DNA from: Leucoraja erinacea | Lineage: Eukaryota | DNA length: 64,000 nt | Direction: 5' to 3' | NCBI RefSeq assembly: GCF_028641065.1 | Contig: NC_073387.1 | Span: 26,164,001 to 26,228,000, forward strand | Part shown: positions 1 through 64,000 of the stretch, piece after piece | Numbering within the stretch: position 1 is the first letter of the stretch | Layout of the letters: every line of letters starts with the position of its first letter | Program-made: the position numbers and the translations under genes | Notes under the pieces: model-generated | What the model was told of the DNA's origin: nothing | Database searches by the model: none | The model's input: the letters and a program-made list of their open reading frames with translations, nothing else

Positions 1-234
1 TACCTACCTCCAGTGGGGGGGGGGGGGGGGGGGGGGGGGGGCTACCGCCGCTGCCGTCACCGTTACCGTCACCGCATCCCGTCCACAACCATCTCCCGCG
101 CCTGCGTCATCGCCCGTCCCAGGCATGCTAGGAGTTGGAGTCCAAATCACTGCGCCTGCGCGTTCACCCTTCAGTGAAACAACGAGTTTCGACCTGTGCA
201 TTGTCCTCACTTTGTATCTTTTGTTTTTAATCGC

Positions 235-1380
235 AAGCCAGTATCTGCAGTTCCTATTGTGTAGGAAGGAACTGCAGATGCTGGTTTAAACCGAAGACAT
301 ACACACAACAAGCTGGAGTTAGATAGAGCTCTAAGGGCTTTGGGGAGTCAAGGGATATGGTGAGAAGGCAGGCACGGGTTATTGATTGGGACGATCAGCC
401 ATGATCACAATGAATGGCGGTGCTGGCTCGAAGGGCTGAATGTTCTCTTCCTCCACCCATTTTCTATGTTTCTATGTAACTCAGCAGGTCAGGCAGCATC
501 TCTGGAGAGAAGGAATGGGTATTTTTTCTGGTCGAGACCCCATGAGTCTGAAAGCAAAGATACTAGATCTTTGGTCTGAAGAAGGGTCTCGGTCTCGACC
601 CGAAACATCATCCATTCCGTCTCTCCAGAGATGCTGTCTGGCCTGCTGAGTTACTCCAGCGTTTTGTGTCTACCATCTGTAGTTCCTATTGATATGTCTT
701 CGTCATTTTGTTCATGTTTTGACCAGAGGAAGAGACTGAAGATGTTGGTTTACGATTAAAAAAAAGACACAAAGTTCAGACAATGCACACATGCGTACAT
801 TGAAACTCATTGTTTCAATTAGTTGGTTCAACCAGCACCTGCATTTCATATTGATGTTTATTTATCATTTCGTTCATGTTTTGACCAAATGAAAGAACTG
901 CAGATGCTGGTTTACACCTGACCACGTCTCGACCCGAAACGTCATCCATTCCTTCCATCCAGAGATCCTGCCAGTCCCGCTGAGTTACTCCAGCATTGTG
1001 TGTCTTATAGCGGGAACTCACAATGAGTTTCAGTGTTTGTTTGTGTGCATTTGTATTTTTTTTGTTAATCGTAAACCAACATCTGCGATTCCTACTGATT
1101 TTTCTTCATTATTTCGTTCATGTTTTAAGCAAAGGAAGGAACTGCAGATGTTGGAACTGCACAAAATGCTGGAGCAACTCAACGGGACACGCAGCATCTC
1201 TGGAGAGAAGGAATGGGTGACGTTTCGGGTCGAGACCCGTTGCTGTCTGTTCCGATGAGCTACTCCAGCTTTTCGTGTCTATCTTCGGTGTAAACCAGTA
1301 TCTACAGTTCCTATTGGTGTTTCTTCGTCATTTCGTTCATGTTTTGAACAAAGGAAGGAACTGCAGATGCTGATTTACTC
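235..1380. mobile_element. Cluster of non-autonomous Penelope-like (pLTR-derived) elements in both orientations
   Basis: Recurrent ggaactgcagatgctggttt...gctggagtaactcagc...gcagcatctctggagagaaggaatgggtgacgtttcgggtcgagaccc and its reverse complement. The same sequence directly follows the GIY-YIG ORF at ~54630-54725. Confidence 0.75.
320..477 (+). mobile_element. CR1-type LINE 3' end
   Basis: gttagatagagctctaaggg...gatcagccatgatcacaatgaatggcgg...ttctatgtttctatgt matches the 3' ends of the longer CR1 copies in this window and interrupts a Penelope-derived element. Confidence 0.85.
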
Positions 1381-2203
1381 AATGATGCAGGGGTTTACTT
1401 TTTTTAAAATAGAACAATTGCAAAATCTGAAGCAGAAGGGTGAGCATGCACAAAAACACTGTTCAGCAGCCCATTAGGAGAAATACAAATCGACTTTTCT
1501 TACTATTATTGCCCTTCAGGATTAGAAAAAAACCAAGACTTTCAAATAAGATTTTCATCATATGTACCTATCCGTATTTGTACAGGTGGCAATAGGCTTG
1601 ACGACGTATAATTTGCCTAATATTGTTTCGTTCGACGATAAAAAAAAAAAACAAAGCTTGGAAATAAGAAAAGGACGACAGGCAAAAAGGATACCTGCGA
1701 GACTGAAATACTGAGAGGATAATTTAAAGACTGCAGATGCTGGAAACTGGAGCAACGCAAAAGTTGTTCCAGGAACGTCAGCGGGCAGCATCTGTGGAGG
1801 CAAAAGGATAGTCGATGTTTTGGGCTAAGATTCTGCATCAGGAGATCGTTCAGTTAGATTGCTCATAGAATCCATTACAGGCTTCTGTCAGCTGAACTAG
1901 CACAAACCAACTCTGCACAAAGTGCTGGTGGAACAATACGTCAGCAGCATTTGTGGAGGGAATGGACCAGCGATATTTTGAGTTAGGACCCTTCACACCA
2001 TGTGAATCTCTCAGTCTGATGTATTTTCGAACACATAATGGCGACACTATTGTAACATCGATAACGTGCCCTTCAGACTAACTGTAGTTATAATGTTATG
2101 TCTTGCTTACCTTTCAATATCTAGGCGAGTGGAAACAATGTTGTATAGTAGCAATACTCCACGAATGTTTCATCTTTAAGTATCAATAGAGTATCTCTCA
2201 TAT

Positions 2204-2395
2204 CTATGTAGGAAAGAACTGCAGATGCTGGTTTAAATCGAAGTTAGACACAAAATGCTGGAGTGACTCGGCGGGACAGGTAGCAGCTCTGGAGAGAAGG
2301 AATGGGTGACGTTTCTGGTCGAGACCCTTCTTCAGACTGACCAGAAACGTCACCCTTCTCTTCTCTCCAGAGATGCTGCCTGTCCCGCTGAGTTC
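2204..2395. mobile_element. Fold-back (palindromic) Penelope-derived element
   Basis: The arm ...ggagagaaggaatgggtgacgtttctggtc... is followed by its inverted copy gaccagaaacgtcacccttctcttctctccagagatgctgcctgtcccgctgagt. Confidence 0.75.
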
Positions 2396-4104
2396 ACATG
2401 CTGTTGCATAGGATCCGTCCCTCAGTAGCCTGTGGTAGTACGATTCTGGGTTGCAGTCCTCTCCCTCAGAGTGCGGTGCCGTGACAACAACAACCAACCC
2501 CCTCGCTGGACCTTCTTGGTAAACAGTTACAGAGTCAGACATAGATAGGAAAGTCTCCTTAACGACCAAGAAGCCTTTTCTCAGTGAGTTTCACTTGTCC
2601 CAGACCCTTCAAAGCTTTTCTATCTATCCGCCTGTCCAAATGTATTTTAAATGTTGTTGTTAAAAGAAGGGAAGACAACTGTCTCATCCGCACCTCAGCC
2701 AACTCAAGTGTAAGCTGCGATTGGCGAAGGGGCAGAAGCTGTGCATCTGATCGGGCGGGCTTTTTTCAAGGGCAAGAAAGGACTGGTTGAGGTAAAAGAG
2801 GAAAGAATTAAAGGGATCTGGGGAACAATATGTTTTCCTCATCGGAGGCGGTGGGTACATGGAATGAAATGCTAGAGGAAGTGATAGAGGTGGGTACAAT
2901 TACAACTTTCAAAAGGTTTTTGGGTGTGTTCTCAGATTGGAAAGGTTTAGATGGATGTGGGCAAAATACAGTTTAACACAAGAGACTAGGTTGGATCGGC
3001 ACCTTGGTCAACAGGCGTGAATTAGACTGAGGGAGGGGGGGGGGGGCGTCTGTGCTGTGGAAATCTGTAAGATATGTGTATTAAATTAAAAAAAAAGATG
3101 TTATGCATAAAACACATAATACAGGTAATATGTTACATGAATACATAACTGTGTCATCAAATCAATATGTTAGCACTGAGATATGTTGACAACATATAAG
3201 GCTCCTGACAACGAACATTAAAGGCGCACATTTTATTTTCTGAATAACAATGACAAGATTTAATGTAGAAATTATATTTTACTCAACGTTTTTTAAAAAT
3301 TCAAATATTTATCAATCGAAGTATTTGATTACTCGACGTGTCTTTTTTACTCGAGATAGCTTTATAGATTGTGAGTTTTTTTTACTTGGGGAGTTTTTAC
3401 TCGAGGTGTGTTTTTTAGTCGAGGCGGGCTTTTTATTCGTTTTTTTTACTCGACGTATATTTTGTAACGGTGAGTTTTTTTTACTCGAGGTGTGATTTTT
3501 ACTTGGGGCGGGCTTTTTACTCGTTTTTATATACTCCAGATATATTTTGTAATTCGGTGGGATATTTACTCGAGGTGTGTTTTTTAACTCAAGCCAGAGT
3601 CGAGGTTAGTTTTTTACCCGTGGGATATTTTATTCGAGTTGCTTTTTTTTTTACACGAGTCGAGATGGGGTTTTTTTTACTTGAGGCGGGCTTTTAAACT
3701 CGTTTCTTTTGATCGATGTTTTTCTGCTTTTTTACTCGGTGTGATTTTTAGTTGAGGTGTGTTTTTAATCGAGGCGGGCTTTTTACTCCTGTTATTTTTT
3801 ATTAGAAGTATAATTTTAGTCGAGGCGGGCTTTTTACTCTTTTTCTTCCCGAGGTGTGTTTTTTATTTGAACTTTTTTTTAGTCGAGGTGGGCTTTTTAC
3901 TCGTGGTTTCCTTTTGCTCGAGGTATTTTAACTCGGTATGCTTTTAACGTGTGTTTTGTACTCGAGATGTATTTTTTTTAGTCAAGGCGGGCATTTTATT
4001 GATGGTTTCTTTTAACTTGAGATAGGGGTTGAACCCGAGCTGTGCTTTTTGCTCGTTTTTTTCACTCGTTAGTTGTTTTACTCAAGGTGTTTTTGTAACT
4101 GGGC

Positions 4105-4400
4105 GGTAGTTGTTTAGTCGGGGTGGGTGTTTAGGCGGGCTGGTTGTTTACTGGAGCAGGTTGTTTACATGGGGGGTTGTCCACTCGAGCTGTACTTGCG
4201 ACGCGCGCCGGCTTCGGACACTTTCTCCGCCACGGTTTCCCGCTCAAAAAACCGTCTTGCTAATTGGACGAAGTCCGAAGTCCGATCAGCGCTGGGGGCG
4301 GGTGCAGCGAGTGTTTAAAAGGCGGACGGGTCCGGCTCCCGCCTCCAGTCACGGAGCCGCTCGAGTGACGAAACATCGTGGTCGCCAGCTCCCATTGCCA
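4105..4400 (+). promoter_or_regulatory. Putative Pol II promoter cassette, copy 1 (most complete)
   Basis: TGTTTAC at 4145 and 4162 (forkhead consensus), TTTCCCGC 4236-4243 (E2F consensus), ATTGG 4263-4267 (inverted CCAAT), GGGGCGGG 4295-4302, TTTAAA 4314-4319, CpG-rich. Motif-based only; activity not shown. Confidence 0.45.
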
Positions 4401-5064
4401 GCACATGTACCTCGTTAGTTGTTTTTTCGTGGTATGGTTTATTTTTAACTCGATGTGCTTTTTATTCCAGTTACATTTTTTACTTTAGGCGGGCTTTTTA
4501 CGAGATATGTTTTTTTTTTAACACGGTAGGAATTTTATTCGAGGTGTGATTTTTAGTCGAGGCGGCTTTTTTACGTTATTTTTTCCCCCCCTCAAATGTG
4601 TTTTTTTTTGTCGAAGCCAGCTTTGTACTGGAGATGGGCGTTTGCTTCGTCGAGGCGGGCTTTTTACTCGTGCTTTTTTTAACCCACGGTTTAAAAAATA
4701 TTTTGCTATGTGTTTTGTAACTCGATGTACTTTTTATTCGAGGCTTGTTTCTCAGTAAGGTGGGAATTTGACTCGTTCTTTGTGACTCGGAGCGTCCGTT
4801 TTTTAACTCGAGGTGTGGTTTTTTTTACTAGAGGTGGGGTTTTTAATCTGTTTATTTTATCTCCTAGTATATTTTATCTCCTAATTATTTTACTCGGTAT
4901 GTTGTTTACCTCAAGGTGGGTTTTTTTAGTCGTGTTCGTGTTTTTTAGTCGAGGCGAGCTTTTTACTCGTGATTTCTATTTACTCGACATGCGTTTTTAA
5001 CTCGTATGTTTTTACTTGACCTGTACTTTCTCCTCAAGTTGGCTGTTTTACTCGAGGAGTTTTT

Positions 5065-5280
5065 GTAACTTGAGTCGGGTGGTTGTTTAGGCGGGGCAGG
5101 TTGCTTACTGGGAGCAGATTGTTTACTGGAGCAGATTGTTTACATGAGGGGTTGTCCACTGGTGCTGTACTTGTGGCGGGCGCGGGTTTCGCCGACAGCG
5201 GAAAGTTTCTCCGCTTCGATTTGTCGCTCAAAATCCCCCTCGTGTTCATTGGACGAAGCCCGAGGACCCTTCAGCGTTGG
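5065..5280 (+). promoter_or_regulatory. Promoter-like cassette, copy 2 (3'-truncated)
   Basis: Homologous to 4105-4290. Repeated tgtttac motifs and ATTGG near 5248. Confidence 0.35.
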
Positions 5281-6920
5281 TCACTCTTGTTTTTACTCGA
5301 GGTATATATTGTTTTAAACTCTATGTTCTTTTTACTCGAGCTCAGTCTTACTTTAGGCGGGCTTTTTACTCGTTTTTTTAAATCCAAGACATGTTTTTTT
5401 AACTCGGGTGTGATTTTTAGTCGAGGCTGACTTATAATTTTTAGTTGCAATCAGCATTTTATTGGAGATGGATGTTTATTTCGTCGAGGCGGGATTTTTA
5501 TAAGTGTTTTTTTAACTATCGGTATTTTATTTTATGTTTTTAGTCGAGGCGGACTTTTTTTTACTGGTGAGGACTTGAATCTGCGCTCCGTCAAAGCCGC
5601 GAGTCACCGTTTTACCCGAAGACGTTGGCGCGTCTACAAGCTTACCCCGCCTGGTCCAACCATTGCTCTTGAAAGTGCAGCTGAATGTAAGGTGCAGGAA
5701 TACACCTTTGATCCCGCAGGCAGGAGATAGTAATCATCTGAGACCGACTACCTAGGTGAGTCTGATAACACTTGGAGAATCGTGTTGTGTTGACGGGTGT
5801 TACGATGAATTCCTACACGATTAGGCGATGGATCGAATGTCTGATCAGTAGCTAAAAACTGTTTCTTTGCAATGGCTATGATGGTAATTTTGACAGAAGG
5901 ACAAGGAGCGTCACATAAAGCCAGCGAATATCCGATAATGAAGCCTCCTTGCCAGAGATGGGAACCCCCACCAGCGACTCAATATTGGCTAAAATAAAGT
6001 GAAAGGACTCAAATGGAAAGAAAAGACCCACCCAGGAAAAAAGCAAGAACAGTAAAACTGATGCAGCTTATCTCTGGGAAAAGTCGAGACATATGGAGAC
6101 AACATCAATGGGGAACCAGGTTGGACATCTTTCTTATTCATTGGTCTACTCGTTGGTGACTTGCTTTTACTCGATTTATGTTTTTAACTCTATGTGCATT
6201 TTACACGATATTTTTTTTAACTTGGGGCTGGCTTTTAACGGGTTTTTTTTACTCGTATTGTGATTTTTAGTCGGAGCCAGCTTTTTACTCGATATGGGTT
6301 TTTTGGTCAAGGCGAGCTTTTTACTCTTTTTAACTCGAGTTTGTTTTATTTAATTTTTACTCGGTGTAATTTTTACTCGGGGTGTTTTGTAACTCGATGT
6401 GTTTTTTGAAGTGTTTTATAACGAGGTGATTATTTACTCGAGGCAGGCTTTTTACTCGTAGTTTATTTTAGTCGGGGTGCTTTCTTTATAATTCGAGGTG
6501 GGGTTTTGAGTCGAGGCGAGCTTTTTACTCGACATGCGTTTTTAACTCGAGATGTGTTTTTACTCTTGCGGGTTTTTTTTACTTTTTTTGACGCGTTGGA
6601 TGTTTTACTCGTGGTGTGTGTAACTTTGGTCAGGGTGGTTGTTTTGTTCAGTCGGGGTGGTTTACTGGAGCAGTTTATTTACACGAGGGGGGCTTTTAAA
6701 ATGTGATTTTTAGTCTAAGCCAACTTTTTATTGCTCGAGTTGGTTTTTATTCGAGGTGATTTTGTAACTGTTTAGTCGCTATGGTTTAGCCTGGTGGAGG
6801 GGGGGGGGGGGTGTTTACATGAGGGGTCGATTCTCCACGTGCTGTTCATGTAGCGCAGCGGAAACTTTCTCCACTTCGGTTTCCCGCGCAAATCCTTTCT
6901 GATTATTGAACGAAACCGGA

Positions 6921-7048
6921 NNNNNNNNNNNNNNNNNNNNNNNNNNNNNNNNNNNNNNNNNNNNNNNNNNNNNNNNNNNNNNNNNNNNNNNNNNNNNNNN
7001 NNNNNNNNNNNNNNNNNNNNNNNNNNNNNNNNNNNNNNNNNNNNNNNN
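6921..7048. other. Assembly gap (128 N)
   Basis: N run; truncates another promoter-like copy (6770-6920). Confidence 1.
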
Positions 7049-7645
7049 CATTGGTTACTCTGGTTTTTAATCACAGTATGCTTTTTTTAAAAACGATGTG
7101 CTTTTTACTCCAGCAATTTTTTTATTATTTAACTTTAACTCTTAACTTTTTAACTCTGGCTTTTTACTCGTTTTATTTACTTGAGGTATATGTTTTTTTT
7201 TTATCTCGGTGGGATTTATTTCCTCGGATTGTATTTTTAAGTTAGGGCGGGCTTTTTACTTGTGAATTTTTCCAGCTTTTTATTGGTGATGGATGTTTGC
7301 TTAGTTGAGGTGGGCTTTTTACTCCTGCTCTTGTGTTTTTTAATTTGGTGTGATTTTTTTTTTTTTTCCTTCAAGGTGTTTTTTAGTCTGGGTGGACTTT
7401 TTACTGGTGAGGATGTGAATTTGTGCACAGTCCATGCTGTGAGCCACCGTTTTACCCGAAGGCATTGGCGCGTCTATATACTTAACCCACCTGGTCCAAC
7501 CATAGCTCTTGAAAGAGCCAGCGAAGGTAAGGTGCAGGAATAAGCCTATGAGCGCATTGGCAGGGGACAGTCCTTGCCTGAGGCTGACAAACAGGGTGAG
7601 TATGATAACACTTGGAGAATTGTGTTTGTGTTGATGGGTGTGTTA

Positions 7646-8700
7646 CAAGGGAACAGTTTAAAGGATCTGACTACTAGAATAGGAAAAAGGCTCACTCACA
7701 AATCAGATTTATTGGCAAGAGAGAATAAAAATATTTGTCTTGGTATGCGTGGGTCTGTTTTACAGCAGCACACCTCTCTGCCTCCATCTGTGGCCCTGAT
7801 CGCGACTCAGCCCATTGGTGAACACTTCATACATGAACTAACTTATGGCTTCCTGGCACCATCCTTTATACAGGTAAGAAATCAGCTGTTGAAAAAACCG
7901 CCAGTAAGTCCTGGCCAATAGAGCTTCTCCCACATTCAAACTATAACCAATGGCAGGGGACTGCATCCCAGCAAGCCCCGCCGCACCCTTCTTTGGGAAC
8001 AAAGCGCTATCAGCTGCAGAATTGCATGTAAAGCAATACACACAGCGCTAAAGACTTGGTGCGCAAATCAATACACGCAGAGCTACAGACTTGGCATACA
8101 AATCAATACATGCAGAGCTACAGACTTGGTGCGCAAATCAATTCACATAGCGCAAAAGACTTGGCATGCAAATCAATGCACAGAGCTACAGACTTGGTGC
8201 GCAAATCAATGCACAGAGCTACAGACTTGGTGCGCAAATCAATACACGCAGAGCTACAAACTTGGCGTACAAATCAATACATGCAGAGCTACAGACTTGG
8301 TGCGCAAATCAATTCTCATAGCGCAAAAGACTTGGCGCGCAGATCAATGCACAGAGCTACAGACTTGATGCGCAAATCAATGTACATAGAGCTACAGACT
8401 TGGTGCGTAAATCAATGCACAGAGCTACAGACTTGGTATACAAATCCATACACACAGCGCTAAAGACGGCACTCAAATCTATTCACCAGCGATGCAGACT
8501 TAGTGCGTAAAGGTAATACACGGTACTGCCAATTTGGTGTGCAAAAGTTTAAACAATGCTGTCGGCTTAATGCGCAGAAATTTAAACAAAGAGCTATCAG
8601 CTGCAGAACTTTGGTTCTAAATATAGTGTTACTGGCCACAGCACATTGGACTTTAAACACAACGCTATGGGTCAGTGACTGTTCAGGCAAAATTCTTGTA
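7646..8700. mobile_element. ~1.05-kb insertion (possible non-autonomous DNA transposon) with internal minisatellite
   Basis: Splits a module that is contiguous at ~5790-5830 and ~9160-9200. Ends tacaag-ggaacagt and actgttc...cttgta are partial inverted repeats. Confidence 0.5.
8030..8510. repeat. 33/37-bp minisatellite, about 13 units
   Basis: Tandem agagctacagacttggtgcgcaaatcaat(gcac/acacgc). Confidence 0.95.
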
Positions 8701-9664
8701 TAATGGTGTTATGGTGAATTCCTGAGCTAATAGGCGATGGATCAAATGTCTTCAGTAGCTAAAAGCTGCTTCTTTGCAATGGTTGATGGTAATTTTTTTA
8801 ACGTGTGAATTTTAGTCAAAGCCAGCTATTTATTGAAGATTGTTGTTTGCTTAGTTGAGGCATGCATTTTATTTGTGCTTTTTTAAACTTTTTTTACTCT
8901 TTGTCTCGAGGTGTTTTTTAGGCGAGGCGGACTTTTTACTGGTGAGGACACAAATCTGCGCACTATTCAGTCTGCGAGTCACCATCATACCCAAAGACAT
9001 TGGCGCGTCTACAAGCTTATCCCACCTGGTCCAACCGTAGGTCTTGAAAGAACCACCAAAGGTAAGGTGCAGGAATAAGCCTTTGAGCCCGTTGGCAGGA
9101 GATAGTGATCACCTGCGGCCGACTACCAGGGTGAGTATGATAACACTTAAAGAATCATGCTTGTGTTGATGAGTGTAATGATGAATTCCTGTGCTAATAA
9201 GCGATGAATCAAATGTCTGATCAGTTGCCAAAAACTGCCTTTTTGCAATGGCCCTGATGATAATTTTGACAGGAGGACGAGTGTCATATAAAACCAGAGA
9301 ATATCTGATAATGAAGTTTCTCCTTGCAGGGATAGGAACCCCCACCAGTGACTCAATACTGGCTAAAAGAAAGTGAAAGAGATACAAAATGGAAAGAAAA
9401 GATCCATCCAGGAAAAACAAAGAGCAAGAACATCAAAACTGATTATCTCCGGGAAAAGCCAAGAGATCACAGACCTCTGGAGATGGAGACAACATCAATG
9501 GGGAAATCTGGTTGGTCGCTCTTGATATTCTTTGGTTTACTTGTTTCTACTCATTGGTTACTTTTGTTTTTACTTGTTTTTTTTAACTTGTAGATTTTTA
9601 ACTTGGGATGGGTTTTTTAATTAAAGCTAGCTTTGTACTTATGGTTTATATTACTCTGTGCGTT

Positions 9665-9900
9665 TGTAATTGTTTAGTCGGGGTGGGTGGCTGGTTGTTT
9701 ACTGGAGCAGGTTGTTTACATGAGGGGTTGTCCACTCGTGCTGTACTTGCTGCGGGATTCGCCGACAGCAGAATCGTTCTCGGATTCGGTTTCCCGCTCA
9801 AAAATCCGTTCATACTAATTGGACGCAGCCCGAGGTCCGATCAGCGTAGGGTCCAGGTGCTGCTAGATTGACGGGCCGGGCTCCCGCCTCCAGTCATGGA
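9665..9900 (+). promoter_or_regulatory. Promoter-like cassette, further copy
   Basis: TGTTTAC 9696 and 9713, TTTCCCGC 9790-9797, ATTGG 9818-9822. Ends ccggg/ctcccgcctccagtca as in copy 1, but GC-box and TTTAAA are lost. Confidence 0.4.
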
Positions 9901-10560
9901 GCTACATGTCCACAGGGAGCTCCGCAGTTCCAAGATCGCTCTGACAGGAGTGCAGCGTTAGGTCGCATCGCTTCCCCACCTGGTGCTGTGACATCCAGTG
10001 CTTCCAGCAATCCAACAAATTGCTCCTTCCACTCCCACAAACAGGTGATCACTCTGGACAGAAGGATGGGCCAGAGCTTGGTTGTACTAGCACTTCCTGT
10101 AGGCCAATTCAATGGTGGTTTGGGCAGTATTTGTGACAGATCGGTCAGTGCATTAGTGAAGGCAGCAATTAGCTCCTTTGTCTTACAAAGGCAGAGAGTG
10201 AGATACTTGTTCTGACAAAACTCAATTGTATTGTAGGTAATACCGTGGATTTGAATGGAAAAGCCGCGCTGCCTGGAATCCCACGAGGTGCTCCTGAGGG
10301 AGGTCATCCAAGATCTATTTGAAGAATGAGCTTGGATGTCGTAGACTCACTGAAGGCCAGTGAGCTTAACTTGGCCGGGTTGTGGACGTGATCCTGCATG
10401 TGATCGTGCACGTGATCCGTCCACGGAGAGAATTTGTCCCCTGTCCGAGAAGATGAAGTACATCTATGACCTTCCGTCGTCCAGTACAACTAAAGGTCTG
10501 GTAAGAGCTGCTGAATATTTTACTCCCTTAGTCTGCTGTTTGCATTTATTGTGTCTGGAT

Positions 10561-11148
10561 CAGTGGTTCCCAACCTTTTTTTGGCCATGCCCCACCTAAT
10601 CACCTCTAAAATCCTGATGCCCCCGCCATGTGGTGATATATAATTCTTTTCATTTAAAAAGTGAACTCCGTTTCAGCTGAAGAAGCTTAAAACGCCAATA
10701 CCTTGGTTTAAACAAGCTTCAAAAGAACATGGCATCCATGAAAAACAAAAATGAAATAAACATAAGACAGTTAAAGTTCTGAGCAAGAAATTACTAAAAA
10801 ATTGTAAAAAAAAAGAAAAAAATGTTAGGTGGTATTAATATAATAATAATGATAAATATGATAATAAGAGTATTCACAGGTAATAAAGAGAGAGAAAATT
10901 CTGCGACGTGCATGAAGAGCGATGGCACGGTGATTATGTAATAACTACACAATAAACACCTTTTTTACCCAAAAATATTTACTCAAAATAACATCTGAAA
11001 CATAAACTACATATGTTTACCTGATGGAAAATCCTAAAAAATAAAAATCGAAAATTTGGACCCAGACCTCCTCAGTCGCGCTCAATTGCCCCCGTTACAA
11101 ATCAAATTGCCCCCCTGTGGGGTGTACGCCCCACGTTGGGAACCACTG
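10561..11148. mobile_element. hAT (Charlie-type) MITE
   Basis: TIRs cagtggttcccaac / gttgggaaccactg. 8-bp TSD gtctggat (10553-10560, 11149-11156). Empty site with a single gtctggat in the paralogous copy at ~19054. Confidence 0.95.
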
Positions 11149-11284
11149 GTCTGGATGTTCTATTGCTCTATTTGTAATGCTTAATTAAGAAACATGCAAG
11201 TGTAGTTCGGATGAAGATTTGATGTTCAGACTTGGTAGCATGTGTCATAATTTATTAGTAATGGAATTGTGACAACGTAAAGTG

Positions 11285-11865
11285 CAGTAACAGAAATATT
11301 CAAGTTTATATTCTACTGAACACTACATCCGTCCAACTTATGGATTCAGGTGTGATTAGCATGTTTAATTTTTATTATTTCAACAAAACATTTGATACTG
11401 TCATGAAGGCTAGTGGTGATGATAAAATGACTTAAATATTTCTGGAAATCATTTAACATTAGAGACTTCATAATGCTTGCTCGCAATACATGGGACACAG
11501 TTGGTGTGTGAATGGTGTTTGATTAGAACAGTGTCTGCATCTGGTGACTGACCTGAGAGGTTTTAGGGTTGGTAATGGTCAGTAAAACCAGAGGAAAAGG
11601 TTGAGTTAGGCTTAAAGTAGGTTGTGAAGAGTTGAGTTGGAAGACATGCAGGAGTTATTAGACTCATTAAAGAGAACTGTCGCCCTAAGATTTGCTTGAC
11701 CTTAAAAGCGCGGGAACATGAAGCAGAAAAGATAGGAGGTTGAAGTTCTTTGAAATCTAACAGCCAAGTGGTTGACATGCATTCTGTTTAATTGAGAGTG
11801 CTTCGGCTATTTTGATGAAGACGATTCAAATAATGAACATATGCAGAAGTGAGTAGAAATGTGCT
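11285..11865 (+). mobile_element. Decayed pogo/Tigger transposase (DDE end and C-terminus)
   Basis: Translates with frameshifts to NIQV..LNTTS.Q.MDSGVISMF..YYFNKTF...FWKSFNIRD...W.TV...NGV...EDMQELLDS, similar to the Tigger motif PNTTSLxQPMDQGVI...FWK.YNI. Confidence 0.8.
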
Positions 11866-12659
11866 TTTGGTTCTGAAATGTGTTGCTGGTGCAATGTGGT
11901 TCAAGAAATTGATGGTTGATGGGAAGATGTTGTCTTGAACCTGGGGAGAACAATTGTCGGCTGCTGAGTGTCTTTAAAGAGGCACCAGTGAGAGTTGCAA
12001 TTTGCATTTTATTTTGTCTGGATGCCTTATTTCTCTATTTGCTTACTTACAAACCCCACAAGTGTAATTCAGACCAGTATTTGATCTTCAGGCTGTGTAG
12101 AAAGAGTCATAATTATTCTATCTAGCTGCAATGCAAAGTGAGAAATATACCTTTCTTTTGTTTACTTGTTTCTACTCATTGGTTACTTTTGTTTTTACAT
12201 GAGGTGTGTGTTTTTTTAACTTGTAGGTTTTTAACTTGGGATGGGTTTTTTAATTGAAGCAAGCTTTTTACTTATGGTTTGTTTTACTCTGTTTTTGTAA
12301 CTGTTTAGTCGGGGGTGGGGGGGGGGGCTAGTTGTTTACTGGAGCAGGTTGTTTACATGAGGGTTTGACCACTCGTGCTGTACTTCTCATCACTCCCCAC
12401 CTAGTGCTGTGACATCCAATGCTTCCAGTGACATCCAGTGCAGCAATCCAACAAATTGCCCCTTCCACTTCCACAAACGGGTGATCACTCTGGATAGAAG
12501 GATGGGCCTGAGCTTGTTTGTACTAGCACTTCCTGTAGGTCAATTCAATGGTGGGTTGGACAGTATTTGTCATGGATCGGTCAGTGCGTAAGTGAAGGCA
12601 ACAATTAGCTCTTTTGTCTTACAAAGGCAGAGAGTGAGATCATTGTTCTGATACCACTC

Positions 12660-13378
12660 GGGAAACAAAGAGTAGGGATTAACGGGTCCCTTTCAGAATG
12701 GCAGGCAGTGACTAATGGGGTACCGCAAGGCTCGGTGCAGGGACCGCAACTATTTACAATATACATCAATGATTTCGATGAAGGGATTCAAAGTAACATT
12801 AGCAAATTTGCAGATGACACAAAGCTGGGTGGCAGTGAGAACTGTGAGGAGGATGCTATGAGAATGCAGGGTGATGGGCAGGTTGGGGAAGCGGGCAGAT
12901 GCATGGCAGATGAAATCTAATGTGGATAAATGTGAGGTTATCCACTTTGGTAGCAAAAACAGGAAGGCAGATTTCTATCTAAGTGGCGTCAAGTTAGGAA
13001 AAGGGGAAGTACATCAGTCTATGAAAGTAAGCATGCAGGTACAGCAGGCAGTGAAGAAAGCGAATGGCATGTTGGCCTCTATAACAAGAGGATTTGAATA
13101 TAGGAGCAAAGAGGTCCTTCTGCAGTTGTACAAAGCCCTAGTGAGACCACACCTGGAGCATTGTGTGCAATTTTGGTCCCCTAATTTGAGGAAGGACATT
13201 CTTGCTATTGAGGGAGTGCAGCGTATGTTTACAATTCCCTGGATGACGGGACTGTCATATGCTGAGAGAATGGAGCAGCTGGGCTTGTACACTCTGGAGT
13301 TTAGATGGATGAGAAGGGATCTCATTGAAACATTTAAGATTGTTAAGGGCTTGGCACACTAGAGACAGGAAACATGTT
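12660..13378 (+). mobile_element. CR1-type LINE ORF2 RT fragment (outer element of a nest; resumes at 18390-18705)
   Basis: [39 protein letters not shown]. Breaks at aggaaacatgtt and continues with ggagtccagaaccagggg at ~18395. Confidence 0.95.
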
Positions 13379-14159
13379 AGATAGAAAATAGGTGCAGGAG
13401 GAGGCCATTCAGCCCTTCGAGCCAGCACCGCCATTCACTGTGATCATGGCTGATTGTCCCCTATCAATAACCCGTGCTTGCCTTCACCCCATATCCCTTG
13501 ACTTCACTAGCCCCGAGAGCTCTATCTAACTCTCTCTTAAATCCATCCAGTGATTTGGCCTCCACTGCCCTCTTTGGCAGGGAATTCCATAAATTCACAA
13601 CTCTGGGTGAAAATATTTTTTCTCATCTCAGTCTTAAATGACCTCCCCTTTATTCTAAGACTGCAGCCCCTGGTTCTGGACTCGCCCAACATTGGGAACA
13701 TTTTACCTGCACCTAGCTTGTCCAGTCCTTTTATAATTGTATATGTTTCTATAAGATACCCCCTCATCCTTCTAAACTCCAGTGAATACAAGCCTAGTCT
13801 TTTCAATCTTTCCTCATATGACAGTCCTGCCATCCCAGGGACCAATCTCGTGAACCTACGCTGCACTGCCTCAATCATAAGGATGTCCTTCCTCAAATTA
13901 GGAGACCAAAACTGTACACAATACTCCAGATGTGGTCTCATCAGAGGCCTATACAACCGCAGAAGAAACTCTTTACTCCTATACTGAAATCCTCTTGTTA
14001 TGAAGGCCAACATTCCATTAGCTTTCTTTACTGCCTGCTTTACCTGCACGCCAACTTTCAGTGACCGGTGTTCAAGGATGCCCAGGTCTCGCTGTGCCTC
14101 CCCCTTACCTAACTTAACCCCATTGAGATAATAATCTGCTCCCTTGTTTTTGCCGCCAG

Positions 14160-14532
14160 GTTTAAGGGGGTTTAAGGGTTTGGACAGGCTAGATGCAGGA
14201 AGATTGTTCCCAATGTTGGGGAAGTCCAGAACAAGGGGTCATAGTTTAAGGATAAGGGGGAAATCTTTTAGGACCGAGAGGAGAAAAACATTTTTCACAC
14301 AGAGAGTGATGAATCTCTGGAATTCTCTGCACAGAATGTAGTTGCGGCTAGTTCATTGGCTATATTTAAGAGGGAGTTAGATGTGGCCCATGTGGCTAAA
14401 GGGATCAGGGGGGTATGGAGAGAAGGCAGGTACAGGATACTGAGTTGGAAGATCAGCCATGATCATACTGAATAGCGGTGCAGGCTCGAAGGGCCGAATG
14501 GCCTTCTCCTGCACCTATTTTCTATGTTTCTA
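14160..14532 (+). mobile_element. 5'-truncated CR1 LINE nested in the minus-strand CR1
   Basis: KGLDRLDAGRLFPMLGKSRTRGHSLRI followed by 3'UTR and ttctatgtttctat tail. Confidence 0.9.
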
Positions 14533-15361
14533 TAACCTCACATTTATCTATATTATACTGCACCTGTCCACTCACTCAACCTGTCCAGGTCACCCTGCTA
14601 CCTCCTAACATTATCTTCACAGCTCACACTGCCACCCAGCTTTGTGTCATCCGCAAACCTGCTAGTGTTGCTCCTAATTCCCTCTTCCAAATCATTAATA
14701 TATATGGTAAACAGTTGCGGCCCCAACACCGAGCCTTGCGGTACTCCACTCGCCCCTGCCTGCCATTCTGAAAAGGACCCGTTCACTCCTACTCTTTGCT
14801 TCCGGTTTGTCAACCAATTTTCTATCCATGTCAACACCCTACCCCCAATACCATGTGCTCTAATTTTGGTCACCAGCCTCCCGTGCGGAACCTTATCAAA
14901 GGCTTTCTGAAAGTCTAGATACACTACATCCACTGGCACCCCTTCATCCATTTTACTTTTCACATCCTCAAAAGATTCCAGAAAATTAGTCAAGCATGAT
15001 TTCCCTTTCATAAATCCATGTTGACTTGGACTAATCCTTTTATTGCTATCCAAATGCCCCATTATTACTTCTTTAATAATTGACTTCAGCATCTTTCCCA
15101 CCACCGGTCGGGCTAACTGGTCTGTAATTCCCTGTTTTCTCTCTTGCTCCTTTCTTGAAAAGTGGGATAACATTAGCTATCCTTCAATCCACAGGAACTG
15201 ATCCTGAATATGTTGAACATTGGAAAATGATCACCAATGCGTCCACTATATCTAGAGCCACCTCCCTGAGGACCCTGGGATGCAGACCATCAGGACCCCC
15301 TTAGATCCTCTGTCCTCCAGTACATCTGGGAGATTGTTTGTGTCATCCTTAGTGAAGGAAG

Positions 15362-16446
15362 TGGGGGTTTTGTATTGATGTGGATAGAGAACTGGCTGGC
15401 AGACAGGAAGCAAAGAGTAGGAGTAAACAGGTCCTTTTCAGAATGGCAGGCAGTGACTAGTGGGGTACCGCAAGGCTCAGTGCTGGGACCCCTGCTATTT
15501 ACAATATATGTTAATGATCTGGATGAGGGAATTGAATGCAACATCTCCAAGTTTGCGGATGACACTAAGCTGGGGGGCAGTGTTAGCTGTGAGGAGGATG
15601 CTAGGAGGCTGCAAGGTGACTTGGATAGGTTGGGTGAGTGGGCAAATGCTTGGCAGATGCAGTATAATGTGGATAAATGTGAGGTTATCCACTTTGGTGG
15701 CAAAAACAGGAAAGTAGACTATTATCTAAATGGTGGCCGATTAGGAAAAGGGGAGATGCAACAAGAACTGGATGTCATGGTACACCAGTCATTGAAAGTA
15801 GGAATGCAGGTGCAGCAGGCAGTGAAGAAAGCAAATGGTATGTTAGCATTCATAGCAAAAGGATTTGAGTATAAGATCAGGGAGGTTCTACTGCAGTTGT
15901 ACAGGGGCTTGGTGAGACCACACCTAGAGTATTGCGTACAGTTTTGGTCTCCTAATCTGAGGAAAGACATTCTTGCCATAGAGGGAGTACAGAGAAGGTT
16001 CACCAGCCTGATTCCTGGGATGGCAGGACTTTCATATGAAGAAAGACTGGATAGACTCGGCTTGTACACGCTAGAATTCAGAAGATTGAGGGGGGATCGT
16101 ATAGAAACTTACAAAATTCTTAAGGGGTTGGACAGGCTAGATGCAGGAAGATTATTCCCGATGTTGGGGAAGTCCAGATCTAGGGGTCACAGTTTAAGGA
16201 TAAGAGGCAAGTCTTTTAGGACCGAGATGAGAAAATCATTTTTTATACAGTGGTGAATCTGTGGAATTCTCTGCCAGAGAAGGTAGTTGAGGCCAGTTCA
16301 TTGGCTATATTTAAGAGGGTGTTAGATGTGGCCCTTGGGGGTATGGAGAGAAGGCAGGTACAGGATACTGAGTTGAATGATCAGCCATGATCATATTTAA
16401 TGGTGGTGCAGGCTCAAAGGGCTGACTGGCCTACTCCTATGTTTCT
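15362..16446 (+). mobile_element. 5'-truncated CR1 LINE (RT C-terminal 293 aa open) nested in the minus-strand CR1
   Basis: ORF 15375-16256 with [13 protein letters not shown] and FADDTK; 3'UTR follows. Confidence 0.95.
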
Positions 16447-18389
16447 AAGACGTATCCAAAGTACCTATTCAACTCTTCTGCCATTTCCTTGTTGCCCATA
16501 ATAATTTCACCCATGTCTGCCTTCAAGGGACCCTCATTTGACTTTGCTACTCTTTTTCCCTTAACATATCTAAATAAGTTTTTACTGTCCTTTATATTCC
16601 TGGCCAGTTTCCCCTCATACTTCCAGCTGGAATTGCCCGTTTTGTTTCTTTCTGTTGTCCTATGAAAGTTTCCCAATCCTCTGGCTTCTGGCTACTCTTT
16701 GCTGCATTATACATCTTTTCTTTTAGTTTTATTCCATCCATAACTTCTCTTGTCAGCAACGGTTGCCTCCTACCCTTAGAATCTTTCTTCCTTTTTGGGA
16801 TGAAATGATCCTGCATGTCCCAGATTATGCCCAGAAATTCCTGACATTACTGTTCAACCGTCATTCCTGCTAGGATCCCTTTCCAGTCTACTTTGGCCAG
16901 CTCCCCTCTCATGCCTTCACAGTCCCCTTTGTTCATCTGCATCACTGCCACTTCCGATTTAACGTTCTCCTTCTCAAATTGCGAATTAAAACTAATCATA
17001 TTATGATCACTACCTCCAAGTTCCTTGGTTACTTTACCTCGAGTTCTCTTATCATATCTGGTTCATTGGACAACAGTAAATCCAGAATTGCCTATTCTCT
17101 GGTCAGCTCCATTCCAAGCTGCTCTAAGAATATCTCGGAGGCATTCTACAAACTCTCTTGGGGTCCTGAACCAACCTGATTTTCCCAGTCTACTTGCATA
17201 TTGAAATCCCCCATCACCACAGTGGCATTACCTTTGTTACATGCCAGTTTTAACTCCTGCTGCAACTTACACCCTACATCCGGACTACTATTTGGGGGCC
17301 TGTAAATAACACCAATTAGTGTCTTCTTGCCTGTACAATTCATCAATTCAATCCACAGTGACTCTACCTCATCAGTCCCTATGTCTTCCCTCGCAAGGGA
17401 CTGAATTCCATCCAACACCAGCAGAGCTACCCCCCCTCCTCTGCCCACCTGCCTGTCCTTTCTATAGGATGTAAGACCCTGAATATTAAGTTCCCAGGCC
17501 CGATCCTCCTGCAGCCATGTCTCAGTAATCCCCACAATGTCATATTTACCAACCTCTAACTGAGATCATCTACTTTACTTCTAATACTTTGCGCATTCAT
17601 ATACAATACTTTTAATTCCTTACGCATCTCACCTTTCGCATCGATACCTATTACACTTGGCCATACTCTCCTATCCCTTTCTGAGCTTCCTTTCTTGTTA
17701 ATTCTGCGGTCATTAACCATCCTTTTCCCTTTAACTCCATCCTCGACTATCCCATTTGACACCCCACCCCCCCTTATTCAGTTTAAAACCACCTGTGTAG
17801 CAGTGGCAAACCTGCCTGCCAGAATGCTGGTCCCCTACCTGTTAAGATGCAATCCGTCCCTTTTGTACAGTTCCCCCTCCCTCCAAAACGGATCCCAGTG
17901 ATCTAAGAATCAAAATCCCTGCCCCCTGCACCAGTTCCTCAGCCACACATTCATGTCCCGTATCACCCTGTTCCTGCTCTCGCCAGCACGAGGAACTGGA
18001 AGTAAACCGGAGATAAAAACCCTGGAGGTCCTGCTTTCAGCATTTTTCCGAGCTGTCTAAAGTCACGCTGCAGAATATTCATCCCCTTCTTTCTGACATT
18101 GTTTGTGCCGACATGCACTACCACTTCCAGCAGTTCATCTTCACCCTTGAGGATTTTCTGCACTCTGTTCGTGACATCCTGGATCCTGGCAACAGGAAGG
18201 CAGCACATCATCCTCGAATCCCATCTGTTGCCACAGAAACCCCTGTCCGTACCTCTCACAATGGAGTCTCCAACTACAACGGCGTTGCCTGACGTTGGCC
18301 TCTTTGGTTTTGGCTCAACAGCCCTTTTTGCTTCGCAAGCCAGTCCGCCGCTCAGTGTGATGACGTCTTCTGTCCCGACAGCTTCTAAG

Positions 18390-18705
18390 TTGGTGGAGTC
18401 CAGAACCAGGGGCTAAAGTTTAAGAATAAGGAGTAAGCCATTTAGAACGGAGATGAGGAAACACTTTTTCTCACAGAGAGTGGTGAGTCCGTGGAATTCT
18501 CTGCCTCAGAGGGCAGTGGACACAGGCTCTCTGGATACTTTCAAGGGAGAGCTAGATAGGGCTCTTAAAAATAGCAGAGTCAGGGGATATGGGGAGAAGG
18601 CAGGAACCGGGGTACTGATTGGGGATGATCAGCCATGATCACATTGAATGGCGGTGCTGGCTCGAAGGGCCGAATGGCCTACTCCTGCACCTATTGTCTA
18701 TTGTC
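18390..18705 (+). mobile_element. CR1 3' end of the outer element
   Basis: MRKHFFSQRVV...; tail ctattgtctattgtc, after which the host module resumes (aattgtattgtagg, compare 10224). Confidence 0.9.
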
Positions 18706-19194
18706 AATTGTATTGTAGGTCATACCATGGATCTGAATGGAAATCCCACAGCACTGCCTGGAACCCCACGAGGTGCTCCTTAGGGAGATAATCCGAGATC
18801 TATCTGAAGGATGAAATCAGTGCAACCGGAGCTCAGAAGTCATCGACTCACTGAAGGCCAGTGGGCTTAACCTGGCCAGGTTGTGGACGTGATCCTGCAC
18901 GCGATCCTGCACGTGATCAGTCCACGGAGAGAATTTGTCCCTTGTCCGAGAAGATGAAGTACATCTACAACCTTCCTTCGTCCAGTACAACTAAAGGTCT
19001 GGTAAGAGCTGCTGAATATTTTACTCCCTTAGTCTGCTGTTTGCATTTATTGGGTCTGGATGTTCTATTTCTTTATTTGTAATGCTTAATTAAGAAACGT
19101 GCAAGTGTAGTTCAGATGAAGAATTGATGTTCAGACTTGGTATCATGTGTCATAATTTATTAGTAAATCATAGTGACAACTTAAAGTGCAGTAA

Positions 19195-20925
19195 CAGAAA
19201 TATTCAAGTTTATCTTCTACTGAGCACCACATCCCTCCTCCAACATATGGATGCTGGTGTGATTAGCATGTTTAATTTTATTATCTCAATAAAAATCATT
19301 ACATACTATATAATACACATATATTGCCATATCTGAGTTACTGTGTGGAGATATGGGGTAACACCTACAAAACCAACCTACAGCCATTATGCACATTACA
19401 AAAAAGAGCAATAAGAATTATCAATAACGTTGGAGATATTGAACATACCAATTTATTATTCTTAAAGTCACATACACTGAAGTTCACTGATCTGGTTAAA
19501 TTTAAGACTCCACAAATCATGTACAAAGCAAGAAATAATTTACTTCCAGGAAATATACAAAAACTGTTCATGGAAAGACAGGGTGGGTATAATTTGAGAG
19601 GGGAACATAATTAAAAAAAACTAAATGTCAGAACAACTTAAAGGTATGTGCATAGCAATCTGTAGGGTGAATTTGTGGAATCGTCTGGAACAGGAGATAA
19701 AACTTAGCACAAAAATGATTCAGTTTAAAAAGATGTACTAAAACACTTTTTTAAAAGGATATTGGGATGAGGATAGGTGATTGTGAGTGGGATATTTGTT
19801 ATACTGATTGTATTGGGAAGGGTGATTATAGGTTGGTGGGTTGTATATATGACTAAGATACTGTATAGTATAAGGATTTTTTCTTTCTTTTTCTTTTTTT
19901 CTCTCTTTTTTTGTAATGGCTATGTAAATATTTGGTTAGTCTATAAAATGTAAATAATTTGGTGTACATATTAACTGCTGGTGTACATATGATGTACATA
20001 TAGCTGCTAAATTTGTATAAGATAATTATAAGCAGTTGAATAAGGGGTGTGAATTAATAAGCTTTAGCTTCTTCCTGCTCCTTTTCGGCCACATACAAAT
20101 TCATTTATTTATAGATATTATTTATGACACTATAAATATCCTTGTTTTGTTTTTTGTATGCAGTTTCACACTTGCTTTTTATTCTTTTATTCTGTTATAA
20201 ATAATTTAAAAAATAAAAATAAAAATGAAATATTTGATGCTGTCATGAAGGCTGGTGGTGATGGTAAAATGACTGTTAAAGATTTCTGGAAATTACTAAT
20301 GGAAATTTATTAGTAATGGAATTGTGACAACGTAAAGTGCAGTAACAGAAATATTCAAGTTTATATTCTACTGAACACTACATCCGTCCAACTTATGGAT
20401 TCAGGTGTGATTAGCATGTTTAATTTTTATTATTTCAACAAAACATTTGATTCTGTCATGAAGGCTAGTGGTGATGATAAAATGACTTAAATATTTCTGG
20501 AAATCATTTAACATTAGAGACTTCATAACGCTTGCTCGCGTTGCATGGGACACAGTTGGTGTGTGAATGGTGTTTGATAAAAACTGTGCCTGCATCTAGT
20601 GCCTGACCTGAGAGGTTTTAGGGTTAGTAATAGTCTATGTAAAACCAGAGGAGAAGGTTGTTTGGCTTAGAAATTAGGTTGTGAAGAGGTGTTGGAAGAT
20701 ATGCAGGAGTTATTAGACTCATTAAAGAGAACTGTCGCCCTAAGATTTGCTTGACCTTAAAAGTGCGGGAACATGAAGCAGAGAATGTAGAGGAGGTTGA
20801 AGTTATTTGAAATCTAACAGCCAAGTGGTTGACAGATACATTCCGTTCAATTGAGAGTGCTTCGGCTATTTTGGTGAAGACGATCCAAATAATGAACATA
20901 ATGCAAAAGTCAGTAGAAATGTGCT
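19195..20925 (+). mobile_element. Tigger transposase remnant in duplicate copy B (locally duplicated, interrupted by a LINE)
   Basis: NIQVYLLLSTTSLLQHMDAGVISMF in ORF 19124-19336; second start at ~20345; colinear with 11285-11865. Confidence 0.8.
19290..20228 (+). mobile_element. L2/Crack/Daphne-type LINE 3' fragment
   Basis: PYLSYCVEIWGNTYKTNL..L..LQKRAIRII...HT..LF; AT-rich 3'UTR with (aaaaat)n tail; absent from copy A. Confidence 0.8.
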
Positions 20926-21299
20926 TTCGGTTCTGAAATCTGTTGCTGGTGCAATGTGGTTCAGGAAACTTGGTTGATGGGAAGATGTTGTTCTTGAACC
21001 TGGGAAGAACGATTGTCGGAGTGGTGAGTGTCTTTAAAGAGGCACCAGCGAGAGCTGCAATTAGCATTTTATTTTGTCTGGATGCCATTTTTCCATTTCC
21101 TTACATACGAACCCCGCAAGTGCAATTCAGACCAGTATTTAATCTTCAGGCTGGGTAGAAAGAGTCATAATTTATCTAGCTGCATTGCAAAGTGAGGTAT
21201 AGGCCTTTGATTGAATTGTTAAAGGGAGCGAGGTTGGCTGTCGAGGGGTGAGAAATGCTGACAATGCCATCCAATAGAGGACTTGGCGGCTGAGGACAG

Positions 21300-24200
21300 G
21301 CACACGGTGGGTACCGGAGAGTAGATAAAGAAGAGGAGCATGTGGCAATGGCAAGTACAACAAATGCTGAAAGTGACACCTGAAAACCAAGGAATCTCTG
21401 GTAATGAAGCCGATCCTAGTCAGAGGACAAACACCCCATCCAAGTCAACACTAGACAACAGGAGGAGGAAATGAATGAGCAGGAAATACATGGGTGGAAC
21501 AGCAGCATCAAAAACTACTACGGATTGTCCCTGAGAAAACCAAGACATCACAACTGACCACAGAAGTAGCTGGAGCTAACGATGATTGAGAACCGGTCTC
21601 CTCTTTGCAGTGTCATTGGATTCACCATCAGGGCAAAGCCAGGGGAAAAATGTCAAATAGCTTGACCAGCTCTGGAAGGACTCTGCTAGCAAGGCAGAAT
21701 CTCCAGGAATGATGCATCTTTGGCTGAAGACGAAGCCATCACCAATTTAACACTGAGCAAAAGAAAGAACCAGTGATGACGAGGAGGAAAGGATCCAGCC
21801 AGGACTAACCAGGAGATCATGAGCATCATAACTGACACTGCTTGTTGGTGGGAAACACAAGAGAAGAAGGAAACACAAGAGAAGTGAGCAACGTGTGGCG
21901 TCCAAGAGTGGACCTGGCAGGTGAAGATGGGCCCGCGGTGGCTTCCGGAGGTTGGATGAAGACGGGCCCTCAGTGGGTGCTGGAAGATGGAGAGAAGACT
22001 AAGAGGAGAAAGTGCCAATGGTAGTTACGACAAATGCAGAACGCAACACTTGAAAACCAAGGGATCTCTGGTAATGAAGCCTATCCTTGTCAGCGGACAG
22101 AACCCACACCCAAATAAACACTGGACAAAATGAGGAAGGAACATACAGGAGCATCATAACCCTACTATGAATTGTCTCTAGGAAAACCAAGGCATCACAA
22201 CTGACGTGAAGTAGCTGGAGCTAACGACGATTGAGAACTATGCAGGTATCTTTGCAGTGTCATTGGATACACCATCAGAGCAAAGCCAGAAGAAATATGT
22301 CAAATAGCCTGACCAGCTCTGGAAGGGCTCTGCTAGCAAGGCAGAGTCTCCAGGAATGATGCATCTTTGCCTGAAGATGGAGCCATCACCAATTCAACAC
22401 TGAATAACATAAAGCACCAATTCAAGAAGGAAAAGAACCAGCCAGGACCAAACAGGAGTTCATGAGCATCATATCTGACACTGCTTGTTGGTGGGGTAAC
22501 ACAAGCGAGGATGTTAAAGGGAGCAAGGTGTGCCGTCCAAGAGAGGATCGGCAGCTGAAGACGGGCCCGCGGTGGGTTCCGGAGGTTGGACGAAGACGGG
22601 TTTCGGTGGGTGCCAGAGGTCGGGGAGAAGACGAAGAGGAGCCTATCCTTGTCACAGAACCCATACTCGTCAACGTTGGATAAAATGAGGAAGGAACATA
22701 TAAGGGACGAACAGGAGCTTCAGAACCCGACTTCAGATTGTCACTGGGAAAACCAAGGCATCACAATTCACCAGAAGTAGCTGGAGCTAACGACGATTGA
22801 GAACCAAGCAGGTATCTTTGCAGTGTCATTGGATTCACCATCAGAAGATGGAGCCATCACTAATTCAACACTGAATAAAGGAAAGCACCAGTGATGACGA
22901 GAAGGAAAACACCCAGCCAGGACCAAACAGGAGTTCATGAGCATCATAACTGACACTGCTTGTTGGTGGGAAACACAAGCCAGGATGTTGAAGAGAGCAA
23001 GGTGTGCCATCCAAGGGAAGATTCAGCAGTTGAAGACGGGCCTGCGTTGGGTGCCGGAGAGAAGATGAAGTGGAACAAAAGGCAAAGAGTTACGCCAAAT
23101 GACCTACTTTCGTCACCTAAGCAAGACGGTTAAAGAGAGAGTTGGGCCCTCAAGGAGCGAGGAAGATGGACGGAGCTGGGCCCTCTTTGGACGAAGATGG
23201 GCCCTCGCTGGAGGTTGGAGAGAAGATGAAGAGGAGCATGTGCCAATGGTAGTTACGACAAATGCAGCACGTGACACCTGAAAGCCAAGGGATCTCTGGT
23301 AATGAAGTTTACCTTTGTCACAGTACAGAACCCACATTGGATAAAATGAGGAGGGAACATACATGGGAGGAACAAGAGCATCGGAACCCTACTACGGATT
23401 GTCATTAGGAAAGCCAAGACATTGCAATTCACCAGAAGTACCTGGAGATAATGACGATTGAGAACCGGTCTCCTCTTTGCAGCGTCATTGGATTCATCAT
23501 CAGGGCAAAGCCAGAAGAAAGATGTCAAATCGTCTGACCAGCTCTGGGAGGACTCTGCTAGCAAGGCAGATTGTCCAGAAATGATGCATCTTTTCCCTTA
23601 AGATGGAGCCATCGCCAATTCAACACTGAAAAAGTGAAAGCACCAGCGATGACAAGGAGGAAAAGATCAAGCCAGGACCAAACAGGAGATCATGAGCATC
23701 ATAACTGACACTGCTCGTATGTGGGAAAAACAAGCGAGGATGTTAAAGAGAGCAAGGTCTGCCGTCCAAGAGAAGATTCGGCAGCTGAAGACGGGCCCGT
23801 GGTGGGTTCCGGAGGATTGACGTAAACAGGCCCGAGGTCAGAGAAAAGACGAAGAGGAGCAAGTGCCAATGGTAGTTACGACAAATGCAGAACGCGACAC
23901 CTGAAAGTCAAGGGATCTCTGGTAATGAAGCCTATCCTTGCCACAGGGCAGAACCCACACCCAAATCAACACTGGACAAAATGAGAAAGGAACCTACAGG
24001 AGCATCAGAACCCTACTATGGATTGCCTCTGAAAAAAACCAAGGCGTCACAACTGACCAGAAGTAGCTGGAGCTAACGACAATTGAGAACGGTCTCTTTG
24101 CAGTGTCATTGGATTCACCATCAGAGCAAAGCCAGAAGAAAGATGTCAAATAGTCTGACCAGCTGTGGAAGGACACTGCTAGCAAGGCAGAATCTCCAAG

Positions 24201-27200
24201 AATGATGCATCTTTGCCTGAAGATGGAGCCATCACCAATTCAATACTGAACAAAAGAAAGCACCAGTGATGACGAGAAGGAAAACACCCAGCCAGGACCA
24301 AACAGGAGTTCATGAGCATCATAACTGACACTGCTTGTTGGTTGGAAACACAAGCGAGGATGTTGAAGAGAGCAGGGTGGAGCCGTCCAAAAGAGGATTC
24401 GGCAGCTGAAGACGAGCCCGTGGTGGGTGCCGGACTTTGGATGAAGACTGGCCCCATGGTGGGCACCAGAGGAGTGACGGGCACACGGTGGGTGCTGGAG
24501 GTTGGACAAAGATGGGCCCTCGGTGGGTGCTGGAGAGAAGAGAAGAAGAGGAGCAAGAGGCAAAGTGTTATGACAAGTAACCTACTACACCCAAGCAATA
24601 CGGTTAAGGAGCGAGGAAGAGAGACGGTGCAGTCCAAGTGAGGACTTGGCAGTTGAAGATGGGCCCACGATGGGTTCCGGAGGTTGGATGAAGATGGGCC
24701 CTTGGTGGGTGCCGGAGGTCAGGGAAAAGACGAAGAGGAGCAAGTGCCAATGGTAGTTACGACAAATGCAAAACGCGACACCTTAAAGCCATTGGATCGC
24801 CGGTAAGGAAGCCTATCCTTGTCATAGGACAGAACCAACACCCAAGTCAACACTGGAGGAAGGAACATGCAATGGAGGAACAGGAGCATCAGAACCCTAC
24901 CACGGATTGTCACTGGGAAAACCAAGGCATCACAACTGACCAAAGGTCTGATGGGCCCCGTGGTGGGTGCCGGAGGGAAGAAGAAGAGCAAGTGGCGAAG
25001 ATAATTATGACAAAAAGACCCCACCTTCGTCACCCAAGCTAGACGGTTAAAGAGAGGGAGCTGGGCCCTCGAGGAGCAAGGAAGAAGGAAGGAGCTGTCC
25101 AAGAGAGGACTCGGCTTCAGGAGGTTGGATGAAGACAGGCCCTCGGTGGGTGTTGGAGAGAAGACGAAGAGGAGCTACTGTCAATTGGGAACCAAGCTGG
25201 ACTCCTCTTTGCAATGTCATTGGATTCACCATCAGGTCAAAGCCTGAAGAAAGATGGTCAGAGCCTGACCAGCTCTGGGAGGACTCTGCTAACAAGGCAG
25301 AATCTCCAGGAATGAGGCATCTTTTTCCCTGAAGTTGGAGCCATTACCAATTCAACACCGAAGAAGTGAAAGCACCAGTGATGACAAGGAGGAAAAGATC
25401 CAGCAGAAACAAACTGGAGATCATGAGCATCATAACTGCAACTGGTTGTTGGTGGGAAACACAATGTTTTTGGTATTTTGCCACAATACAAAGTGAAGAA
25501 TAGGCTGAGCCTGCTTGATCATTCATCAATAGATAATTGTAGATTATGACCATGATAACTTGCAGGCTTGTTCTTGTGTGGTGTGAACATAACATGTTGT
25601 ATTGGTTAATCCATATTATGATTGTGGATGGATACAATATCTCTCCAATAGCAATAATCTGTTTCTTTACCATAGCTCTAATGATAAATCTGGCAGAAGG
25701 TTTTTAGAAGTTTATAATAGTTTGTCTGAGGAACCAGTGATGTGGAACCTAACGGATCCCCTGAAGAAAGTTTTTCTAAACTGCCCCTGCTTTCAACCCA
25801 ATAACCTCTCCTCGATGCAGCATTTGCAAGAAAACAGACACTTGAGTGTAAACTACAACATTACAGGATGTCCAAATTACCAGGTGATGGAATTGAAGCC
25901 CCAGCTAACACCCCTTGCAACGCCAACTCAAGCCACCTCGGGTTGCCAGAAGAAATGTGCAGAAAGCCACACCTGAAAGCCCAGGATTCTGGGAATTAAG
26001 CCTCTACTTGCCAGAGGACACCAAGTCAACACGGATCAAAAGTAGGAGGAAAAGGCCCAGTCATAAACATACAGGAGGGCAGGAGCAATAGAACCCTGAC
26101 ACTTCTCTTCTACAAGGCGGCCACGCTGAGAGTCACTGTCTTGTCTGAGGCGATCCAGTGCATCTGTTGCCCTTCTCGCCCAGTTCAACATAAGTTATGT
26201 ACAAAGCTACCGAAAAGAACTTAATATTTTATTCCTGACAAACAGGGTATTTTAAGAGCCTCTGAAAAGAGATGTAATATTTCACTCTCATTGTCTGTCA
26301 TGTGGATGTCCTGTTTCTCTATTTGTAGTGCTTAGTTGAGAATCATGCACGTCGTTCAGACCAGTATTTGAATTGTGGATCATGCCATAATTTAGTAGTA
26401 ATGGTATTGTGACAATGTATGGTGCTGGAATAGGCATTTGAACCTTCATCAACAGGTGGCAAAAAATGGTAATGATAAAAGGATGATGACCGTAAGACCA
26501 CAATAATCTTGGAGTTTGGGTCTTGTTTGATACGAACATAACTTGGCTGTTGTCGTGACTGATCATGATCCAGGTAGGTGATGGATACAGATTGGCAGTG
26601 TCTTTCCAATTGCTGTAATCTGCTTCTGTGTAGTGTCATTGGATTCATCATCAGGGCAAAGCCAGAAGAAAGATGTCAACTCGACTGACCAGCTCTGGGA
26701 GGACTCTGCTAGCAAGGCAGAATCTCCAGAAATGGTGCATCTATTTCCCTAAAGATGGAGCCATCACCAATTCAACACTGAAGAAAAGAAAGCACCAGTG
26801 ATGACGAGAAGGAAATGATCCAGCCAGGACCAAACAGGAGTTCATGAGCAACATAACTGACATGCTTGTTGGTGGGAAACACAATCGAGGATGTTGAAGA
26901 GAGCAAGGTGTGCCATCCAAGAGAAGATTCAGCAGCTGAAGACGTGCCTGCGGTGGGTGCAGGAGAGAAGATGAAGAGGAATAAGAGGCAAAGAGTTACG
27001 ACAAATGACCTACTTTTGGCACCCAAGCAAGACAGTTAAAGAGAGAGTTGGGCCCTTAAGGAGCGAGGAATATGGACGGAGCTGTCCAAGTGAGGTCTCG
27101 GCAGCTGAAGATGGGCCCACGGTGGCTTCCGGAGGTTGGACGAAGACTGACCCTCGGTGGGTGCCGGAAGATGGAGAGAAGACTAAGAGGAGCAAGTGCC

Positions 27201-30200
27201 AATGGTAGTTACGACAAATGCAGAATGCAACACTTGAAAACCAAGGGATCTCTGGTAATGAAGCCTATCCTTGTCAGCGGACAGAACCCACACCCAAATC
27301 AACACTGGACAAAATGAGGAAGGAACATACCTGAGAGGAACAGGAGCATCATGACCGTACTATGAAATGTCTCTGGGAAAACCAAGGCATCACAACTGAC
27401 CTGAAGTAGCTGGAGCTAACGGCGATTGAGAACCATGCAGGTATCTTGGCAGTGTCATTGGATTCACCATCAGAGCAAAGCCAGAAGAAATATGTCAAAT
27501 AGCCTGACCAGCTCTGGAAGGACTCTGCTAGCAAGGCAGAATCTCCAGGAATGATGCATCTTTGGCTGAAGATGGAGCCATCACCAATTCAACACTGAAT
27601 AACATAAAGCACCAAGACGAGAAGGAAAAGAACCAGCCAGGACCAAACAGGAGTTCATGAGCATCATATCTGACACTGCTTGTTGGTGGGGAAACACAAG
27701 CGAGGATGTTAAAGGGAGCAAGGTGTGCCGTCCAAGAGAGGATCGGCAGCTGAAGACAGGCCTGCGGTGGGTTCCGGAGGTTGGACGAAGACTGGTTTCG
27801 GTGGGTGCCGGAGGTTGGGGAGAAGACGAAGAGGAACAAGTGCCAATGGTAGTAACGTCAAATGCAGAAAGCAACACCTGAAAGCCAAGGGATCTCTGGT
27901 AATGAAGCCTATCCTTGTCACAGAACCCATACTCAAGTCAACGTTGGATAAAGTGAGGAAGGAACATATAGGGGAGGAACAGGAGCTTCAGAACCCGACT
28001 ACAGATTGTCACTGGGAAAACCAAGGCATCACAATTCACCAGAAGTAGCTGGAGCTAACGACGATTGAGAACCAAGCAGGTATCTTTGCAGTTTCATTGG
28101 ATTCACCATCAGAAGATGGAGCCATCACCAATTCAACACTGAATAAAGGAAAGCACCAGTGATGACGAGAAGGAAAACACCCAGCCAGGACCAAACAGGA
28201 GTTCATGAGCATCATAACTGACACTGCTTGTTGGTTGGAAACACAAGCCAGGATGTTGAAGAGAGCAAGGTGTGCCATCCAAGGGAAGATTCAGCAGTTG
28301 AAGACGGGCCTGCGTTGGGTGTCAGAGAGAAGATGAAGTGGAACAAAAGGCAAAGAGTTACGCCAAATGACCTACTTTCGTCACCTAAGCAAGACGGTTA
28401 AAGAGTTGGGCCCTCAAGGAGCGAGGAAGATGGACGGAGCTGGGCCCTCTTTGGACGAAGATGGACCCTCGGTGGGTGCTGGAGGTCAGAGAGAAGATGA
28501 AGAGGAGCAAGTGCCAATGGTAGTAACGACAAATGCAGCACGTGACACCTGAAAGCCAAGGGATCTCTGGTAATGAAGTTTACCTTTGTCACAGTACAGA
28601 ACCCACATTGGATAAAATGAGGAAGGAACATACATGGGAGGAACAAGAGCATCAGAACCCTACTACGGATTGTCACTAGGAAAACCAAGACATTGCAATT
28701 CACCAGAAGTACCTGGAGATAACGATGATTGAGAACCGGTCTCCTCTTTGCAGCGTCATTGGATTCATCATCAGGGCAAAGCTGGAAGAAAGATGTGAAC
28801 TCGACTGACCAGCTCTGGGAGGACTCTGCTAGCAAGGCAGAATGTCCAGGAATGGTGCATCTATTTCCCTAAAGATGGAGCCATCACCAATTCAACACTG
28901 AAGAAAAGAAAACACCAGTGATGACGAGAAGGAAAGGATCCAGCCAGGACCAAACAGGAGTTCATGAGCAACATAACTGACACTGCTTGTTGGTGGGAAA
29001 CACAATCGAGGATGTTGAAGAGAGCAAGGTGTGCCATCCAAAGAGAAGATTCAGCAGCTGAAGACGTGCCTGCAGTGGGTGCCGGAGAGACGATGAAGAG
29101 GAACAATAGGCAAAGAGTTACGACAAATGACCTACTTTTGGCACCCAAGCAAGACAGTTAAAGAGCGAGTTGGGCCCTCAAGGAGCGAGGAATATGGACG
29201 GAGCCGTCCTAGTGAGGTGTCGGCAGCTGAAGATGGGCCCACGGTGGCTTCCTGAGGTTGGACAAAGATGGGCCCTTGGTGGGTGCTGGAGGTCGGAGAG
29301 AAGATGAAGAGGAACAAGTGCCAATGGCAGTTACGACAAATACAGAATGCGACACCTGAAAGCCAAGGGATCTCTGGTAATGAAGCCTATACTTGTCAGC
29401 GGACAGAACCCACACCCAAATCAACACTGGACAAAATGAGGAAGGAACATACAGGAGAGGAACAGGAGCATCATAACCCTACTATAAATTGTCTCTGGGA
29501 AAACCAAGGCATCACAACTGACCTGAAGTAGCTGGAGCTAACGACGATTGAGAACCATGCAGGTATCTTTGCAGTGTCATTGGATTCACCATCAGAGCAA
29601 AGCCACAAGAAATATGTCAAATAACCTGACCAGCTCTGGAAGGACTCTGCTAGCAAGGCAGAGTCTCCAGGAATGATGCATCATTGCCTGAAGATGGAGC
29701 CATCACCAATTCAACACTGAAGAAGTGAAAGCACCAGTGATGACAAGGAGGAAAAGATCAAGCCAGGACCAAACAGATCATGAGCATCATAACTGACACT
29801 GCTCGTATGTGGGAAACACAAGCGAGGATGTTAAAGAGAGCAAGGTGTGCTGTCGAAGAGAAGACTCGGCAACTGAAGATGGGCCCTCGGGTGCCGGACG
29901 TTGGACGAAGACGGGCCCACGATGGGTATCCGGAGAGAAGAAGAAGAAGACGAGGAGCAAGTGGTAAAGTGTTATGGCAAATGACCTACTTTCGTCACCC
30001 AAGCAAGATGGTTAAGGAGCCAGTAAGATGGATGGTGCCGTCCAAGTGAGGACTTGGCAGCTGAATACGGGCCCGCGATGGGTTCTGGAATTTGGATGAA
30101 GATGAGCCCTTGGTGGGTGCCGGAGGTCATGGAGAAGATGAAGAGCAGCAAGTGCCAATGGTAGTTACGCCAAATGCAGAAAGCAACACCTGAAAGGCAA

Positions 30201-33200
30201 GGAATCTCTGGAAATGAAGCCTATCACAGAACCCACACTCGTCAACACTGGATAAAACGAGGAAGGATCATATAGGGGAGGAACATGAACTTCAGAACAC
30301 TACTACGGATTGTCACTGGGAAAACCAAGGCATCACAATTCACCAGAAGTAGCTGGAGCTAAAGACAATTGAGAACTGGTTTTCTCTTTGCAGCGTCATT
30401 GGATTCATCATCAGGGTAAAGCCAGAAGAATGATGTCAAATCGACTGACCAGCTCTGGGAGGACTCTGCTAGCAAGGCAGATTCTCCAGAAATGGTGCAT
30501 CTATTTCCCTAAAGACGGAGCCATCAGCAATTCAACACATCACTGGAGGGAAAGCGCCAGTGATGACGAGAAGGAAAAGATCCAGCCAGGACCAAACAGG
30601 AGTTCATGGGCATCATAACTGACACTGCTTGTTGGTTGGATACACAAGTGAGGATGTTAAAGAGAGCAAGGTGTGCCGTCCAAGAGAGGATTCGGCAGCT
30701 GAAGATGGGCCCGCGGTGTGAGCCAGAGGTTGGTCGAAGACGGGCCCTCGGTGGGTGCCGGAGGTCGGAGAGAAGACGAAGAGCAGCAAGTGCCAATGGT
30801 AGTTATGACAAATGCAGAACGTGACACCTGAAAATCAAGAGATCTCTGGTGATGAAGCCAAACCTTGTCACAGGACAGAACCCACACCCAAATCAACACT
30901 GACCAAAATGAGGAAGGAACCTGCAGGAGAGGAAGAGGAGCATCAGAACCCTACTATGGATTGTCTCTGGGGAAAACCCAAGTCATCACAACTGACCAGA
31001 AGTAGCTGGAGATAACGACGATTGAGAACCGATCTCTTTGCAGTGTCTTTGGATTCACCATCAGGGCAAAGCCAGAAGAAATATGTCAAATAGCCTGTCA
31101 AGCTATGGGAGAACTCTGCTAGCAAGGCAGAATCTCCAGGAATTATGCATCTTTGCCTGAAGATGGAGCCATCACCAATTCAACACTGAACAAAAGAAGC
31201 ACCAGTGATGGCGAGAAGGAAAGGATCCAGCCAGGACCAAACAGTAGTTCATGAGCATCATAACTGACTCTGCTTGTTGGTGGGAAACACAAGCGAGGAT
31301 GTTGAAGAGAGCAAAGTGAGCCATCCAAGATAAGATTCAGCAGCTGAAGACGAGCCTGCAGTGGGTTCCGGAGAGAAGATGAAGAGGAACAAGAGGCAAA
31401 GAGTTACGACAAGTGACCTACTTTCGGTACCCAAGCAAGACGGTTAAAGAGAGAGTTGGGCCCTCAAGGAGCGAGGAATATGGACGGAGCCGTCCAAGTG
31501 AGATCTCGGCAGTTGAAGATGGGCCCACGGTGGGTTCCAGAGGTTGGACAAAGACGGGCCCTCAGTTTGTGCCGGAGGTCGGAGAGAAGACGAAGAGGAG
31601 CAAGTGCCAATGGTAGTTACGACAAATGCAAAACGCGACACATAAAAGCCAATGGATCGCTGGCAAGGAAGCCTATCCTTGTCAGCGGACAGAACCAACA
31701 CCCAAGTCAACACTGGAGGAAGGAACATGCAATGGAGGAACAGGAGCATCAGAACCCTACCACGGATTGTCACTGGGAAAACCAAGGCATCACAACTGAC
31801 CAAAGGTCTGATGGGCCCCGTGGTGGGTGCCGGAGGGAAGAAGAAGAGCAAGTGGCGAAGATAATTATGACAAATGACCCCACCTTCGTCACCCAAGCTA
31901 GACGGTTAAAGAGGGGGAGCTGGGCCCTCGAGGAGCAAGGAAGAAGGACGGAGCTGTCCAAGAGAGGACTCGGCAGCTTCGGGAGGTTGGACGAAGACAG
32001 GCCCTCGGTGGGTGTTGGAGAGAAGATGAAGAGGAGCTACCGTCAATTGGGAACCAAACTGGACTCCTCTTTGCAGTTTCATTGGATTCACCATCAGGTC
32101 AAAGCCAGAAGAAAGATGGTCAGAGCCTGACCAGCTCTGGGAGGACTCGGCTAGCAAGGCAGAATCTCCAGGAATGAGGCATCTTTTTCCCTGAAGATGG
32201 AGCCATTACCAATTCAACCCGGAAGAAGTCAAAGCACCAGTGATGACAAGGAGGAAAAGATCCAGCCACGACCAAACGGGAGATCATGAGCATCATAACT
32301 GCCGCTGGTTGTTGGTGGGAAGCACATGTGAGGATGTTAAAGAGTGTGTGTCGTCCAAGAGGATATGGCAACTGAAGACAGGCCCGCGGTGGGCGCCGGA
32401 GGTTGGATGAAGACGGACCCTCGGTGGCTGCCAGAGAGAAGACGAAGAGGAGCAAGTGCCAATGGTAGTTACAACAAATGCAGAACGCGATACGTGAAAG
32501 CCAAGGGATCTCTGGTAATGAAGCCTATCTTTGTGACAGGACAGAACCAACACCCAAGTCAACACTGGACAAAATGAAGAAGGAACATGCAGGGGAGGAT
32601 CAGGAGCATCAGAACCCTACCACAAATTGTCTCTGGGTAAACCACGGCATCACAACTGACCCAAAGTAGCTGGAGCTACCGATTATTGAGAACTAAGCTG
32701 GTCTCTTTGCAGTGTCATTGGCAAAGCCAGAAGAAAGATGTCAAATAGCCTGACCAGCTCTGGAACGACTCTGCTAGCAAGGCAGAATCTCCAGGAATGT
32801 TGCATGTTTTTGACTGAAGATGGAGTCTTCACCAATTCAACACTGATCAAAAGAAAACACATGGTAAGCAATAACAAATAAAGAAAAATAATTTAGTTAG
32901 TATCTTGGCATATATTGGAGTTAATATTCATTACAGCAATCTGATGGATATCTTGTCTCAAACATTATGTTGCTACTAGTTATAGGGAAGTAGACCATGA
33001 TAATACAAATAAACAATCTTTGTGTGGCAGTCTGTTGTGGTTTAGAAATAATGTTTTGCTGGTGCAATGTGGTTCAAGAACTTAATGGGAAGATGCTGTT
33101 CTTGAACCTTGAAAGACCAGTTCTTGGGCTGCTGAGATTCTTTTGAGGCACCAAAAGTGCTGCAATTTGCATTTATTTAGTCTGGATGTCTTATTACTTT

Positions 33201-35410
33201 ATTTGCTTACATATGTAGCCTTCAAGTGGAGTTCAGACCAGCATTTCACCTTCAGGCTGGTTAGAATGTTTTTGGTATTTTGCCACAATACAAAGTGAGG
33301 AATAGGCTGAGCCTGCTTGATCATTCATCAATAGATAATCGTAGATTATGACCATGATAACTTGCAGGCTTGTTCTTGTGTGATGTGAACATAACATGTT
33401 GTATTGGTTAATCCATATTATGATTGTGGATGGATACAATATCTCTCCAATAGCTATAATCTGTTTCTTTACCATAGCTCTAATGATAAATCTGGCAGAA
33501 GGTTTTTAGAAGTTTATAATAGTTTGTCTGAGGAACCAGTGACGTGGAACGTAACAGATCCCCTGAAGAAACTTTTTCTAAACAGCCCCTGTTTTCAACC
33601 CAATAACCTCTCCTCGATGCAGCACTTGCAAGAAAACAGTCGCTCGAGTGTTATTATTACAGGATGTCCAAATTACCAGGTGATGGAAGTGAAGCCCTAC
33701 TTCACACACCTTGCAATACCAAATCAAGCCACCTCGGGTTGCCAGAAGGAATGTGCAGAAAGCCACACCTGAAAGCCCAGGAGTCTGGGAATGAAGCCTC
33801 TACTTGCCAGAGGACACCAAGTCAACACGGATCAAAATTAGGAGGAAAAGGCCCAGCCATGAACATACAGGAGGGCAGGAGCAATAGAACCCTGACACTT
33901 CTCTTCTACAAGGTGTCCATGCTGAGAGTCACTGTCTTGTCTGAGGAGATCCGGTGCATCTGTAACCCTCTCTCGCCCAGTCCAACGTAAGGTGTGTACA
34001 AAGCTACCGAAAAGAGCTTAATATTTTATTCCTGACAAACAGGGTATTTTAAGAGCCTCTGAGAAGAGATGTAATATTTCACTCCCATAGTCTGTCATGT
34101 GGATGTCCTGTTTCTCTATTTGTAGTGCTTAGTTGAGAATCATGCACGGCGTTCAGACCAGTATTTGAATTGTGGATCATGCCATTATTTATTAGTAATG
34201 GTATTGTGACAATGTACGGTGCTGGAATAGGCATTTGAACCTTTGTCAATAGGTGGCAAAAAATGTTAATGATAAAAGGATGATGACCTTAAGACTACAA
34301 TAATCTTGGAGTTTGGTTCTTGTTTGATACGAACATAACTTGGCTGTTGTCGTGACTGATCATGCTACAGGTAAGGGATGGATGCAGATTGGCAGTGTCT
34401 TTCCAATTGCTGTAATCCGCTTCTTTGTAGTGTCATTGGATTCATCATCAGGGAAAGCCAGAAGAAAGATGTCAACTCGACTGACCAGCTCTGGGAGGAC
34501 TCTGCTAGCAAGGCAGAATCTCCAGGAATGGTGCATCTATTTCCCTAAAGATGGAGCCATCACCAATTCAACACTGAACAAAAAAAGCACCAGTGATGAC
34601 GAGAAGGAAAGGATCCAGCCAGGACCAAACAGGAGTTCATGAGCAACATAACTGATACTGCTTGTTGGTGGGAAGCACAATCGAGGATGTTGAAGAGAGC
34701 AAGGTGTGCCGTCCAAGAGAAGATTCAGCAACTGAAGACGTGCCTGCGGTGGGTTCCGGAGAGAAGATGAAGAGGAGCAAGAGGCAAAGTGTTATGACAA
34801 ATAACCTACTTTCGTGACCCAAGCAAGGGTTAAGGAGCGAGGAAGACGGATGGTGCCGTCCAAGTGAGGACTTGGCAGCTGAAGATGGGCCTGCGATGGG
34901 TGCCGGAGGTCAGGGAGAAGATGAAGAGGAGCAAGTGCCAATGGTAGTTACGTCCAATGTAGAAAGTAACACCTGAACGCCAAGGGATCTCTGGTAATGA
35001 AGCCTATCCTTGTCACAGAACCCACACCCAAATCAACACTGCACAAAATGAGGAAGGAACATGCAGGAGAGGAACTGGAGCATCAGAACCCTACCATGCA
35101 ATGTCTCTGGGAAAACCAAGGCATCACAATTGACCAGAAGTAGCTGGAGTTAACGACGATTGAGAACCAAGCTTGTCCTCTTTGCAGTGTCATTAGATTC
35201 ACCATTAGGGCAAAGCCAGAAGAAAGATGTCAAATAGCCTGACCAGCTATGTAAGAACTCTGCTAGCAAGGCAGAATCTCCAGGAATGATGCATCTTTGC
35301 CTGAAGATGGAGCCATCACCAATTCAACACTGAACAAATGAAAGCACCAGTGATGACGAGAAGTAAAACACCCAGCCAGGACCAAACAGGAGTTCATGAG
35401 CATCATAACC
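21300..35410. repeat. Complex tandem array, about 17 units of ~620-830 bp with higher-order repeats
   Basis: Landmark ctctgctagcaaggcaga, or a close variant, recurs near 21681, 22328, 23553, 24174, 25284, 26704, 27523, 28824, 29645, 30464, 31114, 32146, 32770, 34500 and 35258. Two further units (22845, 28115) carry the same internal deletion. Confidence 0.95.
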
Positions 35411-36564
35411 GACAATGGCTGGGCTAGTAAATCTGGCAGAACAATAGGTTTGTAATAGTTTGAAAAACTAGAGTGATTGGGACCCATTTAGAAAGTCCTC
35501 TAAATTGCCACTGACTTGAAGCCTCTAACGTTTACCAGTTCCAGCACTTGCAAGATAACACATCCTTATGTTAATTTCAATTTATCACATGGAAATGCCT
35601 TGAAGCAAGATGTCAAATGGACAGACATGCTGTGCTGGGAGAACTCTGCTAGCAAGACAGAAAATCTTTGGTAATGAAGCTTCTACTTGCCAGAGGCTGG
35701 ATCTCCCACCAAGTCAACACTGGTCAAGGGAAAGGAAAAGGGATGACAAGGAGGACGGCAGGGCCCAGCCACGAACGTGGACGGGAGCAAAAGAAGCATC
35801 ACCCTGACACCGCTTGTCGTCGGGAAAGCCAAGGCGTCAGAACAGGCCATAAAGTTGCTGGAAATAATGTCAGTGGAGAACCAGCCCGATCTCTGCTGTG
35901 CAATACCATTGGATGCACCACAAGGGAATGGCCAGAGAGAGGCAAGATGTCAGGTGTCCTGATGGACTCCAGCAGGACTCTGCAAGCAAGACGGAGAAAT
36001 GCTGAGGTTCACAGAAAGAAAAGAAGCATGATGAAGAACAGCAATCATTTATTGATAAAACAATGTGTGTGGGCCACTCATTTGTATGAACTGAATGACC
36101 CTGCGTGGGAGAACCGCTGAGAACTTGGGGGGACCACAAATGGAATGTGTTAAATGGTTTGTGTAAAATGGAATACATGTAACTTTGGCGGCACCATTTA
36201 TGTGGTGACTCTTTGCATACCTTGGGTCTGAAGAATATCAGTGACTTGTCACATGTGACAAAGTATCATTCATTCAAGTATCTGGAAATATTGGCAATAG
36301 AGAGCTAGGGTGGTCTCTGTGCAATAGCATTGGATGCTTTACTCTGCTAGTAAGACAGAATTGCTTGGTATCTGATTTTTCTATTTGTAGTACTTAGTTA
36401 CAAAGCACGGGAGTGTTATATAGATGTGGAGTTGTTCCTCAGACTGGGGAGGACATTAGTAATGCGTTTGTGACAATGTACGGTGCAGCAGCAATATGCC
36501 TTTGAGACTGCTTGATCAAGCATTTAAAGGTGGTAGAAGTTGGTGATGATCATAACTCTTGAAG

Positions 36565-36958
36565 GTAGACATAAAAAGGTGGAGTAACTCAGCGGGTCAG
36601 ACAGCATCTCTGAAGAAAAGGTCCAATGTTTCAGGTCTAACCCTTCTTCAGACTGGAGAGTCGGGAAAGGGAAACAAGAGATATAGATGGTGATGTAGAA
36701 AATCCCATTAACTCATTCTCACCTAACAAACTGCTTTCTTTATAATTATAACTTTTTTGCATGCCTTTCATTAATTTGTTCTGTATCTCCACATCACCGT
36801 CTATATCTCATTTCACATTCCGCTGACTCCAGTCTGAAGAACAGTCTCGACCCTAAACGCCATCTATTCCTTTTCTCCAGAGATGCAGTCTGACACAAAG
36901 TTGCTCCAGCTTTTTGTGCCTATCTTCTATTTAAACCAGCATCTGTAGTTCCTACATG
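36565..36958. mobile_element. Fold-back Penelope-derived element
   Basis: Inverted arms (...cccttcttcagactggag...gagatatagatggtgatgt / acatcaccgtctatatctc...ctccagtctgaagaa...) inserted into a private module. Confidence 0.75.
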
Positions 36959-37257
36959 TAAAGGCTTGTTCTTGTGTGATGCTGTTGTAGCGATGGATCC
37001 ATACATTGTTTTGGGATGGATGGATGCCTCTTCAGTAGCTATAACCTGCATCTTTTAAATGGCTCGGGTGTTAAATTTATCAGGAGTATGAGATGTTTGT
37101 AATGGTTTGACTGAAGAACTGGAGTGATGGAGAAACTGATGGATCCCTTGAAGAAAGTTCAACAAACCTACCCATGGTTTGAAGCCAATAATGTCTCCTA
37201 GCTGTAGCATATGCAGTATAACTGATCCATGTATGTTAACTTAAACATAATATATGT

Positions 37258-37555
37258 CCGTGGTTTGTCACCTTGTCGTGGTGGAGAAGATTGTGTGATC
37301 CTGAGAACGATGTCGTATGGAGCTATGCTCCTGGTAGGGCCACCCATGGCGGTAAGGTCGTGGAGGAGGTCCCTGAGCACCCAGAGTAATCCAACCAAGT
37401 CCTTAAAAGTGGAACGGGCGGAGGATGATGGCTGACTTTAGTGGAGCGTCACAGCGGCTGGGAAGGCGGATGAAGGCTGCAGCAGAAAAGGGTCCCCAGT
37501 CGTCTCGGACTCCATGCTCCTGAATCCTGACTCAGATCTGTCAAGGACCGATGCA
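37258..37555 (+). mobile_element. RTE-clade (Rex3/Expander-like) LINE 5' region
   Basis: ccttgtcgtggtggag...gagctatgctcctggtagggccacccatggc resembles RTE 5'UTRs (recalled similarity, not searched). Confidence 0.55.
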
Positions 37556-37729
37556 TAAGTCTCCCTACGTCCCTCTGCAGTGTTGCAAAGAAATCCTGCA
37601 AAAAAAAAGTAAACCAAATGACATTGTCGTCATATTTCTCAAACATCGCGAGGTAATCTGACATTTGGTAGCAACAAACCTGCTGTCGACATCTGCTATC
37701 TCCAGATCTCAGCCAACTGCTGCCTGAAC

Positions 37730-38026
37730 CAAGTGCGGAACGGTAGAGTTGCTGCCTTACAGCACAAGAGACCCGGGTGCGATCCTGACTACGGGTGCTC
37801 TCTATGGAATTTTTTTGTTCTCCCCTTGACCTGCGTCGGTTTTCTCTGAGATCTTCGGTTAACTCCCACACTCAAGGTGTACAGGTTTGTATGTTAATTG
37901 GGAATGGTCAAAATTATAAATTGCTCCTACTGTACGTGATAGTGTTAATGTGCGGGGATCGCTGTACGGTATAGACGCGGTGAGCCAAAGGGCCGGTTTT
38001 TGCACTGTATCTCTAAACTAAACTAA
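37730..38026 (+). mobile_element. tRNA-derived V-SINE (HE1-like)
   Basis: A/B-box-like head (cggtagagttgctgccttacagc...ccgggtgcgatcctg), central gttctcccc..gacctgcgt..gtttt core, (taaac)n tail. Confidence 0.8.
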
Positions 38027-38653
38027 TTCACTGACTTTCTTGTGCCCTTGCCCCTGTCTCTGGCTCCGATTACACCAACGGATATGGAGGACATCCACTC
38101 TCAGCAACCTTCCCCCCTCATCCCCCCTCCTATGCTGTCTTGGGCAAGCAGAGGCCACCAGTTGTCTATGTAAGTGTTAACATTTACATTCAAAAATAGA
38201 TTTTCGATTAAAAAATATGTTTAATTTAGATGCCTTTACTGTTGATTTTGTTTTTTCTGTATGAAAGATTGATGGGCCCATGCTCTCAGATCTTGTCCAT
38301 CGTGGACCTTCTGTGGACCAATGAGCCTAACCTGGCCAATCTGCGCACTGACAGTTGCCTTCTTGCCCGAAGAGATCCAGAGCATTTCCAATGTTCCCTC
38401 GCCATTCCAACAAAGCCTCTGGTAAGAGCTACCAAAAAGAGTATTTTATTCCTCACTGACAGTCTTTTTAAAAATTACCAGAAAAAAACATACTCCCCAA
38501 GTCTGCCATTTACATGTATTTTGTCTTGATATCCTATTTCTCTATTTGTAGTGCTTCGTAACAAAAGATGCAAAGTTTGGGCTGAAAATTGAGCCTCAGG
38601 CTGGGTAGAAAGTTTCACACAACTTAACACAACATGGTTTATGTGAAACAATT

Positions 38654-38753
38654 NNNNNNNNNNNNNNNNNNNNNNNNNNNNNNNNNNNNNNNNNNNNNNN
38701 NNNNNNNNNNNNNNNNNNNNNNNNNNNNNNNNNNNNNNNNNNNNNNNNNNNNN
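38654..38753. other. Assembly gap (100 N)
   Basis: N run at the right edge of the mosaic locus. Confidence 1.
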
Positions 38754-39424
38754 ACTGTTGCTGCTGCAGCCCCTTCCCCTGGGGTGTGTGCATAAGTAAT
38801 AACAGCAGAATTTGGCCATTCGGCCCATCATGTCTCACGGGTCGACGGTCGATAGTTGACGAGAGCGTGGAGGGTCGCCAAGAGGGGAGGGAAGGACAAT
38901 GGAGGACGCGGCGTGGGGGACTGCCGGGGGGGCTGGGGGGGGGGGGGGGGGGGGGGGGGGGGAGGGGGGGAGAAGAACAATAGACATTGGGGAGGAAGAG
39001 GAAGGGAGAACAAAGGACAATGGGGACCTGGCGTGGGAGGACCGCTGTGAGGGGGGAGGAACAAAATGAGCCGGCGTACTTTGTAACTTTGCCAGTGTCA
39101 TAAGTGGCTGCTATTTGTATAAATTAGGAAAATAAGCAAAGAATTTTACTGTCTTGTGACATGACAATAAAGTGTTCCATTCCGTTCAAAGTCTACTCTG
39201 CCATTCAATTATGGCTGATCTATCTTTCCCATTTAACCCAATTCTCCTCCCTTCTTCCCATAACCCCTGTCACTCTGACTCGAGCACCAGCTATGCCACA
39301 GGGGGTGGAAACCAAGACCCCTCGATGATACCTTGTGCCCGCCATGCCCTTTTACACAGTTTCCAAATGTTTATGATGAACACAGCCATGAATAAGCAGC
39401 TGTAAAACATTTAAAAATAAATGG

Positions 39425-39675
39425 ACAGCACAATAGCCCAATTGGTAGGGTTGCTGCTTTACAGTGCCAGAGACCCAGGTTTGATCCAGGCTATGGGTGC
39501 TGTCTACGGAGTTTGTACGTTCTCACTGTGATCACATGAGTTTTCTCCAGGTGCTCCAGTTTTCTCCCACATCCCAAACACGTGCAGATTTGTAGGTTAA
39601 TTGGGTTCGGTAAATATTCCCTAGTGTGTAGGATAGAACTAGTGTACGGGTAATACGGACTAGTGTGCCGTACAC
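39425..39675 (+). mobile_element. V-SINE (HE1-like)
   Basis: Homologous to 37730-38026. Confidence 0.75.
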
Positions 39676-40809
39676 ATATTGGAGTACACATTGCACTTTT
39701 ATATTATCTGACAAAATGGGTAATCCAATGGGTTGGCTCGCTCCACTTTCTGAAGCAGGAAAGTTGTGAAAAGGACTAGTGACTTGTTGCTGTGTCTGTC
39801 AGGTGTGGCTCAGCAGGGAGTGCTCTTGTTTGTGGGTTATAAGACTACAGGTTCACATCCCACTCCAGAGACTTTCCTAATAAACAAATTATAGAAAATT
39901 ATAGTATATAGACAACTGCTTCAATGGGGCAAAAGTGGGTTAGGGGCCAGAGAGTTTGGATATTAACACAAGGACCTTATGAGGAGGCATAGCGGATCCC
40001 GTGGCATGAATTTTCAGCGGACATTATCTCCCATTACTGTGGCCAATATTTATCTTTCAATCCGTACCATCGAATCTGATAGCTATTGTCATATTGCTAT
40101 GAGCTTCCTGTGCACAAGGTAGGTATTTCCTAACTTAAAACAGGGAGATGCAACAAAACTTCCACCACCAATCACACATTCCCTCCCTTTGCCTTTCAGT
40201 ATTTTGAACATCGATCCCTTCTCAACACTCTGGTCCACTCTCCCACTCTCCTGAATTCTATTTCCCATTATAGAAACAAGAAACTGCAGATGCTGGTGTA
40301 CAAAAAAAGACACAAAGTGCTGGATTAACTCAGCAGTTCAAGCACCATCCCTGGTGACTATGGATGTGAAGTTTTGGGTCAGGACTGTTCTTCAGATTGA
40401 TGTGACCCTTCTTCGGTCTGAAGAAGGATCCCAACCTGAATCATAGCCTTCATATTTTCAACATTCCTCCCCTCCCCACTTTCTCTGCAATTGAGACTAA
40501 TTTGCATTCTCTTTTTCTCAGTTCTAATAAAGTCAAATCAATTTGAGTTTATTCTCTTATGCACAAGTACAGTGTGGCACAGTTGCAATGACAATCTCGT
40601 TTGAAGCAGTGTCAGAGGCATAGGCTCAATTCACATATATGATTTAAATTATACTTAAATTATCCAACATGGCGAAAACAGAAAGACTGCAAAAAACATG
40701 ATATTTTGCAAAATACCACAAGAAACAAAAGTAAGTCCATAGTCGTGCAAGTGGTGTCCATCGTATTCGGTTTCCAAGTTAGGATTAGGTTTGTCCCAGA
40801 AACCGACAA

Positions 40810-41045
40810 GAGATCCCCACACACGAGCTCTATCCTACTATGGATAATTTACAACGACACCGAAGCCAATTTACAAACCTGCACGTCTTTGGAGCGTGGT
40901 TGGAAACCAGAGCACCAGGAGAAAACTCACGCAGGTCATGGGGAGAAAGTACAAACCCTGTACAGACAGCACTCACAGTCAGGATTGTACCCAGGTCTCC
41001 AGCGCTGGAATGCAGCAATTCTACCACTGCGCCACTGTGCCGCAC
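40810..41045 (-). mobile_element. V-SINE (HE1-like)
   Basis: Reverse complement of the same SINE (ctaccactgcgccactgtgcc at the head). Confidence 0.75.
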
Positions 41046-41772
41046 AGCATGGTCTGTATAACAGAGTGCCCATTTTCAAGTTAAATGGAGAAAATCCTTT
41101 ATGTGGCATAGATTTGTAGAGAATCACTAGACCAGAAGGGTTGAAAATGCATCTCAAGTGGAAAGAAACATTACATTTCCGTCATACGTATTTTGTTTGT
41201 CAATTTCCTAAATCTCTGGCAGCCTATTAATCCCTGGGTTTTTTTCTGGACAACTATGATGACCATTTTGTGAGCAGTCCCACAAAGAGCAGTGAAATGA
41301 ATAATTTTAAATGCAAAAATGATAAATATAACAAGGACAGCAGGAAACCTCTGCTCTAAGGGACACCAAAGCCTCTCTTCCACACTTAGTAGAAGAGGGT
41401 CTGAGTTCGATGTTTCATTCAACACCGAGCTGAGGTGGTACCCTGTTGGAGATGGCATTTTCAAGACGAGGGAAGAACAGAAAATACATAAGCAACTTCA
41501 CAGATTAATTCTGGTGTAAACTTCTACATTTCTAAATTAATGGCAATGCAATATATCTCCCTGTTTACTCAGTTTAACACAGCAGGGTGTGCAGATTTGT
41601 GGCAGATTTTAGGTGTTAGTATAGTCTTCTGCATGGTCATAATCTCCATCCATCTATGAACCTTTTCCATATTTTACCTTCCTGGTGGTGGGGTTAGAAG
41701 TGTTAAAACTGAATTTCATTTGTTTTAAAGCTAAATGGCGGATATCAGCACATAGACTGGGCAGCTAAGGCT

Positions 41773-41969
41773 TATTTATTTATTTATTTATTTATTTTAT
41801 TATGTATTTCCAACAGAATAAAAGAATAAAAAGCAAGTGTGAAACAGCATAAAAAAAACAAAACAAAAATATTTATAAAGTGTCATAAACAATATCTATC
41901 AATAAATGAAATCATATGTGTCCGAAAAGGAGCAGGAAGAAGCCAAAGCTTATTAATTCCCACCCCTTA
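41773..41969 (-). mobile_element. 3' end of the same L2/Crack-type LINE family as 19290-20228
   Basis: Reverse complement of ~20040-20220, with (ttta)n tail and flanking taaggct duplication. Confidence 0.8.
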
Positions 41970-44489
41970 TAAGGCTAAAAGGTTGTGCAATTACTGAGGG
42001 GTGTGGTGGTGAGGTCCCATTCAGTCTCCCCTTCATGCCTCATTGCACAGCAAGGATTACCTTGTGGGAAGTTGTTCATGGGATTTTCCATACTCTGCAT
42101 CATTGTTATTCATCTCAAACCCTGGTCCCATAACTATGTATCTGATATCATACCCACCTCTGTTAGCTTTTAAATTCATTCCAGGCTTCAGGGCAGAAGA
42201 GTGATGCCCAGAACAGCAGAATACTGCTTCATAATTGGGCATCCAGAGTCAGGGGCACATTGCAACAAAAGGACCCACTCAAGACTGAGATGAGAAGAAA
42301 TTATTTCCACCAAAAGGTGGTGAATCCTTGGTATTCATTTTCCAAGAATTGGGTTGGAATAGCTGAAATGGTTGAATTCAATGTTAAATCTTGCAGCTGT
42401 GATGTGCCCCGTTGGAAGAAGTGATGAAGTGCCCTGATCTTTTGTTGGGCTTTGCTGAGACAGTGAAGGAGGACAATGACAGAGTGGAAAAGGGGATTTA
42501 AGTAAGTAATTTTTATTTATATAGCACATTTAAATCAACTCGCGTTGAAACCAAAGTGCTGTACATAAATTAAATTGGGTTTCCATACATCCACACAAAA
42601 TAAAGAAGAAAAGACGCAACACACTATAGAATTTAACATGAACGTCCCCCCACAGCAGGATCAACATTTTCCACCGTGAGGGAAGGCAATAAAAAGTTCA
42701 GCGACAGGCAAATGAAAACTGATGGACATCTCCGTCGACTGATTCTGCAAAGTGGTTATCGATTCCTGAATTTAGTTTTCCTACTGTACAGGTGATCACT
42801 TTATGTGCCTTGATTGGAAGGAACTGAATTAGAAGAGGCACTAGTGTATCTCTGCTTCTGCTGGACGGAATGTTGTATTTGCTGGATATTGAGAAGGTAA
42901 GTAAATGGGCAAGTGGTGTATCTCCTCTAGCTGAAGATGCTGTCACAGTAAATCTTATTCAGTCCTTCCCGGTCTCAACACCATCACAGTCATCCCCTTT
43001 GCCCTCCCCATCCCACCCATACTCAGGAACATTGAACACACTTGATTTCTGACTTTTTAACTTAATCGAGTCCCGATGAGTGGTCATCTCCCCATAGAAA
43101 CTGAATGAACTGCTGAATACTTTTAGTTTCTATTTCAGATTTCTAGCTACAGTACAGTAGATTTATAAGAAAAGCTTTGAAATTATTTACAGTCCAATTA
43201 AATCTATAATTTGGGTGGCCGTGTAACCTGGTTAAGCTGTGTTAAAATGACTGGTTTGAGACCTGAAAGTAGCAGGAAATTATTCAACACATGCTGGACA
43301 GAACCTGTTGGTTCAACACTGGCACTGCCGAGAAGAGGGAGACACAGAGAAAATACTCCCACCACTTCTCTCTGTGAGTCGAATTTCCTGTTTTCTGTGG
43401 TAAGTAATATTTCTTCATTGAGTAATATATTGTCGATCTTCTGTATACAGTTACAGTCAATATACACTGCAGAAGCTTGCAGGTTAATTCATTTTAACAT
43501 CTATAAATTTATGACGTTGACTTTGAAGCATTGACCTGTTTGTGTGAGAAGCATTTCCCAACTTTATTTCAGTGAAGGTAAATTAGCTTATAGTTTTTCT
43601 AATTTAATTTGGGAACAATGTCACTCATATCCTATGATGTTGAATCACTAACAGATTCGCTAAACGCTGCACTCAAAATGCATTGGGCATTGGACCAAAA
43701 CTTTAAGGAACAGGAGCTAGATCATCACTGCAGCAAAATGGCACCATGTTGAAATTTACAAGCACATATTCTAAATCCAGTGCCTAAAGTTGCAACAAAG
43801 AAACGTTTGGAGATAAATGAGTGGCTCCTTTCTATGTACTGTTGTGGGTTATCATGAGGGAGAAGTGGCATGGAAGAGGGAATTGACAGTTTTATTTTTG
43901 CTCGTTAATTTGAGAAATGAAACTGGAAGGAAATGACAGGCTTGAGAAATTTAGTGAGTCAGATTTAAACCAACAACAAACCTTCTCCATGCAACACATT
44001 AGACATACTGCATGTCCATTTATTTCATTGACAGTAATAACTATTCTTTTAGTTACAATTCTGATTTCAGCATTGAATTATTATGTTGTGAACAAAGAAC
44101 TGTCTTTAAGTATGCTCTGACAATCTTCAAGAACTTGGCTGATCTTTTCCCTCAGCTCCATTTTCCCACCCTGCCCATATATCTTTGTCTTCAAAACTCT
44201 ACCAATCTCTGCTTTGAATGAACTCGACAACTAGGATTCTCTGCAGCCCTCTGAATAGTGAATTTGAATGAGTCAGTGAGTGAAGAAATTTCACTTCCAA
44301 ACAGACCTTGAATGGCCTACTGCAATATAGACAGAAAAATGCTGTAAAGATACAGCTCAGGTAAGTTCAGTAGAAAGATTAACAGAGTTAACTTCAAGTC
44401 AAAGACCCTCCATCAGAAATTATCTCATTTTTTTGCAACTAATTCTGGACTCTTCCCCAGAGAAACATTTTTTCAGCACCCACACTTCA

Positions 44490-44962
44490 CAAGGTTAATT
44501 CCCGGGATGGCGGGACTGTCATATGCTGAGAGAATGGAGCGGCTGGGCTTGTATACTCTGAAATTTAGAAGGATGAGAGCGAATCTTATTGAAACATATA
44601 AGATTATTAAGGGTTTGGACACGCTAGCGACAGGAAACATGTTCCCGATGTTGGGGGAGTCAAGAACCAGGGGCCACAGTTTAAGAATAAGGGGTAAGCC
44701 ATTTAGAATGGAGATGAGGAAACACCTTTTCACACAGAGAGTTGTGGGTCTGTGGAATTCTCTGCCGGTGAGGGTGGTGGAGGCCGGTTCTCTGGATACT
44801 TTCAAGAGAGAGCTAGATAGGGCTCTTGAAGATAACGGAGTCAGGGGATATGGGGAGAAGGCAGGAACGGGGAATTGATTGTGGATGATCAGCCATGATC
44901 ACATTTACTGAAGGTGCTGGCTTTAAGGGCCAAATGGCCTACTCCTGCACCTATTGTCTATT
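44490..44962 (+). mobile_element. CR1 LINE 3' fragment
   Basis: ORF 44507-44878 (GLSYAERMERLGLY...TRGHSLRI) plus 3'UTR. Confidence 0.95.
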
Positions 44963-45009
44963 GAGACCTACATGAATTTTTCATGTTTCATTCTTCTAAT
45001 CTAGAGAGA

Positions 45010-45555
45010 ATACAGTCTTGGTCCTCCTAATCTGAGGAAAGACATTCTTGCCATAGAGGGAGTACAGAGAAGGTTCACCAGTGATTCCTGGGATGTCAGG
45101 ACTTTCATATGAAGAAAGACTGGATAGACTTGGTTTGTACTCGCTAGAATTTAGAAGATTGAGGGGGGATCTTATAGAACCTTACAAAATTCTTAAGTGG
45201 TTGGACAGGCTTGATGCAGGAAGATTGTTCCCGATGTTGGGGAAGTCCAGAACAAGGGGTCACAGTTTAAGGATAAGGGGGAAATCTTTTAGGACCGAGA
45301 TGAGGAAAACCTTTTTCACACAGAGAGTGGTGAATCTCTGGAATTCTCTGCCGCAGAAGGTAGTTGAGTCCAGTTCATTGGCTATATTTAAGAGGGAGTT
45401 AGATGTGGTCCTTGTTGCTAAATGGATCAGGGGGTATGGAGAGAAGGCAGGAACAGGATACTGAGTTGGATGATCAGCCATGATCATATTGAATGGCGGT
45501 GCAGGCTCAAAGGGCCGAATGGCCTACTCCTGCACCTATTTTCTATGTTTCTATG
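45010..45555 (+). mobile_element. CR1 LINE 3' fragment
   Basis: ORF 45081-45464 plus 3'UTR and ttctatgt tail. Confidence 0.95.
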
Positions 45556-45689
45556 TTTATAATATCTCCTCATACATCATAGTTCCAGGAACCAATGTTG
45601 TGATTATTGATTGCATTGTCACTTTCGTGGGTCATGTTGGAAATTTTGAAAATTATATGGAAGATGTATAGTTTGTAATGTATTTAACC

Positions 45690-45905
45690 CAAGACTACGG
45701 GTGCTTTCTGTACGGAGTGACCGGGGGATTTTCTCCGAGATCTTCGGTTTCCTCCCACACTCCAAAGATGTACAGGTATGTAGGTTAATTGGCTTGGTGT
45801 ATGTGTAAAATTGTCCCAAGATTGTGGGTTAGTGTTAATTTGCGGGGATTGCTTGTCGGTGTGGACTTGGTGGGCTGAAGGGTCTGTTTCCTAAACTAAA
45901 CAAAA
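45690..45905 (+). mobile_element. V-SINE, 5'-truncated
   Basis: Same core as 37730-38026. Confidence 0.7.
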
Positions 45906-46139
45906 CGTAAGGATGTTAGTGAGGCAATAAATAGATTTATCATGGTGTTTATGTTCCACACCACAGCTAGTTTAGGTAAAATAAACATTGGTGTTGTTAG
46001 ACAAATGAGAGAGTGGTTTTGTAAATAGCAGGGAACATAAGGTTAAAGATAACTCTATGGAAAGACAAAGATGAAAGGTTACAGAGACATTGATCAATTA
46101 TGAATTATTTCAAAAATATAGCTTCCACAAGTAACCATT

Positions 46140-46500
46140 GTCTCATGAGGTCATCTGGGAAGAGGTACAGGAGCATTAGCTGCAAAACCAGCAGGATGCT
46201 CCTCAGCTTCTTCCCACAGGCTATAAGACTGCTAAATGGACTTTGCCCCCTGCCAAGTATCGCGCACAAACCCCCACACTGCAGCAGAGCCACTGTTGTG
46301 CCGCTGCCGGTCGGAACGCCTGCTGAATGTTTAGTAGAGTGTTAAATTTGTTCATGATACATGTATTTTTTTTATTTCTATTTATTTTTCATGCACACTG
46401 AATGGACACTGGTTGAGCAACGTTTTTTTTGTTTCCTCTGGGTATGCGAATACTCAGGAAATGACAATAAAGATATACAATACAATACAATACAATACAA
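46140..46500 (+). mobile_element. Rex1/Babar LINE 3' end
   Basis: SGKRYRSISCKTSR...SFFPQAIRLLN; (caata)n tail. Confidence 0.8.
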
Positions 46501-48919
46501 TGAGAATATAAAAATGCTGTGGGTACTGTGAATCACTGAAACATTTTGAATTCTCTCAGATTGTTTCGCAGTGTGCATTATTAAGCTTTCAATAAACCAA
46601 ATTATTTGAGAAATTACCACTCTTCTAGGAGATATTTTATTTGTGTCTCCTTCTATCTGAGCAGGGCCCCAAGCAAAGCCAGATCCAGGGTACATGTATA
46701 AAGCAAATATTTCCTCCTACAGCAGGTATGTAATTCTATAATATATAGAAAACCAAACACACACATAATGGTCTTGTGTAGTCTTACCAAGGTTCTCTAT
46801 CACTAAAGTTCCCACTGCCCTCCCGCCTGCGGCCAACACCAACTTGAAGCCGCAGTCTCCGGTGGGGAGGCACCGATTCAGGACTTATCTGGACTTACCT
46901 TGTCTGAACATCTGGACGCCCACAGCGGCGACTGCGGAGGGTTGAGGTCCTGACCACGGGGGAAAATGGAGGAGGACTGGCCAATTTTTGTGCCTTCCAC
47001 GATAGTGATGAATGCTGTGGTGGATGTTTGTGTACATTTTTATTGTGTATTGTGTGTTCTTTTTTTATTGTACCGCTGCTGGCAAATTCATTTCACTTGC
47101 ACTTTATGTGCAAGTGACAAATAAAACTTGACTTGACTTGACCCCCCCTTCCACCGTCTGGGGAAAGGTGCGTCCCTGACACCAGTCCAGCTAACACCCT
47201 GCCATTAGTTAACAAAGTGCTTCCTTCAGTCTGTGCGAAACCTGTTGATAGTTTGTTCCTATTTCCCTCTGTCCTTTAGTCAAAATTTACCAATTGTAAC
47301 AGCCTGGATTAGACAAGGTCTCTATTTTGTTAAGAAACTGTTTGTGAGGAGTTTGGTTATTCTGAAATCAAGCTGAGCTCACTGAAACATGGACACTCTG
47401 TCAGGAGGTTGACAGGGTAGAAACTATATTAATATTTTTCCTGGTGGGTGGGATTGCTATGAACTAGAGGTGATACGTTCTAAATAAATGGTTGGCCATT
47501 CAGGATCAACTTGAGAAGGAACTTCTTCGCCCAATTTGGAAGTTTGTTCCCAGGATGTCTGGGTATTAGATTCGTTGTGATGTGCAAACTGTTTGGAGGT
47601 GGAAGTTTTTGTGGACTTGCTAGTTGTAAGGGTCTGCATGGAAGTGTACAAAAACTAAATCTACAAGGTATTAAGGTAAATGTAGGTATCCACAGAGATG
47701 AATTATGTCTGCTATGTTTGGAGAGTGGTATTAAATGGCAAGAGAATTATCCCAGATATGAGTAAGTTAACATATGTTGAGCGTTTGACAGCACTGGGCC
47801 TCTACTCGCTGGAGTTTAGACCTCACTGGATCTTACTGAATATTGAAAGGCCTGGATAGGGTTGATGTGGAGACGATGTTTCCACTAGTGAGAGAGTCTA
47901 GGACCAGAGGTCATAGCCTCAGAATCAAAGAAGGTTCCTTTCGGAAAAAGATGCATAGGAATTTATTTAGTCAGAGGGCGGTGAATCTGTGGAATTCATT
48001 GCCACAGAAGGCTGTGGGGCAGGTCAATTGATATTTTTACATCAGAGATAGGTAGATTCTTGATTAGTGCAGGTCAAGGGTTATGGGGAGAAGCAGGAGA
48101 ATGGGGTTAAGAGGAAAAGATAGATCAGCCATGATTAAATGGTAGAGTAGACGTGATGGGCCGAATGGCCTAATTCTGCTTCTATCACTTATGAAATGTT
48201 TGTTCATGTGAACACAAGGCTTTCTTTTTGACCCCAGCAATGTGACAATGACACCGACGTAAGAAGCCATTGTGTAACAGACAAGTTTATTCTAGTGGGG
48301 CCATGGGTGGCTTCAACAGATATTTTAAGTGTAAATATAAGGGGAAATATTAATTAACTACTTCATAGTGATGAACCTGAACTTTCCACCAACAAAGCAG
48401 TCCTGTTGTTCATCTTCATTTTAATGAGTAAGAATGTACTCCTCCACATATTTCCTTACTCAGTCAGTGACAATCACTGGGTATTTGTGCGGGTCCATTG
48501 CTGAGTCCAGTTTACCAACTACAAATAGTTGTGATGTCACTCCACTGCCTCCCCTGACCAGTTCTATAAAATCCTCTCAGACAGAGCAATCCCCGTCAGT
48601 CACTGCCTATACGCGGGAAGCAGGAACACAGGCAGATAGTCTGATTTTCCAAAGTACGGGCAAGAGTTGGTGCGATAGGTATTTCTGCTATTCCTATGTC
48701 ACCTTCCAGATCACCACCCAGTGCAGTGTGCAAATGAAAACCCAGCATCACTCTGCTGCTGATTTAGAAGTTTTATTTTTGTTGACGTGATGTGGAGAAA
48801 GTGTTGCCAACTGTGAATGAATCCTGTTGATCTTTCCCAAAACTCCTCCTCATCTCCCTTTGCTTCCCTGTATTGTGATCCCCGTGATCAGCCCCACATC
48901 ACATTTCCCAGCTTGACAT

Positions 48920-49147
48920 AGAAACATAGAAAGTAGGTGCGAGAGCAGACCACCAGGTCCATCGAGCCCGCACCGCCATTCGCTCATGGCTGAACACTAA
49001 ACAGACACACTTACCCACAAACAGTAGACACAAGACACAGAACACAAGACACTACCCTCCCCTTTATACCGCTATCACCCCTCTCCACCCCAAGAACCTC
49101 GTGATCTCCTGGGGGAGGCAAAAAACCGGATAAAAACCCAGGTCCAA
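48920..49147 (-). mobile_element. Short retroposon with CR1-type 3' tail
   Basis: (tttctatg)n tail on the - strand, ttgaca duplication on both sides, empty site ccagcttgacaag at ~55951. Confidence 0.75.
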
Positions 49148-49359
49148 TTGACAAGCTGTTTCGCATCAAAGGAAACTGAATGGCTCTCAAAACTAAATCC
49201 ACAGTTTTGTTCTGCAGTCTCTTTGGACTCCTTCAAATTATCGTTGTGGATCATTTACTTCTCCCAATCCTCACACTTTTGATTACTTCCCCAATTTCTC
49301 ACTCATCTCACACCACTTATTCCTCACACCTATCTGCCGTTCATCTCCCAATCATCTCC

Positions 49360-49790
49360 CAGTGATGAAAGCGAATGGTATGTTAGCATTCATAGCAAAA
49401 GGATTTGAGTATTGGAGCAGGGGGGTTCTACTGCAGTTGTACAGGGTCTTGGTGAGACCACACCTGGAGAAGTCGTACAGTTTTGGCCTCTTAGTCTGAG
49501 GAAGGACATTCTTGCAATAGAGGGAGTAAAGAGAAGGTTCACCAGACTGATTCCTGGGATGTCAGGACTTTCATATGAAGAAAGACTGGATAGAATTGGC
49601 TTGCACTCGCTAGAATTTAGAAGATTGAGGAGGGATCTTATAGAAATTTACAAAATTCTTAAGGGGTTGGACAGGTTAGATGCAGGAAGATTTTTCCCGA
49701 TGTTGGGGAAGTCCAGAACAAGGGGTCACAGTTTAAGGATAAAGGGGAAATCTTTTAGGACTGAGACGAGAAAAACATTTTTTACACAGT
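49360..49790 (+). mobile_element. CR1 LINE RT C-terminal fragment
   Basis: RKDILAIEGV.RRFTRLIPGMSGLSYEERL. Confidence 0.9.
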
Positions 49791-49894
49791 GGGGGTGGAG
49801 GGTGGGGATGAAGTGCACCATGTACATGATACACCCACTTTCATATCCAAGCGGACCTGGGTCTGACCCCAACACAGGGTTCAGTCATGGAACA

Positions 49895-50530
49895 TAGAGC
49901 ATGTAACAGGTCAGCACAATGTCTGTGCCAAACATGATGCCAAGACCAACCCTTGTCAACTTGCACATAAATCATATCCCTCCATCCCCTGTATATCCAT
50001 ATGCCTATCCGAAAGTCTCTTAAATACCACTAGCATATCTGCTTCAACCATTACCTTCAACAGCACATTCCAGGTGCTCACCATCTTTGTGTAAAAAACT
50101 TGCCCTGCAAATCTCCTTTAAAGTTTGCCCTTCTCACCTTAAAACTATGCCCTGCAGTATTTGATTTTACCGTCCTGGGATAGAGATTCTGACCATCCAC
50201 CCTATCTACACCTCATAATTGTCGATACTTCTATCATCTCTACCTGCAATCTCCAGTGTTGCACAGCAAACAATCCAAGTTTGCCCAACCTCTCCCAGCA
50301 GCTAATACCTCCTGATCAAGGCATCATTCTGGTAAACCTCCTCTGCCCCCTTTCCAAAGCCTCCACGTCCCTCCTGTCACAGGGACAACCAGAAATGCAC
50401 ACAATACTCTAAATGCAGCCCAGCCAAAGTTTTGTAAAGCAACATCTTATACGCTTAACTCTTATACTCAATGCCCCAACCTATGAAAACAAGCATAGCA
50501 TATGCCTTCTTTACCACTCTATCCACTTAT
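49895..50530 (-). mobile_element. Older, diverged CR1 LINE 3' fragment
   Basis: Degenerate reverse-complement CR1 3' region (cattctggtaaacctcctctg, tatgccttctttaccactctatccac). Confidence 0.7.
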
Positions 50531-51292
50531 ATTACTATTTCTAGTGTCATGGTTATAACAGCAGCCCGGGATAAACCAGTTTTGGGGCTCACATTATTCC
50601 AGTTTAGAGACTCCAGTGTTGTGCAGGGTGTGCAGAATGAAACCATTAGTGCAGCCTGGAGTGATAATAGAAACAAACGGGGATGTGGCCTTACCAACGG
50701 AGCCAATCCCTTGCCTGGGATCAACGCTCCAACTGCAGATTTCACAATCGAGGAGCTCGCACCAGCTCCGACCCGTGGTCAGATGGCCCGTCGCGGGGGA
50801 GCTGAGATCCCCCAATGCAGGAGCTTGATTGCCCCGACGCGAAGGGCTCGACCACTCGGTACGGGAGCCAAGATCATCCCGTCAACGGTAGGCTCGAGGC
50901 CCCCAACTGCAGGAGAACAAAGAAGCGGAAGAGATTTAACATTTTTTCACCTTCCATCACATTGAGGAATGTTTATCACTATGGTGGATGTTTATGTTAA
51001 AATGTATTTTGTGTGTTCTGTTGCTTTTTATTGGTATGACTGTATGGAAAATGAAATTCCTCATATGTTGCAAAACATACTTGGCTAATAAAGTATGCTT
51101 ATGAAAATGCTAGAAATATTATCTCAGTCTCCCGGAGACAGACACAAAATTCCCGGAAACTCTCGTTTTCTCTCCATTTCATCGCCTTCTCTTCACAAAT
51201 AAAATATTAAAAAGTGGCACTAAATCCCAGGACTCAGGTGGAGCAGTGACCCAGCCAATTGGCACCGTTTCCACCCCTGCTACTGCACTAGA

Positions 51293-52110
51293 GATAGAAA
51301 CATAGAAAATAGGTGCAGGAGTAGGCCATTCGGCCCTTTGAGCCTGCACCGCCATTCAATATGATCATGGCCGATCATCCAACTCAATATCCCGTACCTG
51401 CCTTCTCTCCATACCCCCTGATCCCTTTAGCCACAAGTTCCACATCTAACTCCCTCTTAAATATAGCCAATGAACTGGCCTCAACTACTTTCTGTGGAAG
51501 AGTTCCAGAGATTCACCACTCTCATGAGAAAAATGTTTTTCTCATCTTGGTCCTAAAGGATTTCCCCTCAATCGTTAAGCTGTGACCCCTTCTCCTGGGC
51601 TTCCCCAACATCGGGAACAATCTTCCTGCATCTAACCTGTCCAACCCCTCAAGAATTTTGTAAGTTTCTATAAGATTCCCCCTCAATCTCCTAAATTCTA
51701 GCAAGTACAAGCCGAGTCTATCCAGTCTTTCTTCATATGAAAGTCCTGACATCCCAGGAATCAGTCTGGTGAACCTTCTCTGCACTCCCTCTATGGCAAT
51801 AATGTCCTTCCTCAGATTTGGAGACCAAAACTGTACGCAATACTCCAGGTGTGGTCTCACCAAGACCCTGTACAACTGCAGTAGAACCTCCCTGTTCCTA
51901 TACGTAAATCCTTTTTCTATGAATGCTAACATACCATTCGCTTTTTTCACTGCCTGCTGCACCTGCATGCTTACTTTCAATGACTCGCGTACCATGACAC
52001 CTAGGTCTCGCCACCATTTAGATAATAGTCTGCTTTCCTGTTTTTGCCACCAAAGTGGATAACCTCACATTTATCCACATTGTACTGCATCTGTCATGCA
52101 TTTGCCCACT
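51293..52110 (-). mobile_element. CR1 LINE 3' fragment
   Basis: ORF 51522-51995 (LVRPHLEYCVQFWSP) plus 3'UTR. Confidence 0.95.
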
Positions 52111-53959
52111 GGCAATGGTGGCCTGGTGCTTGTCAGTGGGGTCATGGTCCAGGGGTAAGTAGGAGGAGGTGGCCTCAACTTTGTAGAGATCGAGGCGCCA
52201 GACTACCAGGGCACCTCCCTTGTCAGCTGGTTTGATAACCCAAGTATCAAACCAACCGTCAATTGTAATTTATGCGCGTTGGATATTGATGTAACGCCAG
52301 AGCAGGAGCCAAGTGGCTGATATGATTTGCCCACTGCCCTCCCGCATTCTGTGGAAATGTGCTTCCACATTCCCAACCCCCTTCCACCGTCTGGGGAAAG
52401 GTGTGTCCCTGACACCAGTCCAGGTAACACCCTGTCATTAGTTAACAAAGTGCTTCCTTCTGACTGTGCAAAACCTGTTGAGAGTTTGTTCCTATTTCCC
52501 TCTGTCCCTTGATCAAAATGGATCAATTATAACAGCCTGGATTAGACAAGGTCTCTATTTTGTTAAGAAACTGTTTGTGAGGAGTTTGGACATTCTGAAA
52601 TTAAACTGGGCTCACTGAAACATGGACACTCTGTCAGGAGGTTGACAGGGTAGAAACTATATTCATATTTTTCCTGGTGGGTGGCATTGCTATGAAATAG
52701 AGCTGATATTTCTAAATTAATGGTTGGAGATTCAGGATCAACTTCAGAAAAAACTTCTTCACCCAAGTGGAGTACAACTTTGGACGTTTGTTCCCAGGAT
52801 GTCTGGGTATTAGATTTGATGTGATGTGCAAACTGTTTGGAGGTGGTAGTTTTTGTGGACTTACTAGTTGTAAGGTTCTGCATGGAAGTGTACAAAAACT
52901 GATGCTACAAGGTATTAAAGTAAATGTGGAGATGAATTATGTCTGCTGTTTGGAGAGTGGTATTAAATGGCAAGAGAATTATCCCAGAAATGAGTAAATT
53001 AACATATGTTGAGCGTTTGACCGCACTGGGCCTCTACTCGCTGGAGTTTAAACGTCATTGGAACTTACTGAATATTGAAAGGCCTTGATAGAGTTGATGT
53101 GGAGAGAATGTTTCCACGTGAGAGAGTCTAGGACCAGAGGTCATAGCCTCAGAATAAAAGGATATTCCTTTAGGAAGGAGATGAAGATGAATTATTTAGA
53201 GGGTGGTGAATCTGTGGAATTCAGTAACAACCATTGGGTATTTGTGCAGGTTCATTGCTGAGTCCAGTCTACCAACTACAAATAGTTGTGAAGTCACTCC
53301 ACTGCCTCCCCTAACCAGTTCTGTAAAATCCTCTCAGCCAGAGCAATCCCCATCAGTCACTGCCTATGCACAGGAAGCAGGAACACAGGCAGATAGTCTG
53401 ATTTTCCAAAGTGCGGGCAAGAGTTGGTGCAATAGGTGTCTCTAATGGTAGAGCACCAGTGGTTGAGAATATTTGATCCTCTGGTGGGACAGGGAATATG
53501 CTGATGGGAATGTCTTCTTCAAGCTAGAGATTCAAGAAACCGCAGATGCTGGAACCTTGAGCAAAAAACAAACTGCTGCAGGAACTCAGCGGGTCAGGCA
53601 GCATCAGTCAGATGAATGGTCCTGACCTCCAGCAGTATGTGTTTTGTTCTTTAAGCAAGACGGATTGAAATCTCAGGCTATGATGGAGAACACATTGGGA
53701 CAATCTTTGTTGGACTTCAAACATTTCTACACGGAACAAAGAGGATGGCATTGGTAAAATGAAAAGAGAAGATTGCATCAATGAAAATGCAATGGTGTTA
53801 CTTTTAGGTTATAAGGAAATGACAGCGAGAGGGCGGCTTGCAGAGAGCAAAAGAGAGAACATCCTGTGGTTTTCTTGGTAAGATCTCTCTCTAAAATAAT
53901 CTTGACCTAACGGTTAAGTAATAGTTAATGTTGTAGGGTAGCTTGCAAATGAACTACAC

Positions 53960-54725
53960 AGATAATCCTCCAACATTTTCGCCACCTCCAACGGGATCCC
54001 ACCACTGGCCACATCTTCCCATCTGTTCCCCTTTCGGCTTTCCACAGAGACCGCTTCCTCCGTAACTCCTTGGTCAATTTGTCCCTTCCCACCCAAACCA
54101 CCTCCTCCCTTGGTACTTTCCCTTGCAATCGCAGGAAATGCTACACTTGTCGTTTTATCTCTCCCCGTGACTCCATCTAAAGACCCAAGCAGTCTTTCCA
54201 GATGAGGCAGAGGTTCACCTGCACCTCCTCCAACCTCATCTAATGCATCCGCTGTTCTAGGTGTCAACTGCTCTACATTGGTGAGACCAAGCGCAGGCTT
54301 GGCGATTGCTTCGCCCAACACCTCCGCACAGTTCGCATTAACCAACCTAATCTACTGGTGGCTCAACACTTCAACTCCCCCTCCCATTCCCAATCCGACC
54401 TTTCTGTCCTGGGCCTCCTCCATGGCCAGAGTGAGTCCCACCGCAAATTGGAGGAGTAGCACCTCATATTTTGCTTGGGTAGTTTACACCCCAGAGGTAT
54501 GAACATTGACCTCCTCAGGTAGTCCTTGCGTTCTCCCTCTTCCCCCCTCCCCATCCCAGCTCTCCCACAGCCTACTGTCTCCGCCTCTTCCTTTCTTCTT
54601 CTCGCCCCCCCCCCCCCCCCCAGCCCCACATCAGTCTGAAGAAGGGTCTCAACCCGAAACGTCACCTATTCCTTCGCTCCACAGATGCTGCTTCACCAGC
54701 TGAATTTCTCCAGCACTTATGTCTA
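53960..54725 (+). mobile_element. Penelope-like element 3' part: decayed GIY-YIG endonuclease plus pLTR
   Basis: Manual translation CNRRKCYTC...FTCTSSNLI*CIRCSRCQLLYIGETKRRLGD.FAQH...VAQHFNS..H...LGSLHPRGMNID with stops, then ctgaagaagggtctcaacccgaaacgtc. Confidence 0.9.
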
Positions 54726-54902
54726 AACATTGAATGACCACCTGTACAGGGACAGAGATGTCAGGAGTTGCAATTAGTGTTAAAGCTGTGCCAGGTACAG
54801 AGTGCAGAGGTCTCATTAGAGCATGGCAATCCGTAGTATTTAAAATTCTTCTTGAAGTTTTAAGTATAATCTAGTGTCATATTATTTATTGTGTTGTACT
54901 TA

Positions 54903-55195
54903 ACATAGAAACATAGAAAATAGATGCAGGAGGAGGCCATTCGGCCCTTCGAGCCAGCACCACCATTCATTGTGATCATGGCTGATCATCCCATATCAAT
55001 AACCCATGCCTGCCTTCTCCCCATATCCCTTGACTCCACTAGCCCCAAGAGCTCTATCTAACTCTCTCTTAAATCCATCCAGTGACTTGGCCTCCACTGC
55101 CCTCTGTGGCAGGGAATTCCATAAATTCACGACTCTCTGGGTGAAAACGTTTTTTCTCACCTCAGTCTTAAATGACCTCCCCTTTATTCTAAGAC
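54903..55195 (-). mobile_element. CR1 LINE 3' end
   Basis: LRIKGRSFKTEVRKNVFTQRVVNLWNSLP plus 3'UTR. Confidence 0.9.
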
Positions 55196-55521
55196 AGTAC
55201 ATATTCTTTGTGGCATTTGGTTGGATTTTAACAACATTTCCAGAGTTCTGTGTTGTGCTGCTCCACATGCCTGAATGGGTTTTCCAACCGAGACGGATTC
55301 TGGCTGAACTCTGAGGATGGGTGTAGGGAAACTACTTCTCCATCAGGTCGATGATGCCAACATGATACGACAGCTGGTGTAACGTTGCTTTCATGTTGAC
55401 ACTGTGACAGCTCTGTTGCAGAATTGTCAGTGTGATCTTGTTACTCTATAATTGTTGCTTTGACTTTGCTACAGGGACCATGGTCTTGTCGCATGGTCAC
55501 CCTACCAGTGTTACATCACAT

Positions 55522-55685
55522 GTGTAGGAAGGTGCTGCAGATGCTGGTTCAAACCGAAGACAGACACAAAAAGCTGGAGTAACTTGTCTGAAGAAGGGTC
55601 TTGACTCGAAACGTCACCCATTCCTTCTCTCCAGAGATGTTCTCTGTCCTGCTGAGTTATTCCAGCTTTTTGTGTCTATCTACCA
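55522..55685. mobile_element. Fold-back Penelope-derived element
   Basis: gacacaaaaagctggagtaact ... gttattccagctttttgtgtc inverted arms around ctgaagaagggtcttgactcgaaacgtc. Confidence 0.75.
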
Positions 55686-57155
55686 CTGTTACATTGCTGC
55701 TCTCCCCTGTGTGAGGAGTTAGCTGTTGCTATTCCTATGTCACCTTCCAGATCACCACCCACAGTGCAGTGTGCAAATGAAACCCCAGCATCACTCTGCT
55801 GCTGATTTAGAAGTTTAATTTTTGTTGACATGATGTGGAGAAAGTGTTGCCAACTGTGAATGAATCCTGTTGATCTTTCCCGAAACTCCTCCTCATGTCC
55901 CTTTGCTTCTCTGTATTGAGATCCCCGTGATCATCCCCACATCACATTTCCCAGCTTGACAAGTTGTTTTGCATCAAAGGAAACTGAATGGCTCTCAAAA
56001 CCAAATCCATTGCTTTCTTCTGCAGTCTCTTTGGACTCCTTCAACTTATTGTCGTGGATCATTTTCTTCTCCCAATCCTCACACTTTTGATTACTTCCCC
56101 AATTTCTCATTCACCTCACACCACTTATTCCTCACACCTATCTGCCGTTCATCTCCCAATCTCTTGACACATACTCAATGCCCCACCCTATGAAAACAAG
56201 CATATCATATGCCTTCTTTACCACTCTACCCACATGTATTCCCATTTCTAGTGTCATGGTTATAACAGCAGCCCGGGGTAAACCAGTTTTGGAGCTCGCA
56301 TTATTCCAGTTTAGAGACTCATGTGTTGTGCAGGGTGTGCAGAATGAAACCGTTAGTGCAGGCTGGAGTGATAATAGAAACTGACGGGGATGTGGACTTA
56401 CCATTGGAGCCAATCCCTTGCCTCGATCGGCGCTCCAACTGCGGTTTTCACTATCGAGGAGCTCGCAGTCTTGGGTAGAGAACGATGTCAGGAGCTCCAA
56501 ACGACGTAGAAGGTTTTGACCAGCCCCAACCCAGGGTCAAATCGCCCAGCGCGGGGGAGCTGAGATTCCCCCCTGATGCAGGAGCTTGTTCGCCCCGACG
56601 CGGAGGGCCGGCTATGGGAGCCAAGATTGTCCCCGAAGGCTCGAGGCCCCCAACCGTGGGAGAACAAAGAAGGAAAAGAGATTTAACTTTTTCCTCCTTC
56701 CAACACAGTGAGGAATGTGGAGGAGTCACAGTGGTGGATGTTTATGTTAAATTTATGTTAAAATGTATTTTGTGTGTTCTGTTGCTTTTTATTGGTATGA
56801 CTGTATGGCAAATGAAATTCCTCATATGTTGCAAAACATACTTGGCTAATAAAGTATGATTATGAAAATGCTAGAAATATTATCTCAGTCTCCCGGAGAC
56901 AGACATAAAATGCCCGGAAACTCTCGCTTTCTCCCCATTTCATCGCCTTCTCTTCACAAATAAAACATTGAGAAGTGGCACTAAATCCCAGGACTCGGGT
57001 GGAGCAGCGACCCAGCCAGTCCGGCACTTGGCAACATTTCCACTCTGCCTGCTGCTACTGCACAGGACAGACACGAGATCTGCTCGGTGCATTTTGTCAC
57101 CAGTGATCTGAAGATCTAAACTGACAGCAACGGTGAAGGAGGTTGTAATTTATGC

Positions 57156-59025
57156 ATTTCAGCCCGAAACGTTGCCTATTTCCTTCGCTCCATAGAGGAA
57201 GAAGGGTTTCGGCCCGAGACGTTGCCTATTTCCTTCGCTCCATAGAGGAAGAAGGGTTTCGGCCCGAAACGTTGCCTATTTCAGATTCAGATTCAGATTC
57301 AATTTTATTGTCATTGGCAGTGTACAGTACAGAGACAACAAAATGCATTTAGCATCTCCCTTGAAGAGCGACATAGCAAACGATTTGAATAAATAATAAT
57401 AAGTGTCGGGGGGGGGGGGGGTGGGGGGGGGGGGGGGTGATTGGCAGTCACCGAGGTACGTTGTTGAGTAGAGTGACAGCCGCCGGAGAGAAGCTGTTCC
57501 TCGACCTGCTGGTTCGGCAACGGAGAGACCTGTAGCGCCTCCCGGATGGTAGGAGGGTAAACAGTCCATGGTTGGGGTGAGAGCAGTCCTTGGCGATGCT
57601 GAGCGCCCTCCGCAGACAGCGCTTGCTTTGGACAGACTCAATGGAGGGGAGCGTGGAACCGGTGATGCGTTGGGCAATTTTCACCACCCTCTGCAATGCC
57701 TTCCGGTCGGAGACAGAGCAGTTGCCATACCATACTGTGATGCAGTTGGTAAGGATGCTCTCGATGGTGCAGCGGTAGAAGTTCACCAGGATCTGAGGAG
57801 ACAGATGGACCTTCTTCAGTCTCCTCAGGAAGAAGAGACGCTGATGAGCCTTCTTGATCAGAGTAGAGGTATTGTGGGTCCAAGAGAGGTCATCGGAGAT
57901 GTTGACTCCCAGGAACCTGAAGCTAGAAACACGTTCCACCTCCGTCCCGTTAATGTGGATGGGGGTGTGCGTGCCGCCTCTGGACTTCCTGAAGTCTACA
58001 ATGAGCTCCTTGGTCTTCTTGGAGTTAAGGGCCAGGTTGTTGTCAGCGCACCATGCTGCTAAGTGCTGGACCTCCTCCCTGTAGGCCAGCTCATCGTTGT
58101 TGCTGATGAGGCCAATCACCGTTGTATCATCTGCATACTTGATGATGGTGTTAGTACCATGTACAGGTGTGCAGTCATAGGTGAAGAGGGAGTAGAGGAG
58201 GGGGCTCAGCACACAGCCCTGAGGAACGCCGGTGTGCAGGGTGAGGGTTGAAGAGGTGTGCTTGTCTAACCTCACAGACTGGGGTCTGTTGGTTAGAAAG
58301 TCCAGTATCCAGTTGCAGAGGGAGGGGTCGATGCCCAGGTTACCGAGTTTGGTGATCAGTTTTGATGGAATAATGGTGTTGAATGCTGAGCTGTAATCGA
58401 TGAACAGCATTCTTACATAAGTGTCTCTGTTGTCGAGGTGGGAGAGGGCGGAGTGAAGTGCCGTTGAGATGGCATCCTCCGTACTCCTGTTCTTGCGGTA
58501 GGCAAACTGATAGGGATCTAGTGTGGGGGGTAGGCAGCTTTTGAGGTGTGCCAGGACCAGCCTCTCGAAGCACTTGGTGATGATGGGGGTAAGTGCAACT
58601 GGGCGGAAGTCGTTGAGGCTTGCCGCAGTGGAGTGTTTTGGCACTGGCACGATGAAGGTGGCTTTAAGGCAAGTGGGGACAACTGCTTGGGCAAGTGACA
58701 GGTTGAAGATGTCAGTCCAGACGTCTGTCAGCTGCGCAGCACAGGCCCTGAGCACGCGCCCGGGGATGCCGTCAGGGCCAGCAGCTTTACGTGCATTAGT
58801 CCTACTCAGTGCCACGTACACGTCGTAGGGGGTGAGTGTGAGGGGTTGGTGATCGGCAGGTAGCACAGCCTTGATGGCTGTCTCTAGATTGTCCCTGTCG
58901 AAGCGGCCATAGAAGTGATTAAGCTTCTTTCCTTCGCTCCATAGGTGCTGCTGCACCCGCTGAGTTTCTCCAGCTTTTTTGTGTAACCTTCGATTCTCCA
59001 GCATCTGCAGTTCCCTCTTAAACAC
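57156..59025 (+). mobile_element. Penelope-derived element (50-bp triplication at its 5' end) hosting a Rex1 insertion
   Basis: Flanked by tgtaatttatgc duplication (57144-57155, 59026-59037); pLTR sequence resumes at ~58928. Confidence 0.75.
57281..58927 (-). mobile_element. Young 5'-truncated Rex1/Babar LINE with uninterrupted RT frame
   Basis: ORF 57448-59025: [54 protein letters not shown]; (ctgaat)n tail. The first ~33 aa of the listed ORF come from the flanking element. Confidence 0.95.
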
Positions 59026-59209
59026 TGTAATTTATGCGCGTTGGATATTGATGTAACGCCAGAGCAGGAGCCAAGTGGCTGATATGATTTGCCTCAATTC
59101 ATAATACTGTGAAACAAACTCGTGTCCACGTCAAGTAGGAAACAACTCGTAGCCACAGGACAGGATGTGCCCCAGCGACAGCTCAGAGAGCGGCCGTGAC
59201 AGCGCCTTC

Positions 59210-59295
59210 GAGTCTGAAGAAGGGGCCCGTCCCGGAACGTCACCTATTCCTTCTCTCCAGAGATGCTGCCTGGCCCGCTGTGTTACTCCAGCACC
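59210..59295 (+). mobile_element. Penelope pLTR fragment immediately upstream of the TIM ATG
   Basis: gtctgaagaaggggcccgtcccggaacgtcacctattccttctctccagagatgctgcctggcccgctgtgttactccagca. Confidence 0.8.
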
Positions 59296-59310
59296 ACAGT
59301 GTCCAGCGCG

Positions 59311-59362
59311 ATGGTTGTTACTGGCGGTGTGGCTCATTTGATCGTAGTATCTCTTATTTTAG
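59311..59362 (+). CDS. TIM/HAVCR-family gene, exon 1 (signal peptide)
   Basis: gcgATGG start context; MVVTGGVAHLIVVSLIL then phase-1 donor ag|gtacgt. Splices in frame to the IgV exon, giving ...SLILGRVALATG-SEV, a plausible signal peptide. Confidence 0.75.
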
Positions 59363-60140
59363 GTACGTTTCCGGGTCAGGAATTGAATTAGTTTGTTAAA
59401 TCGTGTTATTCAAACTCCCTGGAATGCAGTAGGTGAGATGTGTGTGTGTGTGTGTAACTGAGGAAGTACAGCCGAGTCACCGAGTGATGCCGGGTCTGAT
59501 CGTGAGGACGGGCTGGAGTTGAGAAGGTCGAGGGGTGAACTAACGGGATCATTGGGGTTGAAGTCCAGGTGGGCGCTGATCTGACGGCATAGAGGATATT
59601 CGACTACGAATCTGTTCCACTGGTTTTGGCAGTTCAATGGGTTTGTTAACGGACAAATAGACCAAAGGCTGGAGCTGTGGTCCGAATTGTTTGTCCCGGT
59701 TCTACCCGTATCCGGGGAGTTTGGAATCTAATGAAATAAAATGTGAACAAAATGTCAAGAGAGGAAAATATTCGCCTCCCAGGAGTCATTCAGGGATTAC
59801 AATGTGTGTCGGTCCCTGTCCCATATGTCCTCGTGTCTGTCTCTGAAATTGCTTCACAAGCCGACAAGCTGAGTCAAAGCTGCTACAGAAATGCAGCGAT
59901 TGGAGACGGCCGCTCGCCACCAGTTACCCTGGGATAAAGGGGTGGAGGTGGGGGGTAAATACTGGATCTGCCTGCAATACACACATCCCGATAAATATAA
60001 ACCCTTTCACAATATTCCCAATTGCCGCCAGCGGTAACGGGCTCATTTTCTCAGCGCTGGGACCGGGTTGTCACAATGTGGCCACTCCCTTCCTCATCAC
60101 TCAGCGCCGGCTATAACTGTCTTTTCCCGGACTGTTTCAG

Positions 60141-60491
60141 GTCGAGTGGCCCTTGCCACCGGATCAGAAGTGCGAGGATACCCGGGACAGGCGATCACTC
60201 TGCCGTGCCGCTACTCTGCCAAAATGTATGGTAAAACTGAGATGTGCTGGGGTCGGGGAAAGTGCCCTACCTTCTTGGACTGTAGATCTGTACTGATTAA
60301 AACAAACGGAGAAACAGTAACTTCAGCAGTATCCGAGAAATATCAGCTTGATGGTAACATTGAGCAAGGAAACGTGTCGCTCACGATAAAGCAGCTCCGG
60401 AAAGAAGACGGCGGCTGGTATTGCTGCCGTGTGGTGTGGCGTGGACCGTTTAATGATGACAAAGTGAATCTGAATGTGCTGGTTTTGGATG
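60141..60491 (+). CDS. TIM family (HAVCR1/HAVCR2/TIMD4-like) IgV-domain exon
   Basis: TLPCRY, MCWGRGKCP..C, KYQL.G.I..GNVSLTI, D.G.YCCRV..RGPFND.K: six-Cys TIM IgV signature. Acceptor tttcag|, donor g|gtaagc, 351 nt, phase 1-1. Orthology not assignable by eye. Confidence 0.93.
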
Positions 60492-60569
60492 GTAAGCAGC
60501 TCAATATTACACGTTTCTGTCTCATTCCTGGCGTCGCAACGATGTTGCTGTTAACAAAGTTTCCTCACA

Positions 60570-61050
60570 GCTGTAGTGACCCAGGTTCGATCCTAACCTC
60601 CAGTGCCACCTGCGTGGAGTTCGCAGGTTCTCCACCAGTTTCCCCTCGTGTTCTAGTTTTCTCCCAGGTTCGATGATGCGAGTGGGTTAAACTGCCTCTT
60701 GTGTAGAATAGTGGGGCGCAGATCGACAGGTTCCTGGGATATACGTACGGGATGGATCGCTGCGAATGTTTGAACAGGTGGCATGGTCTTGTTGGGCTGA
60801 ATGGCCCTCTTCTGCCCCCTTAGGGAAATATCAAAACACCATATTATTGTTTCTAGATTAATTGTTAACTCTAATTAACATTGTTAAGCAAAGGGTGAAG
60901 TCGCCGCTGTAAAATGTCCCTAATGTGCAGGGCGGGGATGAGAAAATAGCATAACGTAGATTTGATATGAATTAGTGCTAGATGGTCGGCGTGGACTGTG
61001 GGACGAAGGGCCTGATTCCATGCTGTAACTTTCAATCAATCAATCAATTA
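60570..61050 (+). mobile_element. Degenerate V-SINE fragments in TIM intron 2
   Basis: gacccaggttcgatcc B-box-like head, ...gaagggcctgattccatgctgt...(tcaa)n tail. Confidence 0.55.
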
Positions 61051-61259
61051 AAAAATCCGTTGAATATCTAGCACTATGAATGAAGTGCAGGTGAAAATAG
61101 CAGGCCGGTAGAATGTAATATGGACAACGAGTCCATTGACAGAGATATTGTGAGGAGGAACGATTAATGTTTTATATCAGGTATATAATACAGAAACATT
61201 GGGTGTTTCCCATTCTGGCGTTTATAGCCATGTCTTTAAACTACAAGAAACATGAGCAG

Positions 61260-61400
61260 AGTAGGAAGGAACTGTAGATGCTGGTTTACACCGAAGATGG
61301 ACACAAAATGCTGGAGTAACTCAGCGGGACAGGCAGCATCTCTGGATGACGTTTCGGTTTGAGACCCTTCTTTAGACCGAGGGACAGGGGAGAGGTCAGA
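61260..61400 (-). mobile_element. Penelope-derived element
   Basis: Same pLTR-derived sequence as at 235-1380. Confidence 0.75.
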
Positions 61401-62085
61401 GAAGGAAGTGTAAGTGAAATAGGAGCAGACTGGGTGGAGTCTGTCATCTCCCCGTAACATTAAACACCTTAATTACTAATTAGAGTTAACAATGAATCTA
61501 GAAACAATAATATGTTATTGCATGTCAATCTCCACTTTAAAAATACCCAAAGACTTGGCTAGTTTTGTTGCCATGTGGAGATCTTTGGACTGTTTCAAGA
61601 CGTGAAAGTGAATTTGGACCGTAGGCAGCTCAATGTCCTTCTACTTGCTGAATACAGATGCAAAGTTAGCATTTAGTGCCTCGCCTACATCCTCTGACAC
61701 TTTGGACAACTTCTAGTCCCGTCATCACACACAGTTCCACTTCCAGTGCTTCCCCGAGATCAACCAGCTGCACTGTCCTGGCAGACCCATTGCACCCACC
61801 ACCTTCAGGCTTCCAATCCAAAATAAAATGCTTACTCCAACCCTGTTTTGCCTTTGTCAATGATGGCACATCAGTAACTCCAATCCAATGGATTATTATG
61901 CTTTTTAAATGTGGAAACATCAAAGGCCATATGAATGTCCAGAAACACCACATCCACTGGTTCTATATTCTACTCAGTGGGTTAGCTGTGTGTGAGCTGA
62001 ATGATGCAGTATGTGGAAAAGCAATGAGTGAGAAAGAGAAAATATGTCTTCACTCGCACGAGCACAATAATTATTTTTTCTTCAG

Positions 62086-62175
62086 TTCTAGAGATCACCA
62101 CACCGAATCCTTCAACCACAAATGAGTCTGTCCATGCACAGGATGCAAACTCTGTCACAGCTTCTACATTTGAAG
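62086..62175 (+). CDS. TIM gene mucin-stalk exon
   Basis: Acceptor ttttttcttcag|, donor aag|gtcaga, 90 nt, phase 1-1. Reads VLEITTPNPSTTNESVHAQDANSVTASTFE (Ser/Thr-rich, NES sequon). Confidence 0.7.
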
Positions 62176-62629
62176 GTCAGACTAAAATTTCAAACTATGA
62201 CAAGTTGTCTTCTAATGTCTGTTGCAATGTATTTTTATTTCCATAGACTGCATGATTTGACTGCAGATGATTAAAGTGGACAAGGATACCTTGAAATTTC
62301 TTTTAATACAAAATGTTTAATGTTTAGATTAGAACATTAAATATTAGGGATTTAAATTGGGTGAAGTATTGCCAAATGTATTCGGGAATTATTTGTGATT
62401 AAAGTGAAATGGGACATACATTTTATCAAGTACCTTTAACATTGTCAGGAGATTCCAAAGTACTGAACAACAAATGTAAGGCCAGCTTCTACAGACAAGA
62501 ATGTGGTGATTATGAGATATAGATTGCGATGTAGATTTTTAAATTGATTTTAATTAATGACTAATTATTGGCCAAGAACTAAGGTTATTTCTTGTTCTTT
62601 GAAATAATACCTTGGGATGTTTCATATTC

Positions 62630-64000
62630 ACCTCACAGAAATTGAACAAGCTGCCGCAGGAAGTAGTTGAGTTAGGTACAGTAACAATTTATAAACGACA
62701 TTGGGACAGATACATAGATTTGGATTCAGAACTAGCTTATTCATAGAAAACGGTTGTGTTGGAAGGTAGATATTTTGTCAGGAGGTCTGTCACCAGTGGC
62801 TTCCATAAAGATCTCAGCTGGGACCTCTGCAGTTTGTGATATATATCAATGGCCTAGATGTAAGTTTACCGATGACAGCAACATTGGAGGAGCTGCAATC
62901 AGTGAGGAATGCTGTGAGAAGATACAGTGGGATATAGATTTGTTGCAGAAATGGCTGATGGAGTTAAACCTGAACATGTGTGAGGTGTTGCACTTTGGGA
63001 GGTTGAATGTCCGGAGAGACTACAGTTAATGAGTTAATGGCAAGATCCTTAACAGCATTGATGTGCAGAGGGATGTTGGAGTCCAAGTTCATAGCTCACT
63101 GAAGATAGCAGCACACATAGATAGGGCGGTGATGAAGGTGTATGGTATGCTTTCCTTCATTGTTAGGGACATTCAATATGTCAGGTGGTCATGATTTAGC
63201 TGTATGGGATCTTGGCTATGCCACACATGGAATATTGTGGCAGTTCTGATCATGCATTACAGGAAAGATGTCGAGGCTTTGGAGAGGGTGCAGAGGAGGT
63301 TTACCAGAATGTTGCCTGGATTAGAGGGTTTCAGATGATGGGAATGGTTGAATAGACAATAGACAATGGACAATAGACAATAGGTACAGGAGTAGGCCAT
63401 TCGGCCCTTCGAGCCAGCACTGCCATTCAATGTGATCATGGCTGATCATCCCCAATCAGTACCGCGTTCCTGCCTTCTTCCCATATCCCCCGACTCCGCT
63501 ATCTTTAAGAGCCCTATCTAGCTCACTCTTGAATGTATCCAAAGAACCAGCCTCCACCGCCCTCTGAGTCAGCTAATTCCACAGACTCACAACTCTGTGA
63601 GAAAAAGTGTTTTCTCATCTCCGTTCTAAATGCCTTACCACTTATTCTTAAACTGTGGCCCCTGGTTCTGGACTCCCCCAACATCCGGAACATATTTTCT
63701 GCCTCTAACGTGTCCAAACCCTTAAAATTTTTATGTTTCAATAAGATCCCCCTTTGTCCTAAATTCCAGAGTATTTGTCCTAAATTCCAGTCGCTCTATT
63801 CTCTCAGTATAACTGTTTCTTAAATGATGGGATAGTCCCAGCCTCAACTACCTCCTCTGGCAGCTTGTTACATACACACACCACCCTTTGTGTGAAAAAG
63901 TTACCCCTCGGATTCCTTTTAAATCTGTTCCCCTTCACCTTGATCCTGTGTCCTCTGGTCCTCAATTCCCCTACTCTGGGCACAAGACTGTGCATCTACC
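62630..64000. mobile_element. CR1 LINE fragments: old + copy ~62630-63350; - copies 63352-63775 and 63810-64000
   Basis: KFTDDS.IGG, CEVLHFGR; KGLDTLEA.NMF.MLGESRTRGHSL; RTRGHRIKVKG. Confidence 0.85.

What the first reader, a model, noticed from the sequence alone, without database searches (positions are those of the whole stretch)
3290..38653. 35-kb mosaic locus built from a few private, reshuffled modules with their own promoter cassette
Seen: apart from ordinary TEs, nearly everything here belongs to a small module set. The segment at 5930-6150 and 9300-9550 (ataatgaag..tccttgc...cccacc...tcaa.actgg...gggaaaa.ccaag) is a diverged homologue of the array unit and of 35660-36000. The module gtctggatg...ctctatttgtagtgctta recurs at ~11150, 12015, 19055, 21075, 26300, 33180, 34100, 36370 and 38520. 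All copies are co-oriented and lie downstream of promoter-like cassettes, and divergence ranges from very high to very low, implying long-lasting in-situ amplification. Inference: a single-strand non-coding transcription unit (piRNA-cluster or small-RNA-host type), or an amplified relic of an unidentified viral or transposon genome. I do not recognise it as a named family.
Basis: partly seen in the sequence, partly recalled or inferred. Interest (0 to 1): 0.8.

Follow-up and report, generated by a model that had tools for sequence, protein, structure and literature searches.

The report
Old tandem-duplication complex with nested macrosatellite
This 35-kb stretch of little-skate DNA next to the TIM immune-receptor genes is a non-coding block that grew by repeated head-to-tail duplication of one roughly 2-kb unit, one part of which expanded into a 14-kb repeat array; it is real but ordinary, and I found no sign that it is a small-RNA cluster or a virus relic.

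Summary
About 68% of 3290-38653 consists of direct repeats found, within this window, only inside the locus, and all lie on the + strand. The 190-bp module M sits at all nine named places. The segments at 5.9, 9.3 and 35.6 kb are true diverged homologues of the array unit U.

Profile searches reduce all modules to one ancestral unit of about 2-2.5 kb. Its order is: T-rich CpG-keeping minisatellite, promoter-like cassette B, exon-like piece with a splice-donor motif, M, X, U. The unit was copied in tandem about 15 times. U was then amplified into a 14.2-kb array of about 16 unit equivalents, which grew further by 2-8 kb internal duplications. Tandem duplication alone explains the co-orientation.

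- "Private" fails for U. Genomic DNA contigs give 30-340 copy equivalents, against 2-8 expected from the window.
- B cassettes occur only at 4.1-12.4 kb, not upstream of every module copy.
- The modules show no coding capacity, no Pfam or Rfam match and no conserved RNA fold in M.
- Only the inserted LINE, SINE and MITE copies carry transposon hallmarks.
- Two poly(A) RNA runs give almost no reads. The few reads on U that cover checked variant sites carry letters of other copies.

Germline and small RNA were not tested. Verdict: a new member of a known kind (macrosatellite or segmental tandem duplication), of low to moderate interest.

The parts
3290..7250 (+). T-rich 17-18 bp minisatellite field (core TTTTTACTCGAGG) that keeps its CpGs, interrupted by B cassettes and module C1
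   Evidence: Tandem Repeats Finder rows. 52 matches with up to 2 mismatches on the + strand, 50 of them at 3344-7174, against 1 on the - strand. CpG observed/expected is 0.83-1.84 in every 400-bp bin of 3201-7200, against 0.46 for the whole window. The core CG is kept in 46 units and decayed to TG or CA in 14.
4102..4359 (+). B cassette copy 1, the best preserved. It carries two GTTGTTTAC motifs 17 nt apart, TTTCCCGC followed by TCAAA, ATTGG (reverse CCAAT), GGGGCGGG and TTTAAAAGG. Further copies lie at 5079-5285, 6762-6920 (cut by the gap), 9662-9904 and 12295-12385 (partial).
   Evidence: nhmmer B profile, E 1e-24 to 9e-78, all on the + strand. Motif searches. Sequence read. Promoter function is inferred from motifs only and was not tested.
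5557..6143 (+). Module C1 (exon-like piece with GGTAAGG and GGTGAGT donor-like motifs, then C-mid, which equals X) followed by the diverged U homologue 5881-6143. Paralogues: C2 at 7396-7641, and C3 at 8931-9256 with U' at 9290-9536.
   Evidence: Alignment A2. nhmmer C, X and U profiles. Invariant columns cluster mildly (P 0.005-0.03).
6921..7048 (.). Assembly gap inside a B cassette and T-rich junction
   Evidence: Run of N. The flanks are colinear with 4903-5263 and 5277-5477. Not filled.
8030..8467 (+). Separate 35-bp minisatellite (12.7 copies; higher-order periods 171 and 206)
   Evidence: Tandem Repeats Finder.
9528..12154 (+). Long unit, copy 1: T-rich, B, E (ends in an exon-like piece with a GGTAAGAG donor motif), M (type a, 11136-11318), F, M (type b, 11997-12186). 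A 588-bp MITE sits at 10561-11148.
   Evidence: Self-BLAST gives 85-91% identity to copy 2. MITE: terminal inverted repeat CAGTGGTTCCCAAC and 8-bp target duplication GTCTGGAT. The MITE is absent from the paralogue, whose matching blocks 18704-19061 and 19053-19307 abut.
12153..21208 (+). Long unit, copy 2. It is split by a nest of LINE and SINE fragments at 12661-18703 and by a further insertion at about 19308-20303. M copies lie at 19036-19229 and 21057-21227.
   Evidence: Self-BLAST. Pfam RVT_1 and Exo_endo_phos on nest ORFs. The nest matches TE copies elsewhere in the window in both orientations.
21218..35419 (+). U macrosatellite. The unit is about 650-750 bp and irregular. The array holds about 15.6 unit equivalents, is 59.5% purine on the + strand, and contains 2-8 kb internal duplications (offsets of about 2.1, 5.3, 6.9 and 7.8 kb).
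   Evidence: k-mer distance spectrum. BLAST and nhmmer register maps. Coverage and composition. Stop codons shared by most copies in all six frames.
25463..26625 (+). Non-U insert a, made of older unit parts: partial M, X (25548-25957), U' (25957-26097), exon-like piece (26117-26234), M (26283-26476), start of X. The array then resumes.
   Evidence: 90% identical to 33265-34422. Module profiles.
32861..34422 (+). Non-U insert b: end of F (33004-33153), M type b (33162-33351), X (33350-33753), U' (33754-33893), exon-like piece (33914-34032), M type a (34080-34273), start of X. The array then resumes.
   Evidence: DNA depth is 126-311, about 3-7 copy equivalents. RNA depth is 0-0.4.
35412..38653 (+). 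Degenerate 3' units: X (35412-35585), U' (35580-35995, single copy), M (36344-36542, single copy), high-copy TE (36556-36953), X (36957-37250), high-copy TEs (37260 to about 38030), exon-like piece plus M (38291-38649). The stretch ends at gap 38654-38753.
   Evidence: Module profiles. DNA depths are 42-95 over U' and M, and up to 2.7 million over 36524-38091. Sequence read. The right flank of the gap has no module homology.

Best explanation
The locus is an old, locally grown tandem-duplication complex. One ancestral non-coding unit of about 2-2.5 kb was duplicated head to tail many times, presumably by unequal crossing-over or replication slippage. Its order was: T-rich CpG-rich minisatellite, promoter-like cassette B, exon-like piece with a splice-donor motif, M, X, U.

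The copies then diverged, lost different parts and collected LINE, SINE and MITE insertions. One sub-part, U, was amplified secondarily into a macrosatellite of about 16 units, which grew further by multi-unit duplications. U belongs to a satellite family with on the order of 100-300 copies per haploid genome. This window is therefore not its only home, or else the assembly has collapsed part of it.

Shown: the anatomy, the co-orientation, the lack of coding capacity, the copy-number excess and the near absence of poly(A) RNA.

Inferred: the duplication mechanism; that most of the block is methylated and neutral (CpG observed/expected mostly 0.2-0.6); that the ancestral unit was the 5' part of a spliced gene or lncRNA with a CpG-island-type promoter; and that the leftmost 4 kb, with CpG observed/expected near or above 1, stays unmethylated in the germline.
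For: - All in-locus repeats are direct, and 68% of the locus is made of them.
- Cross-homologies collapse the modules into one unit. C matches the exon-like end of E (E 3e-6). X matches C-mid (E 3e-14 and 4e-12). X or the start of X lies between M and U at 26496, 34297, 35412 and 36935. U' follows C-mid or X in five units.
- M falls into two subtypes that keep their relative order.
- Duplicated blocks range from 59-75% identity (old copies) through 85-91% (the 2-kb long unit) to 90-94% (blocks inside the array).
- TE insertions are copy-specific. The MITE with its target duplication is absent from the paralogue.
- No coding or RNA-family signal was found.
- Extra U copies in DNA contigs show 'goes back' joints, which indicate tandem arrangement.
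- RNA is near zero.
Against: - Conserved blocks in C (CATTGGCGCGTCTA, GGTAAGGTGCAGGAATA and others) cluster more than column shuffles predict (P 0.005-0.03).
- The 3.2-7.2 kb part has kept its CpGs despite 20-35% divergence between minisatellite copies.
- Both points hint at some past or present constraint or germline hypomethylation, so the block may not be wholly inert.
- RNA was sampled only from two poly(A)-based runs (3-5% of each) and only over 32.8-38.65 kb. The B and C region was never laid with reads.
- Where the extra U copies lie is unknown.
Confidence: 0.7

Rival explanations
1. A germline unistrand non-coding transcription unit, such as a piRNA-precursor or lncRNA cluster. It would be driven from the CpG-rich B and C promoter cassettes at the left end and read through the co-oriented modules and the array.
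For: - All modules are on one strand.
- B carries CCAAT, E2F-like, GC-box and TATA-like motifs.
- The 3.2-7.2 kb part keeps CpG observed/expected near or above 1, as unmethylated promoters do.
- Donor-like and acceptor-like motifs are conserved between copies.
- Single-cell RNA reads on U lie almost only on the + strand.
Against: - Poly(A) RNA depth is 0-0.4 over 32.8-34.4 kb and 35.5-36.1 kb.
- At the variant sites listed, nearly all U reads carry the letters of other copies (for example 14 of 14 and 10 of 10 at 35130).
- The + strand bias may be an oligo-dT priming effect on the A-rich strand.
- B cassettes are absent from the right two-thirds of the locus.
- CpG is depleted across the array.
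- M has no conserved RNA structure.
Confidence: 0.1
2. An amplified relic of a mobile element. Candidates are a non-autonomous Helitron-type or composite element that captured a promoter and exon fragments and carries an internal satellite, or a viral genome.
For: - U-like sequence is far more abundant in the genome than this window explains.
- TE-derived satellites are common (my own knowledge).
Against: - No transposase, reverse transcriptase or viral domain lies outside the obvious LINE insertions.
- No terminal inverted or long terminal repeats bound the units in the 3.0-12.7 kb part that was scanned. The only clear terminal repeat belongs to the MITE.
- M at 36344 and U' at 35.5-36.1 kb are single copy in genomic DNA.
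- Module order is conserved as in tandem copies, and no module copy occurs in the other 29 kb of the window or on the - strand.
Confidence: 0.12
3. A decayed tandem family of a once functional spliced gene (promoter, exon 1, intron, exon 2), so that the units are pseudogenes rather than random DNA.
For: - Promoter-like B is followed by exon-like pieces that end in GGTAAG or GGTGAGT motifs. These are kept in 3 of 3 C copies and 3 of 5 E-end copies.
- An acceptor-like TTTTGACAG motif sits in front of U' in 2 of 2 copies.
- Invariant blocks cluster mildly.
Against: - No ORF is conserved between copies. The ATG in E1 and E2 is absent from the three other exon-like copies.
- U has stop codons shared by most copies in all frames.
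- There are no Pfam or protein word-search hits.
- Short splice-like motifs are weak evidence on their own.
Confidence: 0.25

Closest known systems
Vertebrate macrosatellites with kilobase units (human D4Z4, DXZ4, CT47, RS447 and similar; PMC3018141, PMC5687341)
   Same: Head-to-tail arrays of units from about 1 kb to a few kb, all in one orientation. The units can carry their own promoter-like CpG-rich segment, arise locally by unequal exchange and may be non-coding (DXZ4).
   Different: Here the array is old and heterogeneous: units are 78-94% alike, not near-identical. It is irregular in unit length and CpG-poor across the array. It also sits beside a visible series of its own diverged precursor units. 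CTCF binding, chromatin state and copy-number polymorphism were not testable.
Satellite DNA with higher-order repeat structure (for example alpha-satellite higher-order repeats)
   Same: Monomers are organised into larger duplicated blocks (offsets of about 2.1, 5.3, 6.9 and 7.8 kb). The family has on the order of hundreds of copies in the genome.
   Different: The monomer is long (650-750 bp). The array in this window is small (14 kb), lies in a gene-bearing region between immune-receptor genes, and its blocks are 6-10% diverged rather than homogenised.
Tandem small-RNA host clusters (SNORD116/115, C19MC) and unistrand piRNA clusters
   Same: Repeated units contain exon-like pieces and a conserved intronic module, all on one strand.
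   Different: M has no snoRNA or miRNA features, no conserved fold and no covariation. There is no Rfam match and virtually no RNA in the runs sampled.

Membership tests
Macrosatellite / locus-level tandem duplication | Head-to-tail copies of a unit of about 1 kb or more, all in one orientation | tested here: met
   U units of 650-750 bp and a long unit of about 2 kb. All hits are on the + strand.
Macrosatellite / locus-level tandem duplication | Units are not bounded by transposon termini or target-site duplications | tested here: met
   In the 3.0-12.7 kb part that was scanned, only the inserted MITE shows a terminal inverted repeat and a target duplication.
Macrosatellite / locus-level tandem duplication | Confined to one or a few loci; copy number variable between individuals | tested here: inconclusive
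   DNA depth shows many more U copies than the window holds.
piRNA cluster (unistrand) | Long single-strand precursor transcript in germ cells | tested here: inconclusive
   Near-zero coverage in one oligo-dT bulk run and one single-cell run over 32.8-38.65 kb. The tissues are unknown, and no gonad or total-RNA run was laid.
piRNA cluster (unistrand) | Abundant 26-31 nt small RNAs with 5' U mapping to the locus | not testable with these tools
   No small-RNA run was offered.
Small-RNA host gene (snoRNA or miRNA in repeated introns) | Conserved structured RNA inside each unit | tested here: not met
   RNAalifold consensus energy is -1.35 kcal/mol, and 0 of 7 pairs are compensatory. z-scores run from -2.15 to +0.73. 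There are no Rfam hits.
Transposon or viral relic | Remnants of element proteins, or element termini, in the modules | tested here: not met
   No Pfam domain in module ORFs. Stop codons shared by most U copies in all frames. RT and endonuclease domains occur only in the inserted LINE nest. No terminal repeats.
Transposon or viral relic | Dispersed copies across the genome | tested here: inconclusive
   U is multi-copy, but M at 36344 and U' at 35.5-36.1 kb are single copy. No whole-genome search was available.
CpG-island promoter (B cassette and T-rich field) | CpG not depleted relative to the genome background | tested here: met
   Observed/expected is 0.83-1.84 in every 400-bp bin of 3201-7200 and 0.84 at 9601-10000, against 0.46 for the window.
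CpG-island promoter (B cassette and T-rich field) | Transcription start, open chromatin or lack of methylation shown by data | not tested

The most novel reading that the evidence does not exclude
The locus preserves the birth of a satellite family. It would show a graded series from a single gene-like unit, with an unmethylated and possibly still active CpG-rich promoter field at 3.2-7.2 kb, through diverged tandem copies, to the amplified U array that has since spread or expanded to hundreds of copies. That promoter field might drive a germline-specific unistrand non-coding transcript (a piRNA or lncRNA precursor) across the block.
Probability: 0.1. Interest if true: 0.6.

Novelty: new member of a known kind. 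Interest (0 to 1): 0.25.

Why it matters
As it stands, the result mainly serves annotation. The block between the CHUK-like remnant and the next TIM gene is a non-coding tandem-duplication complex, not a gene cluster, a virus or a small-RNA locus. Both assembly gaps lie in repeated sequence, and the second probably hides more copies.

Two features give it modest wider value. First, it shows in one place the steps from a single unit to a macrosatellite. Second, it contains a 4-kb AT-rich stretch that has kept its CpGs, which would be an unusual candidate for a non-methylated island in a cartilaginous fish. If germline data showed that this field is an active promoter feeding a unistrand transcript, the locus would become a useful model for how repeat arrays and their transcription arise.

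Tried and rejected
- Coding origin. Pfam on ten ORFs from the locus and its surroundings gave nothing, apart from a V-set domain in the TIM exon at 60 kb. A protein word search with the longest array ORF (224 aa) gave no hit at E <= 0.001. Stop-codon mapping on 17 aligned U copies found 5-10 stops shared by most copies in every frame.\n- RNA families. Rfam at gathering score over the whole window and at E <= 1 over 3-39 kb gave only chance-level rows. No tRNA-like genes were found.\n- Structured small RNA in M. This was rejected.\n- TE termini around the units. None were found in the 3.0-12.7 kb part that was scanned.\n- Earlier notes of the scan. Searches by sequence and by words found no other window with this array. 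The operators say a blank here means nothing.\n- Literature. They sit 17 nt apart and resemble two units of the 17-18 bp minisatellite, so they may be a by-product of it.\n- I considered reading the X-like piece at 36957-37250 as a high-copy TE. Depth at site 37077 is only about 98, so the high depth comes from the flanking TE insertions.
Full report
**Context.** Earlier notes of this scan place the window in the little skate genome. A TIM receptor cluster and a truncated CHUK-like gene lie just upstream. I found a TIM-type V-set exon at 60068-60676 on the + strand (Pfam V-set, E 2.8e-15). The finding therefore lies between immune-receptor genes. The window has two runs of N, at 6921-7048 and 38654-38753. 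I did not fill them or look up their letters.

- An alignment of the nine named places shows one module, M, of about 190 bp.
- A profile of M finds 11 hits, all on the + strand and all between 11.1 and 38.65 kb. Core identities run from 54 to 97%. Two subtypes exist: type a at 11136, 19036, 26283, 34080, 36344 and 38505, and type b at 11997, 21057 and 33162.
- A profile built from nine array units finds the array at 21218-35419.
- Of the 35,236 read bases of the locus, 23,804 are + strand repeats found only inside the locus. Another 4,427 match sequence outside the locus or in inverted orientation, which marks them as TE-like. The remaining 7,005 are unassigned.
- Part of the unassigned remainder is LINE coding remnants (RVT_1 and Exo_endo_phos) and a 588-bp MITE with terminal inverted repeat CAGTGGTTCCCAAC and target duplication GTCTGGAT.

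**Anatomy.** The array has a base unit of about 650-750 bp, but it is irregular. Units are truncated and rearranged. A k-mer distance spectrum shows extra periods near 2.1, 5.3, 6.9 and 7.8 kb. These periods correspond to multi-unit duplications:
- 21900-23814 matches 27084-29087 at about 94%.
- 24509-25463 matches 31347-32326 at 90%.
- 25463-27678 matches 33265-35417 at 90%.
- 26625-27842 matches 28745-29963 at 91%.

The array holds about 15.6 unit equivalents and is 59.5% purine on the + strand.

Left of the array, a long unit of about 2 kb (9528-12154) is duplicated in tandem as 12153-21208 at 85-91% identity. The second copy is split by the LINE and SINE nest at 12661-18703 and by a second insertion. 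Further left lie three copies of module C (5557, 7396, 8931), five copies of cassette B (4102, 5079, 6762, 9662, 12295) and a T-rich 17-18 bp minisatellite field.

**One ancestral unit.** Profile searches tie the modules together.
- The first part of C is homologous to the exon-like end of E that precedes M (33914-34011, E 3e-6; also 18883-19017 and 38338-38436).
- The middle of C is homologous to X (5796-5900, E 3e-14; 9141-9276, E 4e-12).
- X, or its start, lies between M and U at 26496, 34297, 35412 and 36935.
- U' follows C-mid or X at 5881, 9290, 25957, 33754 and 35580.

The two 'inserts' in the array (25463-26625 and 32861-34422) are therefore older unit parts (M, X, U', exon-like piece, M) caught inside the amplified U. 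The whole locus then reads as about 15 diverged, variously deleted copies of one unit. Its order is: T-rich minisatellite, B, exon-like piece, M, X, U. U was secondarily amplified.

No module profile hits the other 29 kb of the window or the - strand. No terminal repeats bound the units in the 3.0-12.7 kb part that was scanned. This is the signature of tandem duplication in place, and it explains the co-orientation without invoking transcription.

**The gaps.**
- Gap 6921-7048. The left flank (6601-6920) aligns to 4903-5263 and the right flank (7051-7298) to 5277-5477 of the neighbouring paralogous copy. The two sides are colinear and nearly adjacent in that paralogue. Continuity of module order is plausible, but the true length is unknown. 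Reading frame is irrelevant here.
- Gap 38654-38753. The left flank is an exon-like piece plus M, which in two paralogues is followed by U. The right flank has no module homology. The locus therefore ends inside the gap.

**Not coding, and not a known RNA.**
- No module ORF has a Pfam domain.
- The longest array ORF has no protein relative in the word search.
- Across 17 aligned U copies, every frame has 5-10 stops shared by most copies. U was therefore already non-coding when it amplified.
- Rfam gives nothing at gathering scores and only chance-level rows at E <= 1.
- M has no conserved fold: the consensus energy is -1.35 kcal/mol, none of 7 pairs is compensatory, and single-copy z-scores run from -2.15 to +0.73.

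In the contigs of two DNA-type runs, single-copy parts have summed depth of about 42-95, so I take about 45 as one copy. Those single-copy parts include U' at 35.5-36.1 kb and M at 36344.

| Region | Summed depth | Copy equivalents |
|---|---|---|
| Insert and M region, 32.8-34.4 kb | 126-311 | 3-7 |
| 38.1-38.65 kb | 266-343 | 6-7.6 |
| U part, 34.4-35.5 kb | 1,384-15,204 | 30-340 |
| 36524-38091 | up to 2.7 million | dispersed TEs |

A simulation that cuts the window itself into 60-150 nt pieces and applies the same 90% rule predicts only 2-8 copies over U and 1-2 over the insert. U is therefore not private to what is assembled here. Joints of the 'goes back' kind (for example 35410 to 34845) show that the extra copies are also tandem. 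The tool warns that summed contig depth is not a copy number, so these figures are orders of magnitude only.

A second organism label (run X3) shows the same depth pattern. Its listed unique pieces are mostly near-identical (1-3 other letters in 180-440 nt), alongside some more diverged pieces.

**RNA.** I laid an oligo-dT bulk run (about 5% read) and a single-cell run (about 3% read).
- Depth is 0-0.4 over the insert and M region and 0-0.4 over 35.5-36.1 kb.
- Depth is 1-16 over U.
- At the variant sites listed, nearly all RNA reads carry the letter of the majority of genomic copies, not this copy's letter. At 35130 this holds for 14 of 14 and 10 of 10 reads.
- The single-cell reads on U lie almost only on the + strand. 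Oligo-dT priming on the A-rich strand could produce that bias.

There is thus no support for transcription of this copy. Gonad, total-RNA and small-RNA data were not available.

**Promoter-like cassette and CpG.** B carries two GTTGTTTAC motifs 17 nt apart in three copies (7 matches against 0.48 expected). TTTCCCGC followed by TCAAA or GCAAA occurs in three copies. The best copy also has a reverse CCAAT, GGGGCGGG and TTTAAAAGG. The paired GTTGTTTAC motifs have the spacing and shape of the 17-18 bp minisatellite unit, so they may be a by-product of it.

B occurs only at 4.1-12.4 kb, so the claim that all module copies lie downstream of such cassettes holds only for the left third of the locus.

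More striking is the CpG pattern. Observed/expected CpG is 0.83-1.84 in every 400-bp bin of 3201-7200, against 0.46 for the window, mostly 0.2-0.6 in the array and 0.1-0.4 in the TE nest. Among minisatellite units, the core CG is intact 46 times and decayed to TG or CA 14 times, although the units are only 65-90% alike. By inference, this 4-kb AT-rich field has escaped germline methylation or is under some constraint.

Invariant columns in the three C copies also cluster mildly (P 0.005-0.03). These are the only hints that part of the block is not inert.

**Comparison with known kinds.** The closest kinds are vertebrate macrosatellites and satellites with higher-order structure (PMC3018141, PMC5687341). 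Shared features are kilobase units, one orientation and local origin, with a possible promoter in the unit and a non-coding character in some cases.

This locus differs in being old and heterogeneous (78-94% identity between units). It also lies beside a visible series of its own diverged precursor units.

It fails the tested defining features of small-RNA host clusters and of TE or viral relics. The piRNA features could not be tested.

**Verdict.** The locus is a new member of a known kind and of low to moderate interest. The CpG-keeping field, and the question of where the other U copies lie, are the points worth a follow-up.

Noticed in passing
window 3201-7200: A 4-kb AT-rich stretch (GC 0.33-0.55) has CpG observed/expected of 0.83-1.84. 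It is built from a 17-18 bp minisatellite whose TCGA core keeps its CG in most units. It is a candidate non-methylated island of unusual composition.
   Followed up: partly
window 60068-60676 (+): An ORF contains a TIM-type immunoglobulin V-set domain (Pfam E 2.8e-15), and 61676-62125 has a Ser/Thr/Pro-rich ORF. This looks like another TIM-family gene downstream of the repeat block.
   Followed up: partly
window 38654-38753 and 38092-38650: The second assembly gap follows directly after an exon-like piece plus M unit. DNA depth just before it is 6-7.6 times single copy, and the DNA contigs carry other letters than the reference at 38360-38388. More copies of this unit are probably unassembled.
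   Followed up: partly
window 10561-11148: A 588-bp MITE with terminal inverted repeat CAGTGGTTCCCAAC and 8-bp target duplication GTCTGGAT (hAT-like by target size) is inserted into one M copy and absent from its paralogue.
   Followed up: yes
window 8030-8467: A separate 35-bp minisatellite has 12.7 copies and higher-order periods of 171 and 206 bp. It is unrelated to the other modules.
   Followed up: no
window 36524-38091: Very high-copy dispersed elements reach a DNA contig depth of 2.7 million and have abundant RNA reads on both strands. They include a hairpin-forming element at 36556-36953 and a truncated element starting at about 37742 that I take to be a SINE. I recognised both by eye from memory and did not test the assignments against a database.
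   Followed up: partly
I saw no kinase-like ORF in 1-3400. Whether the CpG-rich field once served that gene is open.
   Followed up: no

Follow-up and report, generated by a model that had tools for sequence, protein, structure and literature searches.

A purine-rich tandem array in the 64,000-nucleotide stretch of skate DNA analysed here (C11:26164001-26228000, termed the window) is cargo of a larger block shared by 19 loci, and not the stand-alone macrosatellite for which a preliminary description had taken it. Quite probably, the array is a passenger in a 45-55-kb block that was moved whole by a hAT-type transposase acting in trans, through the outer ends of two flanking elements. Such passenger cargo is the likeliest role of the array.

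The array occupies positions ~21285-35410 on the plus strand of the window and consists of 17 co-oriented, non-coding units of ~0.5-1.1 kb, as shown by alignment and by the best-kept unit motif, whose 17 copies lie between 21726 and 35303. This agrees with the ~17 units in ~14 kb reported before, and the purine richness is equally clear (purine fraction of the plus strand 0.615 in the array without its inserts, versus 0.495 elsewhere in the window). The four larger duplications that had been proposed align at 96.9, 95.9, 94.8 and 94.9%, and the word marking the deletion shared by the first pair has just two occurrences, 22839 and 28107. The extent of this pair had been understated, however, as it joins 21900-23814 with 27084-29087 at 95.2% identity. 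That the higher-order pairs are 95-97% identical argues against an assembly duplicate. Each of the four units tested also bears out the suggestion that the unit is itself an old internal duplication (59-66% identity, z 4.5-6.2 compared to 300 shuffles), and an old diverged unit, 63-73% identical to the array, is found at 35580-35995 on the plus strand. The 14-kb array is real, but it is not continuous. It is interrupted on the plus strand by inserts of 1.2 kb (25463-26624), which consists of spacer modules and an old partial unit and has a copy at 33265-34421, and of 1.55 kb (32871-34421), the left portion of which resembles 20937-21204. Both are modules of the larger block and not transposons.

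As had been stated, no reading frame stays open across the units. The longest frame in the array has 237 codons, for which a protein search found no homologue, and 13 of the 14 array frames have no Pfam match, the 14th being an unrelated Ig exon. In 149 unit copies only 69 of 397 indels are a multiple of three, the codon positions are flat and the CpGs decay. The lack of a Pfam match, of a homologue and of any codon or indel signal led us to reject a protein-coding unit. A structured RNA was rejected as well, since the window has no Rfam match and the array no notable inverted repeat.

A search of the 2.19-Gb genome with a single unit recovered arrays on many chromosomes (at least 99 matches from 40 of the 246 candidates), and further loci were added by flank and promoter probes. 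The resulting family comprises 19 loci on 13 chromosome-scale contigs and one small unplaced contig, all of which were read at least in part. With 421 unit motifs in the DNA read from these loci, this is not a macrosatellite confined to one or two places. An exact unit word has 142 matches, and the 100 of them that were listed are all at family loci. At every locus the block has the same order, apart from losses and local repeats: upstream arm, promoter-like cassettes, a 35-bp repeat, two spacer modules, array and downstream arm. All 1016 module hits have a single orientation. Most block copies radiate in a star-like fashion at 91-95% identity, the copies of the window and of C34 being sisters in a separate clade. 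Plain duplication is evident for some copies (C6/C7, the C11 pair and the C3/C5 pair). The arrays span 4.4 to 44 kb at the 16 loci where this was determined, and for 117 of 149 units the nearest relative lies in the same locus, indicating that the arrays grew after dispersal. Of the rapid turnover or selection invoked previously, local turnover is thus upheld.

Collinearity with the other loci assigns positions 1-40152 (plus strand) of the window to the block. This copy starts ~7150 bases outside the window on the left side, and neither of its ends carries a terminal repeat or a target-site duplication. The modules recognised here on the plus strand are the 35-bp tandem repeat (8030-8467), a spacer module with a donor-like word at its end (10222-10560, second copy at 18704-19061), the spacer module that precedes the arrays (20304-21208, with a 91% copy at 11249-12154) and the downstream arm common to most copies (37640-40152). 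A nest of CR1-like LINE pieces (12660-18700, no strand assigned), partly common to the C34 copy, also lies within the block. The flanks had been called saturated with transposable elements, but on the left side the stretch 2900-12650 is nearly repeat-free (0.6%). Six other loci hold distant matches to an exon-like stretch at ~38050-38255, which was considered as a progenitor gene and rejected because it represents an ancient dispersed repeat. Searches for a parental locus, using the promoter and a SMIM3-like frame of the downstream arm, gave matches at family loci only.

The evidence for transposition comes from the outer ends of the block. The 55,587-bp copy on C6 (65802142-65857728) has GTGTCAGA on both sides and the 45,437-bp copy on C22 (22325509-22280073) has GTGCCAAC on both sides, each a perfect 8-bp target-site duplication, and the two differ from each other. 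The ends are inverted repeats of ~14 bp, CAGGGCCGGATTTA, which belong to a common small non-autonomous element and which we take to be similar to hAT termini. Judged by terminus and duplication length, and not by a transposase, this element is likely of hAT type. At C6 the termini enclose promoters, array and downstream arm. The left element of this copy is complete, and the 8 bases past its two right tips mismatch the left 8-mer at 7 and 8 of 8 positions. Since its own right tips lack the 8-mer, the partner of its left end is the far right end of the block. At C6, host DNA is thus enclosed by two directly oriented elements whose outer ends share one duplication, which is the arrangement of a macrotransposon. 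Three solo members of the element family (0.9, 1.6 and 2.5 kb) end in these termini too, and their 8-bp duplications have 1, 2 and 0 mismatches, respectively.

The same left terminus starts the block at 6 of the 19 loci (C6, C22, C9, C4:36.83, C2:33.36 and C4:63.98), and the outer flanks of these six, over 1.5 kb, are unrelated save for one LINE piece. Given the density of the small element, the rough probability of finding the left terminus at six of 19 loci by chance is 5e-7. Because junctions share an inverted terminus, we abandoned a pure segmental-duplication family without termini, which ragged pairwise ends had suggested. For C9, C4:36.83, C2:33.36 and C4:63.98, the DNA read contained no right terminus with the 8-mer of the left side. 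In flanks extending 5-25 kb past the shared sequence, with gaps in two loci, there is no left terminus at 13 and no right terminus at 17 of the 19 loci, and both ends are kept at only two. The window copy has neither a target-site duplication nor inverted ends at its own breakpoints, nor a terminus within ~23 kb of either. As it is endless and belongs with C34 to a separate clade, the evidence for transposition does not cover its own arrival. At C5:38.17 the left arm holds a small element that lacks a matching duplication; it was left out of the count. C2:76.5 has right-tip remnants of the left element only.

The junctions between cargo and terminal elements vary among copies on both sides, so that a single ancestral composite requires later deletions, and the right-hand element used may not have been the same at C6 and C22. 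These two copies share 20.5 kb collinearly and contain ~34 kb of family sequence each, from which we infer that the mobile unit was probably 30-40 kb at the time of the move. None of the 62 frames examined, out of 107 in the terminal and solo elements, has a transposase domain, and no transposase for the block was found inside the cargo. The small element is abundant, with at least 726 exact terminus words and 2551 candidates, and its copies are 87-90% alike. The star of giant copies at 91-95% is close to this value, which is consistent with a spread late in the same burst.

The cassette lies upstream of the array, at 4100-4390 on the plus strand of the window (38 copies aligned, 10/13 loci), with partial copies near 5080-5280 and 9680-9900. 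It contains words which we assume to be forkhead-like, E2F-like, CCAAT, GC and TATA-like motifs. A cassette motif has 41 exact matches, all at family loci, compared to none for a control, and the cassette is present at 18 of the 19 loci, in up to eight copies per locus. A splice-donor word follows it by ~60 bases in 13 of 19 copies and is missing from the window copy. Positions 3300-7400 (plus strand) contain T-rich 17-18-bp repeats with a CpG observed/expected ratio of 1.05-1.48, resembling a repeated first-exon end with splice donor. A similar pattern of repeated exon ends appears in the description of stuttering in chicken genes in one part of PMC12954441. The CpG transition ratio is 1.0 in the cassette and 0.3 and 1.7 just upstream of it. 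It reaches 3.4-6.3 in five parts of the block, the array (3.9) among them, and is 1.7 and 2.4 in two further modules. That CpG transitions in the cassette are not elevated suggests, on the basis of sequence, a promoter that is unmethylated in the germline. Overall conservation is no better than that of the flanks (divergence 8.5% versus 4.4-8.4%).

Four RNA runs were aligned at 88% likeness. The array is thinly covered, with a depth of 1.5-3x for a family of more than 400 units. Two runs (X13 and X5) look stranded and have signal, their summed array depth being 63.7 versus 1.0 and 30.8 versus 4.9, respectively, for the purine strand versus the other. Of the other two, X6 seems unstranded and X10 has almost no signal. 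Most array reads are at most 90-95% alike and carry paralog alleles, indicating that the signal is family-level; assigning the alleles to one paralog was given up, as many loci fit. It had been considered previously that the unit might be a known, silent dispersed satellite. Half of this holds, as the unit is dispersed. A single locus with read-through in an intron could account for the weak array RNA. Over the cassette and first exon the depth is 0-0.14 in all four runs and no splice joint was seen, although paralog reads may fail to align there.

How far do other readings of the family account for these observations? The preliminary description had envisaged a macrosatellite at one locus from which selection excludes insertions. 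The 14.1-kb array in the window indeed has no dispersed-repeat match, as had been noted, and the downstream arm has 10 private insertions in 42 kb, a rate ~3.5 times that of the arrays. Yet there are 19 loci, and arrays at 9 of 16 of them contain TE-like inserts (47 segments, ~20 events by eye in 300 kb), including large retrotransposon pieces inside the C5 and C9 arrays; some of the insertions were amplified together with the unit. Selection against insertions is not supported by this. Unit comparison shows the array DNA to be younger than the flanks, and an insertion rate below that of the downstream arm is what recent amplification would lead one to expect. At the family's insertion rate the chance of an empty 14 kb is 0.39, and the absence of transposable elements from the window array is unremarkable. 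We regard selection at a single locus as hardly tenable. The SMIM3-like frame offers another reading, namely that of a gene family with an incidental array. The frame lies on the minus strand in the downstream arm of 18 other copies, all at family loci (the window reads N there), its 86 codons are intact in 11 of the 18, it has a weak Pfam match (E 2e-4, below cut-off), and it shows 1 stop where 5.5 would be expected at flank rates. Against this, the frame is broken in 7 of 18 copies, its dN/dS is ~0.96 overall and 0.79 in the homologous part (p 0.42), no database protein was found for it, and a separate SMIM3-family gene, above cut-off, is located elsewhere on C11, sharing only dispersed repeats with the block. 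The frame is a neutrally evolving relic, and a SMIM3-like gene family as the basis of the block is very improbable.

Two further readings concern spread and function. The block could be a core duplicon spread by replication-based segmental duplication, its end transposons being bystanders or breakpoint-prone sites. Ragged ends and flanks common to subsets of copies would fit this, as would the abundance of the small element and the fact that some duplications take in DNA outside the termini, the C6 and C7 copies sharing DNA beyond both. Primate LCR16a likewise spreads with flanking DNA, according to the part of PMC7419210 that deals with it. Breakpoints at the tip of a terminus in six unrelated flanks and two perfect but different 8-bp duplications, however, are not expected from repair-based duplication, which makes this explanation improbable. 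Alternatively, the block may be a selected germline transcription unit, a long non-coding RNA or a piRNA-cluster-like locus, in which the cassette would drive array RNA in germ cells. This would explain why promoter and array stay together, and is compatible with spread by transposition. The low CpG transition ratio of the cassette, its presence at 18 of 19 loci in up to eight copies each and the purine-strand signal in X13 and X5 point in this direction, and amniote piRNA loci are described in part of PMC9925758 as overlapping duplication hotspots. The cassette is silent in all four runs, however, with a conservation no better than that of its flanks, and the array depth, low for more than 400 units, could be read-through; we therefore consider a selected germline unit unlikely. 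Similarly doubtful is a proposal combining both themes, in which a ~50-kb non-viral hAT macrotransposon would have seeded dispersed germline RNA (piRNA-cluster-like) loci at 19 sites, each with an unmethylated promoter and a self-amplifying array. If it were true, transposase-driven jumps would be one origin of vertebrate core-duplicon families.

We favour a history in which the block was transposed in one piece. Two directly oriented elements would have come to flank an old locus that comprised a CpG-island promoter, a short first exon, repeat modules and a defunct SMIM3-like gene, and the composite would have dispersed to many chromosomes during the burst of the small element family, giving the star-like tree. 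Most copies, including that of the window, would then have been trimmed by internal and end deletions, and ordinary segmental duplication would have added further ones. Unequal exchange within each locus would have enlarged the arrays and produced their higher-order repeats, keeping array DNA young and insertion-poor.

Several known systems resemble the block in part. In maize Ac/Ds macrotransposons, as described in portions of PMC9910405, the outer ends of two hAT-type elements move host DNA, which can include regulatory DNA, and produce 8-bp duplications; these are 10-28-kb laboratory alleles with active Ac, whereas the skate block is natural, fixed, 45-56 kb long, present on many chromosomes and without a transposase inside. 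Multicopy Pack-TIRs of animals, such as Pack-hAT-N8_XT, are treated in parts of Tan et al. 2021 (PMC8277862). They also carry host DNA between hAT-type ends, occur in several copies with distinct target-site duplications and include copies that lose an end over time. The skate block likewise has host sequence between its ends and two distinct duplications. The median Pack-TIR cargo is 224 bp, however, in a screen that reports four multicopy cases and may have a size limit, while the skate cargo is ~200-fold larger and built from two elements, with no parental locus found. A very large host segment between two DNA transposons is known from the foldback-flanked Ising element of Drosophila, which belongs to another superfamily and an insect laboratory stock; section 12 of the review that describes it (PMC6431247) mentions no comparable non-viral vertebrate case. 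Teratorn is a giant multicopy DNA transposon of fish (41-182 kb), described in sections of PMC6431247 and PMC10175614 as a piggyBac element fused to a herpesvirus and having genes of its own. The skate block, in contrast, is host-derived, non-coding and non-autonomous and has 8-bp targets rather than TTAA. It has no herpesvirus or piggyBac Pfam hits, its long frames coming only from inserted retro- and Tc1 elements. Primate core duplicons (LCR16a/NPIP) resemble it in that a core is repeated at many loci while its flanks vary, but they contain expressed genes under positive selection, and the portion of PMC7419210 covering them reports no transposon ends. No expressed, selected gene family was found in the core of the skate block.

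Our search of the open-access literature retrieved no paper on the block family, which does not prove that none exists. Vertebrate interspersed duplications of tens of kilobases are usually ascribed to repair or recombination. Here the signature of a transposase is kept on two copies of 45-56 kb, and its left tip on six, and the cargo, which a transposon likely carried, far exceeds the usual size for animal elements of this kind. The array itself reflects ordinary turnover; the surprise is its vehicle. Transposition of the block would account for the presence of one satellite and one promoter on 13 chromosomes. This suggests that a duplication family spread over many chromosomes can be the work of ordinary cut-and-paste elements and, once its ends have eroded, takes on the look of a core duplicon.

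Part of the block, the shared 45-55-kb cargo, occupies window positions 1-40152. A second promoter-like patch, rich in CpG, lies at the very start of the window (40-190) and recurs in a few other block copies (those on contigs C1, C6 and C7). A small inverted-repeat element is inserted at 10560-11150; among the copies compared it is private to that of the window, and the abundant RNA detected for it comes from its other copies.

Other loci of the family show irregularities of their own. In the C6 copy, which has both hAT-type termini, the final 1.7 kb of the cargo (C6:65854869-65856604; L025/L043) matches other copies at no more than 72-78%, whereas its neighbours are 84-95% alike. The core is tandemly repeated within two loci, as three sub-copies at C2:76.50-76.57 Mb (L142-L149) and as two at C3:38.98-39.05 Mb (L150-L157). 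Small TE-like pieces (80 bp and 435 bp) have been absorbed into the repeating unit of the purine-rich arrays on C9 (L065-L068) and at C2:33.40 (L028-L030), and were amplified along with it.

Beyond the block, the window contains a young RTE-like LINE on the minus strand (57280-58930), which has a frame of 527 codons and a 98% match at C11:11.86 Mb in another copy of the element, and an Ig V-set exon on the plus strand (60038-60673; Pfam E 3e-15), which resembles a TIM/HAVCR-family domain. On the same contig, 3.2 Mb from the window, a GC-rich SMIM3-family gene (C11:22.968 Mb; L131:1474-1677, minus strand) exceeds the Pfam cut-off; its likeness to the SMIM3-like frame found in the downstream arm of other block copies is just 42% across 36 residues. 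Finally, the unplaced contig C1263 gave the same scores as the C11:11.87 Mb locus in several searches, and may represent a second haplotype.
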